Assembly: GCA_053919585.1 (NCBI GenBank) | Contig: CM132804.1 | Strand: one strand, 5' to 3' | DNA length: 64,000 nt | DNA from: Euprymna scolopes | Lineage: Eukaryota | Part shown: positions 1-64,000 of the stretch, one piece after another | Layout of the letters: every line of letters starts with the position of its first letter | Position numbering within the stretch: position 1 is the first letter of the stretch | Program-made: the position numbers and the translations under genes | The notes under the pieces: generated by a model | What the model saw: the letters and a program-made list of their open reading frames with translations, nothing else | Database searches by the model: none | Told to the model about the DNA's origin: nothing

Positions 1-372
1 CAAAACTGGCAGATTGTAGACTTTTCAGTACCCTGGGAGAGGAATGTGAAAGAAAAGGAGAGCGAGAAGTGGAACAATTATGCTCCATTGGCCTTGGAGA
101 TAAGGCGTATACATGGGGTTAAAACACAAATAATCCCGGTTGTAGTTGGTACACTAGAAGTTGTATCACGTATTCTGAAAGGACTACTGAAATAAAAGAC
201 ATATCGCTGATGTTTTAAGTGGCCTTCAGACCTCTGCAATTGTAGGTACTACCATCATCCTTAGAAAAACCCTTGATCTTTGTAAGCTCCTGGTTTGGAG
301 TAAGGATTGAGGGAAATCCTCTGGAAAGTAATCCCATCATTTTCCAGAGAGACGTTGTTTAACGACATCAGA
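1..372 (+). mobile_element. 3' end of an R4/Dong-type (REL endonuclease) non-LTR retrotransposon, degenerate
   Basis: Frame 1 reads QNWQIVDFSVPWERNVKEKESEKWNNYAPLALEIRRIHGVKTQIIPVVVGTL; after a frameshift it continues GLQTSAIVGTTIILRKTLD. This matches the D..VP...KE.EK..Y..LA.E C-terminal pattern of REL endonucleases. A short 3' UTR runs into (ATT)n. Confidence 0.85.

Positions 373-438
<66 letters not shown>
373..438. repeat. (ATT)n microsatellite
   Basis: Perfect trinucleotide run; source of the poly-Ile ORFs. Confidence 0.98.
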
Positions 439-439
439 T

Positions 440-2820
440 GCTCACAGGGAGTAGTCACACAGGCTACTATCAAAGATTTATCGTCGTGTTCTATAGAGTT
501 TAAGGGGCAACACGTCTCCACAGATATCCAGTATTCTCCCCATCTTTTTGATAATAATTTTAGATTAATTTTCGTTATCGTAACAGCCGGTTACCATTGA
601 TTTCTTGTTAGAGGTGACCACTTATCTTCACTGAAATTTGGTGGCAAAGCCTGGCCAAGGCCTTAGTTACCTTTGTCCTCATCCAACGGAACCTGGCTAG
701 TGCTTTCTCTCCTCAGTCTTTCTATTCCGCTTGACCCTCCCCGCTTATTTAGTGTGGTGCCAGTTTTGGGGGAAACACACACGCACACAAAAATATCGGG
801 GAATTGTAGGGGTTAATTACAGACATACAGTTCCGGTTTTTATTATTCTATGTGATGCTCTTTTGTGTTTTACATATGTAACATTTTATGCATGTCCAGT
901 TCATGCCTGTACTTCATGTTTAATCCCAACATTCAAGGGTTTTCATTAATATTTCAGCATTTTTCATTACTGTTATCCTTTGTATCTTCTTAGCCATGCT
1001 ACTGATTCAAATCTCTCCCATACCCTTTCCAAGTTTTTTTTGGGGAGGGCATTGGTTCTAGCGTCTCTTACATTTGTGGTGTTATCCTTACTTTTTTCAT
1101 CTTCCATCTTCCTTTAAGCCTTTTGGCAAGCTTCGTGCATTTGCTCCGCTACTCCGTCTTCTTTATCTTCAAACGGACATGTTTTTTTCTTCTTGTTTAT
1201 TAGTATCACATCCGTTGCCTTGCGTAGATGGATTATCCATTTGTATATCCATGTTCCATAGGATTTTGTGACTCTCATTTTCAAGTACTTGCTTGTACTA
1301 AGATTTAGTTGTCTGCATAATTTTCAGTGTACTCCCTTCAACACGTGATCGTTTTTATTCTTATATTTATCTTAGGTAATTTTGCTACATTCGCTTATTA
1401 TGTGGTTAATTGTTTCGTCTCTCTCTCTCTCCGCAGTCTGTATTTTTTTTTTTTGTGTGTGTGTGTGTCTTGTCAGTTCTTGCTTTTATGTGGCTGGTTC
1501 TAATCCCGTTATTTTATGGGACTGTTATTAGAAATAAATGCTCTGTTAAGATTTTCCTTTTAAAGCCATTTCCGAGCGTTTTCGCTAGTCTCCTCATCCT
1601 TATAAATCGTCCATTGAGTCGTTGCTTCTTCCCATTATTTCCCGTCTTACCGGTTATTTCTTCTGTTTCTGTTTTGTTTTTGTTTTTTCAGTGTCTTTTG
1701 CTTCAGTAATTATTCTTTCAGTCATCTGCATTATGTATTTTTCTAATACTTTTCTTGAGTCACATACGCAGTTTCTATACAAACCGGTCCTCTCCCTTCG
1801 ACTTCCTTGTCACATACAGTTGATCAGTAACATACTGTGGATGCAGTGCATAAGGTATAGTCATAGATTGTCCTGTCTTCTGGTCGAGATGACTCAGTTC
1901 TTATTTGGTCTAAAATGTAAATGCTCCAGAGCATATTACTAGTGACACTCCCTATGTGTTCATACTTTTAAGTAGGTTTCTACTATATAGTTAAGTTTCG
2001 AGGGGTTTACTTGTTCTTTTGACGTATTTCTTTCCAATTTACTCCATTATTTCTGTTGTTTTGACGGTGTCCGCTTCCAGAACGCCAAATATTTGTAACT
2101 ATCATGTTCATCTAGTGCCCCCATCTCGTTTGCTTAGGTAGTATCATACCTTCTGTTGCTTCGAGTTTTTCCCTTCTCACGATCAGGAGTGCACACTTTT
2201 CCATGCAGAATTCCATTTGGATATCTAGACTGAACATTTTGGTTGTGTTTATTAGCATTTACAATTCCTTCTTGTTTTTGCAAAGAAGTTCAGGTCATCC
2301 ATATAAATTAAGCGGTTCATTCTGTCATATGTGTAAGCGAACTTGTATCCAGCTTTACGTTTTCTGTGAGTGCTGTTAAGGGACAACATGGCTATAACAC
2401 AATAATAGTTGTGATAGCGAATCACTTTGGAAGATACCTTTTTGTATTTTAATCTCCGTTATGTATGGTCCATCAGCTGTCAGTTCAAGTCTCTGTGTTT
2501 TCATGAGATTTTGTATTAAATTCATAAACTTGACACATCCTGTACATTAGCAGGCATTCAATTATCCATGTCTGCGGGATTCTGCCATGAACATTCTTCC
2601 AGGTGATTCACGCCATGACGAAGTTATGTTTCCTACTTTTACACCCTTTCCTGATCCTTTGGTGTATGTATAATAGGTCATGCGTTCCTCTTTTTCCATT
2701 TTGTGTATCCTATATGTTCCTCGGGAAGTAGTCCGCAAATGTGAAGAGAATGATGATTTGTGCCAACAGCTATACTATAAGTATTTTCCTCATTGTTGAT
2801 AAGCATGTAATAGGCCTGTA
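440..2820 (-). mobile_element. Decayed R4/Dong-type non-LTR retrotransposon fragments (RT and C-terminus)
   Basis: Minus strand gives IKIQKGIFQSDSLSQLL (~2400-2455; GIFQGDSLSP motif), GYKF...RLIYMDDL (~2290-2355) and KKIQRITVMKNAEILMKTLE (~930-1000). Many stops and frameshifts; bounded by (ATT)n at both ends. Confidence 0.8.
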
Positions 2821-2822
2821 TA

Positions 2823-2867
<45 letters not shown>

Positions 2868-2890
2868 GTTGTTGTGTTTGTTGTTGTTAA
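2821..2890. repeat. (ATT)n/(GTT)n compound microsatellite
   Basis: Directly visible. Confidence 0.95.
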
Positions 2891-3039
2891 TATTTATTTG
2901 ACAATGAAACTTCTATAAATAAAGCAATGAATATGTTGATAATAATATCTAAACAGTTCCTAATATATGCATATATCATGATGAAATATTGTACCCATCT
3001 CGCATTTCTTGTGTAGTTACATACGTTTCCGGTCATGAA

Positions 3040-3310
3040 CAGGACCTTAAACTATATCAAATGGTGAGGTCTTAGCTTGCGAGCTTTGGGGAGTGTGGAA
3101 CCACCCTTTAATAACCATTGCTCTCAGGTTCACTCTGACCCGGAGTGGTAGTACCTGTTAGGGTCCCAAAGATGGGTTAAATACAAGCCAACTAGAAAAA
3201 AACAACGATCTTCTATTTTAAAAAAATCCTTTAAAATCATTGGATTCGGCATTAAATAATCTGAAAAGGGTTGATATGCCGTAAAACAAAAACAACGAAC
3301 TAACCAACAT
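3040..3310 (+). mobile_element. Probable SINE-like dispersed repeat fragment(s)
   Basis: GC-richer block (gagctttggggagtgtgg...cccggagtggtagtacctgttagggtccc), then ggcattaaataat...gttgatatgccgtaaaac with an A/C-rich tail. Resembles SINE bodies; family not identified. Confidence 0.4.
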
Positions 3311-3396
3311 ACCCTTCGCTTCCTCATTTTCCTATTTATATCTACAATAATGGTCACGTTTTCGGTCGGAATTCTATTTCAATGTCCTAGCTGAAG

Positions 3397-3415
3397 TGTT
3401 TGTTGTTATTGTCGC

Positions 3416-3482
<67 letters not shown>

Positions 3483-3578
3483 ATAAAATTATCGATTATT
3501 CTCGGAATAACAGCTTTATTTGCTTATATTTATTATTATTATTATTATTATTATATTTATTATTATTATTATTATTAT
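3397..3578. repeat. (ATT)n/(GTT)n compound microsatellites
   Basis: Directly visible. Confidence 0.95.
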
Positions 3579-5979
3579 TCTGACAGATATTAATAATAAC
3601 ATTTGACAATGAAGCTTCTAAAAATAAAGCATTGTAAGCGTTGAGAACAATAAGATCCAAACAATCGTTAATAAGGCAGATAACGAGATGCAAAAAAAAA
3701 ATGCACACTTTAATAATGAACAAAAGATATTTACAAACATAATGTTTTTCTTTATCTAAAATCGATATATTTTATATTTACATTTTTTTACTCATCACCA
3801 TCTCATCACAATGTTTCTATCTTCTTAGGTAAAATTAAAATATTGTAAAACATATTTGAAAAAAAAATAAGATCGAGATTATGTAATTCTTCATAATCCT
3901 GACGAATGTGCATCACTTAAAAGCCAGTTCAGATCGATATTAAGAAAGACGCCATTTTGAAAACGAGTCTCATCTTTGTATTGAACTGCACTTAATGCTA
4001 AACAATTATATCAGATAGTTTGCGGATATGATTATATTTTATTTTTTTAGTAAGGTTACTTTTAATAAATTTATTCAGTAAACATAATCTTTATTAAAAA
4101 TGTCTGATATCTTACTGTGAAATAATTAGTGGAAACAAGTAGAGTCATGATGATAATTATTTTCTCTTAAGAATTATATTCGTTTCTTTTGTCGGTCATG
4201 TATTAAATGACCTTAAGAAATTGACACCCAAACAANNNNNNNNNNNNNNNNNNNNNNNNNNNNNNNNNNNNNNNNNNNNNNNNNNNNNNNNNNNNNNNNN
4301 NNNNNNNNNNNNNNNNNNNNNNNNNNNNNNNNNNNNNNNNNNNNNNNNNNNNNNNNNNNNNNNNNNNNNNNNNNNNNNNNNNNNNNNNNNNNNNNNNNNN
4401 NNNNNNNNNNNNNNNNNNNNNNNNNNNNNNNNNNNNNNNATGTATCATTTAGCCAGCCTATTTCTTTAGTAGTCTCCTGTGTCCTGAACTTGTTCCCATA
4501 AATCTGTTCATATACTAACTCGAAAGCTTGTCACTGCTACTTTTAACGTGACCATAACATCGGAGTTTCCTGTTCCGCACATATTAAACTATTAAGATTC
4601 CTATTTTTTTTCCACAAGTAACTTTCGTTTAGCACATCTTCAAAACTTGTGTGATGCAAATATGGTATCGTATCCACATAATTCCCCTACATGCAGCGCA
4701 TGTCTTAAGTTCTCAGCAAGGAAATAATATTATACCCGGGAGGTGTCGGCATATGAAATGGATTTTAAAATTTACTCCATTCTATTCGATTACGGGTATT
4801 GGCAATCTTTAGGGAGTCCTCACTCTGGGACGATATTCTGAATCGTGATGTACAACAAAGTAAATCAAGCGGAAAAATACAAGTTTGTATTTAAACGGAT
4901 TTAATGTACGAAGTAGAATCTTGTTGCAGAAAGCAGAAAAATATTATGCTCTTACAACATAATAATGCGTGCAAAAATTAGATATCAAATTATCTAAATA
5001 TTTTTACTATGAGGTATATTTTAAATTTTAGACTGTATTGCTCATGCTACAACTACCTTATTCTTATTTAAGCTTTTTTTGTTTGCTTGTTAATTCACGA
5101 TTTCATGATTAATAAATGTAACATCTTTTATATATTTAATATATACAATATTTTACACATTAAACTGAAAGGAACGTTATAACATATAATAATGTGTTCG
5201 AATATATTAATGATTTTAAAATGTTCTTGCTTTTTTTACATCAGTGTTGATAATTCATTTTATTCGGATTATTCCAATATTCTCCCCAGATATTCAGACG
5301 AATGAGCATCGCCTGGCTATCCTTGCCTAATACACGCTGCATAAAAACAATGCAGGATCCCCAAGACACCGGAGAGTCACAGAATTCATAATTCCCACTA
5401 CTCTCATTTTAAGTGACGTCTGTGCATCGTATCGACATGTGTAAGCTCCGATCTTTTTAGGCCAAACTCGAAATTTTGTTTTGCCGAACAAACGATTCTG
5501 CATAAATTTTCGAATGTATGTATTTTTTACCCGGTATGGCAGCATGTTTTCTTTTTTTTCTTCAGCCGTGACTGATTAGAAAGCTCAAGTAATTCGGAAT
5601 TGTATTTTTAGCACCGTCCGCGTTTTGGAATCTACGGCGAGTGTCTCTTAAAACTTTTTTTTTCCATGTGCACTGTCCGTTGGGCCGCAAGCAATGGCTA
5701 AGTGTACGACAGCCAGCTGTCCTCATAGAATAAACAAAGAGGGCATTGCGCAATCCCACACAGATTCCCGTGTTCGGCAAAAAGATTTAAGAAAAAGACA
5801 AAACTAACATAATAAAGGTTTGAACTTCCATGTGAGAATACTACTGATATGAGAACAGTCGTCCAACTTATAACAATATTCAACATCATCGAACCCCATT
5901 TGGCATAAATAACACATTCGCACGAAACGGGGTGTAACTACCGTGTTTAAACGTCTAATGTTTATATATATATATATGT

Positions 5980-6024
<45 letters not shown>

Positions 6025-6084
6025 AAATTCCACAGCCAAACAACGTCGCAGCCTACAAAAGCCATGACAATCAAGGAACCGGAA

Positions 6085-6129
6085 GTCCAAGACTCGAGTT
6101 TCGCCCTAGTTCGGGCTCATCAGTTAGAC
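6085..6129 (-). ncRNA. Type I hammerhead ribozyme, intact core
   Basis: Minus strand: GTCTAA-CTGATGA-GCCC(GAACTA)GGGC-GAAAC(TCGA)GTC-TTGGAC. Has the CUGAUGA and GAAA core, a 4-bp stem II, a minimal stem III with a palindromic loop, a GUC cleavage triplet and a 6-bp stem I. Confidence 0.88.
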
Positions 6130-6132
6130 AAA

Positions 6133-6204
6133 TCCGAACTCAGGATTCGAAACCCGAGCCTCTTGCATGCGAGGCAAGCACTCTACCAACTGAGCAAACG
6201 CCCC
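6133..6204 (-). ncRNA. tRNA-Ala(CGC)-derived head (pseudo-tRNA, Pol III A/B boxes)
   Basis: GGGGCGTTTGCTCAGTTGGTAGAGTG-CTTGC(CTCGCAT)GCAAG-AGGCTCGGGTTTCGAATCCTGAG. D, anticodon and T arms form, but the 3' acceptor strand does not pair with GGGGCGT. Confidence 0.8.
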
Positions 6205-6529
6205 GCACACAATAATTTCTATTAACCAACAAAGACCAAGCAAACCGTGCCGAAATCCGACTGTGAATTGAACCTACTTCGTCTCAACAAGGGACGCGGT
6301 CATCCAACCAGCTACATTCTGAAAATCCTATCATAAGTTGCTCGCTTGGTTAGTATTGCTGGATGGTATCGTCCTTTCGAGTTAAAACCCCTACTTGTGA
6401 GACATCGGCTTGGAGTTATTAGCTGGTTGGATGACCGCGTCCCTTGTTGAGACGGAGTAGGTTTATCTCACAGTCGGATTTCGGCGCGGTTTGCTTGATC
6501 TTTGTTGCTTAATAGAAATTCTTGTGTGC

Positions 6530-6649
6530 GGGGCGTTTGCTCAGTTGGTAGAGTGCTTGCCTCGTATGCAAGAGGCTCGGGTTTCGAATCCTGAGTTCGG
6601 ATGTGTCTAACGGATGAGCCCGAATGAGGTCGAAACTCGAGTCTTGGAC
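6530..6649 (+). ncRNA. Second copy of the tRNA-derived head (6530-6601) plus a degenerate hammerhead (6605-6649)
   Basis: Anticodon loop changed to CTCGTAT. Core reads CGGATGA instead of CTGATGA, and stem II (GCCC/GGTC) has a mismatch. Confidence 0.8.
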
Positions 6650-7146
6650 TTCCGGTTCGTTGATTGTCATGGCTCTTGTGGGCTGCGACGTTGTTTGGCT
6701 GCGGAATTTATTATATACAATCTCTCACATTCTGAAAATTATATATATATATATATATATGTTTATATGTGTATGTGCATGCNNNNNNNNNNNNNNNNNN
6801 NNNNNNNNNNNNNNNNNNNNNNNNNNNNNNNNNNNNNNNNNNNNNNNNNNNNNNNNNNNNNNNNNNNNNNNNNNNNNNNNNNNNNNNNNNNNNNNNNNNN
6901 NNNNNNNNNNNNNNNNNNNNNNNNNNNNNNNNNNNTTGAAAATAAAAATCCAGCAGAGTGCTCAATTAAAAGGAAAATCCGAAAAATAAGAGCGTATTTA
7001 TATTTTATATTTTGTGTACAGAAAGTTGTTAGATGAGATAAGTCATCGGTACCGTCGGTTTCAAACCCGATAATTAGGACCGTTTTACATATCCATATCA
7101 AGCTCTCCTCAGCCAGTACTCATCTCTTTCTGTACACAAAATACAA

Positions 7147-7177
<31 letters not shown>

Positions 7178-7191
7178 ACATATATATATAT

Positions 7192-7222
<31 letters not shown>

Positions 7223-7649
7223 TTCTGTAGAAATATTAATTACATACAAAATAGTGAATAAATGACAAAAAACTATATTCCACAATTCATGATGTTGACC
7301 ATCTAATTTTTAATTACTTTAATTCAGTTGACATTTCTTGAGAGTATATGTTTTGTAGCTCAAAAACAATCACTTAATTATTATATCAATCAATGAATCT
7401 ATTATGCCCTTAACTCCTCAGGAGAAATAACAACAATCAATCCGGCAAATTGAAAGAAAGTTTGATTTAACATAATTAAAATCCGAAAATTGGAAGAGAA
7501 GTTGAAAATACTTTTAGTATGTTTCCATTAAGCCATTTTTATTTTCAGATCGGATATTGTCAACAATTGTAAATGTCAACTGAATTAAACGAATAAATGA
7601 TAAGATGGTCAACACAATGCATTTTGGAATATAGTTTTTTGTCGTTTAT

Positions 7650-7723
<74 letters not shown>

Positions 7724-8454
7724 AGTAAGAAACCCATTTCATCCAAGGCATGGAAATGGTTAAAGAAAATGTTTCTCTATAAGCTTTAAAAATAAAGGTA
7801 CAAAATTCAATTTGAGATGTATTAACCTTCAAAGTGCATTTTTATAAGTTTTACAAAGTAAGGTATGAAAATATAATTTAAATTGAATAAAAAATTACCT
7901 TGGATTTATTTTATGTAATGTAGAATCTGTTTCACTTTAAAAAAATCATTGAAAATTTTACATCTATATAATTAATTGCTAGATGAAAGATAATGTTTTT
8001 AAATTTCTTAAGACTAGTTGTTTCTGATACGTCATTAAAAATCTCTGGTAAAATTGGGACGGAAAGGGTGATAACAGTTAATTCAAATTCATAAATAACA
8101 CAACACCTTTCTTAACTATACATAATACCATACATAATAACGCTCTATCCGAAAACACACCGTTCAATCTCGGTGATTTTAATTTCATATGCAACATGAC
8201 TCGGCAGAAATTTATTAAAGTAATTACCAATGCTACTGCACAGAATGTGGAATCTATTTACCGTGGAAAAACCACCTGCTTACTGTTGTAAGTATCTAAA
8301 GACACCATTCTCAAGTGCATGATCTATTTTCTCTACGAATGTTACTCTTGAAAAGGTCTAAAGAAATCTCTTACCTAATAAGCCAACCAAGCTCCAACTC
8401 CTGTAACATTACATCAATGTTTCATACTGTGCCTTTTTCCATACACTTTAATTA

Positions 8455-11400
8455 AACCTGGCTTGACGATTGCTTAAGACTTTGACTACGCAACGTACAA
8501 AACCCCACTAAGTCGAATCTGGCTTGACGAATGCTTAACAATTTGACTACGCAACGTACAAAACCCCGCTAACTCGCATCTGGCTTGACAAATGCTTAAC
8601 AATTTGACTACGCAACGTATAAATCCCCCACTTACTCGAACCTAGCTTGAGGAATGCTTAACAATTTGACTACGCAACGTACAAAACCCCACTTACTCGG
8701 ACCTGGCTTGAGGAATGCTTAACAATTTGACTACGCAACGTACAAAACCCCACTTACTCGGACCTGGCTTGAGGAATGCTTAACAATTTGACTACGCAAC
8801 GTACAAAACCCCACTTACTCGGACCTGGCTTGAGGAATGCTTAACAATTTGACTACGCAACGTATAAAAAACCCACTTACTCGGACCTAGCTTGACGAAT
8901 GCTTAACAATTTGACTACGCAACGTACAAACCCCCACTTACTCGAACCTAGCTTGAGGAATGCTAAGCAATTTGACTACGCAACGTACAAAACCCCACTT
9001 ACTCGGAGCTGGCTTGAGGAATGCTTAACAATTTGACTACGCAATGTATAAAAACCCCACTTACTCGGACCTAGCTTGACGAATTCTTAACAATTTGACT
9101 ACGCAATGTATAAAAACCCCATTAACTCGAACCTGGCTTGACGAATGCTTAACAATTTGACTACGCAACGTACAAAACCCGACTAACTTGAACATGGCTT
9201 GACGAATGCTTTACAGTTTGACTAAGCAAAATACAAAACCCCACTAACTCGAACCTGGCTTGAAGAATGCGTAACAATTTGACTACGCAACGTACAAAAC
9301 CCCACTAACTGTAACCTGGCTTAACAAATGCTTAACAATTTGACTACGCAACATACAAAACCCCACTAACTCGAATCTGGCTTGACGAATGCTTAACAAT
9401 TTGACTACGCAACGTACAAAACCCGACTAACTTGAACAGGGCTTGACGAATGCTTTACAGTTTGACTAAGCAAAATACAAAACCTTACTAACTCGAACCT
9501 GACTTGACGAATGTTTAACAATTTGACTATGCAACGTACAAAACCCCACTAACTCGAATCTGGCTTGACGAATGCTTAACAATTTTACTACGCAACGTAC
9601 AAAACCCCACTTACTCGGAGCTGGCTTGAGGAATGCTTAACAATTGTCTTACGCAATGTACAAAAACCCCACTTACTCGGACCTAGCTTGACGAATTCTT
9701 AACAATTTGACTACGCAATGTATAAAAACCCCATTAACTCGAACCTGGCTTGACGAATGCTTAACAATTTAACTACGCAACGTACAAAACCCGACTAACT
9801 TGAACATGGCTTGACGAATGCTTTACAGTTTGACTAAGCAAAATACAAAACCCCACTAACTCGAACCTGGCTTGAAGAATGCGTAACAATTTGACTACGC
9901 AACGTACAAAACCCCACTAACTGTAACCTGGCTTAACAAATGCTTAACAATTTGACTACGCAACGTACAAAACCCCAATAACTCGAATCTGGCTTGACGA
10001 ATGCTTAACAATTTGACTACGCAACGTACAAAACCCGACTAACTTGAACAGGGCTTGACGAATGCTTTACAGTTTGACTAAGCAAAATACAAAACCTTAC
10101 TAACTCGAACCTGACTTGACGAATGTTTAACAATTTGACTATGCAACGTACAAAACCCCACTAACTCGAATCTGGCTTGACGAATGCTTAACAATTTGAC
10201 TACGCAACGTACAAAACCCCACTTACTCGGAGCTGGCTTGAGGAATGCTTAACAATTTGACTACGCAATGTATAAAAACCCCACTTACTCGGACCTAGCT
10301 TGACGAATTCTTAACAATTTGACTACGCAATGTATAAAAACCCCATTAACTCGAACCTGGCTTGACGAATGCTTAACAATTTGACTACGCAACGTACAAA
10401 ACCCGACTAACTTGAACATGGCTTGACGAATGCTTTACAGTTTGACTAAGCAAAATACAAAACCCCACTTACTCGGAGCTGGCTTGAGGAATGCTTAACA
10501 ATTTGACTACGCAATGTATAAAAACCCCACTTACTCGGACCTAGCTTGACGAATTCTTAACAATTTGACTACGCAATGTATAAAAACCCCATTAACTCGA
10601 ACCTGGCTTGACGAATGCTTAACAATTTGACTACGCAACGTACAAAACCCGACTAACTTGAACATGGCTTGACGAATGCTTTACAGTTTGACTAAGCAAA
10701 ATACAAAACCCCACTAACTCGAACCTGGCTTGAAGAATGCGTAACAATTTGACTACGCAACGTACAAAACCCCACTAACTGTAACCTGGCTTAACAAATG
10801 CTTAACAATTTGACTACGCAACATACAAAACCCCACTAACTCGAATCTGGCTTGACGAATGCTTAACAATTTGACTACGCAACGTACAAAACCCGACTAA
10901 CTTGAACAGGGCTTGACGAATGCTTTACAGTTTGACTAAGCAAAATACAAAACCTTACTAACTCGAACCTGACTTGACGAATGTTTAACAATTTGACTAT
11001 GCAACGTACAAAACCCCACTAACTCGAATCTGGCTTGACGAATGCTTAACAATTTGACTACGCAACGTACAAAACCCCGCTTACTCGGAGCTGGCTTGAG
11101 GAATGCTTAACAATTTGACTACGCAATGTATAAAAACCCCACTTACTCGGACCTAGCTTGACGAATTCTTAACAATTTGACTACGCAATGTATAAAAACC
11201 CCATTAACTCGAACCTGGCTTGACGAATGCTTAACAATTTGACTACGCAACGTACAAAACCCGACTAACTTGAACATGGCTTGACGAATGCTTTACAGTT
11301 TGACTAAGCAAAATACAAAACCTTACTAACTCGAACCTGACTTGACGAATGTTTAACAATTTGACTATGCAACGTACAAAACCCCACTAACTCGAATCTG

Positions 11401-11640
11401 GCTTGACGAATGCTTAACAATTTGACTACGCAACGTACAAAACCCCACTAACTCGAACCTGGCTTGAAGAATGCGTAACAATTTGACTACGCAACGTACA
11501 AAACCCCACTAACTGTAACCTGGCTTAACAAATGCTTAACAATTTGACTACGCAACATACAAAACCCCACTAACTCGAATCTGGCTTGACGAATGCTTAA
11601 CAATTTGACTACGCAACGTACAAACTGGTAACTAACTCGA
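8455..11640. repeat. 61-bp tandem satellite, ~52 copies, with a 10-monomer (612-bp) higher-order repeat
   Basis: Consensus cctggcttgacgaatgcttaacaatttgactacgcaacgtacaaaaccccactaactcgaa. The variant ggagctggcttgagg recurs at 9005, 9617, 10229, 10475 and 11087. Confidence 0.97.
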
Positions 11641-11790
11641 CGAGCAGTTAAAAAACACTGCTTTACTGTAGAGATTCCTAGATAATTGAAGTTCTTCTAC
11701 TTTCCCAATTTCTTCCCTCGAACTGCTATACTTTGTAATTCCTTCCCTATTCAGTAATTTCCTGTCTTTATAAACATGTTGAAATCTGAA
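11625..11790 (+). mobile_element. CR1/L2/Jockey-like LINE ORF2 C-terminal relic
   Basis: Reads TRRAVKKHCFTVEIPR...FFPRTAILCNSFP, like the FFPRT..LWNSLP tail of these LINEs. An LGDFN (APE-like) motif lies upstream of the satellite near 8170. Confidence 0.55.
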
Positions 11791-12333
11791 TATAATGCTA
11801 AAAACATGTCTGTAGATAGGGGCTCAGTAAACATTATTCAAAATCGCAGCAAATTTCAATATACCTTTTTTGGATTAAATAAAATAAAAACATTATCTTT
11901 ACAGTTTTCGTTGTTTTTTTTAGTTTGTCTCATCTTTGCTTTCATTTTACTCTGATAATTTCTTTTTTTTACTACTTTTATTTTTTCACTACATTTTTTA
12001 TTTCTTTTAATCGAATTTCTTTCTTTTTTTTTTCTTTATATCCATAGATTTTCTTGTTCAACTTTATCTCCTTTATTATTCTTTTTTTTTTAGGAAAATA
12101 TTACATTTTCTCGTTGTCGAACTTCTTCAAATTAGTTTCTTCTCAAAAATCTGCTTTACTTTAATGCAAATTGATTTCTTTCCTTTTCCCATGTTTCGTA
12201 CTTCCGTTTTGTTTTCGACTTGTTCTCTATCATCCGTTTTTCGTCTTGCTCGGCCACAATAATTTCCCGTGAATACATTGTTATACATGAGAATATGGAC
12301 GAACGAAATGATTAGATATTTTCACATACACGC

Positions 12334-12364
<31 letters not shown>

Positions 12365-13159
12365 TAAATAGATAGATAGATAGATAGAGAAAAAGAGAGA
12401 TGATTAGACAAAGAAAATAATATGCATACATATAGAAGCGCTACAAAAATGAGAGAGAGAGAAGATATGAAGAGAAATGAACAAATACAATAAATAAATG
12501 GCTCAAACCATGTTAATAAATAAACAACTGGAAGAAGAAGTTTGCGTGTCAGATGAATGACAGAAACCATGAAGCGCCGCTTCCGAAATCAAACAACATC
12601 CACATTCCTTGTGGGCTCTCCATTATTCTTGGCTGATGTCTGACAAGAAATTTTAATTGTTTTCCTTTTCGAAACAAGAGACGCAATAAACCTTTCAAAA
12701 TTATTAAAAAAAAACACAGCNNNNNNNNNNNNNNNNNNNNNNNNNNNNNNNNNNNNNNNNNNNNNNNNNNNNNNNNNNNNNNNNNNNNNNNNNNNNNNNN
12801 NNNNNNNNNNNNNNNNNNNNNNNNNNNNNNNNNNNNNNNNNNNNNNNNNNNNNNNNNNNNNNNNNNNNNNNNNNNNNNNNNNNNNNNNNNACCTAATAAA
12901 GTGTGTTCCCTTCTCCATCAAGATAGCATCAGTCGCAGATGAAACCACACAAAATCTTTGTAAAGATCATAAAAATGGCTTTAGGAGCTATATTTGCACT
13001 CAAATATCAGAGAAGACGAATGAGTTTGGCCAGCGATAGACCAAAGGTAACCGGTTATTTCGATTAGGAAAGGGAATTTTCATCACTCTCAAAAAAGTTG
13101 GAGAATACTACAAGTATATAGGCAGGTGCAACTTAGAGTGTGAGAACTTCAATTTGGCA

Positions 13160-14286
13160 GAGTATAATCCTGTTTTGTTTGATAAGCACTCCCTGGGTAA
13201 ATATGGCGTCTATTCTCATAGATTCTCCGTCAATCCTTGTCTCACATCAAGAACTTCACATGTCGAGAGTTCTACTAAATATATTAGTGGTACCAACCAT
13301 AGCAGACGATTGGAGACCGCCAAAGACATCAAGGATTTCTATTTTCCTTTCAAATATACTTCTAAACAACTAAGTACCGCATCTAACGCACCTAAGACCA
13401 TTAGGATTACTTGAGTTTTATCTCCATGCAGATGCATTACGTGCAAGGCGAACAGCACGTAATTTCCGCACTGATGGAGTCATCGCCTTGATCAGATTTC
13501 TTCTGTACAAGTTTGACTTCACAATTATTTTAAGCTTTCAAAGATAAGTTGACTTATATATTTATCTTCTAGGGGTTTGCGCTTTCCATCACTTACAAAT
13601 ACTTTTTTTATTTTTCCTATACTCTCTCCATTAAGCAACACAATTCCATCCGAGTTAAATTTTATACTCCTATTCGTCATTGCAAATTTATTAAATTTCA
13701 GTTCCACTTCGACGTCTTCAGAGTATGCCCTAACAAGGTCCAATAATGCCTCCGGTTCTTATTAACTCTTAGTAAATACCCTTAATCATGCATGAACTGG
13801 AGATGGCCGAAGCGCCAGACACGAAACTCAAAGGCATGTTTAAAATAGAAGAGGACATACTGGATTTTCCCAGAATATTCCTTATATGGTGCTAATCTCT
13901 CAATGAACTTCAATATAAGTTGGAAGAACAGTTTGTGTTGGACCATGCTGCTTTACATTAGCTCTGCAATACGTCTAATAACTTTATTCATCGACGGTAT
14001 TCGACGAATCTATAAGTGAGGAATCATGTCGCACGCCTTCTATTAGTAGCTCCACGCTATACTAAAATACATTTTTAAAAAATACTTTTTGCATTATCTA
14101 ACACTGCCCTATCCATCATAAACTGATTATTAGTACACTTCCATCCCAACCCGCATAATCTCTGTTTATGAAAGCAAACACTTTATCAGAAAGTTGTCAT
14201 AAACGAGTCAAACACCACTTTCAGGGAAAACAGTATTGGGGTATGAACCTGTTTGAACCAGCAGCCTTTGACTAGATGCTTTCCAG
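13160..14286 (-). mobile_element. Decayed R4/Dong-type retrotransposon, same family as 1-372
   Basis: ORF 13525-13743 (LVRAYSEDVEVEL...DGIVLLNGESI) resembles the post-YMDD region. Its C-terminus GGLQSSAMVGTTNIFSRTLD and its 3' UTR align with 220-372. Confidence 0.75.
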
Positions 14287-14877
14287 NNNNNNNNNNNNNN
14301 NNNNNNNNNNNNNNNNNNNNNNNNNNNNNNNNNNNNNNNNNNNNNNNNNNNNNNNNNNNNNNNNNNNNNNNNNNNNNNNNNNNNNNNNNNNNNNNNNNNN
14401 NNNNNNNNNNNNNNNNNNNNNNNNNNNNNNNNNNNNNNNNNNNNNNNNNNNNNNNNNNNNNNNNNAACCAATAATTCTGAGAATATTATCCAAGAGCAGC
14501 ATTCAGGATTATTCGAATAATACATTTTCTAAATGCTGTGCAGTGAACACCGGACTTTAGAAAGAATGCTAAAGTATGGAAACTATCTGTTAAATCATAT
14601 CTAAGGCACTAAATTACCAATGCACTCGACTTTCGCTCGAACGGAAACTCTAGATTCTCATTGTATTTGACAGAATTAAGCGTTTATTAATTCTGAATTC
14701 CTTTCTGTCCTGTGGCAATGTTTTGCTGTCAACAAGGTAGATGCTCATCAAAGAGAGCAAAAGTGAGCTTCGTGGTTGGGTTCGAATACTGTGACCGACA
14801 GAAATTTTACCAGCACTTACGACTGCGTAAGAATGAAACACTAGTGAGTGTAGGCAAAAATATGAATAAATACTTGG

Positions 14878-14938
<61 letters not shown>

Positions 14939-15789
14939 CCGTATTCCTGTCTGTTTGTTTTTTTGTTCACAATTTGATTAATATATACAAAACGTCCTCT
15001 ACTTTAATCTTTCATTTATTTCCATATATAGTATGTTTTTTTTTCAAAATATACAATTAAGGGTTCACCTCATATACATATTGCCTTAAGGAAAATCGAT
15101 TTTACTAAATAACGGTATTTTAGTTAATATTTCTAGATAGAGAATTGTTTTATGTGTACTATTTAAAATTATTATTTATTAAATTTTAATAACAATTTAA
15201 TTGATAATATATTTAATTTAATTTATTTGGAATTATGTCCGACATTGAATTTTTTAAAGACGTAGAGTTTTCACTCTCTATATACGTCGAAACATAATTA
15301 ACTCCCAACCAAATTAAATAATTTGGTTATCTCAAGTTTTTAACTTGAAAAAAATAATTCCGTGTGGACAGGATATTTTTTGTTTATAAATATTCAAACA
15401 AACAAAAAAAAACATTTACAATAAAACTGAATTTTTTTTTTATTCTTGGAACAGCTATACATAAACTTTGACCGATTTGAAGTAAAGCTTAAGCCATACA
15501 TTTCGAACCAAAAATCTACACCCGACTCAAAAAAGCTAATTGAAAAAGCCCGCCCCTCCCTGAAAAGAAGCAAGTCGAAAATGCCATTTATTTACGAAAA
15601 AAATAAAGTGTTTACGAAAAGTAAAAAAATTTAAAAATAAAAAACAAAACGCATATTACGCAGGCGTTTAGCTAATTTTTCTTTCTTTAGTCGTACGAGC
15701 ATTCGCTGCTATTTTTATTGAACTAAAAGTTGTTTTCATTTATTTTTAGTTATTTAATTGGAGGGGGGTTATTTATAACGGGATTTGGC

Positions 15790-15843
<54 letters not shown>

Positions 15844-15864
15844 TATTGCTGTAGAATATTTAAA

Positions 15865-16274
15865 TACCGAAACACAACTGTTTCATCCTTTCGAGCATCA
15901 TCAGTGCATGGTGTCACGATGACAGCCGTCAGAAGATTCGGACTTGGCCGCGAAGATATGATCTGACTTCATAAGCAAGTAACAATTGCGAGAAATACAG
16001 TTGAAATTTAAACTTTTATCATGAAATGTCGAATAATGATAATATCATGATCTGCTCGTATTATTTGGATATTTTGGAAGCAAACCATTATTCAGGCACG
16101 TCTGATTGAACAGGACAAATTTTCTATTTTTCCGATCTTTCTAGCGGTCTTTTCAGCAGGCAAGTTATATAAAATTGAGCCTGAAATTTACCTTCAGCCA
16201 TATTCTTCTAAAGCGCTTTCTTTCTGCACATCTAGTTATCATCAGGAGTGATTGTTCTTGTTTACTTTTTCTTT
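15865..16274 (-). mobile_element. Penelope-like element fragment with hammerhead relic
   Basis: Minus strand LFNQTCLNNGLLPKY (~16065-16115) resembles the N-terminal region of Penelope ORFs. Downstream lies CTGATGA...GAAAC (15872-15908) with broken stems, then (TA)n. Confidence 0.55.
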
Positions 16275-17519
16275 NNNNNNNNNNNNNNNNNNNNNNNNNN
16301 NNNNNNNNNNNNNNNNNNNNNNNNNNNNNNNNNNNNNNNNNNNNNNNNNNNNNNNNNNNNNNNNNNNNNNNNNNNNNNNNNNNNNNNNNNNNNNNNNNNN
16401 NNNNNNNNNNNNNNNNNNNCAGATCATAATCACCTCCCAAGATGTAAACCAATATACAATAATGATGAAATGTAAATTTATGATATTTAACGAGGCCATT
16501 AGAAATTCATTTGCATCGAATATAAATAAAAGTAGGAAAACACACACAATAAAAAGCATAACGATTTTTTTATCGGAATAACATACCGATCAACATAAGA
16601 GACGTCCGAGAGCTGGACTGTAGGAACAAATATATAGCCAGAACGAAAGCCATATATTATTTTTTTGGGGGGGGGGGACTCGGCTTATCTCTGTTTTGTT
16701 TTTCCACTATCAAATTATTTAATACTACACCAAGACAATTCATGATGATTTCTATATTATCACCGTACAAGCAGATTGAAGAAATGAGATATTCTGACAA
16801 GCAAAAATAATTCTTGGATATTTATCTTATATCTCTATGGTGAAACAATTAAAACTATACCAATTCCATAAAATTCTCCAAACATCATATTATGAGATCT
16901 ACTTGAGTGAAAGGGCACGATTTTAAATAAATTTAAAATTTAAATTTTATTGTGTAATTGATGATTATTTTCAAGTAGGAAGACGGAAAATGTTTATCGT
17001 TTTAATATAAAATTAATTCCTTTATTTCTGAATTTCTTTGATAAAAATGCTCATTCGAATTATCTGGATTCTTCGGACTACTGATGTCGTCTTAAGTGGA
17101 TTTTTCACAACGTTTCAGTCGATGCTACCTCAAACAATTATGAGGCGTTTCAGGAAACAGAACCCTTTATTTACTTCACAGCCATGATTGGATAGACATT
17201 TTTTGTTTACTATAAGATTATGCAAATATTCCGCAAGGTTAAATCATGTAGAATATCTGTATGAATATAAATGCATGAAATTGTAAACAAAATCTTTTAA
17301 AAAAATATGCAAATTAGCTTGATGTTTTAAGATAAATGCAATTTAATGACAAATATATGAGAAAGTTGTATTTTCTTGTTAAATAAATACAAAACAAAAG
17401 GTTTTTAATACGAATATCAATACACAAAAAATCATAGCGCATTGGCCCTTTTCTTATTAAATAAATATGAAAAAAAGGTTTTAATATGAATATTAATACA
17501 CAAAAAATCAATGCGCATT

Positions 17520-18560
17520 GAGCCTGACATCCAATCTGACAAAAAGCTGTCTTAATGTATCAGCCTGCTCCGGGCATGCCATACTATGAGCTATCAGTTT
17601 ATATCTGTGGGTAAAGGATAGCGGTTGTCACTAAGTTTGTATACTTGGGTAGCACACTGAGTATGTCCGGTGCTCTGGATGATGAGGTATCTTTACAGAT
17701 CAGCAGGGCAAGTGATGCCTTCGGAGAGTTGGACGTACGTTTGTGGAGATGCCATGGGATCTTGCTGCCAACGAACATTACGGTTTATGCTGCATGCGTT
17801 CTCTATACTCTTCTCTATGATTGAGAAACTTACAGGGAGCATTTGAGACGTCTCGAGCGGTGTCACCAGCTGTGTCTAAGGATCTTAGGTGTGGGTTGGC
17901 AGATGTATGTCAGTGATGTGGAGGTGCTTTAACGGACCCAATGCCTTAGCATTGAGGCTCACATTATCAAGCATAGGCTGAGGTGGAGTGGACATGTGGC
18001 CAGGATGTTAGACAGTCGACTTCCCAAACAACTCTTTATGGTGAGCTCGCCGAGGGAAGACGTCTAGCTCAAACGCCTAAATTGAGATTAAAAGATTGTT
18101 TAAGATCCACCTTTAAAAATGTGAGATTTATGAAAGTACTTAGGAGAGTCTTCCTTTGGATCGCGGAGGGTAGAGAAGGACCTTACGGGTAGGTGTGGGC
18201 AAGTTTTAGGCGGATCGAACCCAGTATGAGCGGCTGAAGCGCGATATCCGGAACAGGAGGGTGAAAGTAGACGTGGATGGAGATTGAGGTGTGCGGAAGA
18301 ATATGTCTGAGCAGAGCTGGGTTGATTAGCCACCAGACTACTCATCGGCGCAGTGGGCCACATAAAAATCTTGAGTTGCCAGAGTTAACCTGTGTCAACT
18401 GCGGGCGGGCGTACACAACGGCTTGAAACGGCATGTGATCCCACATAAAAAAGAACATGAAGAACGTGCTGCCAGTGATACACATGTCTGTACAATGTGT
18501 GCCAAAGAACGCCACAGTTTGGCAGGGCTTAAAAGCAACCTTTGTGCGGCCCCTCAGTGA
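17520..18560 (+). mobile_element. RTE/BovB-like LINE 3' portion, pseudogenised
   Basis: KFVYLGSTLSMSGALDDEVSLQISRASDAFGELDVRLW...VYAACVLYTLLYD*ET, then RLRWSGHV, LYGELAEGRR...PKLRLKDCL and C-terminal Cys/His finger remnants. Confidence 0.88.
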
Positions 18561-19040
18561 ATGTTTTCGTGTTTCTATATACCTTTTTTTGTTTTATATC
18601 GAGTGGTAGCAATCGAATCTGTTGNNNNNNNNNNNNNNNNNNNNNNNNNNNNNNNNNNNNNNNNNNNNNNNNNNNNNNNNNNNNNNNNNNNNNNNNNNNN
18701 NNNNNNNNNNNNNNNNNNNNNNNNNNNNNNNNNNNNNNNNNNNNNNNNNNNNNNNNNNNNNNNNNNNNNNNNNNNGATCTGTACAAAATGGCATTTATAG
18801 AAAGTTGCAAGATAATCTCAAAGGTTACTACAAGAAATATTTTCTTTAAAATTTTGTATTTTGTTGAGCATTTTAACTTACATACTAAATAAATTCAAGT
18901 TTTTATTACGGTATCGGTGTCACTCCGAGTACATAACGATTAAATAAAATCTGAGTATTAGTATAAGCTCTAATTCGCTATTTTGTCAGTACCCTAATCA
19001 CTGTAGTTTTGCCAGTTTGTAGATGACACGTGAATGGGTG

Positions 19041-19537
19041 TGTTATTTGGATTAATCGGACTATTATTCTCATACTGGGTGTTATTAGTACAACGTTTAA
19101 ATCGCTGAACCTGCGACCTTCTTCGTCTCTTGAAAACATGCGTCTTTTTCTTTACTAAGGAAACGAGAGTTGGCTCTGCATTACAAGAATTCGAACCGCA
19201 GGTTTGATGGTGGGTCTGTAGATCATAAGGAAGGTTCAATCTTTAGGAGTCACTTAGATATTTTTTTTCTATAACCCAGTTTTTCGGGATATCTATACGA
19301 ATTGCTAATAATGTTTTACGAAACAGAGAATCGATACTCATGCGTATTTTTTTTATAAACGGACCCACCCTCAAACACACGGTTCGAATTCTTTTAATGC
19401 AGAGCAAGCCCTATTTTCTTTAGTATAGAGAAAGAAGCATGTTTGAACACCCGAATAAGGTCGAAGGTTGCAGCGACCGAAACGCTGCGGCAATAACCCT
19501 CAAGATGAGAATAATACTCCGATTAATCAACATAACA
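19041..19537. mobile_element. Diverged head-to-head inverted repeat (19041-19220 / 19359-19537) with hammerhead-like relics
   Basis: The arms are recognisable reverse complements. The right arm has GGTTCGAATTC and CCGAATAA-GGTCG...CGACC-GAAACG; the left arm's minus strand has CGAAGAA-GGTCG...CGATT-TAAACG. Confidence 0.65.
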
Positions 19538-20642
19538 GAGGTACTCTAACCACTGTGCAACATGAGGTTTCGAGGCGCAGTTTTGAGAGTACTTTGAACA
19601 GTCAATTGAAAAGTAATATTCTACAGTAGTAATTGTCTGTATTTCTACTGTATCGTTGAATAGCCAATCATAAGTGTGACCAACTTAAAATAACAATTGC
19701 GAATTACTTATATCATCTATCGAATCATCTCTTACGGAACAAGACCATCCTACCCCCGTGAATTAAATAAACACCTCCGTTCGAATTGACTTGCAGATTC
19801 CCGAATTTGTCAAGATACATCCCAAGAATGTCAGAAGTTACATTGATCGAATCGTTGAGTAAATATTCATGTGGACAAAAGGTAGCTCGTTTTAATGATG
19901 CCTCTCCTGTCTTCATAGTTTTTTTTTAAAATCTTTTTAAATAAAGTATAAGAGGTTTTACATTTCAACATAATCTGTAACTGTGTAAAAATATAATTAC
20001 CGTTTACATATAACATACATAAACAAGAATTCATGGATTTTTCTTAATGTTTCCAAATTAATTTGGTCAATGTTAAGAAACACTACATTTCGATTACAAT
20101 CTATTTTACTTTCCTTTTCGATATTTAATGGTCAGTGTATTTTCCTACAGCTTCAAAACGATTTTTTTCAAATATGCCATCAGCACCGATTCTACAAGAT
20201 TTCCTAGCATGTAAAGGAAAGAATTTAAGAGTAAGTAACTTTTTACGATTTCGACAAGACTTAAGCACGTCGTGTTAAGATGAGAGTTACCACTTCTGTA
20301 GTCAGTTATCTCCTTTTTTCTTGATACGGTTTGAGGAACGGTTTTAGGTCCAGTAGCCATTACGCAGTAAAATATGAATCAAGAAAATGCTTTCTTTTTT
20401 CCAATGATAACTCTAAAAGTTAAAATGTATGTGCGTTACTTGCTGTAAAGGGAAACGAAAAATAAAGAAAATGCAAGAAAAAGACTTATCTGAGACATTG
20501 AATATTAAAGTCTCAAATTACATAATCGAGATAAAAAAAGAAGATTCTTCATTCAAACATTAATGAAAACACATGATAATCTTATATGAATGAATATATT
20601 ATAGGTAGTGTGACTCTTTTTTAGATATTTTACATATGCATG

Positions 20643-20685
<43 letters not shown>

Positions 20686-20827
20686 CTATTCTATATGTAT
20701 ATATATATGCATATTATCTATGTATATATATATATATATATATATATAAATATTATACATAAATATATGTATATCAATATTATATATATGTACACACGCA
20801 CACACACACATGTATATATATAGGCAT

Positions 20828-20958
20828 CCATATGCGGTACTGTTTCGCTGTTTTTCAGCTCATCAGTACGGCTATACAAGGAACTACCTCAAGCCAGGAT
20901 CGAAATCCGACCGCTCAAACGAGAATGGGAGCTTCTAACAGTTGCGCTATACGGCTGC
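20828..20958 (-). ncRNA. Second family of tRNA-like head plus hammerhead (partly degenerate)
   Basis: Minus strand: A-box-like TAGCGCAACTGTTAG, B-box-like GATTTCGATCC, then CCGTA-CTGATGA-GCTG(AAAAA)CAGC-GAAAC-AGTACCGCA-TATGG. Core and stems I/II are intact; stem III and the cleavage triplet are mutated. Confidence 0.65.
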
Positions 20959-21095
20959 TGCTATGGTGGCAGTGAATTACCAATGTTTTGACATTGTCTA
21001 AAGTTCCTAAGCCAATTTGTTTGCACAAATGGCATGTCTTCATACGCTAATTGTCATTTGTGTATCACTTCCCAAATGCTCAACTTAAGATAGGG

Positions 21096-21160
<65 letters not shown>

Positions 21161-21469
21161 GTCATCCACCTGCAGTAATTTTGTGTTTACTATAAGCTTT
21201 TTACGCAAATAGTCCGCAAGTTTCAGGCATGTAGAATATCTGCTTGAATATAATTACAAGTAATTGTAAACTAAATATTATCATTCCATGAGAAAACCGA
21301 AAAAAGTATAATAGAGAATTATTTAAAATGAATCTTTAAAAAATTTGCAAATTAGCCAGATCTTTTGCGGTTAAATGCATATATAATAAAGTTGCATTTG
21401 TTTATTAAATAAATAGAAAAAAGGCTTTTAATATGAATATCAATACACAAAAGGTCATACATATATATG

Positions 21470-21532
<63 letters not shown>

Positions 21533-23056
21533 GAAATTTTTACGTGTACACGTTTTGATTTTTGTATATATAACATTTACTCCTGCACTATCAATTAGTG
21601 ACTCCTGGCGTTGGCTGGTGTCATAGAAAAACGAAAGATGTAAAAATGTGTGTATGTCTATGAATTAAAAACATATATCCCTGCGTATGGGCGCATTGGC
21701 CACGTTGTTTCATACGAAGGTCGTTTTGTCATATGAAGGTTATTCCAAAATTTAACCTGTCTCTTATTATTTTTCCTGCATATGTAAGTGTGTGATACAC
21801 AGAACTGGCATTATCGAAACGATCTACTTTTTGGACTTCAGACATTGTGTTTTTCTGCATAGTCAATACCATTCGCAATGAAATTTCTCCAGGACTTCAA
21901 TGAATCATGTCTATCCCTGACTAACTCCATGACAGTGGTTGCTTTCTTAGAGTCTTTAGCGGTCTGCAACTGAAACCTGGAACTTTCAGGTCATAAATGC
22001 ATCAGTCTATTCTTCATAGCAATGCTATTGGTAATCGCGTTTGATTTATTCGAACGGAATAAAAGTAGAAGGCATCACTTTTGAAACGCTCCTCGGAAGA
22101 CGATGTCTTCATCAGAATCAGCATATCAAATGAAAGTGGGACAGTAAACAAAACATAATGTATTGTTTTGAATTAAATACTGGTGTTAATAAAAGTATTT
22201 AAAATAAGTTCGTACCGAACAAAAGTTATGTAATATTTTTTATTTTTCAGACTTGTCCGCAAGGATTTGCATGATGAATTTTACTCTGATGGCTGCCCAA
22301 TACGGAGATATTTTTTTAGGGACGACAGATATAGTGAGATAAATATTTCATCTATCTCCCGTCTACTTTTTTGCAGACATTATTTAAACCTTTGTGACAG
22401 AACAGAACACAAAATTCTGGCTTGTATAATCAAATTTCGTTACATCGAGTATACCCAAACATCAATATAGATCGTCCAAACCGAAAGGAAGGGGCAAATA
22501 TTTTTTGACCGAGTCTCTCTTTAAAAATCTACCAAAAATCACGTAAGTATCCAATTAATACGAACTTTTCAGTAGTTATTAAATGAAGACATAATTTTAA
22601 AATTCTGTACGCGTTTTGTAATAATCCATATTTATAGATATATTTTGGCCCACAACCCCCCTTATTCATTTGTTGTTAGAAATATGCTAAACATGATTAG
22701 CCATAACTGACCAAAATAAATTGTATTCTATGGAGTGTGTAGTTTGTATATAAAAAAGCAAACCGAAAAAAAAAACACCAGTGAGCACATATTAGATTTT
22801 TAGATTGAAATTCCGAATTTTTAATGTGTTGTGTTTTTCACCTTTTTCATTTTATTCATGAAATTCGTTGAATATGCTAATAACTCTTATCCCTGAGTGG
22901 CTTCCTGGCCTTGATCAGTGGTGACCACTGTGTAAAAAAACATTATTGTCTTTCAGATTAGCAATGGCCGGATTTTTATACATGCTACCTTTTTTTTATT
23001 AACTTTTGCTTACTTTTGTTTTGAACTTTTGATGAATATCAATACACAAAAAAATC

Positions 23057-23107
<51 letters not shown>

Positions 23108-25349
23108 TTTTACATGTACACGTTTTGATTTTTGTATATATTACATTTCCTCCTGCACTAACAATTAGAGACCCCTGGCGTTGGCTGTTCCTGTCCATAG
23201 TGGAAAGGAGCCACCAGCCAAGGAAGAATAAGTAACTAAATAGGGATGGGAATACGTATTACCTCAAACAAAAACAAACCCTCAAAAATAATAGTACACG
23301 TAAAAAGGATTTAGTGAAAGACGAAAGAGACCTGTATTTGGATACTAATTAATTTCCAAAAGAACAATCCAGGTCTCTATTGTTGACAAAAGCAACCATT
23401 TACAAATCAAACAAAAAGAAATTATTCAATCAATACGAAATTCTCACCGATTAAGTGAAGAATAGATTATATAACGTATATATAGTTGTGGTTAGTAATA
23501 TGCTTAACAATCAGCAAAACTGAATTAAATATATTGCATTATGAGGAAGGGTAGGGTTTTAGATTTTAAGATTGAAAATCCGAATTTTGAATGTATTTAA
23601 TTTTTTATATATTGGGTTTGTAAGTGTGAAATTGTTGAATAGGTTAATAATTAATATTCTTTAAAACATGGTTAAAACACTTTAGGACAGATTTAAAAAC
23701 ATATTTAATCTGAAAAGGAAACACTTAATTATAATTANNNNNNNNNNNNNNNNNNNNNNNNNNNNNNNNNNNNNNNNNNNNNNNNNNNNNNNNNNNNNNN
23801 NNNNNNNNNNNNNNNNNNNNNNNNNNNNNNNNNNNNNNNNNNNNNNNNNNNNNNNNNNNNNNNNNNTTAGGTAAAATATTTGAAAGATAAATTAATATTT
23901 TTTTAGTACGCCTTATATTGCTAAATTATTTTGGCTGCTTGGAAAACTTTCAGCTTGCATGAAAATTATTTCAACGTAATCCGAAAAGCGAAAATAGTTA
24001 TTTAATGATAATAGAAATTGCTTTCAAGAACCGATCCAAGTTTTTTTTTGAAATCGATGAACAACTGCGTATGTTACTAAAAATAAAATAATTTCTGTCG
24101 GCTTACGTGATATTTGCTCGCCTATGGAATACCATAAGGGCTTACAAACAGTTGTTCGCACATACAAAGAGTCATCTCCCCTTTTCCTCTTTGTCGTTAA
24201 TTAGCTTAGTTTAAAGAGTGTGGGGCTTGCATCTAGCACACTCTTGTGTAATAAAAACTTGATTCTTATGGCAAGACAGTGTTAGGACGACCAAGCTTAA
24301 TACTAGATGATGGAGTTGTCCTCAAAACACTTGGCACCAAGAATTCTAAAAATGGTCACTCGCCGGGTAGTGGCCAGCCTCATCTTCCTTACTTTCAGGG
24401 TTTTTCTAGGTAACAAATATGTATCGCTTATGAAAGAGTTAAACCCTTATAAAGTTTATTATTTACTTAATCATCAAAGCAAACGTAAAAATTCCATCGA
24501 AATGTATAGGACAATGACTTCATTAATTCATGTAAAGGCTACAGTTGTTTTTTTTTCGAAACTATTAAATAATTCTGATTTTTTTAATTCGCCACGACAA
24601 ATATATAGACTGAGATGAATGATGGAATTATTTTAAACTCAGGTACTTGTGTTATATTTGTGCATATTCTCATAGCATATTATCCTAAATATTATTTAGA
24701 CAAAAAATTAATTGATTCCAAAAAACTTTTAAAGGATATATAATCATAAATATATAATTATAAATGTGTTATCAATCGAGCAGAAAATGGGGATGAACAG
24801 TGTTTTTCTTTTGTTGAAAAATGTAAGATATAAAATTCTATTAATTAAGTAGAAAAAAGTTTTATATTCAGCTTTTCATATGATAAAACTCGGGATTTTA
24901 TCTTTGCGTAAAAAAAGTGGCTGAAGAATAATGTTTTTCATATATATAGATTTTAATTTGTTTAAAGGAGGAACTTAATTTTTCTTTTTGTCACAAGCAG
25001 AAATCAATCATTACGTATAGTCAAATATAAGGGTCTACATACATAAAGGTAATTTTTAACACCAGCAATCTGCGCAGAATTATTACAAAAAAACATAATA
25101 AAGACATACTACATTTTATGGATGTAGTAATTGGGTCGACAAATCGTCTTCCTCTCCGCATTTCTTGCGCCTTTCATGTAAATAAAGAGCACGTTGCGGC
25201 CTTTTTAATGAAATACGGATACATTATTAAGATTACCTGAGATAGATATCTGTAAATATGACATTTTTAACTAATCCTGGATCAAAATCCTTCAATGAAA
25301 TCCCTTATTTTCTCTTAATATAAAATACGAAATACCTGCAATAGCAACA

Positions 25350-28300
25350 GGCAAGAGGCATTCGTGTAGTACCTGCGGCATAATGGTGTACATAACAAAC
25401 GTATGGCCTCAAAAATCAACAAAACAGCAGGTCCAACGGCGAACCCCAAAGATACGTTTGCGGTTCACTTGGACACTAAAATCAGGGCTCCTATAACCAC
25501 AAAATCGTCCCCGAGAGCATTCCCCAGAAAACAAGCATAAACAACATAGACTAATTTTAGAGCAGCAACAAAAAGAGGGGCTACAAAAAATTTCGGGAAA
25601 GGACCAGTGGTTGGGAATTACTTGAATTTAAAACTTTACAGAAACAACTAAGATCAAAGACTAGTACCCAGTCTCCATCAAAAAGCCCAGACCCACGTAC
25701 TCCCCAAAAATCATCACCAGAAAAAAAATCATCATAAAATCATCATAAAAATGTCATCAGCAAATATCATGACTCCCCCTTATCACAGGACCAATAAAAT
25801 GGCAACAACAATTTAAACTAATACTATTCAATCCATCACACAAGATACCAAAATTAACTCCCAAACCACAACGCCTCTTCCGCCGAAAACCTATTTCCAG
25901 CACCTCCTACAAAGTCCCAGCCACCATCCCCATTCCTTTACAGGACTCTAAAAACAAACTCCTCCCAATTCCCCAGTAAAAAACTAATTTTAACAACCTG
26001 CACTCCCCCTCAGCCAATGACTCAGACAAATATAGAATACACTACATCCTAACCGGCATCGTCTTTGCTACATCATTGCGAACGTTATAACCAGAGTAAA
26101 AAGCCATCCGCCGAGAGATCTCAGAAAAGTATTTGATTTTTCCACAGTAAAAGTCCTCTGTGCCCACGACACCCTTAATTTCTCGAACGCCAACAGAATA
26201 TTAATAGTCATCAGAACAAGAGATGGAACGAAAGAAATCTAGCGAATGCTGGAGAAAGCTAATTAAAACTTTTATTTTTCACCCTCTCTATTTATCATCA
26301 ACGACCTTACGTTATAAAGTTTTAAAAAATCTTCTTTTGAGAGGGTTCCTGTTCAAATTCATCCCTCATTATATAGGGCTGCTTAACTAACATTTCCTTT
26401 GGCGGTATGCCCCATGGCGGCCATATAAACACTGCCATGACTGAAAATTTACAGGGAACGTGTGATTGACATCCTTATCCCTGACATGATCGTCTCGGAT
26501 ACACAACGCAAAGTGATCATAATGCCACTCAAATTAGCAAGCTTGATTGTTTGAGGGTTGACGGTTACCTCACAAAAACTTCGAGTTGCACGCGACCATC
26601 AACACCTTGGTTGGGATATTTGTTGGCTACAGGAGACTCTCTTTATTCCATCAGATTATTACGGTGTGTTGGATAGGGACTTTCATCTTTACTTAGTATA
26701 TTCTGATATCTATTCAGAGGGAGTTTTCTGGCTAGTTAATCAAAATTTGAAAGCACCATGTGACCCATGATCCTGCTTTTTAGATGTGCGTTTTTGATGT
26801 CACCGTAAGACTTATTGGGGTTTCTCCACATAATAGCCACAATGAGAATCCCCTTTCTTTCGACGGATCGAATATTTCATAAATATATCTAGACGGTTTA
26901 TTTTAGCGGGAGACTGGAACGCGGTGCTGGATCCTGATTAAGATCGCGGGAGTAACGTTTGAAGGGTGACCAATTGAAATCGGGATGTTAACTAATTTCG
27001 GGATTGTATCGATATGTTCATAAGTTCCGGAATTTAAAACCCCGGAAAGAAAGCATATACTTTGACGAGTAGTCACGGCTTCGATTCGATGTAACTTTCG
27101 ATTTATATGGATCAGTTCTAACAAGAGTCGACATAGGTTTTTTAGATTGCCCAAATTTTCAGAATATTTTTTATTCGGACGAGAAACTCACCCAGGTTCA
27201 TTTATACTTAGATTGCGTTAAACCTATGATGGCTTTAGAGTGGAAGTTCAATACGTCATTGTTCGACTTGAAGTACTTCCGGGATGAGCTTTTACTAACC
27301 ATACAACGGAAACCATAATTTGGAATACGTGGTGGGTTGATTCGAAAAAAAAAATTAGGGTATTCGTTGCTGATTATAGTCACCGACTTAATCTTAGCTC
27401 TCGGGTAGTGAAAACGACACTAGAGACTAGATTAGATCTGGCAGTAGAAGACGGAGACTGCAGTAGTTTTACTAGAATAAGGGCATAACTGGACTTGATG
27501 GATTACAATGGCGATCAGGGAATTTTAGTTAGGGCTGGTTGAAGTGAGGGCGAAACGAGAAAACAAATATTGCCGCTTCGTTGCGCGCGGAGAAGCGTTG
27601 GCGGTGAACCAATCGACATATCGTCAGTGTCACATTGCTGGACGAACGCACCTTGACCACAAACGATGGGAATTCGATCCTATTTTCAGGGTCTCTTCAC
27701 TAGAACGTCCACTCTGACAATGGTTCAGTTCCCCATATATTAAGTCCAGTTTTCTCGCCTCAAAGCGATAGAACCGGCTAGGTACGAAAGTTGCAAAAAG
27801 GAAGAAGTCTTGGAGGCTCTGAAACATGTCCAGCTGGAGAGAAATCCTGGTGTCGATGGGCTGTATTACGAAGTATATATGAGATTGTCGCCTTTTTATA
27901 ATCCGCATGGTCGTAATATTTTACTCCTGGTTTAAGAACGGGTGCATTCTTCAGTGTTTTACCAAAGGAATCATTAAATTGCTACACAAGGATAAAAATG
28001 GAGGGGATAGTTTACGTAATGTTCGTCTCTAAACGAAGTCTAATACAGATTTAAAGATTTTAGCCAAGATCTGTGCAAACCGTCTGAAACATTTCTTGCA
28101 TCGCCTTATAAATCCTCAAAAGACTTGTGCAGTTTAGGGCCGGACGATTCATAACTAATTTCTACGTAATTCCCTTGAGTATAGAAATAGTCGACATTGA
28201 AAACTCGCTGATAAATTTAGATACGTCCAAAGCGTTCGATAGGGTCGATCATCGTTACCTGGAGGCTGTTCTGTTCTCATCTGAATTTGGGTCACAATAT

Positions 28301-29720
28301 CGCTTCTGGATTCGCATTCTTTATGCAATACCCGGTGCGCTGGTAGAAGTGAATGGTGTGAGGCCGAAGCCTTTCAATTTGTTCAGATCAATTAAGGGTT
28401 TTCCGCTCTCACCGATTCTTTATGTGCTTGCATTTCGGCCTTTCCTTTGCAGGATTAGAGTTAATCCGGTCTTCGAGGTATTACTCTGCCAGTTGCTTAC
28501 AGGACAAGTGATTACTCTGCTCCCGAGTACTCGCCGACGAGGTAATTGTGCTTGTAAAAAGCAGTGCTTAGACTAAAGTCGTCAACATGAAAGTAAGACT
28601 GTAAAACATGCAACAGGGATCAAAAGCAACTGCGATTACTCCTTGGTTTGCGCATTGCAGCTTGAGGGGAGTACCTCTTCAGGGTTCATTTGACTGGATG
28701 GATCGGCTTTGGAAGATATTCGGCGTCTGATGCGGTCCGCAAATCCAGTTATAGGAAATTGGTCGGAAGTACTGGAAGCTGTTCACGCCATCACACGTTT
28801 ATGGGCCCTGAGAAATCTAACTTTAAAGGGTCGAGCGGAGGTTTGCAATTCGCACATTTATCCTCGTATCCTCTACCGTCTAACAGTACTTTCACTCCCG
28901 GAAACATCACTATTTCAACTTTTTAGTGATATTCTACATTTTCTTGTTGCACAGAAAGAAAACAATGGTTAGCAGGGATATCTGTTAACTGCATCCGTCG
29001 GAAGACGGTCTGATCATGCTAAGCATTGATATCTAGAGGTATACGCTTCTCATAATTTACCTAAACGGAATGTATACACTATGTGACCAGAACAGTGATT
29101 TTTGGACAAAAGACACTAAAAAAATTTTCCAGTTTTGAAAAGTGTACACTCGCCAACAGTAGAGACACACACGTTACCCCAACTGAGTGTTCCTTTATCG
29201 CGAATGTCGAGAGTCCTTGAAGCTCCTCTGACGGGTGAAAGTAAGCCTCTCTGACACCTGCGTGTTTCTTGTAGGGCGCTATATATGTTATAGTGCAGGA
29301 ATATCTTCAAGATGATAGGACGTAGAGTCTCGGTTTTATGAGTGGGGGGGCGACTCTTAGTATGGCCTTTGACGCCTGTGATGACGTGCCTTGATAATTA
29401 TGAGGTTTCACGCACCTTGCACATAATAAGAGATGTTCGCAGCAAACATGGTGAAGACGGTAAGTTGTCTGCGATCGGAGGACGAGATCGAAGCTATCAA
29501 GTGCGCTATCGTACGTCCGTGTCGGCACAGGCCAAGAGAGAAGTGGAATCACGACATAAGCAAGTTTACGGAGATAAAAACGTCACTGCTCTCCAGCTTG
29601 TTTTTATTTTCAAGCACCGCTTGGAAATTTGTATTAGGCTGGAGAAGGTGGAACTCACTCAGGCAAATTTCAACGAATGTAGGATTCCAGTTAAGACCAA
29701 TTGCCGCTGCTAGCGAGAAA
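25350..29720 (+). mobile_element. Tx1/L1-clade non-LTR retrotransposon, long but heavily pseudogenised (5' boundary uncertain)
   Basis: Motifs in order: APE endonuclease (MPLKLASL ~26522, DICWLQET ~26615, ILAGDWNAVLDP ~26900), WKFNTSL (27241), PGVDGLYYEVY (~27845), RT (LINLDTSKAFDRVDH, FPLSPILYVL; 28127-28576) and LWALRNLTLKGRAEVCN (28800). Confidence 0.88.
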
Positions 29721-30087
29721 TCAATGGCCCCCGGCTGTTGCAATAATGCAAATTCATTTGCAAATGATATCAGAGGAGGTGGAGAGTACTGGGAAACTGG
29801 GAAGTTTTGTTGTCACCCAGATTACAGGAAACTCTACAGGTTGTTTTCTCGGAGATATCCTTTTATGACCTGTGTTAAAGCTCCTTGTGGGGCAATTAAA
29901 ATGATCATACTAATAAAGATAATTATCACTGTTTTTACTCCTGTTCACCCATTACAAAGCATATCGCCAGTTGCACGTAAGGGGTTACTATTTGGGGTCA
30001 TGTCTAGGAAACATTAACAATTTTTTTGTTACATTTAAATTTCTGAATGTACATTGTACAGCCAGGGAAGCAAGCAGGAGGAAGGGG

Positions 30088-30365
30088 ATTATAATAATAA
30101 TAATATTAATAATAATAATATTAATAATAATAATAATAATAACGATAATAATAATAATGATGATAATAAAGATAATAATTATAACGATACTATTAATGCT
30201 AATAATATTGATAATAAATGAAAAATTAATAATAATGATGAAAATAAAATTATTATTAATAATAATAATGATACTAATAATGATAATAAAATAATAATAA
30301 TGATTATAATAGTGACATTAATAAATAAAAAATAATAATATCAATGATGATAATAATAATAACAA

Positions 30366-30400
<35 letters not shown>

Positions 30401-30425
30401 ATAATAATAATAATGATAATAGTAA
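30088..30425. repeat. Degenerate (ATA)n/(CTA)n microsatellite
   Basis: Directly visible. Confidence 0.95.
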
Positions 30426-30518
30426 TTTACATGTTAGTTGTTTTTATACGTTTATCAGAAATTATCGGTGGGCATTTGACGTGGAAACTTTACTGACATA
30501 CACAGAGTAACACACATA

Positions 30519-31075
30519 CATGATGATTGCAACGTCTTGTCAGACGAGTACCACTCCCTCGGACATTTAAAATCAATGAGCCCAAATGTCTGAGGGAGTA
30601 TCTATACAAAGATGATGTTAAAGAGTCTTAGCTTTGTACGAAAGCTAAGTCTCTCTCTCGGTTCAAAATGTTGAGATCCAGCAACAAGCCAGAGCAAGAT
30701 AGCCAGCAACAAATTAAACTGCAGACCAGCTTAATGCGGGTACTGGTCTCCCGCTTTATGTTTTTTTTTTAAATCAGAGATTTGCTTCTCCTAGAAAGGT
30801 TGCCTTCACCACGGCTTACGGGAGCCCTCTCCACCCCAATACATATATACACACACACAAATATACACGGTGCTAGTTGGCCGTTGATATAGAAAAAGAG
30901 TTCATTCGCCCTTTGGAAGGTCTTGTTTTTAATCCTCCAGGGAGACTAGCCGCCCTCCTCACAAAACAAGTCTGGTGGGGGAACCAGTTTAGTCGCCGGT
31001 GACCCGACCATGAGGCAGGTAGTACTGGGTTACATGGTACCAGTAGCATATGACATGACCTGACACAAAATACAT
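30519..31075. mobile_element. ~555-bp non-coding dispersed element, copy 1 (inverted relative to 34870-35428)
   Basis: High-identity reverse complement of 34870-35428. Bordered by (CATA)n at one end and short (ATG)n at the other. Confidence 0.85.
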
Positions 31076-32814
31076 ACATACATACATACATACATACACA
31101 CATACACACACATATATATATATATATATATAGATAGATAGAGAGATAGATAGATAGATCTATACTCAAGCATAAACATTTCTTTTGTACGTGTCTTTAT
31201 ATAATATTCTTTTATTAGCAAATATAAAGAAGTGGAATCGAAGTTATAAAAATAGTCTTTTATAAAACGGGTTGAACTTATGACTGCCGACATGCCGAGT
31301 GGGAATTAGGTAAAATAAAACAAGACGCCTTTGGCTTTGACAACCTGTTACCTCCCGCTTTTTAACAATCTGATTGGTGCATTCACCACAATGATGTAAT
31401 AGCAGTCCTGATTTAATTAAACCGTTTATTCTTTTAATCAAGTGAACACTATCGATGTAGTCAGTAAACTACTTGACTGAATTGTTTCTGCATGTTTTGC
31501 TGGAGACAGCATGTCGATAATAAATTTTGTTTCTCATTTTACCAGCCGGAAAGCATGTTAGGAAACAAGCTAAAAACGAAGAACAAGCTGAGATTTAGAG
31601 ATGTGATGAAAAAGGTGCGATGTTTACGGAGTAAAATAATCGCCTCAATATTCGACACGTTCGATTTGAACAATCAATATAGTTAAAACACAATCAGAAA
31701 AACCACCACTACAAGGGGACGCTGTATATTTGTATTATCTTTACTGCAGGTCACCATTGATTCCCAACTTTTCCTTAAAACAGTGATTCTTTCCGGTTTT
31801 ATTGGAAATCTGCATTTTGCAATTCATTGTATTTTTCAATTTCCCTATAACTTTTATAATTATTTTCCATGGGAGACCCCGATGCTAGTGCCATCTCGTA
31901 ATGCTTCTATAAAGATNNNNNNNNNNNNNNNNNNNNNNNNNNNNNNNNNNNNNNNNNNNNNNNNNNNNNNNNNNNNNNNNNNNNNNNNNNNNNNNNNNNN
32001 NNNNNNNNNNNNNNNNNNNNNNNNNNNNNNNNNNNNNNNNNNNNNNNNNNNNNNNNNNNNNNNNNNNNNNNNNNNNNNNNNNNNNNNNNNNNNNNNNNNN
32101 NNNNNNNNNNNNNNNNNNNNTATAAGTTGTGGAATTGCATTTATCTGTGAAATATCTAGCTAATTTGCATATTATTTTAAACATTTATTTTAATTAAATC
32201 CCTTATACTTTTCATTTAGGTTTTTTCATGGGCTGATCATTTTTAGTTAAGTATTACGTGTAATCATATTCATGCAGATATTCTACATGCTTTATATTAG
32301 CGTAATATTTGCGTAAAATGTTATAGTAAACACAATCTTCTGTTTATATATATTTATTTATGCGCATGCATATATTGTTTAAAAATGTGCCTAGCAAACT
32401 CTTCTGTCAGTTTTTTGGCTTACAGATATGAAACTTCATATACAGGGTAATCAAATGCATTTAACACTTTATTTGCGTTTTAGCCGGGGAATCGCTGCAA
32501 AAAAGTAAACATTAAAGAAATGAATATGACAGGTTAAGGTTGAACGACGCCATTACGTATATGCATGTGTAGTGTATTAGCTATTGGTTCATGTTTTTGT
32601 TTTTTATGTTTTCATAGTTCAGGCATTAACGTCAATGGAGAAAGTAAATCGAAAGCTAAATGGTTTGGTTTCGGATCTCGGTTGTCGCGTACGTGTCATT
32701 TTTTAAAACTTGTTAAATGATTTCCATATATTGGGTCCAGTATGATATAATAATCAAAATGAAATCTGCATTAAGGAAAACATGATATTTAAGCATATTT
32801 TACGACCGGCCAAT

Positions 32815-33847
32815 GGCGGGCGGCATGTAAAATGGTCAACCTCTTTCGACCCATCTGTTAGGAAATTCCTGATTTAGAAACTGTCTAACACGCTTAGCAA
32901 GGAGCTCCATCTTGTTGAAACACTGTATCATCTTTCAAGTTTAATTGTTCAAGTTGCGGAATAAAGTAATTCTGCAACATATCTAAGTAGCTGCCATTGA
33001 TAATAACACGATCTTCAAAAAAATATGGCCCTATGATTCGATTTATTCCCAAAGCACACCACACATTAACTTTAAGAGAGTCCCTATCATGTTCAACAGG
33101 TTCATTTGGGGTTTCAGTTCCCCAAACTCGGCAATTATGCCTGTTGACCTTGCCACTAATGTGAAATGTTGCTTCATCAGACAACAGTAAATTACTCACA
33201 AATGCATCATCATTGCACAGTTTTTCATTGAACTGGTGACAGAAAGTTAGCCGTGCATAATAATCCTCTTCTAACAACTGTTGATGTAATTGAATTTTGT
33301 AAGCTTTCATGTGAAGTTTTGCCCGCAGAATCTTATGCACAGTAGACTTTGGCAGCCCGAGCTCCAATAATGCCCGTCTTACAGACTTTCTTGGACTTGC
33401 AGTAAAGGATTCTCCTATGGAAGCAACACTTTCGTCACTGACACATGCCCTTCCAGAACGTTGTTTATCATAGACAGAGACCGTCTCTTTAAATTTTTTC
33501 ATGCATTTAACAATAGTGTTCCTATGAGGCGCTTTTTTATTGTATTCAATTCTAAACTGCCTTTGTACAGCAATAGTAGATTTCAATTCAGCCAACCAAA
33601 AGGACACAGTTTACTTTTTCCTCAATTGAAGCCATGGGATCAAATTGATTCTGAAAAACAAAAGAAAATATGTTTTACTGATTTTTTACTTATCGGAAAA
33701 TTGTTACGAGTTTTGTGGTGAAAAAGTATTCAATAACAAGACTTACAACTAGATACATGAAACTGTATAACATTTTTTTACAGATTATTTCTTTCGCAAA
33801 TATAAATAAAATTTAATTTTTTAAAAGTGCAGACGAACTTTATGGAC

Positions 33848-33853
<6 letters not shown>
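32815..33853 (-). pseudogene. Tc1/mariner-superfamily (rosa/DD41D-like) transposase pseudogene with one TIR, 3'-truncated
   Basis: ORF 32894-33607 has an HTH region, SDEATFH, VNVWC, IIGPYFF and FQQDGAP. A stop follows GAPC and the ATG at 33635 is frameshifted. The TIR-like end tagggtgtccataaagtt abuts (TA)n. Confidence 0.9.
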
Positions 33854-33917
<64 letters not shown>

Positions 33918-34817
33918 CATACAGTAGCGTCTAAAAATAAGGGAGAGTATTAAAAACCTATTATTCGTTAGAAATAACAACTGTGAAAGTCTGAAATTTT
34001 GACAACTGGTAGTCATTATAATCCATAATAAGATACTAAAATTTGAATCATTTGCAAAGGATGGAAAAAGAATTATAACAATTATTTATTTTCAAAATAG
34101 GAACGTCCAAAGATAAAGGAGAAAATTGAGATCATTTTGAATTCGAACGTCATAAAACGACGTTATTCCTGCACCGACCTACTAGGCACTTTGTTTTCCT
34201 TTATAATTGGAGTAAAATAAGCATCCTTTACGTCTAATTATTATCTGAATTTTTCATGTAGAGATCAACATGATGTATTCCCTATTTAGTCTTAGCATTC
34301 GAAACGATGCACGTGCTACGAATTGAGTGTCATTATCAGAGTGTTTAAAACTCGAATTTTGCAAATTAAGTTGTCTCTGATTCATGTATGACCATTATCT
34401 TTTCTACTCCGATATGAAAGAAACTTTTCTCCTTGTGTCTGTCTGAGTTCGGTCTCTACGGATTCCTAAAAAGATTGACTATTTTTTATTTAACTTAAAC
34501 ACAAATATACATTATGTGTCTGGCCGTGTTCTAAGATCACATTCATTTCGGAATGTCTGCGATATATAACGATAACCGAAAATCGAACACATTAATAAGA
34601 GTGAAAGTTAACGCCTTATACAGCCAACTACAACAAGCACATTTGAAAAGTTTTATTAACACACAAGCGGAAAGACCCGGCATATAGAATCAAACATGCT
34701 TTGATATGAAAGGGGTACTACGAAACGAATATTTCTCTTTAGAGCATAGCAGAACCATGTTACTTTATATTAGCATTTTAAATTTAATTTAAGATTCAAA
34801 ACATTATACATAGCACC

Positions 34818-36079
34818 AATTTATAATATAAACCTCACCTGTCTGTTTAAATGCATGTATGTATGTATGTATGTATGTTATATGTCAGGTTATATCATAT
34901 GCTACTGGTACCATGTAACCCAGTACTACCTGCCTCATGGTCGGGTCACCGGCGACTAAACTGGTTCCCCCACCAGACTTGTTTTGTGAGGAGGGCTGAT
35001 AGTCTCCCTGAAGGATTAAAAACAAGTCCTTCCAAAGGGCGAATGGACTCTTTTTCTGGGTCAACGGCCAACTAGCACCGTGTATATTTGTGTGTGTTTA
35101 TATGTGTATTGGGGTAGAGAGGGCTTCCGTAAGCTGTGGTGAAGGCAACCTTTCTAGGAGAAGCGAATCTCTGATTTAAAAAAAACATAAATCGGAAGAC
35201 CAGTACCCGCATTAAGCTGGTCTGCAGTTTAATTTGTTGCTGGCTATCTTGCTCTTGCTTGTTGCTGGATCTCAACATTTTGAACCGAGAGAGAGACTTA
35301 GCTGTCGTACAAAGCTAAGACTCTTTAACATCATATTTGTATAGATACTCCCTCAGACATTTCGGCTCATGGATTTTAAATGTCTGAGGGAGTGGTACTC
35401 GTCTGACAAGACGTTGCAATCATCATCATGTCTGTTTGCCTAAAACTTTGGACAGACGCGTTGAAACGTGAGAAAACCGGATTCATGTTAAACCAAGAAC
35501 TTTCAGTCGACAAATATTGAAAAATTAGCCAAACACATTAATCCCTTCACCCTCACTAGGGGCAGTTTTCTACAAGGAGGGGTTTCGCAGATATTTTCGA
35601 AAGTCATCCACTCTTTTCGATGTTCTAGCCTTAATTATGACGTTAGTCCCTCCTGGTATTTCGATGGAAGCAACAGCAATGACATCACGTTGTTTTTTAC
35701 GTTCTTTTCCTCCTTCTCGGTACCGATTTGAGCCTGCCTACATTGCTTCTACCGTTTTTTTTTTCCTTTTGCTCAACACACACCTCCAAACAGCCAGGAA
35801 GTGCCGGGAACCTAGACTAGTTTTAAAATAAAAGAAACAGTAGGGTATCTACAGTACAATGTAAATGACAATGTATTGTGTACGAAGTCACTGCGGGGAG
35901 TATGTGAACCCCCCTCCCCACCTAGTGAACCTCGCTGAGTCCCTAACTATAGCAGAGAGTTTATCGATTTGATTGAAAAAATGAGTGATTTCACCGATAC
36001 CGATGACAATAAAAATATGAGTGTTAAACATTTGTTGATCATCTTTCAATAACGGGCAACGTCGGGTCTCCCTGCTAGT
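34818..36079 (+). mobile_element. Helitron-like non-autonomous element interrupted by the 555-bp element
   Basis: Starts ttataatataaacctcacctgtctg, homologous to 41681 onward, and homology resumes after 35428. Ends cgggcaacgtcggg...CTAGT. Confidence 0.55.
34870..35428. mobile_element. ~555-bp non-coding dispersed element, copy 2
   Basis: Inverted copy of 30519-31075, inserted in the (TATG)n tract of a Helitron-like element. Confidence 0.85.
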
Positions 36080-38059
36080 CTTCTTTAATTTTAAAATGAA
36101 AGATCGTCATAAGTTGTCTGCTGTTGCTCAATCGATTGCAATCAACAATCGATATGTCTACCAGACGATGGATTATTATTCGACAACTCGGTTCGATTGA
36201 ATAATTAAATTCCATTATTATTTAAGGAGGCTACTAAAGATAAACATTACTCGATCAATAGCAGCCGTAATCATATTAATAAAGCAATGCTGACAAAATT
36301 AATTATATATTTAACATAGAGCGTGTCATCGATTGTGAATGCGGTACAGATTTATGGAATATATTAAAGTCGTTGTAATTTAATAGAGAATTGCATTAAT
36401 TGTGCCTTTCAGCTGACGGCATAGTGTACGTAATACTGCACGTTTTAATATGTGGTATCGCGGTAATTTCACTGATAGCATACTAATTAGTATCTCCTCA
36501 TTTGGGGTATTAAGTTCATCATTTTTCAAAGAGAAAAATCTGCGGACAAAATACAGTATGGCAAATCACATCATAATTTTATGCAGAAGAGTGATTAAGC
36601 ATAAATAACTGAAAAAAATGTTTTGGCTCTGAAAAATAATCCACATAGAGCCCGTCAAATTACATGTTCGAACATACAGAAAACAAAAAACAACTTGTAA
36701 AGCATCAACCAGCGTTTTATCCTCCGCTTAGTGCAGATTACCAACCGACGTGGTTTATTTTTTGTCATTCCTACAGATCACTGGCAAGTTAGTTGAGCGA
36801 CGTCTAATCAACAACATTTTCTCTCCACTTTCTCTTAACATTCCTCTGCCCCTTTGTATTCTAATATACCGCCAAAGAATAACTCTGACATAGTAATTGG
36901 GTGACCGTTTGACATGCCAGAATATTTAAATGTTTAAGTTTGGATTTTATCAAATAGAGGAGGTAAAGAAGTAGTTTGACCGTGGGTGGATATTTTGTTT
37001 TGCTTTTTCCCTTAATAAAACGCGCTACGTGATTTTAAAACAACTTAATGCGATTAGCTAATTGTTTAGTTCACATGATACAACCAGAGCCATAAAATAC
37101 TACTGGGAGGATATAAATTAAATAAACTTTTACTTTAACAGGTATAGGTGTTTTTTGAGGGCCGCCCAACCCAACACGATTCTGTGTTTCACTATCGTCT
37201 TTTGATTACGAAAGACAATCAGTTCATGCCCTAAATAAATGAATGGTTAACCGTTTGATGGGTTCAGTGTGAATAGGCATTTTTTTAAAGCACGAAAAAA
37301 GAAAATAGACTACTTCAATGGTCAATCATAGGAAATAAAATAGGAAAATCATAATTAAAAATTAATGTAAATAACAATTCGTTTCTTAACTCTACAGCCC
37401 GAGCCTGATCGAATCTCACAATGTCCCTGCAAACGAATCAGTAATAAATACAAACGTCGGAGAAGAAAATAAAAAAAAATAAAGCTGCGTTTTGGAAAAT
37501 AAAATCAGAACAAAAAAAAAAAACACTGTAACGTGGATATTTTTTTTAATATATAGATTTGTTTCATTGTTTTCGGTGAAAAAAAAAGCACCGTAGCTAT
37601 TGCTGCAATATTAAGAATATTTTCCTTAAATCTCTTTACATGACTTGTAAAAATAAAATATAATCAAGACTAAATATCATTGTAATCGATTCTATTTTAC
37701 GTCTCTTTGTAAACATTGAGGGCGTCATGTGATGAAACATATTGTTTATTTTACGTTCAATAGTGCAGATATTCTGATCAATTACATGAGAGGAAATCAC
37801 GCTTTGATATTCTAAAATACTACCAGGGACATTTGATTTTTCCCGGAATTGAATGCTGATCAACGCATGTTGAACACACCAATAATTTTATTGTAATCGA
37901 ATCGAATCAGATATATTGATTGCCTATTCTAGTTACAGAGAGGAAGCTTCAAATGCCTCGCCTCACAGACTTAGGCAACACTACATTATACTCTAGTAAA
38001 CATTGCACTGTAGTAAACATACTATTAGTTTTATAAAATTATATTTTTATATATAACAA

Positions 38060-38462
38060 GCCCGGATGGTTGAGGGGTGTTGAGCAAAACAAAAAAAAAT
38101 AGTAATAGACAGGCAGGCTCGAACTCGTACCGTAAAGGAAGAAAAGAACGGTAAAAAAAACGTGACGTCATTGCTGTTGCGCCCATCTCCAAACCAGAAG
38201 TGACAAATGTTTAAATAAAGGCGAGTCAATAGAGGAGAGGGGATTACTTTCGAAAATACCGGCGATAAAAGCGACCCTCCTTTTAGAAAATTGCCCCGTT
38301 AAGAGTTAAGGTATTATGGTTTTAGCCAATGCCTCGATGTTGGTCGTCCGAAGCGTCGAGCTTCAAAACGATACCGATCTCCTCATAATCCGTCGTCTCT
38401 GTCGAAAGTTTTCGGCAGACATACAAATAGACATACATATATTTAAAATAACAGGTGAGGTT
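38060..38462 (-). mobile_element. Helitron-like element, minus-strand relative of 41681-42095
   Basis: gtcgaaagttttcggcagacatac...aacaggtgagg is the reverse-complement homologue of 41695-41760. Confidence 0.45.
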
Positions 38463-38463
38463 C

Positions 38464-38540
38464 ATACAGGGTGTCCACAAAGTCTGGCTACATTATGTAG
38501 CCAGACTTTGTAGGAACATTCTGTAGATTATGTAGCCAGA
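38464..38540. mobile_element. Tc1/mariner TIR-derived MITE-like fragment
   Basis: TA-cagggtgtccacaaagtctggctaca with an internal palindrome. A related end lies at 38984-39040, and both resemble the TIR at ~33835-33853. Confidence 0.5.
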
Positions 38541-38674
38541 NNNNNNNNNNNNNNNNNNNNNNNNNNNNNNNNNNNNNNNNNNNNNNNNNNNNNNNNNNNN
38601 NNNNNNNNNNNNNNNNNNNNNNNNNNNNNNNNNNNNNNNNNNNNNNNNNNNNNNNNNNNNNNNNNNNNNNCGAT

Positions 38675-38728
38675 TAAGCTACACTGAATATTCTGTGTTT
38701 CATCCAACTATAGGATTCGTCAGGCTTA
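38675..38728 (-). ncRNA. Type I hammerhead ribozyme (left arm of palindrome)
   Basis: TAAGC-CTGACGA-ATCC(TATAGTT)GGAT-GAAAC-ACAGAATATTCAGT-GTA-GCTTA. Confidence 0.82.
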
Positions 38729-38744
38729 TGCGCGAATTCGCACA

Positions 38745-38798
38745 TAAGCCTGACGAATCCTATAGTTGGATGAAACGCAGAATATTCAGTGTAGCTTA
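38745..38798 (+). ncRNA. Type I hammerhead ribozyme (right arm of palindrome)
   Basis: TAAGC-CTGACGA-ATCC(TATAGTT)GGAT-GAAAC-GCAGAATATTCAGT-GTA-GCTTA. Full core, GUA triplet (cut predicted after 38793) and a near-palindromic stem III. Confidence 0.85.
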
Positions 38799-38928
38799 AT
38801 CGCCATATATATTTTATAAATTACTAACTAGCCCTACCTACGTATTGAGCACTTTTGAAGTAAATACTTAAAGTTTACGCATAAATCAATACTTTCGTAT
38901 ATCAAATTTGTGTGAATAAATGAAGTAG

Positions 38929-38989
<61 letters not shown>

Positions 38990-40049
38990 GCCCACAAAGT
39001 CTGGCCACATAATCTACATGATGCTTCCACAAAGTCTGGCTGTGATATAGATGGCTCGAAATAACGTTTAAAATGCAAACGTCAAGTATCATGAATCAGT
39101 TGTGCTCTAAACAAAAAACATCTATTTCGAACGTGCTACTTTCATATCAAATAACCTACTTTTGGGTTTATACGACTGGCTTTACTGTCTGTGCAGTGAA
39201 AATGGCGTGAATTGACGTTTTAAATGAAAAGCTAAAGATTTAATTATGGTCTAAAAAGGAACAGTCATTTCGAAGGCGCCTCTCTCATATAAAATAACCA
39301 ACCGTTGATTCTATATGTCTGGACTTTCACATTGTGTGGTAATAACACTTCTTAAATGCTGTTCTGATGTTAAGCTGTAAAATAATTTAACATTTTGTCG
39401 AATTTGCGTCTCTCACATTTCATCGGATTTTTTTTTCAATTAATGACTATGTTAAACTGTTTTTGACTCCTAATGGGGGTAGTGATTTAATTGCTGCCCA
39501 CATAAGCAATATTTGACACAAGGCCTAGAAAGTGGGGACTAAAGCAAGCTCTCCTAAATGCGGCTAGGAGCTGTTTCTTTTCCACATTCGGTGCAAAATC
39601 TTCTGTCTGTTTCGAGCGGGTATTGGCTTTTTTTATTGAAGGGCCACAGGGTGGGTAGATCGATCCACCCAACCAATCAGCGATACGTTTCCTGGAGAAT
39701 TCCAGACCCGAATTGCGTGTGAGCACTATGACCAGAATTTTGTAATCTGGGACCAAAATGAAATCATCTTCACACGACCTGAAGAGGTCAACCCCTGTCA
39801 ATTGTTTTGCTTAGAACCCAGCGCGTCTGGGCCGGGGTTTCCCGGGCGAACCAGTACAAATCTCGTTAAACAATGAAATATCAAGTAAAAGCATATCACT
39901 TTTTATACCCGCCGTTGTCCGGGATTCAATTTACATTTAACGGACAATTCTTAGCATATTGGCCCGGTCTTCCTCAGGTCCCAGGGGTCGCAACGTCTCC
40001 AAGGGGTGCAATCGCTCCCTCAAGACGATCATGTTACGCAAACAATAAT

Positions 40050-40922
40050 CTTGCTCCAGTGAAAAACGGGTGGTAAGGCCTGGGAAGGTGGAACTCCTGG
40101 TTATACCCAGGCGGTGTGACTCAGTCCGACAGGTGCTGGGCCGGTTTTCAGTCTCTCACCTGTCGGGCTGAGTGTCAAGAACGGATCTTTGACGTGTACT
40201 ATAAACTTGCCTTCCTGAAGCCGAAGCCGCTAGGGGACACATCTTCACCACGAATAATGGGGGTAGATAATTGTTTTCTGTTCACCACAGAAAAATGTAG
40301 CAAAAGGCCAGAAGGTGAGAGTAGGCAAGCACCCCTAAAGGAGGGACATTCTTGCCTCAACAAAAATTGCCGGGGCACCTCCGTCGGTATTCCCCGATAG
40401 GGGCGCCTCAGGCGACAAGCAATAAACTTGCCCATCGAAAAAACAGGATAGCAATGCCTAGGAGGGTGGGCATCCTAGGTGATAACCAAGCGGTGTACCT
40501 TAGTCCTGCAGGTGCTGGTCCGGTTCCCGTCCCCTCACCTGTCGGGCTTAGTGTCAAGTAACGAATCCTTGACGAGTACTTCTACTATGTCTCCCTACAT
40601 CCGAAGCCGCTAGGAGACCTTCCCCATCATGAGTAATTGGGGTAGTTATTTATTTGCCGCCCACCTCGGCAAAATGTGGCACAAGGCCGGAAAGTGGAGA
40701 TCAAGCAGTCTCCCCGAAAGGAGGGCACTCCTGCAATTGTAAAAATTGCTTGAGTAACCCCGTCGGCATTCCCCGGTAGGGGCGCCTCAGGCAGTAAGCA
40801 ATGAACTTACTCCACCGGAAAGCCCAGTGGCAAGGCCTGGGAGTGTGGACCTCCTAGGTATTACCCAGGCGGCGTACCTCAGTCCAACAGGTGCTGGGCC
40901 GATTCCCGGCCCCTCACCTGTT
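40050..40922 (+). repeat. ~380-bp GC-rich diverged tandem repeat (about 2.3 copies) rich in stem-loops
   Basis: Equivalent positions at ~40072, ~40451 and ~40829. Strand assigned from G-U wobble bias in the stems. Confidence 0.8.
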
Positions 40923-41680
40923 ACTAAAGAAAGTGTCGAATTTTGGAGTCAATCAGTTTGCCCTAGTCTCCGCCACGAACCGGCATTTGATTATTCGTCG
41001 CCATCTTTGTTACAAGGAATTACTTAAAACTCAAGATCGGAACGGCACTGAATCTTTTTTCCTAGGAATTAATTAACATTCAGGATCGGAACTGCACTGA
41101 TTCTTCACCGCCATCTTTGTTCAACATAATGTCTCAACACTTAAATATTATCGATAGTTTACAAAGTATTCCGATACAAAGCATTTCTAAGAAAACTTCG
41201 CAGCAGAGAATTACTTTCGTGTGAAATTTCAGAAAAATTGGACAGACCGTTTAGGAGTCCATAGGGAACGAATAGACACATGAGCACACACACAGACATA
41301 CCCAGTAAAAGTTTGTTTTATATAATAGTAGAGATATTAATTATTGTTGTAATTTGATTGAGAATTGTGTTAATAGTGTCATTTAGCTGATAACGTTACT
41401 TTAGAAATATTATAGGTTATATGCTGTATGGCTGGAATTGCTGTGATTTTATGCGAATTATTATCTCCTGCATTGCGATTTTAATTTCATCTTTCAGACT
41501 TTTGAGACATTATTTACTACTGGGATAAATTTATTCGTTTAGCGTGTCGTTCGAATTTATGTTTTTTTTATTTATAATTGAATATGGCTAATTAATGTCA
41601 AAATGCGATATAGAGATAGGTTATTCTTATTAATTGAAACACAAAATATACTTGGGCAAATAGTAAAATTAAATAGCAAT

Positions 41681-42095
41681 CTATAATATAAATTTCACCT
41701 GTCTGTTTAAATGTATATATGCATGTATTTTTGTATGTCTGCTTAAAACTTTCGACAGGCGCGAATTTTAACGAAATAGGCATGGTTTTGGGGGCCGGAG
41801 TCTCTGACGACAAATATCGAAAAATTGCTAAAAAAAATAATTGCTTTACTCTCAACTTGGCAGTTTTCTACAAGGATCGGTTTAACTTTTTTTCGAGCAT
41901 AGTTTGCAAGAAATTGTATCCTTGAGATTAACTTTGCCTAATTTTTAGTTCCGAACTTCCGCTCGCGTGATGAAGTAGCGGTAAGACGTCAGATTTTCAC
42001 TTTCTTTTTCGCCTTCGCGTCCCGGGACTTACTACCACTTTTTTTTTTGCTCGACAAACACCTCCAAAGACCCGGGCAACGCGGGATAACTAGAC
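41681..42095 (+). mobile_element. Helitron-like non-autonomous element
   Basis: 5' A|TCTATAATATAAA; 3' cccgggcaacgcggg hairpin followed by CTAG. Confidence 0.6.
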
Positions 42096-42196
42096 TTTTA
42101 CGAAAGTATTTTTAAAATGTATTAAATAAAAGGCAAGGTGTGGTCCAAATTAATTTGCATAAAACCAAGTATGTACTCTATCGCATAAAACGAGTA

Positions 42197-42246
<50 letters not shown>

Positions 42247-44477
42247 TATAACTTATAAGTAATTATTGTATATTTATANNNNNNNNNNNNNNNNNNNNNN
42301 NNNNNNNNNNNNNNNNNNNNNNNNNNNNNNNNNNNNNNNNNNNNNNNNNNNNNNNNNNNNNNNNNNNNNNNNNNNNNNNNNNNNNNNNNNNNNNNNNNNN
42401 NNNNNNNNNNNNNNNNNNNNNNNNNNNNNNNTTCAAAAAATGTATTTTCAATAGGATGACCGAAAAATATCAGTAAAATTTTTCAATAATAAATTTATTC
42501 ACTGTCACATATCAAATCAATAAACGTTCGTACAAAAATATTTCTACACCCCAAAATAAATAAAATACCCAGGATTGAGAAAAATGCATGTCCGTTAACT
42601 GTAATTTCTTGGGTTAAAATTATATTTGGCCACAAAATTTTCCCGAGGTAGATTTGTCGTAAAAAAACCTTATAAAATTTTTGATACATTCCTATCACAT
42701 GAAAGGAATGTTGATTTATCTACAGATTTCACGATATGGATGTTGTATATAGTAAAAGTATCCGCTGTTTTTTTTAGTGATTTTTTCACCAGTACAACCT
42801 TACATATGTTAAAAAAGAAAACGGGTTTATACGAATGTTGATTTTTTTTAAAAATAATCCTTGTATATTTATATTTAAATTTCAGTTGCCAGATAAATCA
42901 AATAATACGAACACCGTATCTGGTATTTTTTGTGTGTTTGTTTAAACATGCAATATGTAACAGAAAACATAAGTCTACACCAAAAAATGTTAACTGAGGC
43001 CCATATCATATAAAAAGAATAACACTGAATATGATATCCAATTACTTAAAAGAAAATAACNNNNNNNNNNNNNNNNNNNNNNNNNNNNNNNNNNNNNNNN
43101 NNNNNNNNNNNNNNNNNNNNNNNNNNNNNNNNNNNNNNNNNNNNNNNNNNNNNNNNNNNNNNNNNNNNNNNNNNNNNNNNNNNNNNNNNNNNNNNNNNNN
43201 NNNNNNNNNNNNNNNNNNNNNNNNNNNNNNNNNNNNNNNNNNNNNNNNNNNNNNNNNNNNNNNNNNNNNNNNNNNNNNNNNNNNNNNNNNNNNNNNNNNN
43301 NNNNNNNNNNNNNNNNNNNNNNNNNNNNNNNNNNNNNNNNNNNNNNNNNNNNNNNNNATATTAAGTNNNNNNNNNNNNNNNNNNNNNNNNNNNNNNNNNN
43401 NNNNNNNNNNNNNNNNNNNNNNNNNNNNNNNNNNNNNNNNNNNNNNNNNNNNNNNNNNNNNNNNNNNNNNNNNNNNNNNNNNNNNNNNNNNNNNNNNNNN
43501 NNNNNNNNNNNNNNNNNNNNNNNNNNNNNNNNNNNNNNNNNNNNNNNNNNNNNNNNNNNNNNNNNNNNNNNNNNNNNNNNNNNNNNNNNNNNNNNNNNNN
43601 NNNNNNNNNNNNNNNNNNNNNNNNNNNNNNNNNNNNNNNNNNNNNNNNNNNNNNNNNNNNNNNNNNNNNNNNNNNNNNNNNNNNNNNNNNNNNNNNNNNN
43701 NNNNNNNNNNNNNNNNNNNNNNNNNNNNNNNNNNNNNNNNNNNNNNNNNNCGAAGAAAAAATTAAAACTAATTTTCATTAATGTCGTAAGGAAAAGTTGT
43801 AGTGTATATATGCTCTGAAGTATTCCTACAGTTTAACAAATATTCTAATTGGAATAAAACAATTTTTCTGGAAAGATACAATATTTAGAAACAATGGTAT
43901 GTTTAAAAGAGAAAGCTTTGCTAGGCAATATCTAGTATCTATTTGCAAGATTGCAATTATACATGACACATCTGACTTACATCATTTTATTGCACAGGTG
44001 ATTTACATCACGTGGTACAATATGCATTTCAATAAACTTACTTGCAATCATCGATACTAAAACCAAATTCCTACGATTATATATCAGTTAAAAGTATGAT
44101 GAAGTATACAAAATATGAAATGCTGGAGTTTGATCGCTTTTATACGTTTAATATTCAACTCATTAATTTTTAATGACGGATACGAAACGTATAGCATTCA
44201 ATATTGTGTGTGTTTTTGCTTAAATACTTAGGAGACAAGGGGTCGTCCTTCAATAAGACTAGGAACAAGTTTAAGGAAGTTTAAACTCTGAATCGAAATC
44301 ACATTTGACAGGAGAAATTAGCCGGTGGGAAAACGAAGTGTTCACGAAATACAAACTCACGGGCAATCTAATATTAAATAATTATATTTACTTTTTCCTT
44401 CAGATTCAGTACTGATTTGAATTGTGTGTGTTTAAGAGATAATGTGCAACCTCGTATTTATAAAAATTATTATCATA

Positions 44478-44754
44478 TGTAACGTAGTGCAACTTTTCTT
44501 TAAAGTTGCCGTTTCATATCATATCTCGCGACCCTCCCTATCGCTGTCCGGTTATGCATTGCATCCGTCTTTTTCTGTTGCTCACGGGCCACCTGTGTAA
44601 CTTGTCTAACTCCATCCTCGCTCTAACGTGACAATCGGCCTGCGCACGCATTCTTATTTTATAACCTTTTCCTTTTTCCTTGTCGTGACGTCACCTAGCA
44701 CATAGCTTGGCCATTTGCATACGGCTACAATACGCGCGTCCGCGCGTTGTGACA
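44478..44754 (-). mobile_element. Solo LTR (277 bp) with a 4-bp target-site duplication CATA
   Basis: TGTAAC...GTGACA termini, with CATA at 44474-44477 and 44755-44758. GC-richer than its flanks; TATAAAA on the minus strand. Confidence 0.65.
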
Positions 44755-44859
44755 CATATATATATGAGTGGTTAATGATCATGTGTACTTGCATAAAAAT
44801 AGGATAGTTTGTCATGGTTACTTGATTACATACTTTCTAATAACGGATTACATTCATAA

Positions 44860-45525
44860 AATCCGTTGCCAAGGTCGCTGTAAAAATGGTTGGGCTATTC
44901 AAGCGCTGAAGTAGATATCTCACTGCCAGTACGTTTTATTCAATCTGTATGATACCCAAGTACATTCTAGGATGGAGTACTTTTGCCACATCTGAGCAAG
45001 AGCTGCACAGATCACATATCCCGCCTTGACAGAGCTTTAAACACAATTGATATGTAGTAGGCGATGCCCTTTTTCTCTGCTATGGGAAAAAGGTGGCAAC
45101 CTTTTTCCCATCGAAGAGACGTTGCGAGCCTGCCATCTGCTCTATCCTTATTTTCCTTGCAAGTGTTCCACTGAGCTCTCATCTCTGGTCTTTCCACTCA
45201 CCAATCTTTCACAAAAAATACGCGTCTAGCTAAAATCACTATCAATTAATTCCACCACTTTCTATACGTGCTTAAACCTAAATAAGGACTCCACGAACAA
45301 AGTTGATTTTCTATAAGTGCCAATCTGTGGGATTCTTTTCCACGGGTATTCTTTAAGTCCAACGCAATCATGTTCTTATCGAACCGCCCTCGTAAAAAAC
45401 CGAATTCTATCAAATTTTCACCCCAAACGATTACTACGCTACTGTCCCAATGGCTATAATACACACATTAACCTTTATTCGCAAGTGATTTCCGGGTCTG
45501 GATATGTGGTGATCCTTTAAAAAAT
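44860..45525 (+). mobile_element. CR1/L2/Jockey-group LINE 3' fragment
   Basis: LYDTQVHSRMEYFCHI (LYK.Q.RP.LEY.SHIW type), CKCSTELSSLV and LWDSFP, ending in a short A-run. Confidence 0.72.
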
Positions 45526-46099
45526 GATTGAAAGGTTATCTGAATATTACGGTTTGTTCACGTTCTGTCTGTAATAAAGAATATGCATTTTAAACATGTT
45601 AGATATTTCTTAAAAATGCTACTGCCTTTACTTATAAAATTATGCTAGCCCTTTATATGGTAAATCAACTTGCACGCCATTCAATACGAATAAAATTTGC
45701 GATATCAAGTAAAAAGACAATGTTGCTACTATAATAACAATTATTCTTATAGCAGTTATAGGCCCAGAAGATCATAAAGGCCGTCGGTGTTTTTACAATA
45801 TTAAATGAGCACAGGATTAAAACTATTCGAACGGAAACTTATTTAATGCTGACAAAGTCCAGCATCTACAAACAACAACGATGTTAAAGAGCTGATGTGT
45901 CAACGGATATATCGTGTCTATTCAGGAAAACTTGATGAAAACCTCTCTCAACATGTTGAATGTAATAGAATGTAACAGCACCCTAATTTTAAAGACTGGA
46001 AAGATAATTTTTTCTCTCTAAAGTAAACACCACTTTAGCTTTATTTTAAAACTTTTATTGAGAAAAATCAATTCAAATAAATTGATTATGTAGTCGAGC

Positions 46100-46910
46100 G
46101 TACATCTATTCAATGTACCCGCCTTCAGCCTAAATCACCAGTTCGATACAAGTCTGGAACTTGGAGCATGTATATTCCACAAGCGCCGGCGGTTGCGATC
46201 AGGCTGGCTTTCGTGTTGTCGGACATCATGTTTGCGATGTTCTGGATGTATGCCCAAAAGAAATAGTCCAGCGGGGCGAATTCGGGTGAGGAGGGGGGAT
46301 TTTAGAAAGATATAAAGTGATACCAGTCCTTCTTACGCCCAGGTTGGTCTCTTTGGAGTTGTGAGCCGGCGCTGAGTTCTATTGCCACACCCAGGATATT
46401 TCAACGGCCACCAGGGAATCAGCACACTCTCAGGTACAGCTTGGTGTTGCCTTTCAAGCCGACTTTGAAGATTTGAGGTTTCACCATAGACAACAACCAT
46501 GGCTAGAAACTTCGTTGAGCTATGCCGTCAAGTGTTGAAATACCTGAATTTGCATTTGGAGAATACTGGCAATAGCGTTTTTGTAATAACTTGGATCAGT
46601 AGAAAGCATGAGTTGTACAGCAGCTTGTTTAACATTGCGCACATTTCAGTCTCGATCGAAAACTAATATCTGGTCTGCAAAAAATAAAAAAAAGAAAAGA
46701 AAAGAAAAAGAAAACCGATTTTTTTCAAATAGACATGAAACTAAAAAGCAGCAAAATCCCAAAACTCATACTGTGCAAATCAGTAGATGCCGCAAGGCTT
46801 TTTACTCAAATATATTTTTCCTCGGACTACTGCATTTTGGGGTTTCCTTATTATGACTGTACTGACATGCAAAAATTGAACTGACCAACTTCTTCGAGAG
46901 GACCCCTACA
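46100..46910 (-). pseudogene. Internally deleted mariner-like (maT/DD37D-type) transposase relic
   Basis: Minus strand WQ*NSAPAH (~46360-46390) and PSSPEFAPLDYFFW (~46253-46298); TIR-like taggggtcctctcg near 46908. Confidence 0.7.
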
Positions 46911-47197
46911 AACCCTGTCCCAAATAATAACTCCTAACGACTTTGGAGTGAAATAATAGTGCAAAAATTGTTCCCTATAAAAAAAAAGATCACACAAACA
47001 CGCATACTAACTTATCCTAAATAAATTGTTTGCGGATATTAGAAGAGAATTGAAAATGTATGGTGAAATAAAACAAAGCTTATCACGACTGAAACTGTAA
47101 TGTCATGATGGTATACTGCTATTGTGGTAAGAAAAGTGGTTTGAAACGCAGAACTTGAGAGTACTGCTGGATATCTTGAAGAGTTGCTGTTCTTTAT

Positions 47198-47267
<70 letters not shown>

Positions 47268-48179
47268 TGATACTGGTATTCGTAAAGACCTCTAGTGAGT
47301 GAGCAATAACAAATACGATAATACGTCTTTCGCAACCCCAAGTCTATATCATCTAAAGTATATTAAAAGAAAATATATCATCTTGTATCATGGCGCACCG
47401 TATTACCATGTATCCAATATAACATTCTATCTGTTAATATTGGCAAATAACTGAATTGGAAAAATAACTGCAATATTTATGAGACAGGGAATGGTAAGTT
47501 TACAGACATATGGCACGTGCGACTTTTTATTAGAATTTCCTCTACAGAAAGAGAACCGACAATGTTGTTCGCGCAGACACAATGATCAAAGAGATCAAAA
47601 TGGAATATGATTTCTTATTTATGTCTTTTCCTGCAGACAGCATCTAACTTTGAACATCCGAATAAAAAAGAAAAAAAATCATATATATATAAATATATTT
47701 AAATGGCAATTGCAAGAATATGACGCATGAAATAATCGATAATTCTTGTGTCACTCGGTTACTGGGTTTAATTAGTAAATTTCAAATCGTATAATTGATA
47801 ATATACGTCGCAGTTGGCCTCTAAAGGTAATAAACAACATATTTTGACAATCATTTTTCACACATTATTAAATAAATTTCTCTCCGCACACAGTGTTATC
47901 GTTTGTATTGTTTTATGCGTAAAAGTGTCTCTCTTTCCCCAAAAAACTTGGTAGTGGAGATACCGAATTCATTACCTCAAGGCGCTAGCAGAGTTTCACT
48001 CGTATCACAACGTATATGAGAACCAACCCATACGGACTGCGAACACTAAACGGCAAATTGAATAAAAATAAAGAAAAACATAAATCTTTTCTAAATAATC
48101 GAGAAAACCAGTTAAGATAAACGCAAAATATTAACTACGCTTCCGTTCAAATAACACATAGATTGTAGCGTCGGTACGG

Positions 48180-48960
48180 ACTAGGTCCAATCAAACTCGA
48201 GAATGATTAGGATAGATGGCTGTCCGGAGAATAAAAAGCACCAACCAGACCTAACATAGAAGATTACTATGACGATTAGGACCTTGGGAGTCTTAAGGCA
48301 AAGAGATGATATATTAAACAACATAATAAGTGAATACATCAGGTTATTTAAAAAAGAATATAAACATAGATACGATCAAGTGGGGATGGCAATACATTGG
48401 AAATTATGAAAACAATTGCATCTAGAACACACAGACAAATGGTGCAAAAACAAACAGCAATACTGGAAAAGTCAGAAGATCATATGGGACATGGATCTAC
48501 AACTGAATAAACCCTATCCCAGCAAGAAGACCGGGTGTCATAATAGTTAAGAAGAACGAAAAAGGCTTGCCAGATGTAGATTTTGTCGTTCCGGTAGACC
48601 ACATACTGAAGGTACAGGAGAATGAGAAGCGAAACAAATACACAAAACTAGCAATAGAGCTACAAGCAGGCAGGACAATAAAGGAAGTAAAAATAGCATC
48701 ACTAATAGAAGCAGCTAGGAACGATGTCGTAATATTTTGAAAATATGGAAAAACTAAAACATCGCAATAGAAATGAAAAATTACAGCAAATCGAGGAAGG
48801 AAACTCTAAAAACAACCCTACGAAAAATGGGCGACTAGAGATCATCATGTCGGTATACATGAAAGGCTAGATCAGCACCTGAAAAAATGCATCAACGAAG
48901 CACATGAACCAGAATAGATGACCGAAAGTGGAACCACATAACTAATTTATCAGTCCCATT
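48180..48960 (+). mobile_element. R4/Dong-type REL endonuclease fragment
   Basis: NPIPARRPGVIIVKK...DFVVPVDHILKVQENEKRNKYTKLAIEL at ~48510-48662. Confidence 0.78.
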
Positions 48961-48989
48961 GTAACCGTGGGCCACTCGAATTCCAATAA

Positions 48990-50050
48990 TGAAAACTGCA
49001 AAAATATTTCGTTTTTGTCGCATTCATTTGTTCTGTTTTTGTTTTTCCTTTATTTATATTTTGGTAGAATTGGCTTTCATTAATTTCAAAGTGTCTGTTT
49101 TGCTTGGACTGTTCAGATTTGTATCGGTATCGTCTTAATGTAGATTATTTTGCTGATATTTTCTCATTCTCTACTTTTCGTGTTGATCTTCTCTTCATAT
49201 TTTTAATTTTCTATCTTTTTCTACTTGCCTTCTTTATTTAATTTGTTGATCTGGGTTCCCGGCTTTTATTTCCATTCAGATTTGTTGGTTCTATTTCTTC
49301 CTCCGTCGTTTTTTATCAAACTTCGTATGTACTGTCTTTGCCCCTGTATAGGTAAAATTGTTTAGGTCTATAACTGTCTTTATTGGGATGTATGGGAGGA
49401 GTTAGTTCACCTTTTTGATTTCAGTTTTTTAGTTTTTCCCTCTCTTGGTTTCTTACGGATGGAAGCTGTGCTTTTTCCTCGTTCCTACTTTTCCCATTTT
49501 AGATAATTTATTTTCATTAATTTTCTTTGTTTCATAGGTCTCGGTATCTATGTTTCTTTGATCTAAGTTATTCGGTGTTTCGTCCTCTTCTTCTGGGGTT
49601 TGTTCGTCTGTTCCATCATTTATCTTTTGTTGTATTTCATTCAACTCTAAATTTTAAAGCCAACCTCTCTTGAGGATATGTTTCTCTTAGTCTAAATTTC
49701 TTTGTTCTGATGTATGGTAGTTACTGGACATTTCCCATAACCCTTACATCCGTTTGCGATATTCTCGGTTTTTGGGTGACTTGTTTAACAGCATTCCATA
49801 ACACGTATATTCTCTTTTTTGTTCATTTCGATCTTCGATTTTTTAGTCGGTATTAGTTACCTTGCATCTCTTGTGTTTTTATCTGTATTGTTTTATTTGA
49901 AATTTTAAAATATACTTACGTGTTCTGTGTCGGTGATATTCTTTCTGGAATTAGAAGATCTGCCATTCGCAGTATGACGACCGAATCCTCCATGCTGCCC
50001 ACTAAGGGAGTACCTGCCGTCTATGACACCTAAATCTTTTTAATGGGACT
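48990..50050 (-). mobile_element. Probable 5' portion of a Dong-like retrotransposon, decayed
   Basis: Purine-rich minus strand with K/E/N-rich remnants (KRGWL..LELNEIQQKI). Similar in character to 1100-2000. Confidence 0.45.
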
Positions 50051-51504
50051 CACGTTGTGTATTATTTCTGCGTTGCATATTTAATGTTGTGGTGTTTTTG
50101 GCAATACTAAACCCAGAATTGTTTTATCTGCTTTTCTTTCATAAAGATAGTATTAACCGGTCTCGTAGGTGAAAGACATCATGACTTATAACACGTGAAT
50201 AAAAAAGCGTAAATATACAGTCCAAATATGAGGGCCAAAAACTAAGTATTTTACTTAGTATTAGTCAACAGTCGAAATTTGTTTTCTGTAAAGTTTGAAG
50301 ATAAATATCCCTTACACGTGACATCGCTATTTGTAGTCGTCGTCTTTTTTCGCCTCGTTGGCAATATATTTTTTCTTTTATTTCCATTTTCGCTTTCATA
50401 TCGTAAAGATAAAATACTAAGCAAAATTTAGTAACTATTTAGCGACAGATTGAAAATTATTGACTTTACGATAAAGTTAGAATTGATATAGGTAGTTAAG
50501 TGTGTTATGTTCTTATATATAGAACGAAATATGTTAATTAGTGGCAAGGTCAAAGAAGGAGCAATAAAAATGCATGGAATAAACACATTTCTTACTTGCT
50601 TATGCGGGTAAACCAAACAAAAGAAAAAAGTCACCATGCGTGTTTCGAAAGATGGCCATTCCTAGCATGATATTCTATTTAGCCAAGTAGTTCTGGCGTT
50701 TTCGAGTCCATCCTGCCGCATTAGGCATGTGCTATCTAACGAATACCTAAGAGCATTCTACATGGTCTGCCATGTCATGTTCATAGTGAAATCTACTCAT
50801 ATTAGGCAGGGTCTTCGACGAACAGGTACACTATTTTTTTCCGGGGGCGGGGGCTACTTAGTGGCATTATTCGGGGAAAGATATTTCAATTCTTTTAATA
50901 GAATTGCAGTTACAACCACATCAACCAGGGCATACCTGACTAATTAAACTTAATTTCCAAAGGAGTTAATGACTTTTTTCTTCTTATGAGTTTTTTTTTT
51001 CGTGTTTGTTTGTTTGTTTGTTTGTTTGTTTTTTTAGGGATTTAAAAGTAAGGCTGTTACACTGGTTAAATGAAAGAAAAAAATTAAAATCCATGAAATG
51101 TGTACGTACATCCTTTGTCTTTGTTAGTATTATCTATATATTAATACGATAGCGTGTGTGTTCTTTTGTGTGTCACGCTTACACCCGGGTCGTTTAATTG
51201 TTATGTTATTCTATTTCTTGTCAAAAATATTTTACCAAGAATTCTTCATAAGTTTTGGTTTCAGTTTCGACTTTCGCGGATGGAACTTAAATCATCTATT
51301 TTTTTAATAAATAATTTTATCAATAATTCTTCATAAATGTTGGTTTCGCTTTCGATTATGGCTTAAAGAGCTCAAGCATATATACATATATTTGTTTCAT
51401 AAGTTTCTATTTCGGTTTTGGTTAAAGCAAATGCATCCACGTACTATGGATATTTTTTTTATTTTTGAAATCGCAACATTATAATATATAAAAATCGATA
51501 GAAC

Positions 51505-51506
<2 letters not shown>

Positions 51507-51562
<56 letters not shown>
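51507..51562. repeat. (TAA)n microsatellite
   Basis: Directly visible. Confidence 0.97.
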
Positions 51563-51566
<4 letters not shown>

Positions 51567-53588
51567 TAATATATACGAAATCTGCAAGAATTAAAATATC
51601 ATATTTAAACGTACTTTATGACGGGCCCTACCAGGTGTTCGTGCTAGCTTAGATAAACACTTTTGCAGTTTTAACAAAAAAGTTACAATGATATCAGAGC
51701 GTCTCCATTTATACAACATTTACAGAATGACAACTTTAATATATTACATATGAATGAGTCCCCTGTGGAATTTCCACAGGTCCCACTAGTTATTATTATA
51801 ATCATTATTATTATTATTATCATTATTTTTTATTATTGTTATTATTATCATAAAAAACAGAACAATTGGAAACAATAAAAGTCAATTTCATCAAAACTAA
51901 AAAAAACCCAAAAAACAAAGAACAAGAACATAACAGGCAAACACATGATGAAGTCATTTCAGTGGCAAGATATGTTGAAAGCGATAAAACTAGCAAACAT
52001 TCTGAACGGCCAAAAAACAATACAGATGAATTCAAGAAATTGGAAAAGAAAAAAACATCGCCATTATCTTGAGAAAGCTACAGATAACACGTAGAAAACT
52101 ATATAACCAGAAAACTCGCAGTGCCACGATGAAATACTTGACTGCAGGTTTCAAAAATAAATATTCTTAGATGGATGACTTACGCAACACTTGAAAAAAT
52201 GTATCGCCGAAACCGACATACCTGACTGAATGAACAAAGTAAAACACAAAATGATAAAAAAACAACAAAAAGACAACGTGTTTACCAACCATGTGTTAAA
52301 TCCTGGCGGCCCAAGCGAAAGAACAAATTTTACAATTCTGTAAACAATAAATTGGTTCCTGATGAACCGAAAAGATGCTAAAAGAGAAAAATATAGATGG
52401 CATTATATGCCATTCTTAGATAAATGCTCTTGTAGGTATATAACATAATATGACCATTGCATAGATCAGCTACAAAGCACTTACGACAGAATCCTTCAAG
52501 CATAGATATTACACTACTCAAAGACGTACAAAATAAACAAGATTTATGTTGTGCCCTTCGGAAAAGGCGTGTAAAGAAAGACTCGAACGACGGCTTTAGG
52601 TTGAAAAGAATATAAATAAAAACAAAGAAAAGGTTATCGACATTTTCGTATTGATACACAGGATGTAGTCTCGCATTATCTCGCGTTATTTCGTGATATT
52701 GCCCCCTCGTGATTACTAAAGTTGTTTTTATACAATGATTAGAAGAGTTCCTTACGAGTGAGTTGGTAAGTCCATATAGCAATTAACAACAGCAAAGAAA
52801 TGGCAATATAAAAATTTACACTCGATCTAAGAACGGCATAATTTAACCGAGATATGAATATCATAACATATGTTGTTCATAGTGAAGTCTGCTCATTTTC
52901 TGCAGGGTCCTGGGTGAACAGGTACACCAATTTTTCCAGGGATGGAGGCTACTTAGAGGTATGCTTCGGGGTAAGAAAATTTAGTTCGTTTCACGGAATT
53001 TCATTTACAACCACATTCACGACTGTGATATTCTTTATCATAACTACTGGTTTTCATAGATAAGAATATTTAAAAAAAGGTGATATCGAATACAGACAAA
53101 ATACGCATCTTGTGTCTATGAATAACTTATAGCTATAAGAAAAGCAGGTAGAAATTCGAAAAGCCGATGAATATGACTATTATATCCGGCTACAGCATTC
53201 AAATAGAATTAGAAATGGAAACAGTTTACGTGCTAGAAATATATATATTTTTTTAATTCGAGACATCAGAGAACAAATTCAAATCAACAGACGTGCATTA
53301 GTAAATCTGAAAAAAAAAATGGATGATATACTCTGAGAAATTAAATCATATATAAGTAGCGGAATAACTGGAAGAATATAACTGGTTAGATATGCTTGTA
53401 AATAAATGGATGAGATAAAAATGAACTTTGTACCTTGATGAGACGATAAATAAAACTAATAAGTCTGCACAATGTACTAAATCGAATGCACAATGCTAAG
53501 CATAGCCCACTGTAAATAAAATAGAAAATGTAACACACACACACGCACACCACTCACACACACACACATATATATACATATTATATAT

Positions 53589-53634
<46 letters not shown>

Positions 53635-53637
<3 letters not shown>

Positions 53638-54954
53638 GGTGACCCAAAAAATCTAATTAGACCCCGTTTCTTAGTGTTTTTTTCCGAATGAAATGAAACT
53701 TTGGTCATAACTAGTTTATTATATTCAAAACATCACACCAAAACACTAGGCTCTTTGGCCTTTTTTCTCCGTTCTGCAGAATATGTTCTAGATGGCCTCC
53801 ATTTAGCTCCGTACATTTCTTGAGGCGCAGCACGTAGTTGTCCATGACGTTCTTACAGCCCGAATTGGTAGTGGCTTTCATCTCCTCCGTGATGGCTTCC
53901 TTGAGTTCCGTGATGGTGCTGGGTTTCCCTGCGTAGACTCTGTCATTAAGATAGCCCCAAAGAAAAACACCTGGGGGGGGGCTTAGGTCCGGGCTATGGG
54001 GTGCCAACTCAACGAAGTTCTCTTTCAGCCAATCTCGGGACAGGTTTGATGTGTGAGAACTCGCTCCGTCCTTCTAGATCCAGAACTTGCCCATGAGCTC
54101 CGGGTAGATGGTCTGGAGTTCACTCTTGAAGGTTTTGAGGACCTACACATAGCGCTCCTTGGTGACTGTCACTGCCGCACCAGATTTTTCGATGAAGATT
54201 AGTCCGATGATGATTCTGGCCGAGATTGTAGCCCATACCGTGCACTTAGGAGAGTGTAGGGGATTGGTGGCTACTTCAGTGGGACTGCAGGACCCCCAGA
54301 AGATATTTGTCTTGGAGCTCGCCTTTCCTTCAAGATGTAAGTGGGCTTCATCTGAGGTCTAAAGGAGGTTCATGGAAACTTGGTGTCTCCTCGATCTTCT
54401 CGAGCATCTTGACTGCCATAGCCCTCATCGGCATCTTGTCTGAGGCTGTAAGGGTCTGCAGCGTCTGTATTCTGTATGGGTAAGCCCTGATATCGTTCAC
54501 CAGCACTCTCCTGCAAGTGTCACGGGACATACCGTGGAGCTGACTTTGCTTACGCACAGAGCGTTTCGGACTCTGCTGGAGAGACTCTCTCACTCGTTCG
54601 ACCAGCTCGGCTGTTCGTTTCTTGGGATGTCGTGAGTGGTTTGGACAGTTCTCTCTGGCAGCGTTAAGTTTCTCCACGGTCCACCATACTTCTCGAAGTG
54701 GTCCACCCAGTTCTGAATTCTGCTTTTGGATGGAGCCTTTTCACATTCGAACTGACGCATGAAACTGTCATGGATTTTCTTAGACGAGCCTGTCTTGTAG
54801 TAAAATTAAACACAGTTTATTCTTTGTCCCAACTTCCACTGGGGGCTTGGTGTACTCACGGTCTTTTATTCTGCCATGTCCTGTAAAAGAAGGGCAATCG
54901 GTGAATAAATAATGGAGATAGCACATAAAGTGTACACTGGGCCCGTTTTTTTGC

Positions 54955-54960
<6 letters not shown>
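53635..54960 (-). pseudogene. Near full-length Tc1/mariner-superfamily (rosa/DD41D-like) element with a frameshifted transposase
   Basis: Fragments SPKRSVRK...AYPYRIQTLQ (54348-54677), SDEAHLH, and HSPDLSP...FLWGYLNDRVY (53711-54007). Ends TA-cagggtgacccaaaaaa and a decayed counterpart ttttttgcgtctc; (TA)n at both flanks. Confidence 0.88.
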
Positions 54961-55034
<74 letters not shown>

Positions 55035-55191
55035 TTCAGAATAAAATAATTTAAGACTCAACTCGCATGGAAGTTATTTAGAGTGGAATTCAAACTCATA
55101 TTCTGTATTTCTAAACAAATATTAAATATATCAACTTATATGTTTAGTAATAAACAGATCCACCGAATCTATACACACACACACACACACT

Positions 55192-55256
<65 letters not shown>

Positions 55257-55630
55257 CCGGACCCATTATATAAACAAATAAAATTGCTCCAAGAAAATGC
55301 CTACATCGGACACTTACATTATGATGTGGATTACTCAAAATACAGTTTGGATCTTTTACAACACTGCTATCAAAGACATTCACTTCGGATGTTACCATAA
55401 AATTAGGATGTGACTTTTTATATCCTTTTCATTAACTTCCTGTACTGTATGACATTTATATACTTAAACAATTTTTAATTGAGATCTTCATGCCCCACTG
55501 GCTTTAGCAAATACGGTGTAAACCATTATAACTATTTGCCAATATTTTCTCCTCTTAAGAAAGAGTAGACATCGTAGTCCTATATGGATAAGGAGTTATA
55601 CTATTTCAAATGTATTCTTTGTCTTACATA

Positions 55631-55705
55631 GAATAATAAAAATATTTTGATTTTAAATTTAAACATTTCATATCGTAATTTTTTTTAATTCATTGAATGA
55701 CTAAA

Positions 55706-55783
<78 letters not shown>

Positions 55784-55870
55784 TAGATATATATGATTTT
55801 AGTCATTCAATGAATTTAACACGTTATTATATGAAATCTTTGAATTCAAATCAAATTATTTTTATTATTC
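55631..55870. repeat. AT-rich inverted repeat enclosing an (AT)n(AGAT)n microsatellite
   Basis: aattcattgaatgactaaaatcatata / tatatgattttagtcattcaatgaatt form perfect inner arms; weaker pairing extends outward to ~80 bp. Confidence 0.8.
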
Positions 55871-58800
55871 TATATATATACATCAAAATAACTAGAACTA
55901 CAGAAAGCGATGAACAAGACCGGAAAGAGCAATAGAGAAAGCAAACGAATGAAAAAGAACGAAAACACAAACAACGGAAGAGAAGCGGCTACATTTACAA
56001 TTCATAAAAATGATAGGAAATGAGACTCACAGAAAACAAAAGCATAACTACGCTAACAGAGGAAAAGAATCGGTATCTGGAGAGCTTTACAGAATTATGC
56101 GATTAGAATTAAATACATAATGCTAAATTAGATAAACCCCAGATAAACAGTAAATGGTTAATCTATGAACCAAAATGTAAACATAGAACACTAGACAATC
56201 GGGGAATGCAACAAACGTGTATTGAGAAGAAAAACCCCAAAATTCTTGTGCTGGAATTAACTGACATAACACCACATAACCGAAAAGACGAATAAACTTC
56301 AAAAACTGAAGCTAGAAAATTCTTCCTGGGCCTTCACATGGCAAGGGCAAAGAGGACTAGGAAATTAAGGATGCTTATTACTAACCAAATTCCAGTAATG
56401 TACTATAGTCATTGCCTACGAAGAGAGCAATACACACCGGTTGTGATGCCGAAAATTAATTAGCAAATCTTACTTAAAAACGTTATTCCATACTGGAAAT
56501 CTGGGGAGCCTTGTTATAACCCAGACTCAATCAAAACTATCGATTGTTCTAAGAGAACAGTCTTTGCTCGTGCATTTGGGTACTCATAGAGGAGTAGAAA
56601 TATAAGGGAGTAAGTCCTGTCGAATGGTGTGTTATATGAAAATGAGAATGGGTCATATAATTGATGTTTTATTTCACTATTAAAGTGCTCTTTTGTATCA
56701 TCATAGCATCATTGTTTACACAGCCGCACATCGAGACTTCCTACAGATTTCTGGGGTTTCTGGTTCTTTATGAAATATGTTGGAAGCAGGAAATCGAATT
56801 CCTTCAGCAACGCTAAAAGTATTTTCTTTTTTCCCACACCGTTTGTGAAATGTCCTTAAGTTAGATCTTGTTAGTAAAGTATTCTTACCCGTTAAAGACA
56901 ATACCTAGGAATTGCTACCCCGTTAATAATTCGTCCTTGGATTTCTACAAGTTACAATGTCAAATAAGCCTTGATAAAAATCGCCCAATAAATGGTCAAA
57001 TGCATTTCTATTATTACATAACATAGTGCCGACGACAATAGGCAATTCTTTCGGCCGATAATTTGTTGTTCTAAAAATTCAAATGACAATCATTTAGCGG
57101 TAAGGAAAAGGAAAGCTATAAAGATGTGAGGGCGCGATCAAGACGTGAATGGCCTTCTAGAGCACGTTCGAAACGATGATCATGTGAGAGACGTTACAGC
57201 CGTAACGTGAAATCACACATTGTGCTAAAATGAGTAAATAAATATTGTACAACTGAAAATGCGAGTTAAAGTTATTTCTTATTTTTTGTTTACTTTGTAA
57301 CTGAGGTTACAACGTGTCGCTTATCGGAAAACGTCACAATCGTCAAACGTTTGGTCACCAGTGGTGTTTTTTCATCTTCCAGCTGACCATCTATCCTAGC
57401 GCATTAATCCATATGCTGTATATATATTTATACATTCAGTAAGAGTTTGCACACAAGGTATATTAAGTGATTACTCATAATTAGTATTCCATTGTATCCT
57501 GTGAAACAAACTCCCCAGATGCCCATCTTTGTCTATCTCCCTGGTATCTTTCGCTTTCCGTGTCGCAACAATTGTTCTTCATTGTTTATTGCTTGTAAAA
57601 CCCGTTGGCAATCTGTGGATTGTAGGTGCAATAAAACCTATCAGATTACTCTATGAACGTCTCCAATTACTAAGAATGCAGTTAGGAGAGGTGACCCTAG
57701 GATACTTTTTTTTCAGGTTACGATGTAGAATACGATATTTTCTTTCCGGCTCCTGCTTACGGTATATTCCCAGGCTTACGGTGTTATTTAGAATGTTATT
57801 TGATTATATGTACGTGTAATTATACTGTAGTGTATTTTCTTACTATTTTTAATGAGGTATTCCGGGGTTCTACTGTACTTAATTATGTGATCGTCTATTT
57901 ATACGACGAAGAAAAATATTTATCTGGGTTATATGAATCGTATGCGTTTTTATCAATCATATAAAAGGTGTTTTCTATTATTTTGGGCAAAACAAGGATA
58001 ATTAAAATAATCACATGGCGCATTGTTATTTTAATATTTAATTTAAAAATATAGCTGGAAATGATTTAATTAAACATGAATAAATAGATAAATAATTTAT
58101 TAAAGATACAAAATAACGACACTGACTTTTTTTTAATTAAGAAACATTAAAAAAAGATTAATATTTTGAGGGTGGGAAAAATTCGAGTCATTGAATCCTT
58201 AATATGTTTAATTGAGAAACATTAAAAAAAGATTAATATTTTGAGGGTGTCAAAATTTCGAGTAATTGGAGTCTGAGGAAAGTGGCCATTTTGGCTTAAA
58301 AAATAACTTACTAAAAAAAAACAGCTACAACCCTCAAACATTTCATTTAATGAACGAAGATTATTATATCATTTCAGAGAATATAAAGCATATTTTCGAT
58401 TAGGATTAAAAAAGATTAACCAAAATACATTATTTAGAAGTGTTGTCTCCTTTTAAAATAATTTATTTAACTAAGTGTAATGATTACAATAAGCTTCAAG
58501 CACTTAAGATTCCATAAAATAGAACAATCAACTGAAACCTCCACGTAAAGCTTATTTTTCGTCGTCTCTTTATTATATCGATGTCACAGACTTTCCGTAT
58601 TTTATCTCTCTTTTTATTATTCTGATCCATCAAAAACTTTAGACGATATCCTGTTTATATTCGTAATTTCTGCTCCACAAAACGAATCCGATTCTCTCTC
58701 GGTTCACTGGCTATATCTATAGCGGCATATGCCGACGTAACAGTTCCGTAAATTTGATGATTGTCCGATTTTATTTAAAATCAAAAACAATAACAGAATA

Positions 58801-61800
58801 TCAACAAGAAGAGGAAACAGCGATGTGAAATCCAGAAATAAACACGTAAAATAATGTTTTACAGTAACAAAAAAAAAAAATCTGGATGGAAGTTCTGAGA
58901 ACAAAAGAAAATCAACCATCGATTCACCTGTACAAGAAGAAATATGTAAAAACGTCAGGAAAAGTTATCGGTTTAAACATCTGCCCTACCTTACTTATTT
59001 CAAAATGTTTCACCAGACATATTGCTTGGTAGACATCAATTTACTCTTACGATACATCTATATACACTAACAACGTAAAAGTACATTATATTAAAAAGAT
59101 TGAATTCCGTAATGTTACATATCTGCATTTATTTTGACTGCTGTTCGGACGTACTTAGAAAAATCTAACCCTTTCATTAATACTCATTTAGAATGAAACC
59201 TACTATTTTTGCTATGAATCACAGTCTCGATAGCAATATGCCTTATTTTTTTTAGGAATAAAATAAAACAAACAATAACAACTAAAGCATACATAGATTT
59301 TCTTGTTAAGTTAAGCTGATTATATGAAGTATCATTCTCATTCTGGTTGTTATTTTCACAACCTTTGGCCCGATATAACGAAGTTCCATACAAAACTTGA
59401 GAAACAAAACGGAATGTGTAATTCACCTTTTTTGAATCCATAAAAATAGATATATATGAAATTTATATGAGAATATAGCGTAGTATTCGCGTTTCCAGAG
59501 TGTTTAACTTGAACCGGACTAGGATTTTATGGAATATCAAACCCACAAGTGTTCTGCAGTCACATAAATATTCTTGCCATGGAGAAAAGACATGCAGTTC
59601 ATAGTATTTTAAATAGTAATCAAAATGGTACTAACAGTACTAGACTTCGCTCAAGTTCAAATGTTTCAATCTAATGCTGTATAAGGTGCAACACAGAATA
59701 CTGTTGGGGAAAAGGTGACTTTTTAAGATGTGTTTAATTTTAGGCCAAGTTGAATTGACTTATCAAATTTACAACTTCTGGTAAAAGCAGAGCGATGTGA
59801 TGTAATAAAATTGGGATCGATTCAAAAGATCTTATTTCGTCGTTTACCATAAAATAATACATGAGACCTAATCATATTTTCGTCAGAGTTATTCCATTTT
59901 AACTTGATCATACACCTTAGATAGCTGCGTGTTTTGTATGACTCAATCCAGGATTGGAACCTTGTCTCGTAACGTATTAGCTTACACTAACTATAATATG
60001 CCAAGTTCGACTCATAGTTATGAATAATAGCACATTTTTGTCAACTTAAGTTAACTTAACCAAACGTTCAATATTTTTCTTCCTTTACTTGTTTATCATA
60101 TTCCTATCTTTTTTTGTATATCAAGGGGGTTATCTCTTTGCACTCACTAGGTATATGTTTAGGTTGTTAATTTACGAAATATTTGAAGTAAGATATAACA
60201 GGTAGCAAAGGTTTCGCAACAAGACACGTTATATAAATCTATCGGAATAAAGTGACGTACATTACGATAATTCTCGTCGCATTTAAAAAAATCGTAAATG
60301 TTATTTATAGTTTACTCATCATTAAGTAGCATACAGATATGGGCGAAACATTTATGGCGTATTTGAAAACGTGTCTAGCAGAGACAAGCAATGGACGGAG
60401 TTTGATTCTTTCAGAAAAATTGATCTTTAACGGGAATGATAGGTGCTAGACTAGCGAATATTTGAGAAAGCATGTAAGTTTCAACTGTTCACCGACGGGG
60501 GCCGAAAAAACGCCTTACATAAGCCAAAAAGACCCTCATCCTACAGAGCCAGATATCTTGTCAATGATTCTCTGTCTTTCTTACAACACGTTAAACAAGT
60601 GTTGATCTTACAGTTACGCGCATCATGAAAACGAAATTATGTATTCATTGAAGGGTTTCTCAGAAATGTATTGCCATTCCGCCCGAAATTTTCGAAAAGA
60701 TCTTAGATTAATTGAAAATGACTCTATTAACACACTGTTCACTTCTAGTATGCGTTGGTATGAGATAATTGTGGTCGAAATACAATCCATCTGGCAACAT
60801 AAATAAGTTGATGTATACCGTTGCCAACATTATCTGTTTCTAAATAATTATAGGCATTTATTAATGAAACAATTCGAAAATATGAAAGAGTTATACATTA
60901 TTGGTTCCATAATTTCATCCTGAAATACAAGACACCCTTATATAATGACTAGGAATAGGAGAACATCATATTTTTTCATTGTTCTGATTCTCGAGTGTGT
61001 AACCCTTGATATCTTCTATGCTTTTATATAGAGTAATATGGTTGTCGGTTTACTGTGTCTAACTGTGTCGGATATATACTCGAAAGTCAAAACAATGAAA
61101 AGAATATGGTGTTGTCATATCACTACGAATGACGCATCCTACGATTTATATCATAGAATATCTTCTTTAAATATGTATCAGATTTACAGATTACGATATT
61201 ATTTGTATCGTTGGGAATCTTTATATATTCGATGTTATTTCTAAAATGAACGTCGTGATTTATAACGCGGCCGTGTAAAGGTGCGTATATTTTAACATTG
61301 GATAATTTATGTTGAACTCAAGAATCCGTACAAAGTGTTCAACCGATTTTTAATATGTCAAAGTGCTAGATTGATTTTATCTCGTCACGTAGTACTTGAT
61401 AGACGAATTAAATGTTTTTATTACCATTGTCTATTATAGTGAACATTGCACTTTTAAAGTCTAGAAGTGTGTCTTATAGAACCGATTATTATTTATCCTT
61501 TAATTCGCTGACCTACACCTTCGACTAATCCAAATGGCACATAATATTTTAATATTTTTGGAATCCGGAGCAATACACCAGCTTTTAGACTGGTTGGTTT
61601 TCCTACTTTACAATTGGTTAGTAAAATAATCAATAGAACACATATCTATTACACTTTCCCGGTAAGATTCATTGAATTGGTGTTGATTGAAAACAGTTAA
61701 TTTTGTTATATTTTCGAACATATTGTACAGTGTTTTCATTTTTTCTTGCACGTATTGACAGTAACGTTAATTATTGCTTACATAAAATGTTAGAATAATA

Positions 61801-62339
61801 TATATTTTATGTGTCAATTATAATGATATAGTTCAACAGTGCTGAACACGTAATATATGAATATATAAAAAGCAATTATAAGAAACATTAAATAAAATTA
61901 TACCGAGTGAGCAAAAAGAAGCGGAAGCGAGCAGATGGCAAAAATTAGAAGAAAAAAAAGAAGAAAAGAGTGTCATTGCGTTTCAAAAAACAAGAAAAGA
62001 AAAAGCAGAGTATCAGTGCGCTTCACGTAACACGTGTTTAATCTTGTGACAAGGTAGGGAAACTAAAAATACCAGGTTAGAACTTATTTGTAATTCTATG
62101 GAAATGGTCCTTGTGCTTTGTCAGGAAAGTCAGTTGCTGGCAACGGAGAGGAGGTGCCACCAAATGTCGTCAAAAGTGTATCTTTAAATAAGGAGACTTA
62201 ACCGAGGATTTCGGTTGAAGTTGCAGTAATGACCAGTGCAGACACTGGACCCCCTTTGCATCATGGCACCTTTTTCCACACGTCCTATCTCCGGCTACAT
62301 GCACTTATAAGAATTATATATTTGTTGACGTAAGAAACA

Positions 62340-63133
62340 GCTACAACTAAACACCTACGGCGAGAGAGCGATATCCGTTCGAATCACACTCGCATCGACT
62401 GGAAAAACTTCTTGAGGGATATTTGACAAGATTTTTCCAGACCGGTCGGAGTCTCAGGGCACACGGTGAAAGTTGACGAGTTAGTCTTTAGTAGACTGAA
62501 ACATAATGACACGAGGGTAATCGAAACGCTCTGGATCTTCAGAAGATACGACCCTGCGGAGAAGGAGGGTTTTCTTTTCGCAGCCACAGACCGTAACTGG
62601 GAAACCATCCTTCTATTATTATCTGCTGAAGACCACGATGTCTCTGATTGCCAGAGAGCGTACGGTAAAGTAAGATCCAGTGGGTACGAACGCCTTACAG
62701 TAAACCACACCGTTAAATTCGTAGACATTACAATGGCTACCAGACAGTATGTGGAAAAGATGTAGGAGGGGCAAACAGATAAATAACGGAGGGTGACAGT
62801 AATTCATGTGAATTTATGTTGTGAGAAAAATTCGGAAAGGATCGTTTTGTCTCTATCATAAATCGTATTGAAGAAAGCTACGCACTTCAAGAATGTCTCC
62901 TTCTACATTCAATAATAACCTTCCTCATCGTCATCAGCTGTATTCCTTCAACTATGAGAAAATAATATCCATAATTAAAATTGCATAGCCTCAGGAACAC
63001 AGAAAAGTATAAGGCTAACCTTAACCAGCAATAACTGAAAAATATTAACAACCAAACTGAAAAATATGACAGAAAATTCAGGAAAACTATTTGGCAGAAA
63101 AATACATTTAAAAAATGCCATTGTCGGCTGTTC
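62340..63133 (+). pseudogene. Merlin (IS1016/ISXO2-like DDE) transposase pseudogene
   Basis: GHTVKVDELVFSRLKHN...WIF...FLF..TDR..ETIL...VSDCQRAY...GYERLTVNHTVKFVD...TRQYVEKM matches the VE.DE / SDCW.AY / H..VNH..FVD / TQ..E..W pattern. Deletions and a stop are present; possible TIR end gctgttcc at ~63133. Confidence 0.85.
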
Positions 63134-64000
63134 CATACTCTACTTTGAGTATTTTTTTTTTTAAATTCCTCTAAAAGTAGACCATTTTCATTGAAAAAAT
63201 GCTATCGAAAATATGTATATATTTCTAAATGAAAATGTTGGTTGTGCCTTAAAACTTAGCAAATACTTTTTTCATTAATTTAAAGGCAAAATAAATTTTC
63301 CATTTTTGTTGACTAATTCAAAGAAACAAAATTTTATTTCAAAAAAAAAATGTTGCAATAAAAAAATGAAGCAGTAAAATAAATAAGATTAGTTAGTTGT
63401 TTTATTTATGTTTTTTCGTTGTTTTTTTTGTTTTATTTTTTATTGATTTCCGTTCGCTCGGAAGATTATGACGGTTTTCGTCAGCTGCCAGGCGTTGCCG
63501 AGCGAGACTCACAAGGAAACAGGGTTAATACTGCACAATGAATCGTCATGAAAATTTCCTCACCTAAAGAAATGATATACGTTTGAATAGTTTCTTAACA
63601 TAATACTTGAATTATATTTTACAAAATTATTACAAAACAAAAAAAAATATCCTAACGTTCACGAAATTTCATCGGACCGTTAATAAATATTCTTCGTGCT
63701 TCTCTTTTTCATCCTCTCTTCCTTTCTGTGGCACGGTTTGTTTAAATGTAAAACAACCAAACAAAAAATGTATGTTTACTATGTTGTTGTTCTAAACACT
63801 TGTTGATATGCAATATTTTGAAATGTGTTAAGTGTTATAGCAAACGCCTCGCGAAATTTGGTGCATCCGTTGAAGTCAATATTACAAAAATACCCGTATT
63901 TACGCCCATATGTTTGGAGGGAAATTAGTGCTTTCAAATATAATTAATGAGAATGTTCGTAAACATTTTGGTTCTTCTCCGTTATTGTTGTGAAATTCGG

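Follow-up and report, generated by a model that had tools for sequence, protein, structure and literature searches.

Hammerhead ribozymes of six dispersed retroelement families, probably dependent on Penelope-like elements, in a stretch of Euprymna scolopes DNA

The hammerhead motifs in the 64,000 nucleotides of Euprymna scolopes DNA analysed here (the window; contig CM132804.1 of assembly GCA_053919585.1) are real and come from six dispersed retroelement families, F1 to F6, not from one system. It is probable, at roughly 0.78 in our estimate, that all six depend on the RT and GIY-YIG proteins of Penelope-like elements (PLEs), with F4 and F6 being PLE ends and F1, F2, F3 and F5 being non-coding non-LTR retrozymes. 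Judging from their sequences, the latter four have an Sm-alpha-like build, with a predicted Pol III promoter just before the hammerhead. The initial annotation had proposed one shared system; its observation was partly confirmed and its interpretation partly supported. The features that it joined sort by family instead: inversions belong to F1, F4 and F6, A and B boxes to F1, F2, F3 and F5, and TA targets to all but F4.

Hammerhead motifs in the window

Hammerhead motifs were present at all six sites where they had been reported. A type I descriptor gave 103 matches in 570,637 bases of window and loci, a sample biased by the fact that most loci were chosen for containing these families, and 0, 0 and 0 matches in three block shuffles. 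By eye, three of nine window motifs are intact (6123 and 38723 on the minus strand, 38750 on the plus strand); the others have core, stem or cleavage-triplet changes, and sites other than 6085 and 6605 were recognised via family membership. The majority strings of F1, F2, F3 and F5 have full type I cores and stems, and the hammerhead is intact in 25/28, 4/20, 11/20 and 10/20 copies, respectively; of these four families, F1 alone exceeds the RF00163 cut-off. From a genome-wide RF00163 search, 57 distinct loci were classified, leaving aside the copy in the window, a duplicate and repeats within arrays. All 57 are F1, with no other family among them. The description of the elements as unrelated does not hold for the sites at 14816 and 15904, which belong to F2 and F3. 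These two families have 168 nt in common at 82% identity and, on this alignment, are relatives.

PLE 3' ends: F4 and F6

Genomic linkage identifies F4 and F6 as the truncated 3' portions of PLEs that encode proteins. The window holds two arms of each:

19016..19350, minus strand: longer F4 arm, from the untranslated 3' end of a GIY-YIG PLE; it holds a minimal-hammerhead relic (core 19126) and part of the 31-nt tail
19359..19537, plus strand: shorter F4 arm, with a minimal-hammerhead relic (core 19451) and without (TA)n
38734..38929, plus strand: F6, 5'-truncated 3' repeat of a Hydra-clade PLE (98%), with an intact hammerhead from 38750 and (TA)n at 38931-38984
38671..38739, minus strand: inverted F6 arm, with an intact hammerhead from 38723

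A Penelope-like ORF remnant had been proposed within the window; none was found there when three PLE protein pieces were compared with it by tblastn or when 18 ORFs were searched with Pfam, and the PLE ORFs joined to these two families lie elsewhere in the genome. The same F6 end is placed after RT and GIY-YIG ORFs in loci L131 and L286. Its Hydra clade was assigned from motifs, the L131 translations containing RWR (RWK-like), DKT, CxCX5C, CxxC and CxH (compared with PMC8557442). The F6 EN matched GIY-YIG PF01541 at E 1.6e-4 and 22.4 bits (cut-off 22.6), and its Atlas matches carried HTH_animal on 28-84% of members. Pfam on the F6 ORF did not detect an RT domain, and a homologous-protein search with the F6 EN scored 0/73 candidates. 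Copies of F6 are near-identical and the PLE is young. A second Hydra-like family, in locus L140, has by eye neither hammerhead nor box in the approximately 700 nt past its EN.

F4 sits downstream of a GIY-YIG-like frame in loci L185 and L187 (Atlas 0.96; PF01541 on 14-21% of members). We take its clade to be Penelope/Poseidon-type, an assignment made by eye from EN motifs, with no RT recovered. The hammerhead core has CCGA instead of CUGA in most F4 copies and is canonical in 1/20.

Non-coding units with a predicted promoter: F1, F2, F3 and F5

The remaining families consist of units without an ORF, of 413 nt in F1 (the period in tandem loci), 338 nt in F2, 340 nt in F3 and 279 nt in F5. Their copies and parts in the window are:

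6314..6712, plus strand: F1 main copy, positions 15-413 of the 413-nt non-coding unit, 96% to the family majority string by blastn
6713..6739, plus strand: optional 3' tail of F1, made up of 27 nt from the start of the following unit, with (TA)n beyond it at 6740-6759
6022..6314, minus strand: inverted F1 arm (left arm), truncated at its 5' end, which covers unit positions 121-413 and runs up to (TA)n at 5983-6020
6085..6129, minus strand: intact type I hammerhead of the F1 left arm, RF00163 50.9 bits (gathering 34)
6605..6649, plus strand: hammerhead of the F1 main copy, core and stem II mutated, RF00163 31.7 bits, below gathering 34
6140..6195, minus strand: tRNA-like cassette of the F1 left arm, A and B boxes, RF00005 31.9 bits (gathering 29)
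6539..6594, plus strand: tRNA-like cassette of the F1 main copy, A and B boxes, RF00005 32.2 bits (gathering 29)
14562..14872, plus strand: F2, old single copy of the 338-nt unit, 76% to the family majority string, with a hammerhead relic from 14816 that follows a B box at 14779, and (TA)n at 14880-14935
15841..16032, minus strand: F3, old 5'-truncated copy of the 340-nt, F2-related unit, with decayed B box, hammerhead relic from 15904 and (TA)n at 15791-15840
20825..21099, minus strand: F5, the entire 279-nt unit flanked by TA runs (89% to the family majority string), carrying both A and B boxes and a hammerhead with its core at 20866 and a mutated cleavage triplet

F1 copies are young (94-99% identity). 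Whole-unit folding gave mixed z values (F1 -3.7, F3 -3.3, F5 -1.6 and F2 -0.7; 25 shuffles).

The B boxes reported upstream of the hammerheads were borne out for F1, F2, F3 and F5, where they lie 31-41 nt ahead of the hammerhead core, but the box is decayed in the copy at 15904 and there is none at the 38675/38745 pair; the B box is absent in F6 and in 7/7 other hammerheads examined. Scored against an A/B consensus that was widened, after F1 and F5 had been inspected, to accept one extra T in the B box, the boxes of F1, F2, F3 and F5 have 1, 3, 2 and 0 mismatches, equalled by 0, 2, 0 and 0 of 100 shuffles, respectively. The F6 score was equalled by 52/100 shuffles. In F4, GGTTCGAATT beat 100/100 shuffles as a candidate promoter, but its A box is poor and the core is 71 nt away, with two T4 runs in the interval, and it was not counted. 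F4 contains four T4 runs and F6 two.

The putative promoter of F1 is derived from a tRNA. In addition to the RF00005 matches listed above, the F1 cassette resembles the genome's tRNA-Thr at z 6.4, and Ala was the commonest isotype when F1 loci were searched with relaxed ARAGORN. Default ARAGORN reported no tRNA in the window or in 49/49 F1 and F5 loci, and 61/62 matches of a genome-wide RF00005 search came from a single tRNA-Thr array. The tRNA likeness of the F5 cassette is weak (z 2.3, 8/300 shuffles), and Rfam tRNA matched 0/20 loci each for F5, F2 and F3 and none of three single copies. The F2, F3 and F5 cassettes may resemble Asn and Ser/Leu tRNA genes. Repeated capture of tRNA promoters, as originally suggested, is plausible given three mutually non-aligning cassettes in two spacing classes among the box-bearing families, but a tRNA origin was found for F1 only. 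5S-like repeats occur in five flanks, with no hammerhead behind them by eye.

Insertion marks and (TA)n targets

All four PLE insertion marks, namely 5' truncation, partial tandem, inverted 5' copy and optional tail, occur in F1. F2, F3 and F5 have truncation and tandem alone, with upstream inversion in 0/60 loci and no tail seen. Tandem loci number 12/28 in F1, 11/20 in F2, 8/20 in F3 and 7/20 in F5, and the F1 arrays include one of 9 units and another of about 6. The F1 tail of 27-32 nt was found at 8/28 loci in one set and 12/57 in the other.

The three inverted pairs of the window proved real, with ribozymes pointing outward. Among the 57 F1 loci there were 30 divergent and 0 convergent pairs; the inverted arm retained the 3' end at 25/57, and 9/30 inverted arms ended inside hammerhead stem/loop II (unit positions 327-334). 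Inverted copies also occur in F4 (9/20) and F6 (7/20). Outward-pointing pairs are the known 5' inversion of PLEs, for which both inversions and TA targeting are already published (PMC8557442).

Adjacency to (TA)n, also noted initially, held for five families (11-25 of 19-27 copies). A (TA)n run lay within 45 nt of the 3' end in 25/27 copies of F1, 11/19 of F2, 13/19 of F3, 15/19 of F5 and 18/19 of F6, against 6-13% in the flanks, and (TA)n was commoner at the 3' than at the 5' end in every TA family. It did not hold for the 19090/19451 pair or for the other F4 copies, 0/19 of which have (TA)n at the 3' end and which serve as an internal negative.

Mobilisation and alternative explanations

We propose that Pol III would start at the cassette of one unit and read into the next, and that the hammerheads would cut this transcript into unit-length RNA, perhaps circularised. 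A PLE protein would nick (TA)n; a Hydra-type protein is probable because TA targeting is common to F6 and the box-bearing families. The optional tail would reflect which of two internal start sites, both 3' of the ribozyme, the cDNA uses, and crossing the cut site would require an uncut multimer or a circle. At outward pairs, both target strands would prime cDNA at the same 3' start, with the two truncated products joined. In vitro, a PLE protein cleaves and extends at both strands and uses two internal RT starts (PMC11167929).

The suggestion that PLE proteins with a TA preference mobilise these elements agrees with the PLE ends of F6 and F4, the PLE marks of F1 and the five families at (TA)n, although F4 lacks TA. 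Termini shared with autonomous PLEs were found for F6 and F4 but not for F1, F2, F3 and F5, whose majority strings gave no alignment with either F4 or F6; a shallow search, in which these two PLE ends were compared, found no autonomous PLE sharing their ends. The Hydra ORF match among box-family loci, at L068 only, is a separate F6 insertion. More tentatively, and with the odds in our judgement somewhat against it, PLE-dependent hammerhead units may have acquired tRNA promoters on three or more occasions in this lineage, always just ahead of the ribozyme, as the recurring promoter-last SINE counterpart of PLEs, with the outward pairs recording both-strand cDNA priming in which the RT often halts at the folded hammerhead.

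The boxes might instead be passengers, with units transcribed by host Pol II read-through, PLE copying of uncut multimers, and both promoter and ribozyme dispensable. We consider this unlikely, despite several points in its favour. PLE hammerhead mutants still insert in vitro (PMC11167929), and F1 sequence is present in RNA runs in reads from both strands. These reads have no pile-up of molecule starts or ends, and the unit-length back-joint seen in 4/4 RNA runs is also given by tandem DNA. Nor are F1 5' truncations concentrated at the cleavage site: among 25 loci sorted by hand from the first 100 of 902 rows, 5/25 ends lay at the cut site and 5/25 four bases beyond it, with no clear excess at the former. 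Although 15/23 classifiable ends fell within a 6-base stretch around the cut site (P 0.001, post hoc), TA microhomology or stalling could also explain this cluster. Against dispensability, three non-aligning cassettes all set the B box 31-41 nt before the core. All four units also lack T4 runs, an absence that holds for the sense strand only and is significant by itself just for F1 (P 0.0095; others 0.06-0.19). The F1 core is intact in 25/28 young copies, though youth alone can explain this.

In raw run X24, 16/162 placed reads carried loose poly-T ends that met the F1 sequence precisely at its cut site (1724/1725). We rejected these ends as in vivo cleavage, since they are accounted for by priming on an A run in the genome: a T run is joined to the F1 cut site at two places in the genome, and one of these, L171, has three variant letters of the same-strand X24 reads (by eye).

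It is very unlikely that F1, F2, F3 and F5 represent ordinary SINEs with a tRNA head, mobilised by LINEs and equipped with a chance hammerhead and a (TA)n tail. A and B boxes with a tRNA-like head are SINE hallmarks, and the F1 cassette is above the Rfam tRNA cut-off. However, the A box lies at unit position 238 in F1, 184 in F2, 181 in F3 and 153 in F5 and full copies start at position 1, so that copies run some 150-240 nt upstream of the A box rather than starting at the head in the classical manner. Nor could a single-copy transcript that begins at the tRNA head yield head-to-tail partial tandems, and for F1 the PLE tail and the inverted arms holding the 3' end contradict such an origin. 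Finally, chance in a microsatellite-rich genome, which the 26 (TA)6+ runs in the window and locus flanks TA-richer than the window average might suggest, is refuted as the source of the (TA)n association and inverted pairs by 3' ends at 58-95% versus 6-13% in the same flanks, by F4 at 0/19, by the strictly divergent F1 pairs and by the excess of 3' over 5' ends in every TA family.

Relation to known elements and significance

The preferred reading, PLE-dependent retrozymes beside PLE ends, has precedents for each of its components in print, and the design of tRNA promoter plus ribozyme is already known from blood flukes. In the available portions of the published accounts, Sm-alpha joins a Pol III promoter and a hammerhead in tandem (PMC6765202) and is derived from tRNA-Gln (PMC2770079). 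F1, F2, F3 and F5 resemble in layout the schistosome Sm-alpha and Sj-alpha repeats, in which a type I hammerhead comes after the Pol III promoter, cleavage leaves the promoter 3'-terminal in the RNA and tandems are required (PMC6765202). In contrast, the squid repeats belong to another phylum and comprise three non-aligning cassettes in one genome, and the PLE insertion marks of F1 are not described for Sm-alpha in those portions (PMC6765202, PMC2770079). Metazoan non-LTR retrozymes, as far as the accessible text goes, are tandem units of 150-450 nt (mussel examples 350-390 nt) with type I hammerheads and no ORF, for which PLEs have been proposed as mobilisers (PMC7229834; bioRxiv 10.64898/2026.07.22.740005). 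F1, F2, F3 and F5 match them in unit size, tandems, hammerhead type and lack of an ORF but carry A and B boxes, whereas the accessible text names no Pol III promoter. The preprint describes pLTR homology in Xenopus, of which no counterpart was found here, and demonstrates circular RNA, where we have only a DNA-compatible joint (bioRxiv 10.64898/2026.07.22.740005). Helenus, Ajax and Cassandra, in the part of the account available, likewise have a small-RNA-derived Pol III promoter inside a terminal repeat and need a second repeat for a full transcript, but are non-autonomous LTR elements with PBS and PPT and without a ribozyme (PMC10886601).

F6 does not differ materially from Hydra-clade PLEs in motifs, canonical hammerhead, (TA)n insertion and inverted 5' copy (Craig et al. 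2021, PMC8557442). F4 has several features of Penelope/Poseidon-type PLEs: a GIY-YIG-like end, a 31-nt tail, inversions and a minimal hammerhead in which an extra base follows position 9, the closing pair is G-C and helix III is palindromic. It differs from them in the CCGA core of most copies (PMC4209133). Within literature excluding most subscription papers and Repbase, we found no account of cephalopod tRNA-promoter hammerhead repeats or of ribozyme-ended inverted arms.

Published arguments about the transcription and mobilisation of animal retrozymes draw mainly on co-occurrence and terminal homology. F1, with its tRNA promoter, intact canonical hammerhead and PLE marks, together with the young Hydra-clade PLE offers a practical test system, and the pair would suit tests of Pol III transcription, trans-mobilisation and the role of the ribozyme.

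Hammerhead families in the window

The initial annotation had placed hammerhead or hammerhead-relic motifs at six sites, and all were confirmed in place. The sites belong to six dispersed repeat families, F1 to F6:

6022-6739, F1
14562-14872, F2
15841-16032, F3
19016-19537, F4
20825-21099, F5
38671-38929, F6

The Rfam hammerhead model RF00163 gave 50.9 bits for the F1 copy at 6085-6129 and 31.7 bits for its partner, and a hammerhead descriptor matched 103 times in 570,637 bases and not once in each of three shuffled controls. By eye, three of the nine window motifs are intact; the majority strings of F1, F2, F3, F5 and F6 regain complete cores and stems. The F4 hammerhead is of the minimal type, with a CCGA core in most copies, and is like the minimal hammerheads described in PMC4209133. 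Further hammerhead-related sequences in the window are:

7047-7112, minus strand, a further hammerhead-like motif, the seventh, whose stem II region is long; overlooked in the initial annotation
17060-17130, minus strand, short F4 fragment
59310-59366, minus strand, short F4 fragment (these two 73-75%)

Sequence related to the seventh motif occurs at five other loci, one of which (L070) satisfies the descriptor but lacks a B box. Another family, at L022 (~420-560), has an outward-pointing hammerhead pair whose stem II is 10 bp long; it too lacks a B box.

The window is C22:73284001-73348000 of a 5.9-Gb genome. Each site served as a query against that genome, and the first-look candidates, which do not equal copy numbers, came to 3121 (F1), 318 (F2), 1515 (F3), 2837 (F4), 5451 (F5) and 977 (F6). 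Because only the best 40 candidates per query were scored and 20-30 loci fetched per family, the samples are biased to long, similar copies. Two duplicate or overlapping F1 loci were set aside from the tandem counts, giving n=28, and a second F1 sample of 57 loci was picked on ribozyme score alone.

F6 and F4 are ends of Penelope-like elements

Genomic linkage identifies F6 and F4 as ends of Penelope-like elements (PLEs). F6 copies, 96-100% alike, lie after RT and endonuclease frames at L131 and L286, and the linked proteins carry RWR, DKT, CxCX5C, CxxC and CxH. These motifs mark the Hydra clade, whose hammerheads are canonical and whose targets are (TA)n (PMC8557442). The F6 endonuclease reaches 22.4 bits against PF01541, just under the cut-off of 22.6, and CCAAT- and GC-box-like words were seen by eye 5' of the ribozyme. 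At L185 and L187, F4 runs on upstream into a frame that has GIY-YIG features but no match in a direct Pfam search, and no RT was recovered. F4 copies stop at either of two 3' ends separated by 31 nt. L140 (6729-7999, minus strand) holds a second family of Hydra-like PLEs, with 41-60% protein identity to F6.

Non-coding units with Pol III-type boxes

The other four families are non-coding units of 413 nt (F1), 338 nt (F2), 340 nt (F3) and 279 nt (F5), present singly and as head-to-tail partial tandems (12/28, 11/20, 8/20 and 7/20 fetched loci, respectively). F2 and F3 have their 3' 168 nt in common (82%). Each of the four carries a B box 31-41 nt ahead of the hammerhead core, preceded by an A box at 42-43 nt (F1, F5) or 52 nt (F2, F3). 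Scored against the box consensus, with one variant admitted post hoc, the A and B boxes of F1, F2, F3 and F5 have 1, 3, 2 and 0 mismatches, equalled by 0, 2, 0 and 0 of 100 shuffles. The earlier proposal of B boxes just upstream stands for these families but not for F6, whose best box score was equalled by 52 of 100 shuffles and which has no A/B pair. Since no B box occurred within 130 nt of any of seven descriptor matches from other families (background 5.6%), the promoter link is a family trait here and not a general hammerhead rule; (TA)n lay no more than 200 nt away in five of the seven (background 23%).

The F1, F5 and F2/F3 cassettes fail to align with one another (z <= 1.6), but F1 and F5 have a 17-nt B-box word in common (E 0.1); two or three promoter captures are therefore possible. 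The F1 cassette scores above the Rfam tRNA cut-off; 60 loci and three single copies of F2, F3 and F5 gave no Rfam tRNA match. Sense-strand runs of four T are absent from all four families (shuffle probabilities 0.0095, 0.11, 0.06 and 0.19 for F1, F2, F3 and F5) and present in F4 and F6; A runs of four or longer occur in each of the four.

(TA)n adjacency and inverted arms

The (TA)n adjacency noted initially holds for five families but not for F4. Window copies excluded, (TA)4+ occurred no more than 45 nt from the 3' end in 25/27 F1, 11/19 F2, 13/19 F3, 15/19 F5 and 18/19 F6 copies, against 5.9-13.1% in flanks and 4.2% in the window, and in 0/19 F4 copies. In each TA family, 5' ends were less often TA-adjacent than 3' ends.

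Outward-pointing pairs, noted initially, recur in the loci of F1, F4 and F6 sampled here but not in those of F2, F3 and F5. In the long-match samples, with a search reaching 450 nt and window copies counted, an upstream inverted arm was found at 5/28 F1, 9/20 F4 and 7/20 F6 loci and at 0/60 F2/F3/F5 loci (Fisher P 0.003 vs. F1); downstream inverted pieces occurred at 3/128 loci over all families. Among the 57 F1 loci, 30 had an upstream arm, 25 of these reaching the 3' end, and none a downstream one; 15 had a tandem and 12 a tail, an optional 3' extension into the next unit. An inverted 5'-truncated copy and a 30-40-bp tail are usual for PLEs (PMC8557442), and a PLE protein has been described that cleaves and extends both target strands, starting at two internal sites bounding the tail (PMC11167929). 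Two-strand extension of this kind is in keeping with pairs in which both arms contain the 3' end.

Nine of the 30 F1 arms stop between unit positions 327 and 334, in loop II and the 3' side of stem II, and the flanking 32 positions hold two arm ends (P 2e-5, post hoc). Five of the nine end at 327-328, on five contigs and with five different main-copy starts; in the earlier F1 sample, one of five arm ends lay nearby (325). The F1 insertion end is 69 nt past the ribozyme cut site, so the template of a full copy must be a circle or a multimer that was left uncut. Two F1 copies flanked by TA runs (L171, C24:99715603; L172, C39:34815640) start at the cut site after 10-12 T. They might be reverse transcripts of cut RNA that received an untemplated tail, but a T run of this kind also sits at a junction four bases past the cut site.

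F1 sequence was present in 19 of the 24 sequencing runs listed, 4 of them recorded as RNA. Reads of four runs were aligned; the single run of raw reads gave 162 F1 reads, on both strands, with no accumulation of read starts or ends. A unit-length back-joint in the reads is explained as well by tandem DNA as by a circle. Poly-T read ends at the cut site were rejected as cleavage products, having been traced to a genomic copy.

Other repeats

Other elements in the window include:

7251-7656, MITE-like repeat with 86-nt terminal inverted arms, adjoining (TA)n, present at several other loci; no hammerhead seen
8455-11624, satellite, 52 copies of a 61-nt unit
28112-28573, plus strand, LINE-type RT fragment (RVT_1, E 1e-6)
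32897-33610, minus strand, transposase fragment (DUF4817, E 0.001), assigned by eye to a Tc1/mariner-like class

Elsewhere, C11:1.68-2.16 Mb (L141-L170) holds a large tandem array of tRNA-Thr genes spaced at ~144 nt, some with anticodons drifted to Lys and Ser. Dispersed 5S rRNA-like heads (L035, L039, L042, L060, L113; 40-70 bits), some beside microsatellites and four with a common downstream body, form a 5S-derived SINE-like family.

Proposed mechanism and relation to known systems

The unit structure, tandems, boxes, TA ends, F1 tail and inversion, and PLE linkage of F4 and F6 are direct observations. In the route that we propose, Pol III would read through across tandem units, the ribozyme would process the transcript (by putative self-cleavage, with putative RNA circles), and a Hydra-type protein would copy the units, with priming presumably from both target strands. 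The scheme proposed for the box-bearing units, promoter-last and tandem-dependent, is the one described for schistosome Sm-alpha (PMC6765202), a family linked to tRNA-Gln (PMC2770079). Metazoan non-LTR retrozymes were defined in PMC7229834, where PLEs are suggested as movers, and a 2026 preprint argues for the same movers from pLTR homology (bioRxiv 10.64898/2026.07.22.740005). The initial hammerhead observation is real, and known PLE and retrozyme biology largely accounts for it. What is added is the presence of several promoter-bearing retrozyme families within one mollusc, PLE marks on one such family, and a lead on a place where reverse transcription may stop.

Follow-up and report, generated by a model that had tools for sequence, protein, structure and literature searches.

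Repeats that join tRNA-related sequence to a hammerhead ribozyme have a precedent in Schistosoma's Sm-alpha and Sj-alpha elements (PMC2770079). In the tandem units of Sm-alpha, a Pol III promoter directly precedes a type I hammerhead, so that cleavage leaves the promoter at the monomer's 3' end (PMC6765202). Non-LTR retrozymes of other animals (coral, mussel, axolotl) consist of short units in tandem that are non-coding and contain a type I hammerhead (PMC7229834, PMC7761336), and they have been proposed to be non-autonomous derivatives of Penelope-like elements (PLEs; PMC7229834, PMC7761336, bioRxiv 10.64898/2026.07.22.740005). In its accessible text, a 2020 review leaves open what moves and transcribes animal retrozymes, which seem to be devoid of promoters or motifs that would reveal a partner (PMC7761336). 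A 2026 preprint links retrozymes to PLEs by pLTR homology and co-occurrence, and a term search for "tRNA", "promoter" and "tail" found 0 occurrences in it (bioRxiv 10.64898/2026.07.22.740005). The accessible part of the giant squid genome paper gives only a count, i.e., 235 hammerheads (PMC6962438).

Described marks of PLE insertions are partial tandems, a truncated copy lying next to them in inverted orientation, a tail of 30-40 bp at one of the ends, and targets in microsatellites (PMC8557442, PMC3846280). In vitro, the tail lies between two internal sites downstream of the hammerhead at which reverse transcriptase (RT) starts, and cutting as well as extension takes place on both DNA strands; ribozyme mutants of the one PLE tested in this way still inserted (PMC11167929). 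Cleavage as dimers has been described for hammerhead motifs with a weak helix III (PMC4209133).

Here, we describe a repeat from a 64,000-nt stretch of the Euprymna scolopes genome (contig CM132804.1 of assembly GCA_053919585.1; "the window") that had drawn attention as a fusion of a tRNA-Ala-derived sequence and a hammerhead. Taken together, its anatomy and insertion ends make it likely that this element is a PLE-mobilised, tRNA-boxed non-LTR retrozyme that is non-autonomous and carries a putative internal Pol III promoter.

Anatomy and copy number of a 413-bp repeat

The feature represents a single copy of a non-coding 413-bp repeat in which a tRNA-Ala-derived segment is joined to a type I hammerhead motif, and it sits in one arm of a head-to-head pair flanked by (TA)n with the following parts:

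5963-6020 (no strand): left-flank (TA)n target (tandem-repeat content)
6017-6314 (minus): inverted, 5'-truncated arm of 298 nt that holds the copy under study, with a "short" 3' end in (TA)n (alignment to the direct arm)
6085-6129 (minus): type I hammerhead whose core is intact, with an 8-nt palindrome over stem III; cut predicted between 6091 and 6090 (Rfam and folding)
6133-6137 (minus): 5' strand of the stem I extension, pairing with 6083-6079 (sequence)
6140-6204 (minus): tRNA-Ala-derived segment lacking the 3' acceptor strand, +1 at 6204 (Rfam and tRNA gene alignment)
6143-6152 (minus): B-box-like sequence with T replacing G53 (70 copies and tRNA gene alignment)
6148-6162 (minus): predicted blocking strand, comprising the anticodon 3' side, variable loop and 5' T-stem (folding prediction)
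6186-6197 (minus): A-box-like sequence in which tRNA position 9 is T, compared to A in the host gene (tRNA gene alignment)
6314-6745 (plus): direct arm with a full 413-bp unit (6314-6726) and the start of the next, "tail" 3' end (unit and end mapping)
6530-6594 (plus): tRNA-Ala-derived segment of the direct arm, ca. 216 nt inside the unit (Rfam and copies)
6605-6649 (plus): direct-arm hammerhead, mutated in core U4 and in stem II (6612, 6630; sequence)
6718-6745 (plus): Penelope-type "tail" of 28 nt between two fixed 3' end positions (end mapping)
6740-6760 (no strand): right-flank (TA)n target (sequence)

The inverted arm aligns to 6420-6717 of the direct arm without gaps and with 19 differences. 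This second copy and the Penelope-type insertion anatomy had been missed by the original prediction. A 13-nt direct repeat (6315-6327 / 6727-6739) was considered as a target-site duplication and rejected because it is the unit's own sequence at the tandem junction.

In the 5.9-Gb genome, a 24-mer across the predicted cut has 4,029 exact matches (reversed control: 0), i.e., there are at least 4,029 ribozyme copies, and scaling this count by the median divergence of 3.4% among 70 full units (chosen on the unit junction, one per insertion) gives roughly 9,000 units genome-wide. The unit junction itself has 1,013 exact matches, so many copies are longer than one unit. The short, non-coding units form partial tandems with arrays of up to ca. 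4 units that are dispersed over all large contigs, and the repeat sequence is also present in mollusc-labelled RNA runs. Neither an ORF with RT plus GIY-YIG domains nor any long ORF is present in the 413-bp unit. The earlier description as a retrozyme-like retroelement that is dispersed and non-autonomous and has boxes derived from a tRNA holds. Elsewhere in the window, we noted a 61-bp tandem satellite (8455-11624; ca. 52 copies), a GC-rich 379-bp tandem repeat without an Rfam match (40039-40921; 2.3 copies, 76% matches), and, by eye from translations, fragments resembling Tc1/mariner transposase and LINE reverse transcriptase (32897-33610, 53714-54740 on the minus strand, 28112-30014 on the plus strand).

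The tRNA-derived segment is recognized by Rfam at 6195-6140 of the minus strand (31.9 bits). This match is limited to model positions 10-63, so the acceptor stem is absent, and ARAGORN calls no tRNA in the 64-kb window. Alignment to genomic tRNA-Ala(AGC) genes gives 53-55 identical columns of 77-81, or ca. 70% identity (one gene locus and eight further ARAGORN-called loci, the latter at 54-55/77). A tandem array of such genes with a 251-bp period lies at C2:86.55-86.59 Mb. The segment starts from 6204, and its T arm runs directly into the stem I extension. Both the replacement of the 3' acceptor strand and the UCGGA/UCCGG extension of stem I that had been proposed can be read in the sequence. 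Of the proposed label "pseudo-tRNA-Ala(CGC)", the tRNA-Ala origin stands, but the anticodon CGC (24/70 copies) marks one subfamily, and TGC is commoner (44/70). Judged against the A- and B-box consensus, each box has one deviating base (T at tRNA positions 9 and 53). The T in the B box is a G53-to-T substitution that is also common in older copies, which ruled out our reading of it as a recent insertion.

Runs of four Ts are absent from 3/3 monomers tested compared to ca. 3.5 expected from shuffles (P 0.004-0.015; the sense strand is 34% T) and from 53/70 copies, and the minus copy in the window has gained one ca. 30 nt past the cut. The absence of such runs is what Pol III read-through would need, although this evidence is indirect, and we consider it slightly more likely than not that the repeat uses Pol III. 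The segment is not a Pol III head as had been suggested, since it lies ca. 216 nt inside the unit. Its upstream flank is kept in 2,550 copies, and only 7 copies (of 24 matches without the flank) start at the tRNA +1. The repeat therefore has the tRNA-related A/B-box segment of a tRNA-derived SINE, but full-length copies do not have the tRNA as their 5' end.

Insertion ends and the mobilising enzyme

While the 5' ends of copies are scattered, their 3' ends fall at two fixed positions (equivalents of ca. 6712-6717 and 6739-6745) that are 28 nt apart and lie ca. 70 and ca. 100 nt past the predicted cut. Most of them run into (TA)n, with TA following 85/98 short ends and 44/58 tail ends. Among 91 single-orientation insertions (from 149 loci representing 136 insertions), 57 have short, 20 tail, and 14 other 3' ends. 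The 90 clean head-to-head pairs, drawn from 365 loci that had been picked by several patterns but never on end type, comprise 68 short+tail, 1 short+short, and 0 tail+tail combinations as well as 21 pairs with unclassed end(s). One short and one tail end are thus combined in 68/69 classifiable pairs (p below 1e-18 against 0.5), and the window's own pair obeys this rule.

The two-position tail, partial tandems, inverted 5'-truncated copy, and microsatellite target of the repeat are the traits of PLE-mobilised insertions. As an internal control, the same genome contains a young, intact RT element of 835 amino acids (Pfam RVT_1) in 2.7-kb tandem arrays, and 4/4 of its head-to-head arrays have one short and one long end, all in TA. 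We are highly confident on these grounds that a PLE is the mobilising enzyme. The 835-aa element shares no sequence similarity with the repeat (the local alignment scores 25, and shuffles average 23). Among the top matches of one Poseidon-like RT query, which uncovered an older family besides the intact 835-aa one, neither was repeat-like, and no partner with similarity in the pLTR or 5' ORF was found. A pattern for hammerheads with longer stem II, used to look for a partner, yielded 24 matches whose text revealed nearly all of them to be indel variants of the 413-bp family itself.

The 835-aa PLE family is very young, and many contigs carry its 2.72-kb arrays, which are tandem and inverted (L290-L300, e.g., C4:137021000-137036000); the canonical hammerhead pattern has no match in its pLTR. 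At 38671-38802, the window contains head-to-head hammerhead cores with longer stem II, probably a truncated pair of PLE pLTRs, which are of one family with the cores found next to Poseidon-like RT fragments in L280, L282, and L289.

The end mapping also bears on two other modes of spread. Read literally, the original prediction implied that a LINE moves a tRNA-headed SINE of the conventional type and that the hammerhead trims the SINE at its 3' end. The position of the tRNA segment directly 5' of the ribozyme and the dispersal of copies would fit this model, but it is already contradicted by copies that rarely start at the tRNA +1, by 3' ends 70-100 nt beyond the cut, by copies longer than one unit, and by inverted pairs that follow the two-end rule, so that we give it hardly any weight. 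Spread as satellite-like DNA through recombination, slippage, or microsatellite-linked repair, i.e., with no RNA step, is just as improbable. Short tandem arrays do exist, and some copies travel in larger duplicated repeats (12/30 loci stem from one such event), but fixed 3' and scattered 5' ends, the dispersal over all large contigs, and an end anatomy identical to that of an RT-encoding element all speak against it.

Ribozyme, cut site and template

On the minus strand, Rfam Hammerhead_1 matches 6129-6085 over the full model with 50.9 bits (gathering cut-off 34; E 2.7e-10). The CUGAUGA/GAAA/GUC core is intact as had been predicted, and stem III consists only of an A-U and a C-G pair closed by a palindromic UCGA loop. 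In the direct arm, the ribozyme is broken at 6612 and 6630 and falls below the Rfam cut-off (31.7 bits). The proposal of a dimer-type ribozyme with a tiny stem III gained support from folding, which gives -10.7 kcal/mol for the 8-nt palindrome as a duplex but +2.9 as a hairpin, and this stability as a duplex only points to cleavage as a dimer.

Across the family, the core is intact in 47/70 copies and the commonest letter in every core column is that of the intact core, while the sole shared hammerhead variant lies at the free N7 position. Shared variants occur at 0/44 hammerhead sites other than N7 and at 19/326 other sites (p 0.15). Substitutions are rarer in the core (18/754) than in the spacer (489/13,003; p 0.058), but the difference vanishes without subfamily sites in the spacer (315/12,102; p 0.81). 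The conservation of the core relative to its flanks that the original prediction had set as a test therefore agrees in direction but not in significance. Such a weak signal is what young, dead-on-arrival copies would be expected to show. Overall, we consider it likely that the ribozyme cleaves.

The further proposal that self-cleavage defines the RNA end was not supported, as far as insertions show, because the fixed 3' ends lie downstream of the cut. Nor was an apparent accumulation of 5' ends at the cut accepted (99 matches). Of the first 30, 12 derive from one amplified event, 6 represent internal or doubtful cases, and the other 12 are independent, with a microhomology junction common to 4 of the latter. 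At a control position with 46 matches, 16/30 are true ends, and scaling leaves ca. 41 independent ends at the cut against ca. 25 at the control (p 0.064). The cut is thus not a main boundary, which means that cDNA usually passes through the site and requires RNA that is either uncleaved or re-ligated.

Three independent short copies (L210, L211, L212) start exactly at the predicted cut and are preceded by a run of 9-12 Ts, which possibly reflects untemplated addition when RT runs off a cleaved RNA end, or else slippage. One 74-nt copy that begins at the cut site has been amplified ca. 40 times inside a larger repeat of ca. 1.7 kb or more (L181, L183, L185, L188, L190, L194, L195, L197, L199, L202, L204, L206).

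Units within young insertions are identical or nearly so, with 0/413 mismatches in three comparisons at one locus (L091) and 0/412 in three as well as 2/403 in three at another (L133). Mismatch amounts to 3.5% within tandems, 4.4% between inverted arms, and 6.6% between insertions. This low divergence within insertions fits repeated copying of one circle and would equally fit a uniform linear multimer or master array, and we lean only slightly toward a circular template. When folded as one circular monomer, the unit reaches -141 kcal/mol compared to -114.6 +/- 4.9 for 60 shuffles (z -5.3).

Four of 24 listed RNA runs, of the polyA/oligo-dT type, which is poor for circles and in which a circle and a tandem transcript look alike, were mapped onto one natural unit; other runs with a small share of matching words carry no weight here. 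The repeat appears in RNA from both strands, and 85-87% of raw reads continue into unrelated sequence. No sign of cleavage or circles and no pile of read starts at the cut was seen in these runs. The largest read pile matches L211, a single 74-nt genomic copy inside a host transcript. The reads show passive inclusion of the repeat in host transcripts and are neutral on circles. Reads with loose poly-T/TA ends at the cut were dismissed as proof of cleavage, since L211 has the same flank and private variants; single-cell reads with such ends probably come from oligo-dT priming on a genomic A run. Reads that seemed to jump back by 412 nt are an effect of the permuted reference.

Secondary structure folding, which ignores tertiary contacts and Mg2+, predicts a 15-bp helix of 6162-6148 with 6103-6089 that would cover the catalytic GAAA and the cut site (median pair probability 0.96 for the 13 inner pairs). 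This blocked fold beats the constrained active fold in 68/70 copies, by ca. 13 kcal/mol at the medians. In 150 shuffles with the target kept, a helix covering the target arose once and never with 15 bp, while a 15-bp helix anywhere arose in 12/150. Covariation, which is not usable because the family is too young, lends no support to the helix, and no comparable helix was seen in the other families folded. The preference for the blocked fold could alternatively mean that the ribozyme rarely fires, and we propose only tentatively that this helix may form in vivo.

Cassette recurrence, a proposed cycle and known systems

A genome-wide search with a pattern in which a hammerhead core has a B box 14-28 nt upstream returned 980 matches (reversed control: 0). 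Among the 100 matches listed, ca. 13 represent the 413-bp family, most belong to a second, unrelated family, and further variants are present. This second family (L150-L179) has a unit of ca. 296-307 bp, A and B boxes that are canonical, another palindromic loop III of 6 nt, and TA-flanked ends at apparently two positions ca. 125 nt apart. It also has a T5 run ca. 15 nt past the predicted cut, which is at odds with simple Pol III read-through. More distant variants occur beside it (L152, L153, L177, L169/174/178/179). Rfam Hammerhead_1 detected none of the other families at 15 of their loci, and its only two matches there were copies of the 413-bp family. Within the window, 20780-20930 of the minus strand holds a hammerhead core below Rfam detection with a B-box-like sequence ca. 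35 nt upstream and beside a TA tract; a similar core lies at L299:5040-5130 on the plus strand.

It is conceivable, though in our view improbable, that the repeat is merely a PLE-mobilised passenger in which ribozyme and tRNA are relics and uncleaved read-through RNA is copied with no circle. Such a passenger would explain the silence of the reads on cleavage, the weak core conservation, the favoured blocked fold, and the imperfect promoter boxes. Precedents for it are that insertion in vitro did not need hammerhead cleavage (PMC11167929) and that 8/9 Xenopus retrozyme dimers stayed uncleaved in vitro (bioRxiv 10.64898/2026.07.22.740005). Against it stand the intact core as the commonest letter in every column with N7 as the sole shared variant, the avoidance of T4 runs, the recurrence of the B-box and hammerhead layout in sequence-unrelated families, and the persistence of arrays of 4 or more units, which a linear cycle should shorten.

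For the PLE-mobilised retrozyme that we favour instead, a cycle can be proposed. Pol III would likely start at the internal A and B boxes and continue through the following units because these lack T4 terminators. Neighbouring hammerheads would then cut as a dimer via the 8-nt stem III palindrome to release a 413-nt monomer that a host ligase may close into a circle. Within this circle, pairing of the tRNA T-arm strand across the catalytic core is predicted, which would stop re-cutting. The endonuclease/RT of a PLE would nick both (TA)n strands and start cDNA inside the RNA ca. 70 or ca. 100 nt past the cut, using one site per strand. Copying through the ribozyme and round the unit could thereby generate partial tandems and head-to-head short/tail pairs.

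A joint reading goes further and is, as a whole, rather unlikely to be correct in every part. Cassettes of tRNA boxes and a hammerhead might constitute a recurrent class of PLE-dependent, circle-replicating SINEs, and in the 413-bp family the tRNA module would serve as both Pol III promoter and switch. Its T-arm hairpin would form first and permit a co-transcriptional cut, after which it would refold into the 15-bp helix that covers the core and shields the circle; this helix would be completed by the same G53-to-T substitution that makes the B box imperfect. Both PLE start sites would be used per insertion, one per DNA strand.

In the openly accessible papers searched, neither the 413-bp family nor a tRNA-hammerhead repeat with PLE tails was found described, and no named cephalopod or mollusc SINE family corresponding to it came up; the family may already have been catalogued. 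What our analysis adds is evidence, at the level of insertions, that a tRNA-hammerhead retrozyme integrates in the manner of PLEs, together with the paired-end rule, the finding that the cassette recurs, and a model of the blocking helix that can be tested. The rule that each inverted pair combines a short with a tail end is sharp and constrains how PLEs use their two RT start sites, and this young, high-copy family offers a promoter, ribozyme, dimer palindrome, and blocking helix that are separately mutable.

The tRNA-hammerhead architecture itself is not new, and the suggested comparison with Sm-alpha is apt since both have tRNA-related sequence followed by a hammerhead in tandem units. The repeat differs in its tRNA-Ala source, 413-bp unit, and mollusc host, and its PLE tail, paired-end rule, and (TA)n targeting are absent from the accessible descriptions of Sm-alpha; conversely, cleavage has been shown experimentally for Sm-alpha but is only predicted for the repeat. 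It falls within the structural definition of non-LTR retrozymes (PMC7229834) and shares with them a weak palindromic helix III, a GC content below 50%, and a highly paired predicted circle (PMC7229834, PMC7761336). Unlike the reviewed retrozymes, it has tRNA-derived boxes and a PLE insertion signature, though its circle is only a prediction, and the pLTR homology reported for the retrozymes of the 2026 preprint was not found for it among the PLE loci sampled. With Penelope/Poseidon-type PLEs (PAc, PMC11167929) and non-autonomous Chlamys derivatives such as MRC1 (PMC8557442), the repeat has in common a tail, a hammerhead that lies upstream of two internal RT start sites, partial tandems, an inverted 5'-truncated copy, and AT-rich targets. 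In contrast to PLEs, it has no RT/EN ORF, its hammerhead is canonical rather than minimal, and it carries a tRNA-derived module.

Follow-up and report, generated by a model that had tools for sequence, protein, structure and literature searches.

Double-hammerhead palindromes in the Euprymna scolopes genome as probable products of two-armed Penelope-like element insertion

A 132-bp palindrome without spacer, with a hammerhead ribozyme motif readable on each of its strands, occupies positions 38671-38802 of the window (the whole 64,000-nucleotide stretch of DNA analyzed here). The palindrome almost certainly originates from a Penelope-like element (PLE). Taken as a whole, it is best explained as a two-armed PLE insertion, in which two cDNAs primed at internal sites of the element RNA had their ends joined; we put the probability of this reading at about 0.8. 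The locus itself is ordinary, as the genome holds about two thousand hairpins of this kind, and is most likely a dead product. In the following, positions within the family are given as q coordinates, where q1 is window position 38737, immediately to the right of the centre, and negative values lie upstream in the element. The locus contains the following features:

38671..38739, minus strand: inverted, 5'-truncated PLE pseudo-LTR end (the visible left arm), 98.6% identical to the natural copy L042 over 69 nt
38671..38733, minus strand: mirror hammerhead motif, core from 38723, predicted cut between 38680 and 38679 (folds, core scan, variants)
38734..38739, no strand: GAATTC centre common to both arms, which overlap by 6 nt; the same centre occurs at 14 loci
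38734..38933, plus strand: forward 5'-truncated copy, pseudo-LTR end and tail, 95.5% identical to L042 over 200 nt
38740..38745, plus strand: predicted transcription start zone and main junction hotspot, with GCGC at 38740-38743 in the family sequence
38740..38803, plus strand: type I hammerhead motif, core from 38750, predicted cut after 38793 (arm folds, core scan, variants)
38827..38933, plus strand: PLE tail of 107 nt, between the fixed 3' end points (equivalents of 38826 and 38933)
38932..38985, no strand: (TA)n microsatellite, the target of the family (sequence)

The centre of the palindrome lies between 38736 and 38737, and 64 of its 66 pairs match, the exceptions being 38731/38742 and 38696/38777. 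This agrees with an initial annotation made from the sequence alone, which had described a 132-bp spacerless palindrome on GAATTC with two mismatched positions. Both mismatches are G-to-A changes at CpG, one in each arm, and CpG decay is a plausible source for them; among the arm-private differences in palindromes of the family, only 9 of 80 are of this type. GAATTC is a self-complementary hexamer of the element itself, located just upstream of the ribozyme and found in ORF-linked copies too. The left arm had been described as abutting a gap. The N at this place is not an assembly gap, since the genome's own copy of it (L001) carries no N and its left arm reaches q90, the usual end point of the family, 90 nt from the centre. 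Whereas the coordinates first given were correct for the palindrome, the insertion unit exceeds them, since the right arm continues to 38933. The insertion lies between short copies of a palindrome-rich repeat (38465-38540 and 38986-39045), which face in opposite directions and by eye are about 80% alike; they resemble the ends of Tc1/mariner-type MITEs.

Each strand contains the parts of a hammerhead in the expected order, with a stem I of 5 bp, CUGACGA, a stem II of 4 bp closed by a 7-nt loop, GAAA, stem III and GUA. The core scan and the arm folds recovered a type I core on both strands, as the description of an intact-looking hammerhead on each had implied. On the plus strand, 38742 is an A where the family has G, and one pair is lost in the outer part of stem I. 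The mirror motif carries a single private change, by which G-U becomes A-U in one pair of stem III. The cut after 38793 is predicted from the hammerhead consensus and its numbering. The layout around this position agrees with that described for PLE hammerheads in PMC4209133. Taken singly, the two arms have the hammerhead shape as their minimum-energy fold (-8.9 and -9.7 kcal/mol), which is not more stable than the folds of shuffled sequences (z 0.36 and -0.18), and an Rfam search returned no hammerhead at the palindrome, neither at the gathering score nor at E values up to 10. In L042, a natural copy, q4-q67 takes a complete hammerhead as its minimum-energy fold (-12.5 kcal/mol), stem I being extended and beginning at q4, and this fold persists in the longer segment q4-q260. 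Recurrent subfamily changes hit the variable core base, loop II, the stem II wobble and the stem III mismatch, and spare the conserved core. This pattern suggests selection on the ribozyme in the source elements, not at this locus.

The palindrome as RNA folds at -112.8 kcal/mol (z about -25), and none of 200 shuffled sequences was equally stable. Three ribozyme helices tested, which reach probabilities of 0.45, 0.79 and 0.51 in one arm, have a probability of 0.0 in the full palindrome. The rod fold thus abolishes both ribozyme folds in these models, and a transcript through the locus is predicted to form a rod of 66 bp or more with neither ribozyme folding.

Sequence comparison identifies both arms as pseudo-LTR pieces of an element whose ORF encodes a reverse transcriptase (RT) and a GIY-YIG endonuclease (EN). 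In the assembly containing the window (5.9 Gb, 925 contigs), the right arm is repeated at high copy number (of 2,387 candidates, 40 were scored, at 97-100%). A 34-mer of the core has 5,216 exact matches and a 25-mer of the tail 29,488, giving at least that many tail copies. The same motif adjoins an ORF in L042 and in L031, where two inverted copies flank a broken ORF; among the 128 of 30,019 candidates scored with the ORF of L031, several frames were near 780 aa. L048 has an open frame of 782 aa, and of 7,999 candidates 1,316 are related to its protein, most of them by far without a name. Neither the ORF nor its alignment gave an RT or EN match when searched by sequence against Pfam and PDB, and assignment of the two domains needed a structure model and the isolated C-terminal part, respectively. 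The model of a 763-aa product has a pLDDT of 90.9 and telomerase RTs as its best Foldseek matches (E 1.5e-8). The C-terminal 142 aa match Pfam GIY-YIG PF01541 at 22.8 bits, the cut-off being 22.6, and the conserved residues are Y644, Y660, G662, R671, H675, E730 and N745. The element reads in the order hammerhead (q4-67), end point q90, end point q197, ATG at q260, ORF, a 3' region with promoter-like words, and hammerhead. In full elements the tail runs on into the 5' UTR, with the ATG 63 nt beyond the tail end. The features that characterize EN+ PLEs are found together in this family: a single ORF with a telomerase-like RT (the 782-aa frame, the model and the TERT matches), a C-terminal GIY-YIG domain, a hammerhead motif in the pseudo-LTR (pLTR) with core and stems in the fold, and pseudo-LTRs with a tail, arranged both as partial tandems and inverted.

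The diagnosis of the Hydra clade comprises DKT, an RWK-type motif, CxCx5C, absence of CCHH, CxxC/CxH, a length below 3 kb and insertion into (TA)n, and the element agrees with it. ADKT at 113-116, R37-W38, C623-C625-C631, C724/C727 and C754/H756 are found in 97-98% of 118 relatives; L048 itself departs from C754, with R at 754. Placement by motifs against the published diagnosis points to a Penelope-like element of the Hydra type. A low-confidence Asn-rich linker, derived from an (AAT)n tract, separates RT and EN in L048:1390-3738 (residues about 577-618) and resembles the N-rich inserts in rotifer PLEs reported in PMC3846280.

Other elements are present in the window. A head-to-head pair of another family lies at 6017-6717, with 298-nt arms that are 94% complementary and 105 nt apart. 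In this pair a tRNA-like segment is directly followed by a hammerhead, ending in (TA)n; Rfam Hammerhead_1 scores 50.9 bits at 6085-6129 on the minus strand and tRNA matches fall at 6140-6195 and 6539-6594, while the mirrored core, CGGAUGA, looks dead. A third hammerhead-like core, without Rfam score, lies by a TA-rich tract at 20843-20876 on the minus strand, with a possibly tRNA-like stretch upstream. Inverted arms of 249 and 308 nt at 30520-35426 enclose what by eye is a mariner/Tc1-like transposase frame (32894-33610, minus strand), and 28112-28576 resembles, again by eye, a fragment of a LINE reverse transcriptase.

A genome-wide search for palindromic copies, proposed with the initial annotation, returned 14 loci centred on GAATTC and 2,010 head-to-head loci with arms at q9-21 and a spacer of up to 30 nt. 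Since L058 and L070 carry identical variants, the GAATTC loci are 13 distinct ones. In the other 13 GAATTC loci, one arm mostly ends at or near q90 (q75-94) and the other at q194-196, one short arm being unaligned. We also sampled the first 100 tail matches on contig C1 out of the 29,488, a set that is not random and in which a few copies share an insertion. An inverted copy was present within 40 nt in 47 of these 100 (72 inverted matches minus 25 of (TA)n noise), and 33 of the 47 end exactly at q90. Spacerless palindromes centred on GCGC accounted for 11 of the 100 copies. In all 11 cut-site palindromes inspected, the arms end at q83-94 and q191-197 with (TA)n beyond. Of 80 arm ends, 35 could be resolved, and 34 of these have a TA-rich flank. 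The arms thus end at two fixed points, q90 and q196/197, and the unit is a typical PLE insertion, composed of an inverted 5'-truncated copy, a forward copy and the tail, within (TA)n. The origin first proposed, in a Penelope-associated insertion, is borne out by the link to the RT and GIY-YIG ORF and by this family-wide inverted architecture. Two of the 18 ORF-bearing copies, L048 and L054, start at q192-193, nearly at the distal end point q197, and look as if the cDNA had halted one unit length from its beginning.

The two arms of a palindrome have more in common with each other than with other loci. A five-site haplotype was common to both arms in 23 of 33 palindromes, whereas 10,000 shuffles gave a mean of 4.0 and a maximum of 12 (7 of the 40 palindromes were left out for a poorly aligned arm). 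The arm haplotypes differed in the 10 others, at more than one site in 2 of them. Arm differences were 2.6 within loci and 5.3 between loci in 31 of 38 cases, and six variants were each found in both arms of a single locus only. Palindromes were found in all sequence subfamilies, and of the 11 haplotypes seen in long copies, 10 are also found in copies starting at q3-9. These comparisons therefore indicate that the palindromes arose repeatedly, from successive subfamilies.

The junctions between the arms cluster at two places. All sub-counts were made by eye on the first 50 loci listed for each pattern. For the 2,010 loci, 42 of 50 were centred on GCGC and 5 on GC; this dominant GCGC centre is located 6 nt downstream of the GAATTC centre of the present locus. 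Two control words placed upstream gave 2 and 123 head-to-head loci; as the first fitted only the youngest subfamily, it was substituted by the second, commoner one. Downstream, 562 loci were obtained with arms at q60-72 and 601 with arms at q64-73, and the centre was AGCT (q57-60) in 27 of 50 and 31 of 50, respectively, and the adjacent TTAA in 4 of 50; the 8-nt centre GAATATTC was found at 52 loci. Arms at q32-42 gave 1,233 heterogeneous loci, with 2 of 50 symmetric and 1 of 50 on CTAG, a word of the same composition as AGCT; the numbers for these zones are comparable only roughly, since the patterns differ in arm length and are subfamily-sensitive. The second peak (q57/58) coincides with the predicted hammerhead cut, with the AGCT centre leaving a start at q57 and one at q58 indistinguishable. 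The junctions are centred on self-complementary words of the element; in both peaks these words end in GC, so that microhomology inflates the peaks. A loose end at a cut-site junction was also seen in the contigs of X10, an independent run. The family turns up in RNA library contigs, poly(A) ones included, in which the source locus is not distinguished, and there loose ends in (TA)n lie at q90 and q197. Among the first 50 of the 562 loci, about 6 join an arm that starts near q55-56 to one that starts near q39-40, running through the complementarity of ribozyme stem III.

The 5' ends of individual copies, placed by BLAST with 10 natural references, gave a similar picture for the first peak. Forward arms started at q3-9 in 32 of the 100 sampled copies (15 at q4), at q10-36 in 12 and at q-24..2 in 1, that is 0.075, 0.006 and 0.0013 ends per nt at risk. 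Apparent ends at q-26 and q31 obtained with a single BLAST reference were false, being caused by subfamily differences. Of 24 long copies, 21 have a TATAAAA that begins 29 nt upstream of q4, and ATTGG boxes lie farther upstream, in subfamilies that differ in the sequence between. A 3' splice site before q4 was rejected by eye, the context being purine-rich and AG missing in several copies. No inverted arm was detected in 9 of the 32 copies starting at q3-9, and about six of these abut simple repeats. By contrast, none of the 18 oriented ORF-bearing loci starts at q3-9 (1 of 19 without the ATG match) and most extend far upstream. We therefore rejected the idea that full-length copies begin at the predicted transcription start; they would instead stem from another template (tandem, read-through or circular RNA).

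These observations can be assembled into a scheme of insertion. The protein of the element would cut the (TA)n site and both target strands would be primed, producing two cDNAs from two fixed internal sites, q90 and q197, of one kind of RNA. The cDNAs would then stop on the RNA or run off it, their 3' ends would anneal at a self-complementary word, and fill-in would follow. With priming in the pseudo-LTR, near the RNA 5' end, both cDNAs would run off at the same base, at the start or at the cut, and end in GC, which could explain the two peaks. The dominant junctions at q4-q9 and q57/58 would accordingly mark RNA 5' ends, formed by transcription starting behind the TATA box and by the hammerhead cut. 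Twin priming is applied here by inference from Anolis, where the protein of the PLE PAc cuts and extends both target strands, starting at two internal sites that flank the tail, according to PMC11167929. The same source reports no RNA reads ending at the hammerhead cut, and cleavage not needed in vitro. The present copy is of the rarer kind. Its cDNAs likely paired through GAATTC, and since they had passed q4 by 6 nt, a minor start or a longer template is likely.

It is likely that the junction pile-ups record the ends of RNAs copied by twin internal priming. The more specific proposal, that the small palindromes are a fossil record of RNA 5' ends in which a TATA-driven transcript begins with the hammerhead and the two peaks stand for start and cut, is put forward tentatively, at somewhat less than even odds.

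The most serious alternative keeps the PLE origin and has neither a start nor a cut: on a longer RNA, a polymerase would stop as it leaves the ribozyme fold at q4 and stall where the three stems meet at q57/58, or an exonuclease would be arrested at the stem I base, and GC microhomology would sharpen the resulting peaks. We consider this unlikely, though less so than the other alternatives. It would account for the exact coincidence of q4 with the base at which the predicted extended stem I begins, for the free passage of ORF-bearing copies through q4, where none of the 18 starts, and for the location of both peaks on self-complementary words. However, reverse transcriptases usually halt on entering a stem, and the entry here corresponds to the q67 side. 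Conservation of the TATA spacing across subfamilies with different neighbouring sequence also argues against it, as do the scarcity of CTAG centres, despite a composition identical to that of AGCT, and the solo copies (about six) that start at q4-q8 directly against simple repeats.

Self-priming, in which one cDNA or antisense template folds at a short palindrome and copies itself, appears improbable. It would readily produce arms with common haplotypes and private variants, and inverted-junction palindromes are interpreted as self-priming on an antisense template in PMC3846280. But the short arm ends at q90 in 33 of 47 cases, a point that is also a 3' end of long copies, a centre without spacer leaves no loop, and many junctions are asymmetric or contain filler. 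The fold-back insertion product of a Penelope-associated element first suggested for the locus is thus right as to the element, while a literal fold-back fits less well than two primed cDNAs, since the fixed site at which the short arm ends also serves other copies as their 3' end.

Rather less credible still is a self-propagating, non-autonomous palindrome, transcribed and re-inserted as a unit whose self-complementarity eases joining. The dominance of one centre and the fixed unit (42 of the first 50), the share of this unit among the sampled copies (11 of 100) and a haplotype commoner in short copies than in long ones (9 of 32 against 2 of 28) could all be read in this way. Against it, the short copies in this sample of 32 and 28 bear the haplotypes of long promoter-bearing copies, the unit has no promoter, and several centres coexist in several subfamilies.

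The locus had also been thought of as a possible self-inhibited ribozyme or as akin to viroid-like RNAs with ribozymes of both polarities. Avsunviroid-type and viroid-like circular RNAs carry ribozymes in both polarities, and the likeness is that a hammerhead can be read on each strand of a stable rod in which it is locked. Both cores are intact and the family appears in the poly(A) library contigs, with the source locus not distinguished. Unlike those RNAs, the palindrome is a linear insertion in a chromosome, a repeat tied to a retrotransposon ORF, and its motifs are mirror copies instead of two distinct ribozymes on a circular replicon. With about two thousand equivalent palindromes, found in all subfamilies, no sign that this copy is conserved, and helix probabilities falling from 0.45-0.79 in one arm to 0.0 in the rod, neither a viroid-like meaning nor a selected switch finds support, and a double-ribozyme RNA is very improbable. 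Least probable of all is a fold-back artefact of assembly or library: palindromes are a known class of such artefacts and an N stands beside the left arm in the window, but the genome's own copy has no N, the arms differ at two sites and in length and end at biologically fixed points, the centre is common to 13 distinct loci, and the cut-site junction recurs in the independent-run contigs.

A two-armed PLE insertion, the reading we prefer, can be compared with the known systems, each as described in the parts of the cited papers used here. An inverted 5'-truncated copy together with a tail is typical of PLEs (Craig et al. 2021, PMC8557442). As in the EN+ PLE units of that paper, the inverted 5'-truncated copy lies at the 5' end, the tail is on one arm only, the hammerhead is in the pseudo-LTR, the target is (TA)n and partial tandems occur. 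In contrast to those units, the tail is 107 nt long instead of 30-40, and the commonest product is an ORF-less palindrome of about 280 bp with a fixed junction; the sections of PMC8557442 used make no mention of junction hotspots such as those present here. The family has in common with the Hydra clade of PMC8557442 the short element, the RW and DKT motifs, the CxCx5C linker, a canonical hammerhead, (TA)n insertion, and a GIY-YIG domain without internal cysteines but with CxxC and CxH around the conserved E and N; it differs in that this copy has RWR, not RWK.

Opposite-strand hammerhead pairs and junction palindromes of PLEs are already in print (PMC4209133 and PMC3846280). The Penelope elements of Adineta vaga (Arkhipova et al. 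2013, PMC3846280) have head-to-head inverted pLTRs, junction palindromes and a putative TATA box in the pLTR, as here. Their palindromes, of 18-38 bp and in few copies, were read as antisense self-priming, whereas the junction positions counted here over thousands of copies point to two primed cDNAs that each terminate at an RNA 5' end. The hammerheads of PLEs are of type I, in the pLTR, with a palindromic loop III (Cervera and De la Pena 2014, PMC4209133), and pairs of motifs on opposite strands, separated by 100-700 bp, are on record for Schistosoma in the same paper. The present motifs resemble them in type and location, in the opposite-strand pair and in the palindromic loop III. They differ in that the two abut without spacer, and stem III is longer and stem I predicted to be extended, so that the motif could fold as a monomer. 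The PAc element of Anolis (Frangieh et al. 2024, PMC11167929) offers two internal RT starts bounding the tail, extension of both strands and an AT-rich target, as proposed here; PAc belongs to the Poseidon clade, and whereas no RNA ends were found at its cut, the present family has a genomic junction peak at the predicted one. Non-LTR retrozymes consist of head-to-tail tandem units with a type I hammerhead in each (bioRxiv 10.64898/2026.07.22.740005), while the arrangement here is head-to-head with one unit per strand.

The formation of inverted pseudo-LTRs and the cleavage by PLE hammerheads in vivo are both stated as open in the portion of the PLE literature used here, and the junction statistics address both. 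They make exact predictions, namely RNA starts at q4-q8, 5'-hydroxyl ends at q58 and RT starts at q90 and q197. If the proposed origin of the two peaks is true, the palindromes would provide genomic evidence for germ-line cleavage by a PLE hammerhead, with the cleaved RNA still undergoing reverse transcription and insertion. The approximately two thousand near-perfect hairpins may be a source of dsRNA for silencing of the element. For double-hammerhead palindromes in animal genomes, a PLE insertion product is the first thing to check.

What the first reader, a model, noticed from the sequence alone, without database searches (positions are those of the whole stretch)
40050..40922. Unidentified ~380-nt structured RNA module repeated in tandem with apparent covariation and a possible pseudoknot
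Seen: diverged copies keep the same helices with changed sequence. Examples: CCTAGGA/TCCTAGG vs CCTGGGAG/CTCCTAGG; a 16-bp CTCAGTCCGACAGGTG/CACCTGTCGGGCTGAG stem; GTCAAG/CTTGAC; GTCTCCCTA/TAGGAGAC vs TCCTG/TAGGG; GGCAAG/CTTGCC vs GCAG/CTGC; CCCC-GRTA-GGGG. The conserved loop CCGAAGCCGC is complementary to a conserved upstream GCGG(T/C), suggesting a pseudoknot. G-U pairs favour the plus strand, and no shared ORF is evident. GGTATTCCCCGATAGGGGCGC loosely recalls domain IIIe of HCV-type IRESs, which is speculative. Inference: a selected RNA structure (IRES, ribozyme, or packaging/replication signal) of an unknown mobile element or endogenised virus.
Basis: partly seen in the sequence, partly recalled or inferred. 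Interest (0 to 1): 0.78.

Follow-up and report, generated by a model that had tools for sequence, protein, structure and literature searches.

The report
Folded module inside Copia retrotransposon LTRs
A 380-letter folded module sits in the end repeats of jumping genes in this animal, is shared by two different jumping-gene families and is often cleanly cut out, which points to an undescribed control signal of these elements.

Summary
The repeat and its hairpins are real. It is not an IRES or an endogenised virus. It is a ~380-nt module at the start of U3 in the LTR of a high-copy Ty1/Copia retrotransposon, in arrays of 0 to about 5, each copy bounded by an 11-nt direct repeat. Across 201 genomic copies, 7 of 10 testable helix pairs are each other's best covarying partner. 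No Rfam match. Two unexpected findings: (1) a second Copia family (gag DNA 76% identical, LTR otherwise unalignable) carries the same module at the same site, 95-96% identical to some first-family copies; (2) the array is often absent, with a clean junction at the 11-nt repeat, mostly in 5' LTRs (8 of 8 mixed pairs in one symmetric test; 21:14 vs 6:26 in sampled loci), though U/empty exceptions exist. Best reading: a structure-selected 3'-UTR cis-element (export, stability or packaging; like MusD MTE or HERV-K RcRE) that reverse transcriptase skips when it copies the promoter LTR. Function is inferred, not shown. The minus strand folds at least as well, and RNA-seq showed no cleavage pile-up.

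The parts
39450..41146 (+). Solo-like LTR of a Ty1/Copia family ('family A'). No PPT upstream, no PBS downstream. The terminal CA is damaged and no TSD was recognised.
   Evidence: Ends match the TG..CA termini of other copies, which are preceded by a PPT or followed by PBS + gag; window letters
39471..39481 (+). First 11-nt direct repeat TAATGGGGGTA, 21 nt inside the LTR; the array boundary
39471..39564 (+). 5' part of an interrupted unit
   Evidence: profile match 39463-39561, E 1.5e-20
39565..40039 (-). Fragment of an unrelated second repeat family with an LTR-like TGTAAC end, lodged inside the first unit; not part of the module
   Evidence: 1375 first-look candidates; flanks
40040..40254 (+).
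   Evidence: profile match 40038-40249, E 1.4e-56
40255..40633 (+). The one complete unit. Closing helix P1 40260-40267:40581-40588 (decayed in this copy). Hairpins 40274-40294, 40325-40355, 40369-40413, 40414-40432, 40433-40451, 40456-40480. Three-way junction 40495-40498:40576-40579 with 40499-40551 and 40553-40573. Hairpin 40589-40618.
40489..40611 (+). Candidate pseudoknot 40489-40494 : 40606-40611 (loop of hairpin 40589-40618)
40622..40644 (+). Junction hairpin that uses the next 11-nt repeat. Its upper stem is hypervariable yet paired, and it competes with P1 of the next unit for the G tract.
   Evidence: mean inner stem 2.07 vs 0.50 in shuffles, 0 of 1000 reach it; 15 loop types seen at least twice, of 69
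40634..40922 (+). 3'-deleted unit joined directly to the promoter region
40923..41146 (+). Degenerate TATA-like motif, Inr-like TCAGTT (40953-40958), R/U5 with repeated CGCCATCTT motifs, LTR end
   Evidence: sequence; promoter roles inferred from motif knowledge (recalled), start site not mapped

Best explanation
The module is a cis-acting structure at the 5' end of U3 of Hydra-type aquatic Copia LTRs. Shown: Copia context; position next to the PPT; fold kept by compensatory change; presence in at least two families; frequent clean absence at the 11-nt repeat with a 5'-LTR bias. Inferred: in the element's RNA it lies in the 3' UTR, where it raises the chance that the RNA is exported, stabilised or packaged and so copied, as MusD MTE or HERV-K RcRE do. 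Reverse transcriptase stalls at the compact fold and jumps between the flanking repeats. This is most frequent on the 31-nt-old plus strong-stop strand, which builds the 5' LTR. The promoter LTR therefore usually loses the array while the 3' LTR, which templates the next RNA, keeps it. Template switches between co-packaged RNAs shuffle unit subtypes within arrays and between families.
For: Copia domains in 5 of 6 ORF fragments tested. PPT/PBS junctions and a 5-bp TSD (at least 4 of 5 letters) in 23 of 39 solo-like LTRs. Covariation: 6 of 6 tightly linked in-structure pairs are WC/WC vs 16 of 128 outside (120 copies); 7 of 10 mutual rank-1 pairs, P1 pair rank 2 both ways, raw-string TA 56/AT 22/AA 12/TT 7 of 107 scorable copies. 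Rare changes are strand-symmetric decay (G.U 705, A.C 745), so the signal comes from master lineages. Empty LTR starts 375 vs filled 259. Empty and filled LTRs share clusters (40/44, 7/3, 2/1) and age (p=0.32), so empties look like recurrent products, not a lineage. Polarity: 8 of 8 mixed pairs, p=0.008; 21:14 vs 6:26, p=0.001; matching TSDs in 2 of 3 mixed elements checked; 2 of 2 mixed family-B pairs. Family B: 6 of 6 fetched LTRs carry it (4 whole), median 88-90% identical to the 201-unit set against 76% gag DNA identity and unalignable LTRs. Sense pol transcripts and unit coverage in poly(A) runs. Precedents: PMC4588558, PMC11379458, PMC3187697.
Against: No function was measured. Strand is unresolved: the minus strand folds as well or better. 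Exact PPT-context counts (52 empty, 37 filled) have the same ratio as all starts (375:259), and half or more of 3' LTRs are also empty. Filled-5'/empty-3' cases exist (3 of 13 with a 5' LTR seen, among 40 fetched; 1 with a plausible TSD). In the 2 filled/filled elements examined, 5' and 3' units are not simple copies (84% in one; first-unit subtype differs in the other). An 11-nt homology is short for 50-85% deletion: PMC3187697 reports that deletion frequency rises with repeat length (41% for 110 bp). 30 of 47 family-B LTR starts and 2 of 4 paired B elements are empty, so the module may be optional. Unit reads come from both strands about equally. Copies are related and recombine, so covariation p-values are not phylogeny-corrected.
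Confidence: 0.5

Rival explanations
1. Palindrome-rich U3 enhancer repeat, as in Sirevirus LTRs. Pairing is maintained by RT snap-back and template-switch repair or by DNA-level protein binding, with no RNA function.
For: U3 location upstream of CCAAT/TATA-like motifs; both strands fold; the junction hairpin looks like repeated snap-back products; Sirevirus palindrome regions are indel hotspots that form hairpins (PMC4728375).
Against: An enhancer should be kept in the 5' LTR, yet 5' LTRs are mostly empty. Covariation spans 314 nt. Many loops and linkers are invariant too (13 runs). The module is more conserved between families than gag DNA, although recent transfer could also explain that.
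Confidence: 0.17
2. The selected fold is that of the minus-strand cDNA. It organises plus-strand priming or transfer next to the PPT, and skipping it is a built-in way to give a short promoter LTR.
For: The minus strand is more stable (alifold -209.9 vs -201.9; mean z -6.4 vs -4.7; both with RNA parameters). The module abuts the PPT. 5'-LTR bias. Three common A.C states on plus would be G.T on minus.
Against: Eleven common G.U states on plus, including both pseudoknot variants and two helix-internal ones. DNA energy parameters were not run.
Confidence: 0.15
3. Selfish passenger RNA, possibly self-cleaving with an HDV-like core, that rides Copia particles and is copied into a conserved LTR site by RT jumps or homing.
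For: Same site and module in two families, with 95-96% identical units. Arrays mix subtypes (within-array 83% vs between 82%). The B-like subtype is enriched last in arrays (19/57 vs 4/57 first, p=0.0008). P1 opens with G.U (178/201) inside the boundary repeat, followed by GUC (172/201) and CGAA (153/201) before the pseudoknot strand.
Against: No short HDV loop III (a 78-nt three-way junction sits there) and no P4; no Rfam hit; hammerhead core in 0 of 201. No begin/end pile-up in the unit among the 5 places listed. No free-standing unit recognised in 57 loci, though several have truncated, unresolved ends. Array order is shared between elements and between the LTRs of L085, which fits inheritance.
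Confidence: 0.14
4. IRES (HCV-type or other) driving translation.
For: Size and multi-hairpin fold with a pseudoknot; the start site was not mapped directly.
Against: No ORF downstream in the RNA; most 5' LTRs lack it; IIIe-like loop not conserved; no Rfam IRES match at E up to 10.
Confidence: 0.03

Closest known systems
MusD transport element (MTE), PMC4588558 (part 1 of 2 read)
   Same: About 400 nt, many stem-loops plus a long-range tertiary contact, at the 3' end of an LTR-retrotransposon RNA
   Different: MTE is single, lies beside (not inside) the 3' LTR of a retrovirus-like element and has shown export function. Ours is tandem, inside U3 of a Copia, excisable, untested.
HERV-K RcRE, 433 nt in U3, PMC11379458 (passages read)
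   Same: Structured element in U3 that acts in the RNA's 3' end; U3 deletions and exchange of a transport element by recombination are on record
   Different: Needs Rec; its deletions are lineage-fixed. No accessory ORF was seen here, and loss is recurrent, precise and biased to the 5' LTR.
Sirevirus (Copia) LTR palindrome region, PMC4728375 (parts 1-3 of 7 read)
   Same: Copia U3, GC-rich, hairpin-forming, upstream of TATA, indel-prone
   Different: Built from a 17-nt palindrome with 19-22-nt indels. Ours is a 380-nt multi-helix unit with compensatory change and whole-unit loss.
Retrozymes, PMC4918200 (abstract read)
   Same: Structured RNA of about 350-400 nt in LTRs, spread by an LTR retrotransposon's enzymes
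   Different: Retrozymes are non-autonomous and carry hammerheads. Ours sits in coding Copia elements and has no hammerhead core.
HDV/CPEB3-type ribozymes, PMC3386971 (passages read; other features recalled)
   Same: G.U first pair of a 7-8-bp P1, GUC after P1, CGAA before a pseudoknot strand
   Different: No short loop III with the U/G signature, no P4, extra hairpin enclosing the pseudoknot strand
Cassandra/Helenus/Ajax TRIMs, PMC10886601 (abstract read)
   Same: An RNA-like module embedded in LTRs
   Different: Those derive from 5S rRNA or tRNA; no such match here

Membership tests
Ty1/Copia LTR retrotransposon (host element) | Copia gag, protease, pre-integrase/integrase, then RVT_2 order | tested here: met
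   Retrotran_gag_2, zf-CCHC, Pol_BBD, gag_pre-integrs, SH3_retrovirus, RVT_2 in 5 of 6 fragments; positions
Ty1/Copia LTR retrotransposon (host element) | TG..CA LTRs, PBS after the 5' LTR, PPT before the 3' LTR, 5-bp TSD | tested here: met
   TSD in 23 of 39 solo-like LTRs. The PBS's match to an internal part of initiator tRNA-Met is recalled; paper search found nothing.
Hydra clade of Copia | RT phylogeny with reference elements | not tested
   No references at hand. Gag relatives at 35-65% identity come from cnidarians, crustaceans, echinoderms, a gastropod and fish, which fits the range in PMC6238403 (passages); the label is a guess.
Retroelement RNA transport elements (MTE, RcRE, CTE) | Located in the 3' end of the genomic RNA, about 400 nt, multi-stem with long-range contact | tested here: met
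Retroelement RNA transport elements (MTE, RcRE, CTE) | Promotes export of unspliced RNA | not testable with these tools
   needs a reporter assay
HDV-like ribozyme | G.U/G-C first pair of a 7-bp P1; catalytic C in a CGAA-type junction before P2 | tested here: met
   G.U 178/201, CGAA 153/201; role not shown
HDV-like ribozyme | Short loop III with the invariant U and G (PMC3386971), P1.1, P4 | tested here: not met
   P3 encloses two hairpins (78 nt); 40589-40594 pair with 40613-40618 in 93-97% of copies; no Rfam HDV-type hit
Hammerhead retrozyme | CUGANGA...GAAA core | tested here: not met
   0 of 201 on either strand
HCV-type IRES | Conserved IIIe GAYA loop and an ORF directly downstream | tested here: not met
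   GATA in 3 of 201 exact 12-mers; no downstream ORF
Group I or spliceosomal intron | U|...G or GT..AG ends consistent with the empty-site junction | tested here: not met
   Read by eye from empty and filled junctions: no register of the 11-nt repeat gives both ends; no Rfam hit
Site-specific SINE | Free-standing copies, 5' truncations followed by a full TSD, tail | tested here: inconclusive
   None recognised in 57 loci, but 19 left and 21 right ends fitted none of the scripted patterns and were read by eye; the sample is the best hits only

The most novel reading that the evidence does not exclude
The unit is a new kind of structured, possibly catalytic RNA that parasitises Copia retrotransposons: it occupies one conserved site in U3, moves between Copia families by RT template jumps, and its fold makes RT drop it from the promoter LTR while keeping it in the 3' LTR, so that it is inherited without disabling its host's promoter. 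This would be programmed LTR asymmetry driven by a passenger RNA.
Probability: 0.13. Interest if true: 0.9.

Novelty: new variant of a known kind. Interest (0 to 1): 0.62.

Why it matters
The two LTRs of a retrotransposon are assumed identical at birth, and LTR dating and annotation rest on this. Here whole 380-nt blocks differ between LTRs of single insertions, with a direction. Among the papers found here, structured 3'-end RNA elements were described for retroviruses and retrovirus-like elements, and none for an animal Copia. This module gives a testable handle on how Copia RNA is exported or packaged, with hundreds to thousands of natural variants for structure work. Its exchange between families shows a portable cis-module moving independently of gag-pol.

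Tried and rejected
Rfam: whole window at gathering score (3 hits, none here); 39300-41500 at E up to 10 (3 weak hits below gathering); 8 other copies at E up to 1 (18 hits, none at gathering, not inspected one by one). Metagenome pattern scan: 45 loci, best profile E 0.33, all treated as chance. Viral contigs: 0 matches. A protein-based scan of metagenomes for related elements could not be run, so relatives in other hosts remain unexamined. Earlier scan findings: nothing. First idea of a Helitron/DINE with central repeats was dropped once TG..CA ends, PPT, PBS and gag appeared. Retrozyme-like rolling-circle arrays were rejected because neighbours are no more alike than non-neighbours (4 of 117 within-array pairs at 93% or more). 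Splicing as the cause of empty LTRs was rejected: it cannot by itself give unequal LTRs, the ends do not fit, and no array-skipping joint was among the 15 shown (46 not shown). A poly(A) signal in the 40420-40426 loop was rejected (AATAAA 61, AATGAA 51, AATTAA 30 of 201). TSO/poly(A) loose ends near L084:6890 lie in an A-rich tract and were taken as artefact. The low depth at L084:7024-7229 overlaps a repeat the tool skipped, so it is not read as a break. An alternative helix 40369-40378:40482-40491 (one covarying pair, rank 10/7; two common mismatches) competes with the pseudoknot and was left unresolved. Literature searches that found no description of this module. The library lacks most subscription journals and Repbase/Dfam were not available, so the family itself may be catalogued. 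No supplements were opened.

Full report
1. Observation. The repeat is there: period 379, 2.3 copies, 76% matches, in a 53% GC island. The 781-nt stretch folds better than 20 of 20 shuffles on both strands (z -3.5 plus, -4.3 minus). Rfam gives nothing here, and nothing at gathering score in 8 other copies.

2. What it belongs to. The window lies in a 5.9-Gb genome. The unit has 4359 and 3797 first-look candidates with two queries (40 scored each). Matches begin and end at a fixed phase. Flanks show TG..CA ends, a PPT upstream in many copies, and a PBS plus gag downstream in others. Ten 10-kb loci hold broken gag-pol; 5 of 6 fragments tested hit Copia Pfam families. 23 of 39 solo-like LTRs have a 5-bp TSD at 4 of 5 letters or better. 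The array starts about 20 nt inside the LTR, upstream of CCAAT-, TATA- and Inr-like motifs (motif roles recalled; start site not mapped). It is therefore U3, and in the element's RNA it is 3' UTR directly after the PPT. The window copy is a solo-like LTR (39450-41146) with one interrupted unit (a 475-nt piece of another repeat family lies inside it), one complete unit (40255-40633) and one 3'-deleted unit.

3. Is the fold selected? I aligned 120 units (mean identity 82%), then 201. The units were taken where two anchor motifs lay at the expected distance, so heavily damaged units were left out. In the 120 set, all 6 tightly linked column pairs inside the predicted structure are WC in both haplotypes, against 16 of 128 outside; paired columns carry fewer common variants (39/254 vs 50/152). 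In the 201 set, with 118 hand-chosen pairs, the figures are 31/236 vs 37/146 (p=0.004). Of 11 helix pairs tested for rank, 10 had both columns variable: 7 are mutual rank 1 of about 116, the long-range P1 pair 40267:40581 is rank 2/2, and two are weaker (4/6, 21/6). The junction hairpin has 69 different loops; the 15 seen twice or more keep an inner stem (2.07 vs 0.50 shuffled). Against perfection: three common A.C states and three other common mismatches remain in the helices. These counts are not corrected for descent, but the covarying pairs split the copies in different ways, so they are separate events. The pseudoknot pairs in 87-96% of copies at each of 6 positions, and both common variants are wobble-neutral on the plus strand; there is no double change, and an alternative helix competes for the same strand. 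Strand is open: G.U 11 vs A.C 3 among common states (p=0.057, biased by how the helices were drawn), but the minus strand has the lower energy.

4. Presence and absence. Each unit is bounded by TAATGGGGGTA. LTR starts that continue straight into the promoter part number 375; starts that continue into a unit number 259 (exact matches). Most filled LTRs hold one unit (about 33 of 59 scorable of 70), then two, rarely up to five. Empty and filled LTRs do not differ in age (p=0.32) and share clusters. Among the first 100 listed places of each kind, 11 same-strand pairs lie within 15 kb: 8 mixed, all 5' empty/3' filled, 2 empty/empty and 1 filled/filled (one mixed pair has a PPT before its empty LTR). 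In 55 empty and 70 filled loci, PBS-only vs PPT-only counts are 21:14 and 6:26 (p=0.001; the rest solo, both or unresolved). Of 3 mixed elements compared, LTR identity is 95-96% and 2 have exact TSDs. Against: exact PPT-context counts are 52 empty vs 37 filled, the same ratio as overall. Of 40 of those 52 fetched, 10 have an empty 5' LTR, 3 a filled one (1 with a plausible TSD), 2 are unclear and 25 show none. Of 9 filled 3' LTRs fetched upstream, 1 has an empty 5' LTR, 2 have a PBS with no unit upstream, 1 is filled, 1 ambiguous and 4 show none. The other filled 3' LTRs could not be examined. The data fit loss from both LTRs, heavier in the 5' one (roughly 80-85% vs 50-60%, my estimate). In the 2 filled/filled elements, array order is shared in one, but units are not simple copies.

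5. A second family. Searching the genome with a gag relative led to family B: gag DNA 75-76% identical over 409 nt, LTR not alignable beyond 21-35 nt, 2222 first-look candidates, top 40 at 96-100%. Its LTR has TAATGGGGTA at the same position. Of 47 exact left contexts, 30 continue with T (empty type), 16 with G and 1 with A. All 6 G-type LTRs fetched carry the unit: 4 whole (E about 1e-137), 1 internally deleted, 1 with its first 90 nt. They are 93-97% identical to each other and 95-96% identical to units in family-A LTRs (L197, L020, L112, L113, L120; the top hit L080 is itself in a B-type LTR). The helices hold. Four paired B elements: 2 empty/filled, 2 empty/empty. The B-like subtype is enriched at the last position of arrays (19/57 vs 4/57 first), as expected if minus-strand synthesis switches onto a B RNA at the repeat.

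6. RNA. On one family-A element (4-13% of three raw runs read, 85% likeness), pol bins are strongly one-sided (35:1.5, 40:3.9, 33:0.6 in X23), which is sense RNA if the library is of the usual type. Unit bins have 30-53 and 31-52 on the two strands. There is no excess pointing to an abundant poly(A) small RNA and no begin/end pile-up in the unit. Non-polyadenylated or circular RNA would be missed. Contigs of a second organism label (X15, RNA status guessed) also cover the unit and a unit-to-unit joint.

7. Mechanism. Shown: context, fold conservation, sharing, precise and biased absence. Inferred: a module lost this often, with no all-empty cluster found, would vanish unless RNAs that carry it are favoured. 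The simplest favouring step is export, stability or packaging, as for MusD MTE (about 400 nt, kissing loop and pseudoknot, beside the 3' LTR; PMC4588558) or RcRE (433 nt in U3; PMC11379458). RT deletes direct repeats on both RNA and DNA templates, and stem-loops promote switching (PMC3187697). The plus strong-stop strand meets the fold after only 31 nt and becomes the 5' LTR, which would give the bias. The weak point is the short homology. P1 brings the unit's two ends close, which may compensate (inference). Recombination among co-packaged RNAs is documented within families (PMC6894440, passages). Rivals: palindromic enhancer with repair-made covariation (0.17), a cDNA-level structure (0.15), a selfish and possibly catalytic passenger (0.14), IRES (0.03).

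8. Verdict. A real, structure-conserved module of no Rfam family, in a known kind of element, working most likely like retroelement 3'-end RNA elements but not shown to be one. New variant of a known kind; interest 0.62. The cross-family sharing and the LTR asymmetry are the parts a specialist would not expect.

Noticed in passing
window 6047-6720: Inverted-repeat element whose arms each hold a tRNA-like stretch (6140-6195 minus, 6539-6594 plus) next to a type I hammerhead. The minus arm scores 50.9 bits at 6085-6129; the partner arm looks degenerate. A similar arm appears beside L022.
   Followed up: partly
window 8455-11624: 61-bp satellite, 52 copies, with a 490-bp higher-order period and strong strand skew
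   Followed up: no
window 39565-40039 (minus): Piece of a second high-copy repeat family with an LTR-like end (1375 candidates) lodged in the first unit, one end sharp, the other truncated
   Followed up: partly
window 41147-41335: Stretch ending in ATATAATAGTAGAGAT with a CA microsatellite, resembling a Helitron/DINE-type end (recalled), abutting the damaged LTR end
   Followed up: no
window 32894-33610, 53711-54073, 54348-54740 (minus); 28112-28576 (plus): Frames that read like Tc1/mariner transposase and LINE RT fragments, by eye only
   Followed up: no
window 41003-41105 and R region of family-A LTRs: 49-104-nt tandem repeats with CGCCATCTT (YY1-like, recalled) vary in copy number, also seen as joints in RNA reads
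   Followed up: partly
L084:5544-6641: 1.1-kb insertion in the element's 3' part with very high, mostly opposite-strand RNA depth (388 vs 84 in X23)
   Followed up: no
L312 and L119: The same partial deletion in both families: the first ~90 nt of the unit are kept and joined to the promoter part at a G-rich microhomology
   Followed up: no
L052, L054, L060, L064, L066, L068, L077, L079, L080 left ends: In B-type LTRs the ~8 nt before the first repeat vary and resemble the 3' arms of different junction hairpins; further LTR variants (L063, L072) and A/B-looking chimeras (L012, L060) exist
   Followed up: partly
L084, L085 and others: Several elements are flanked by (TA)n on both sides
   Followed up: no
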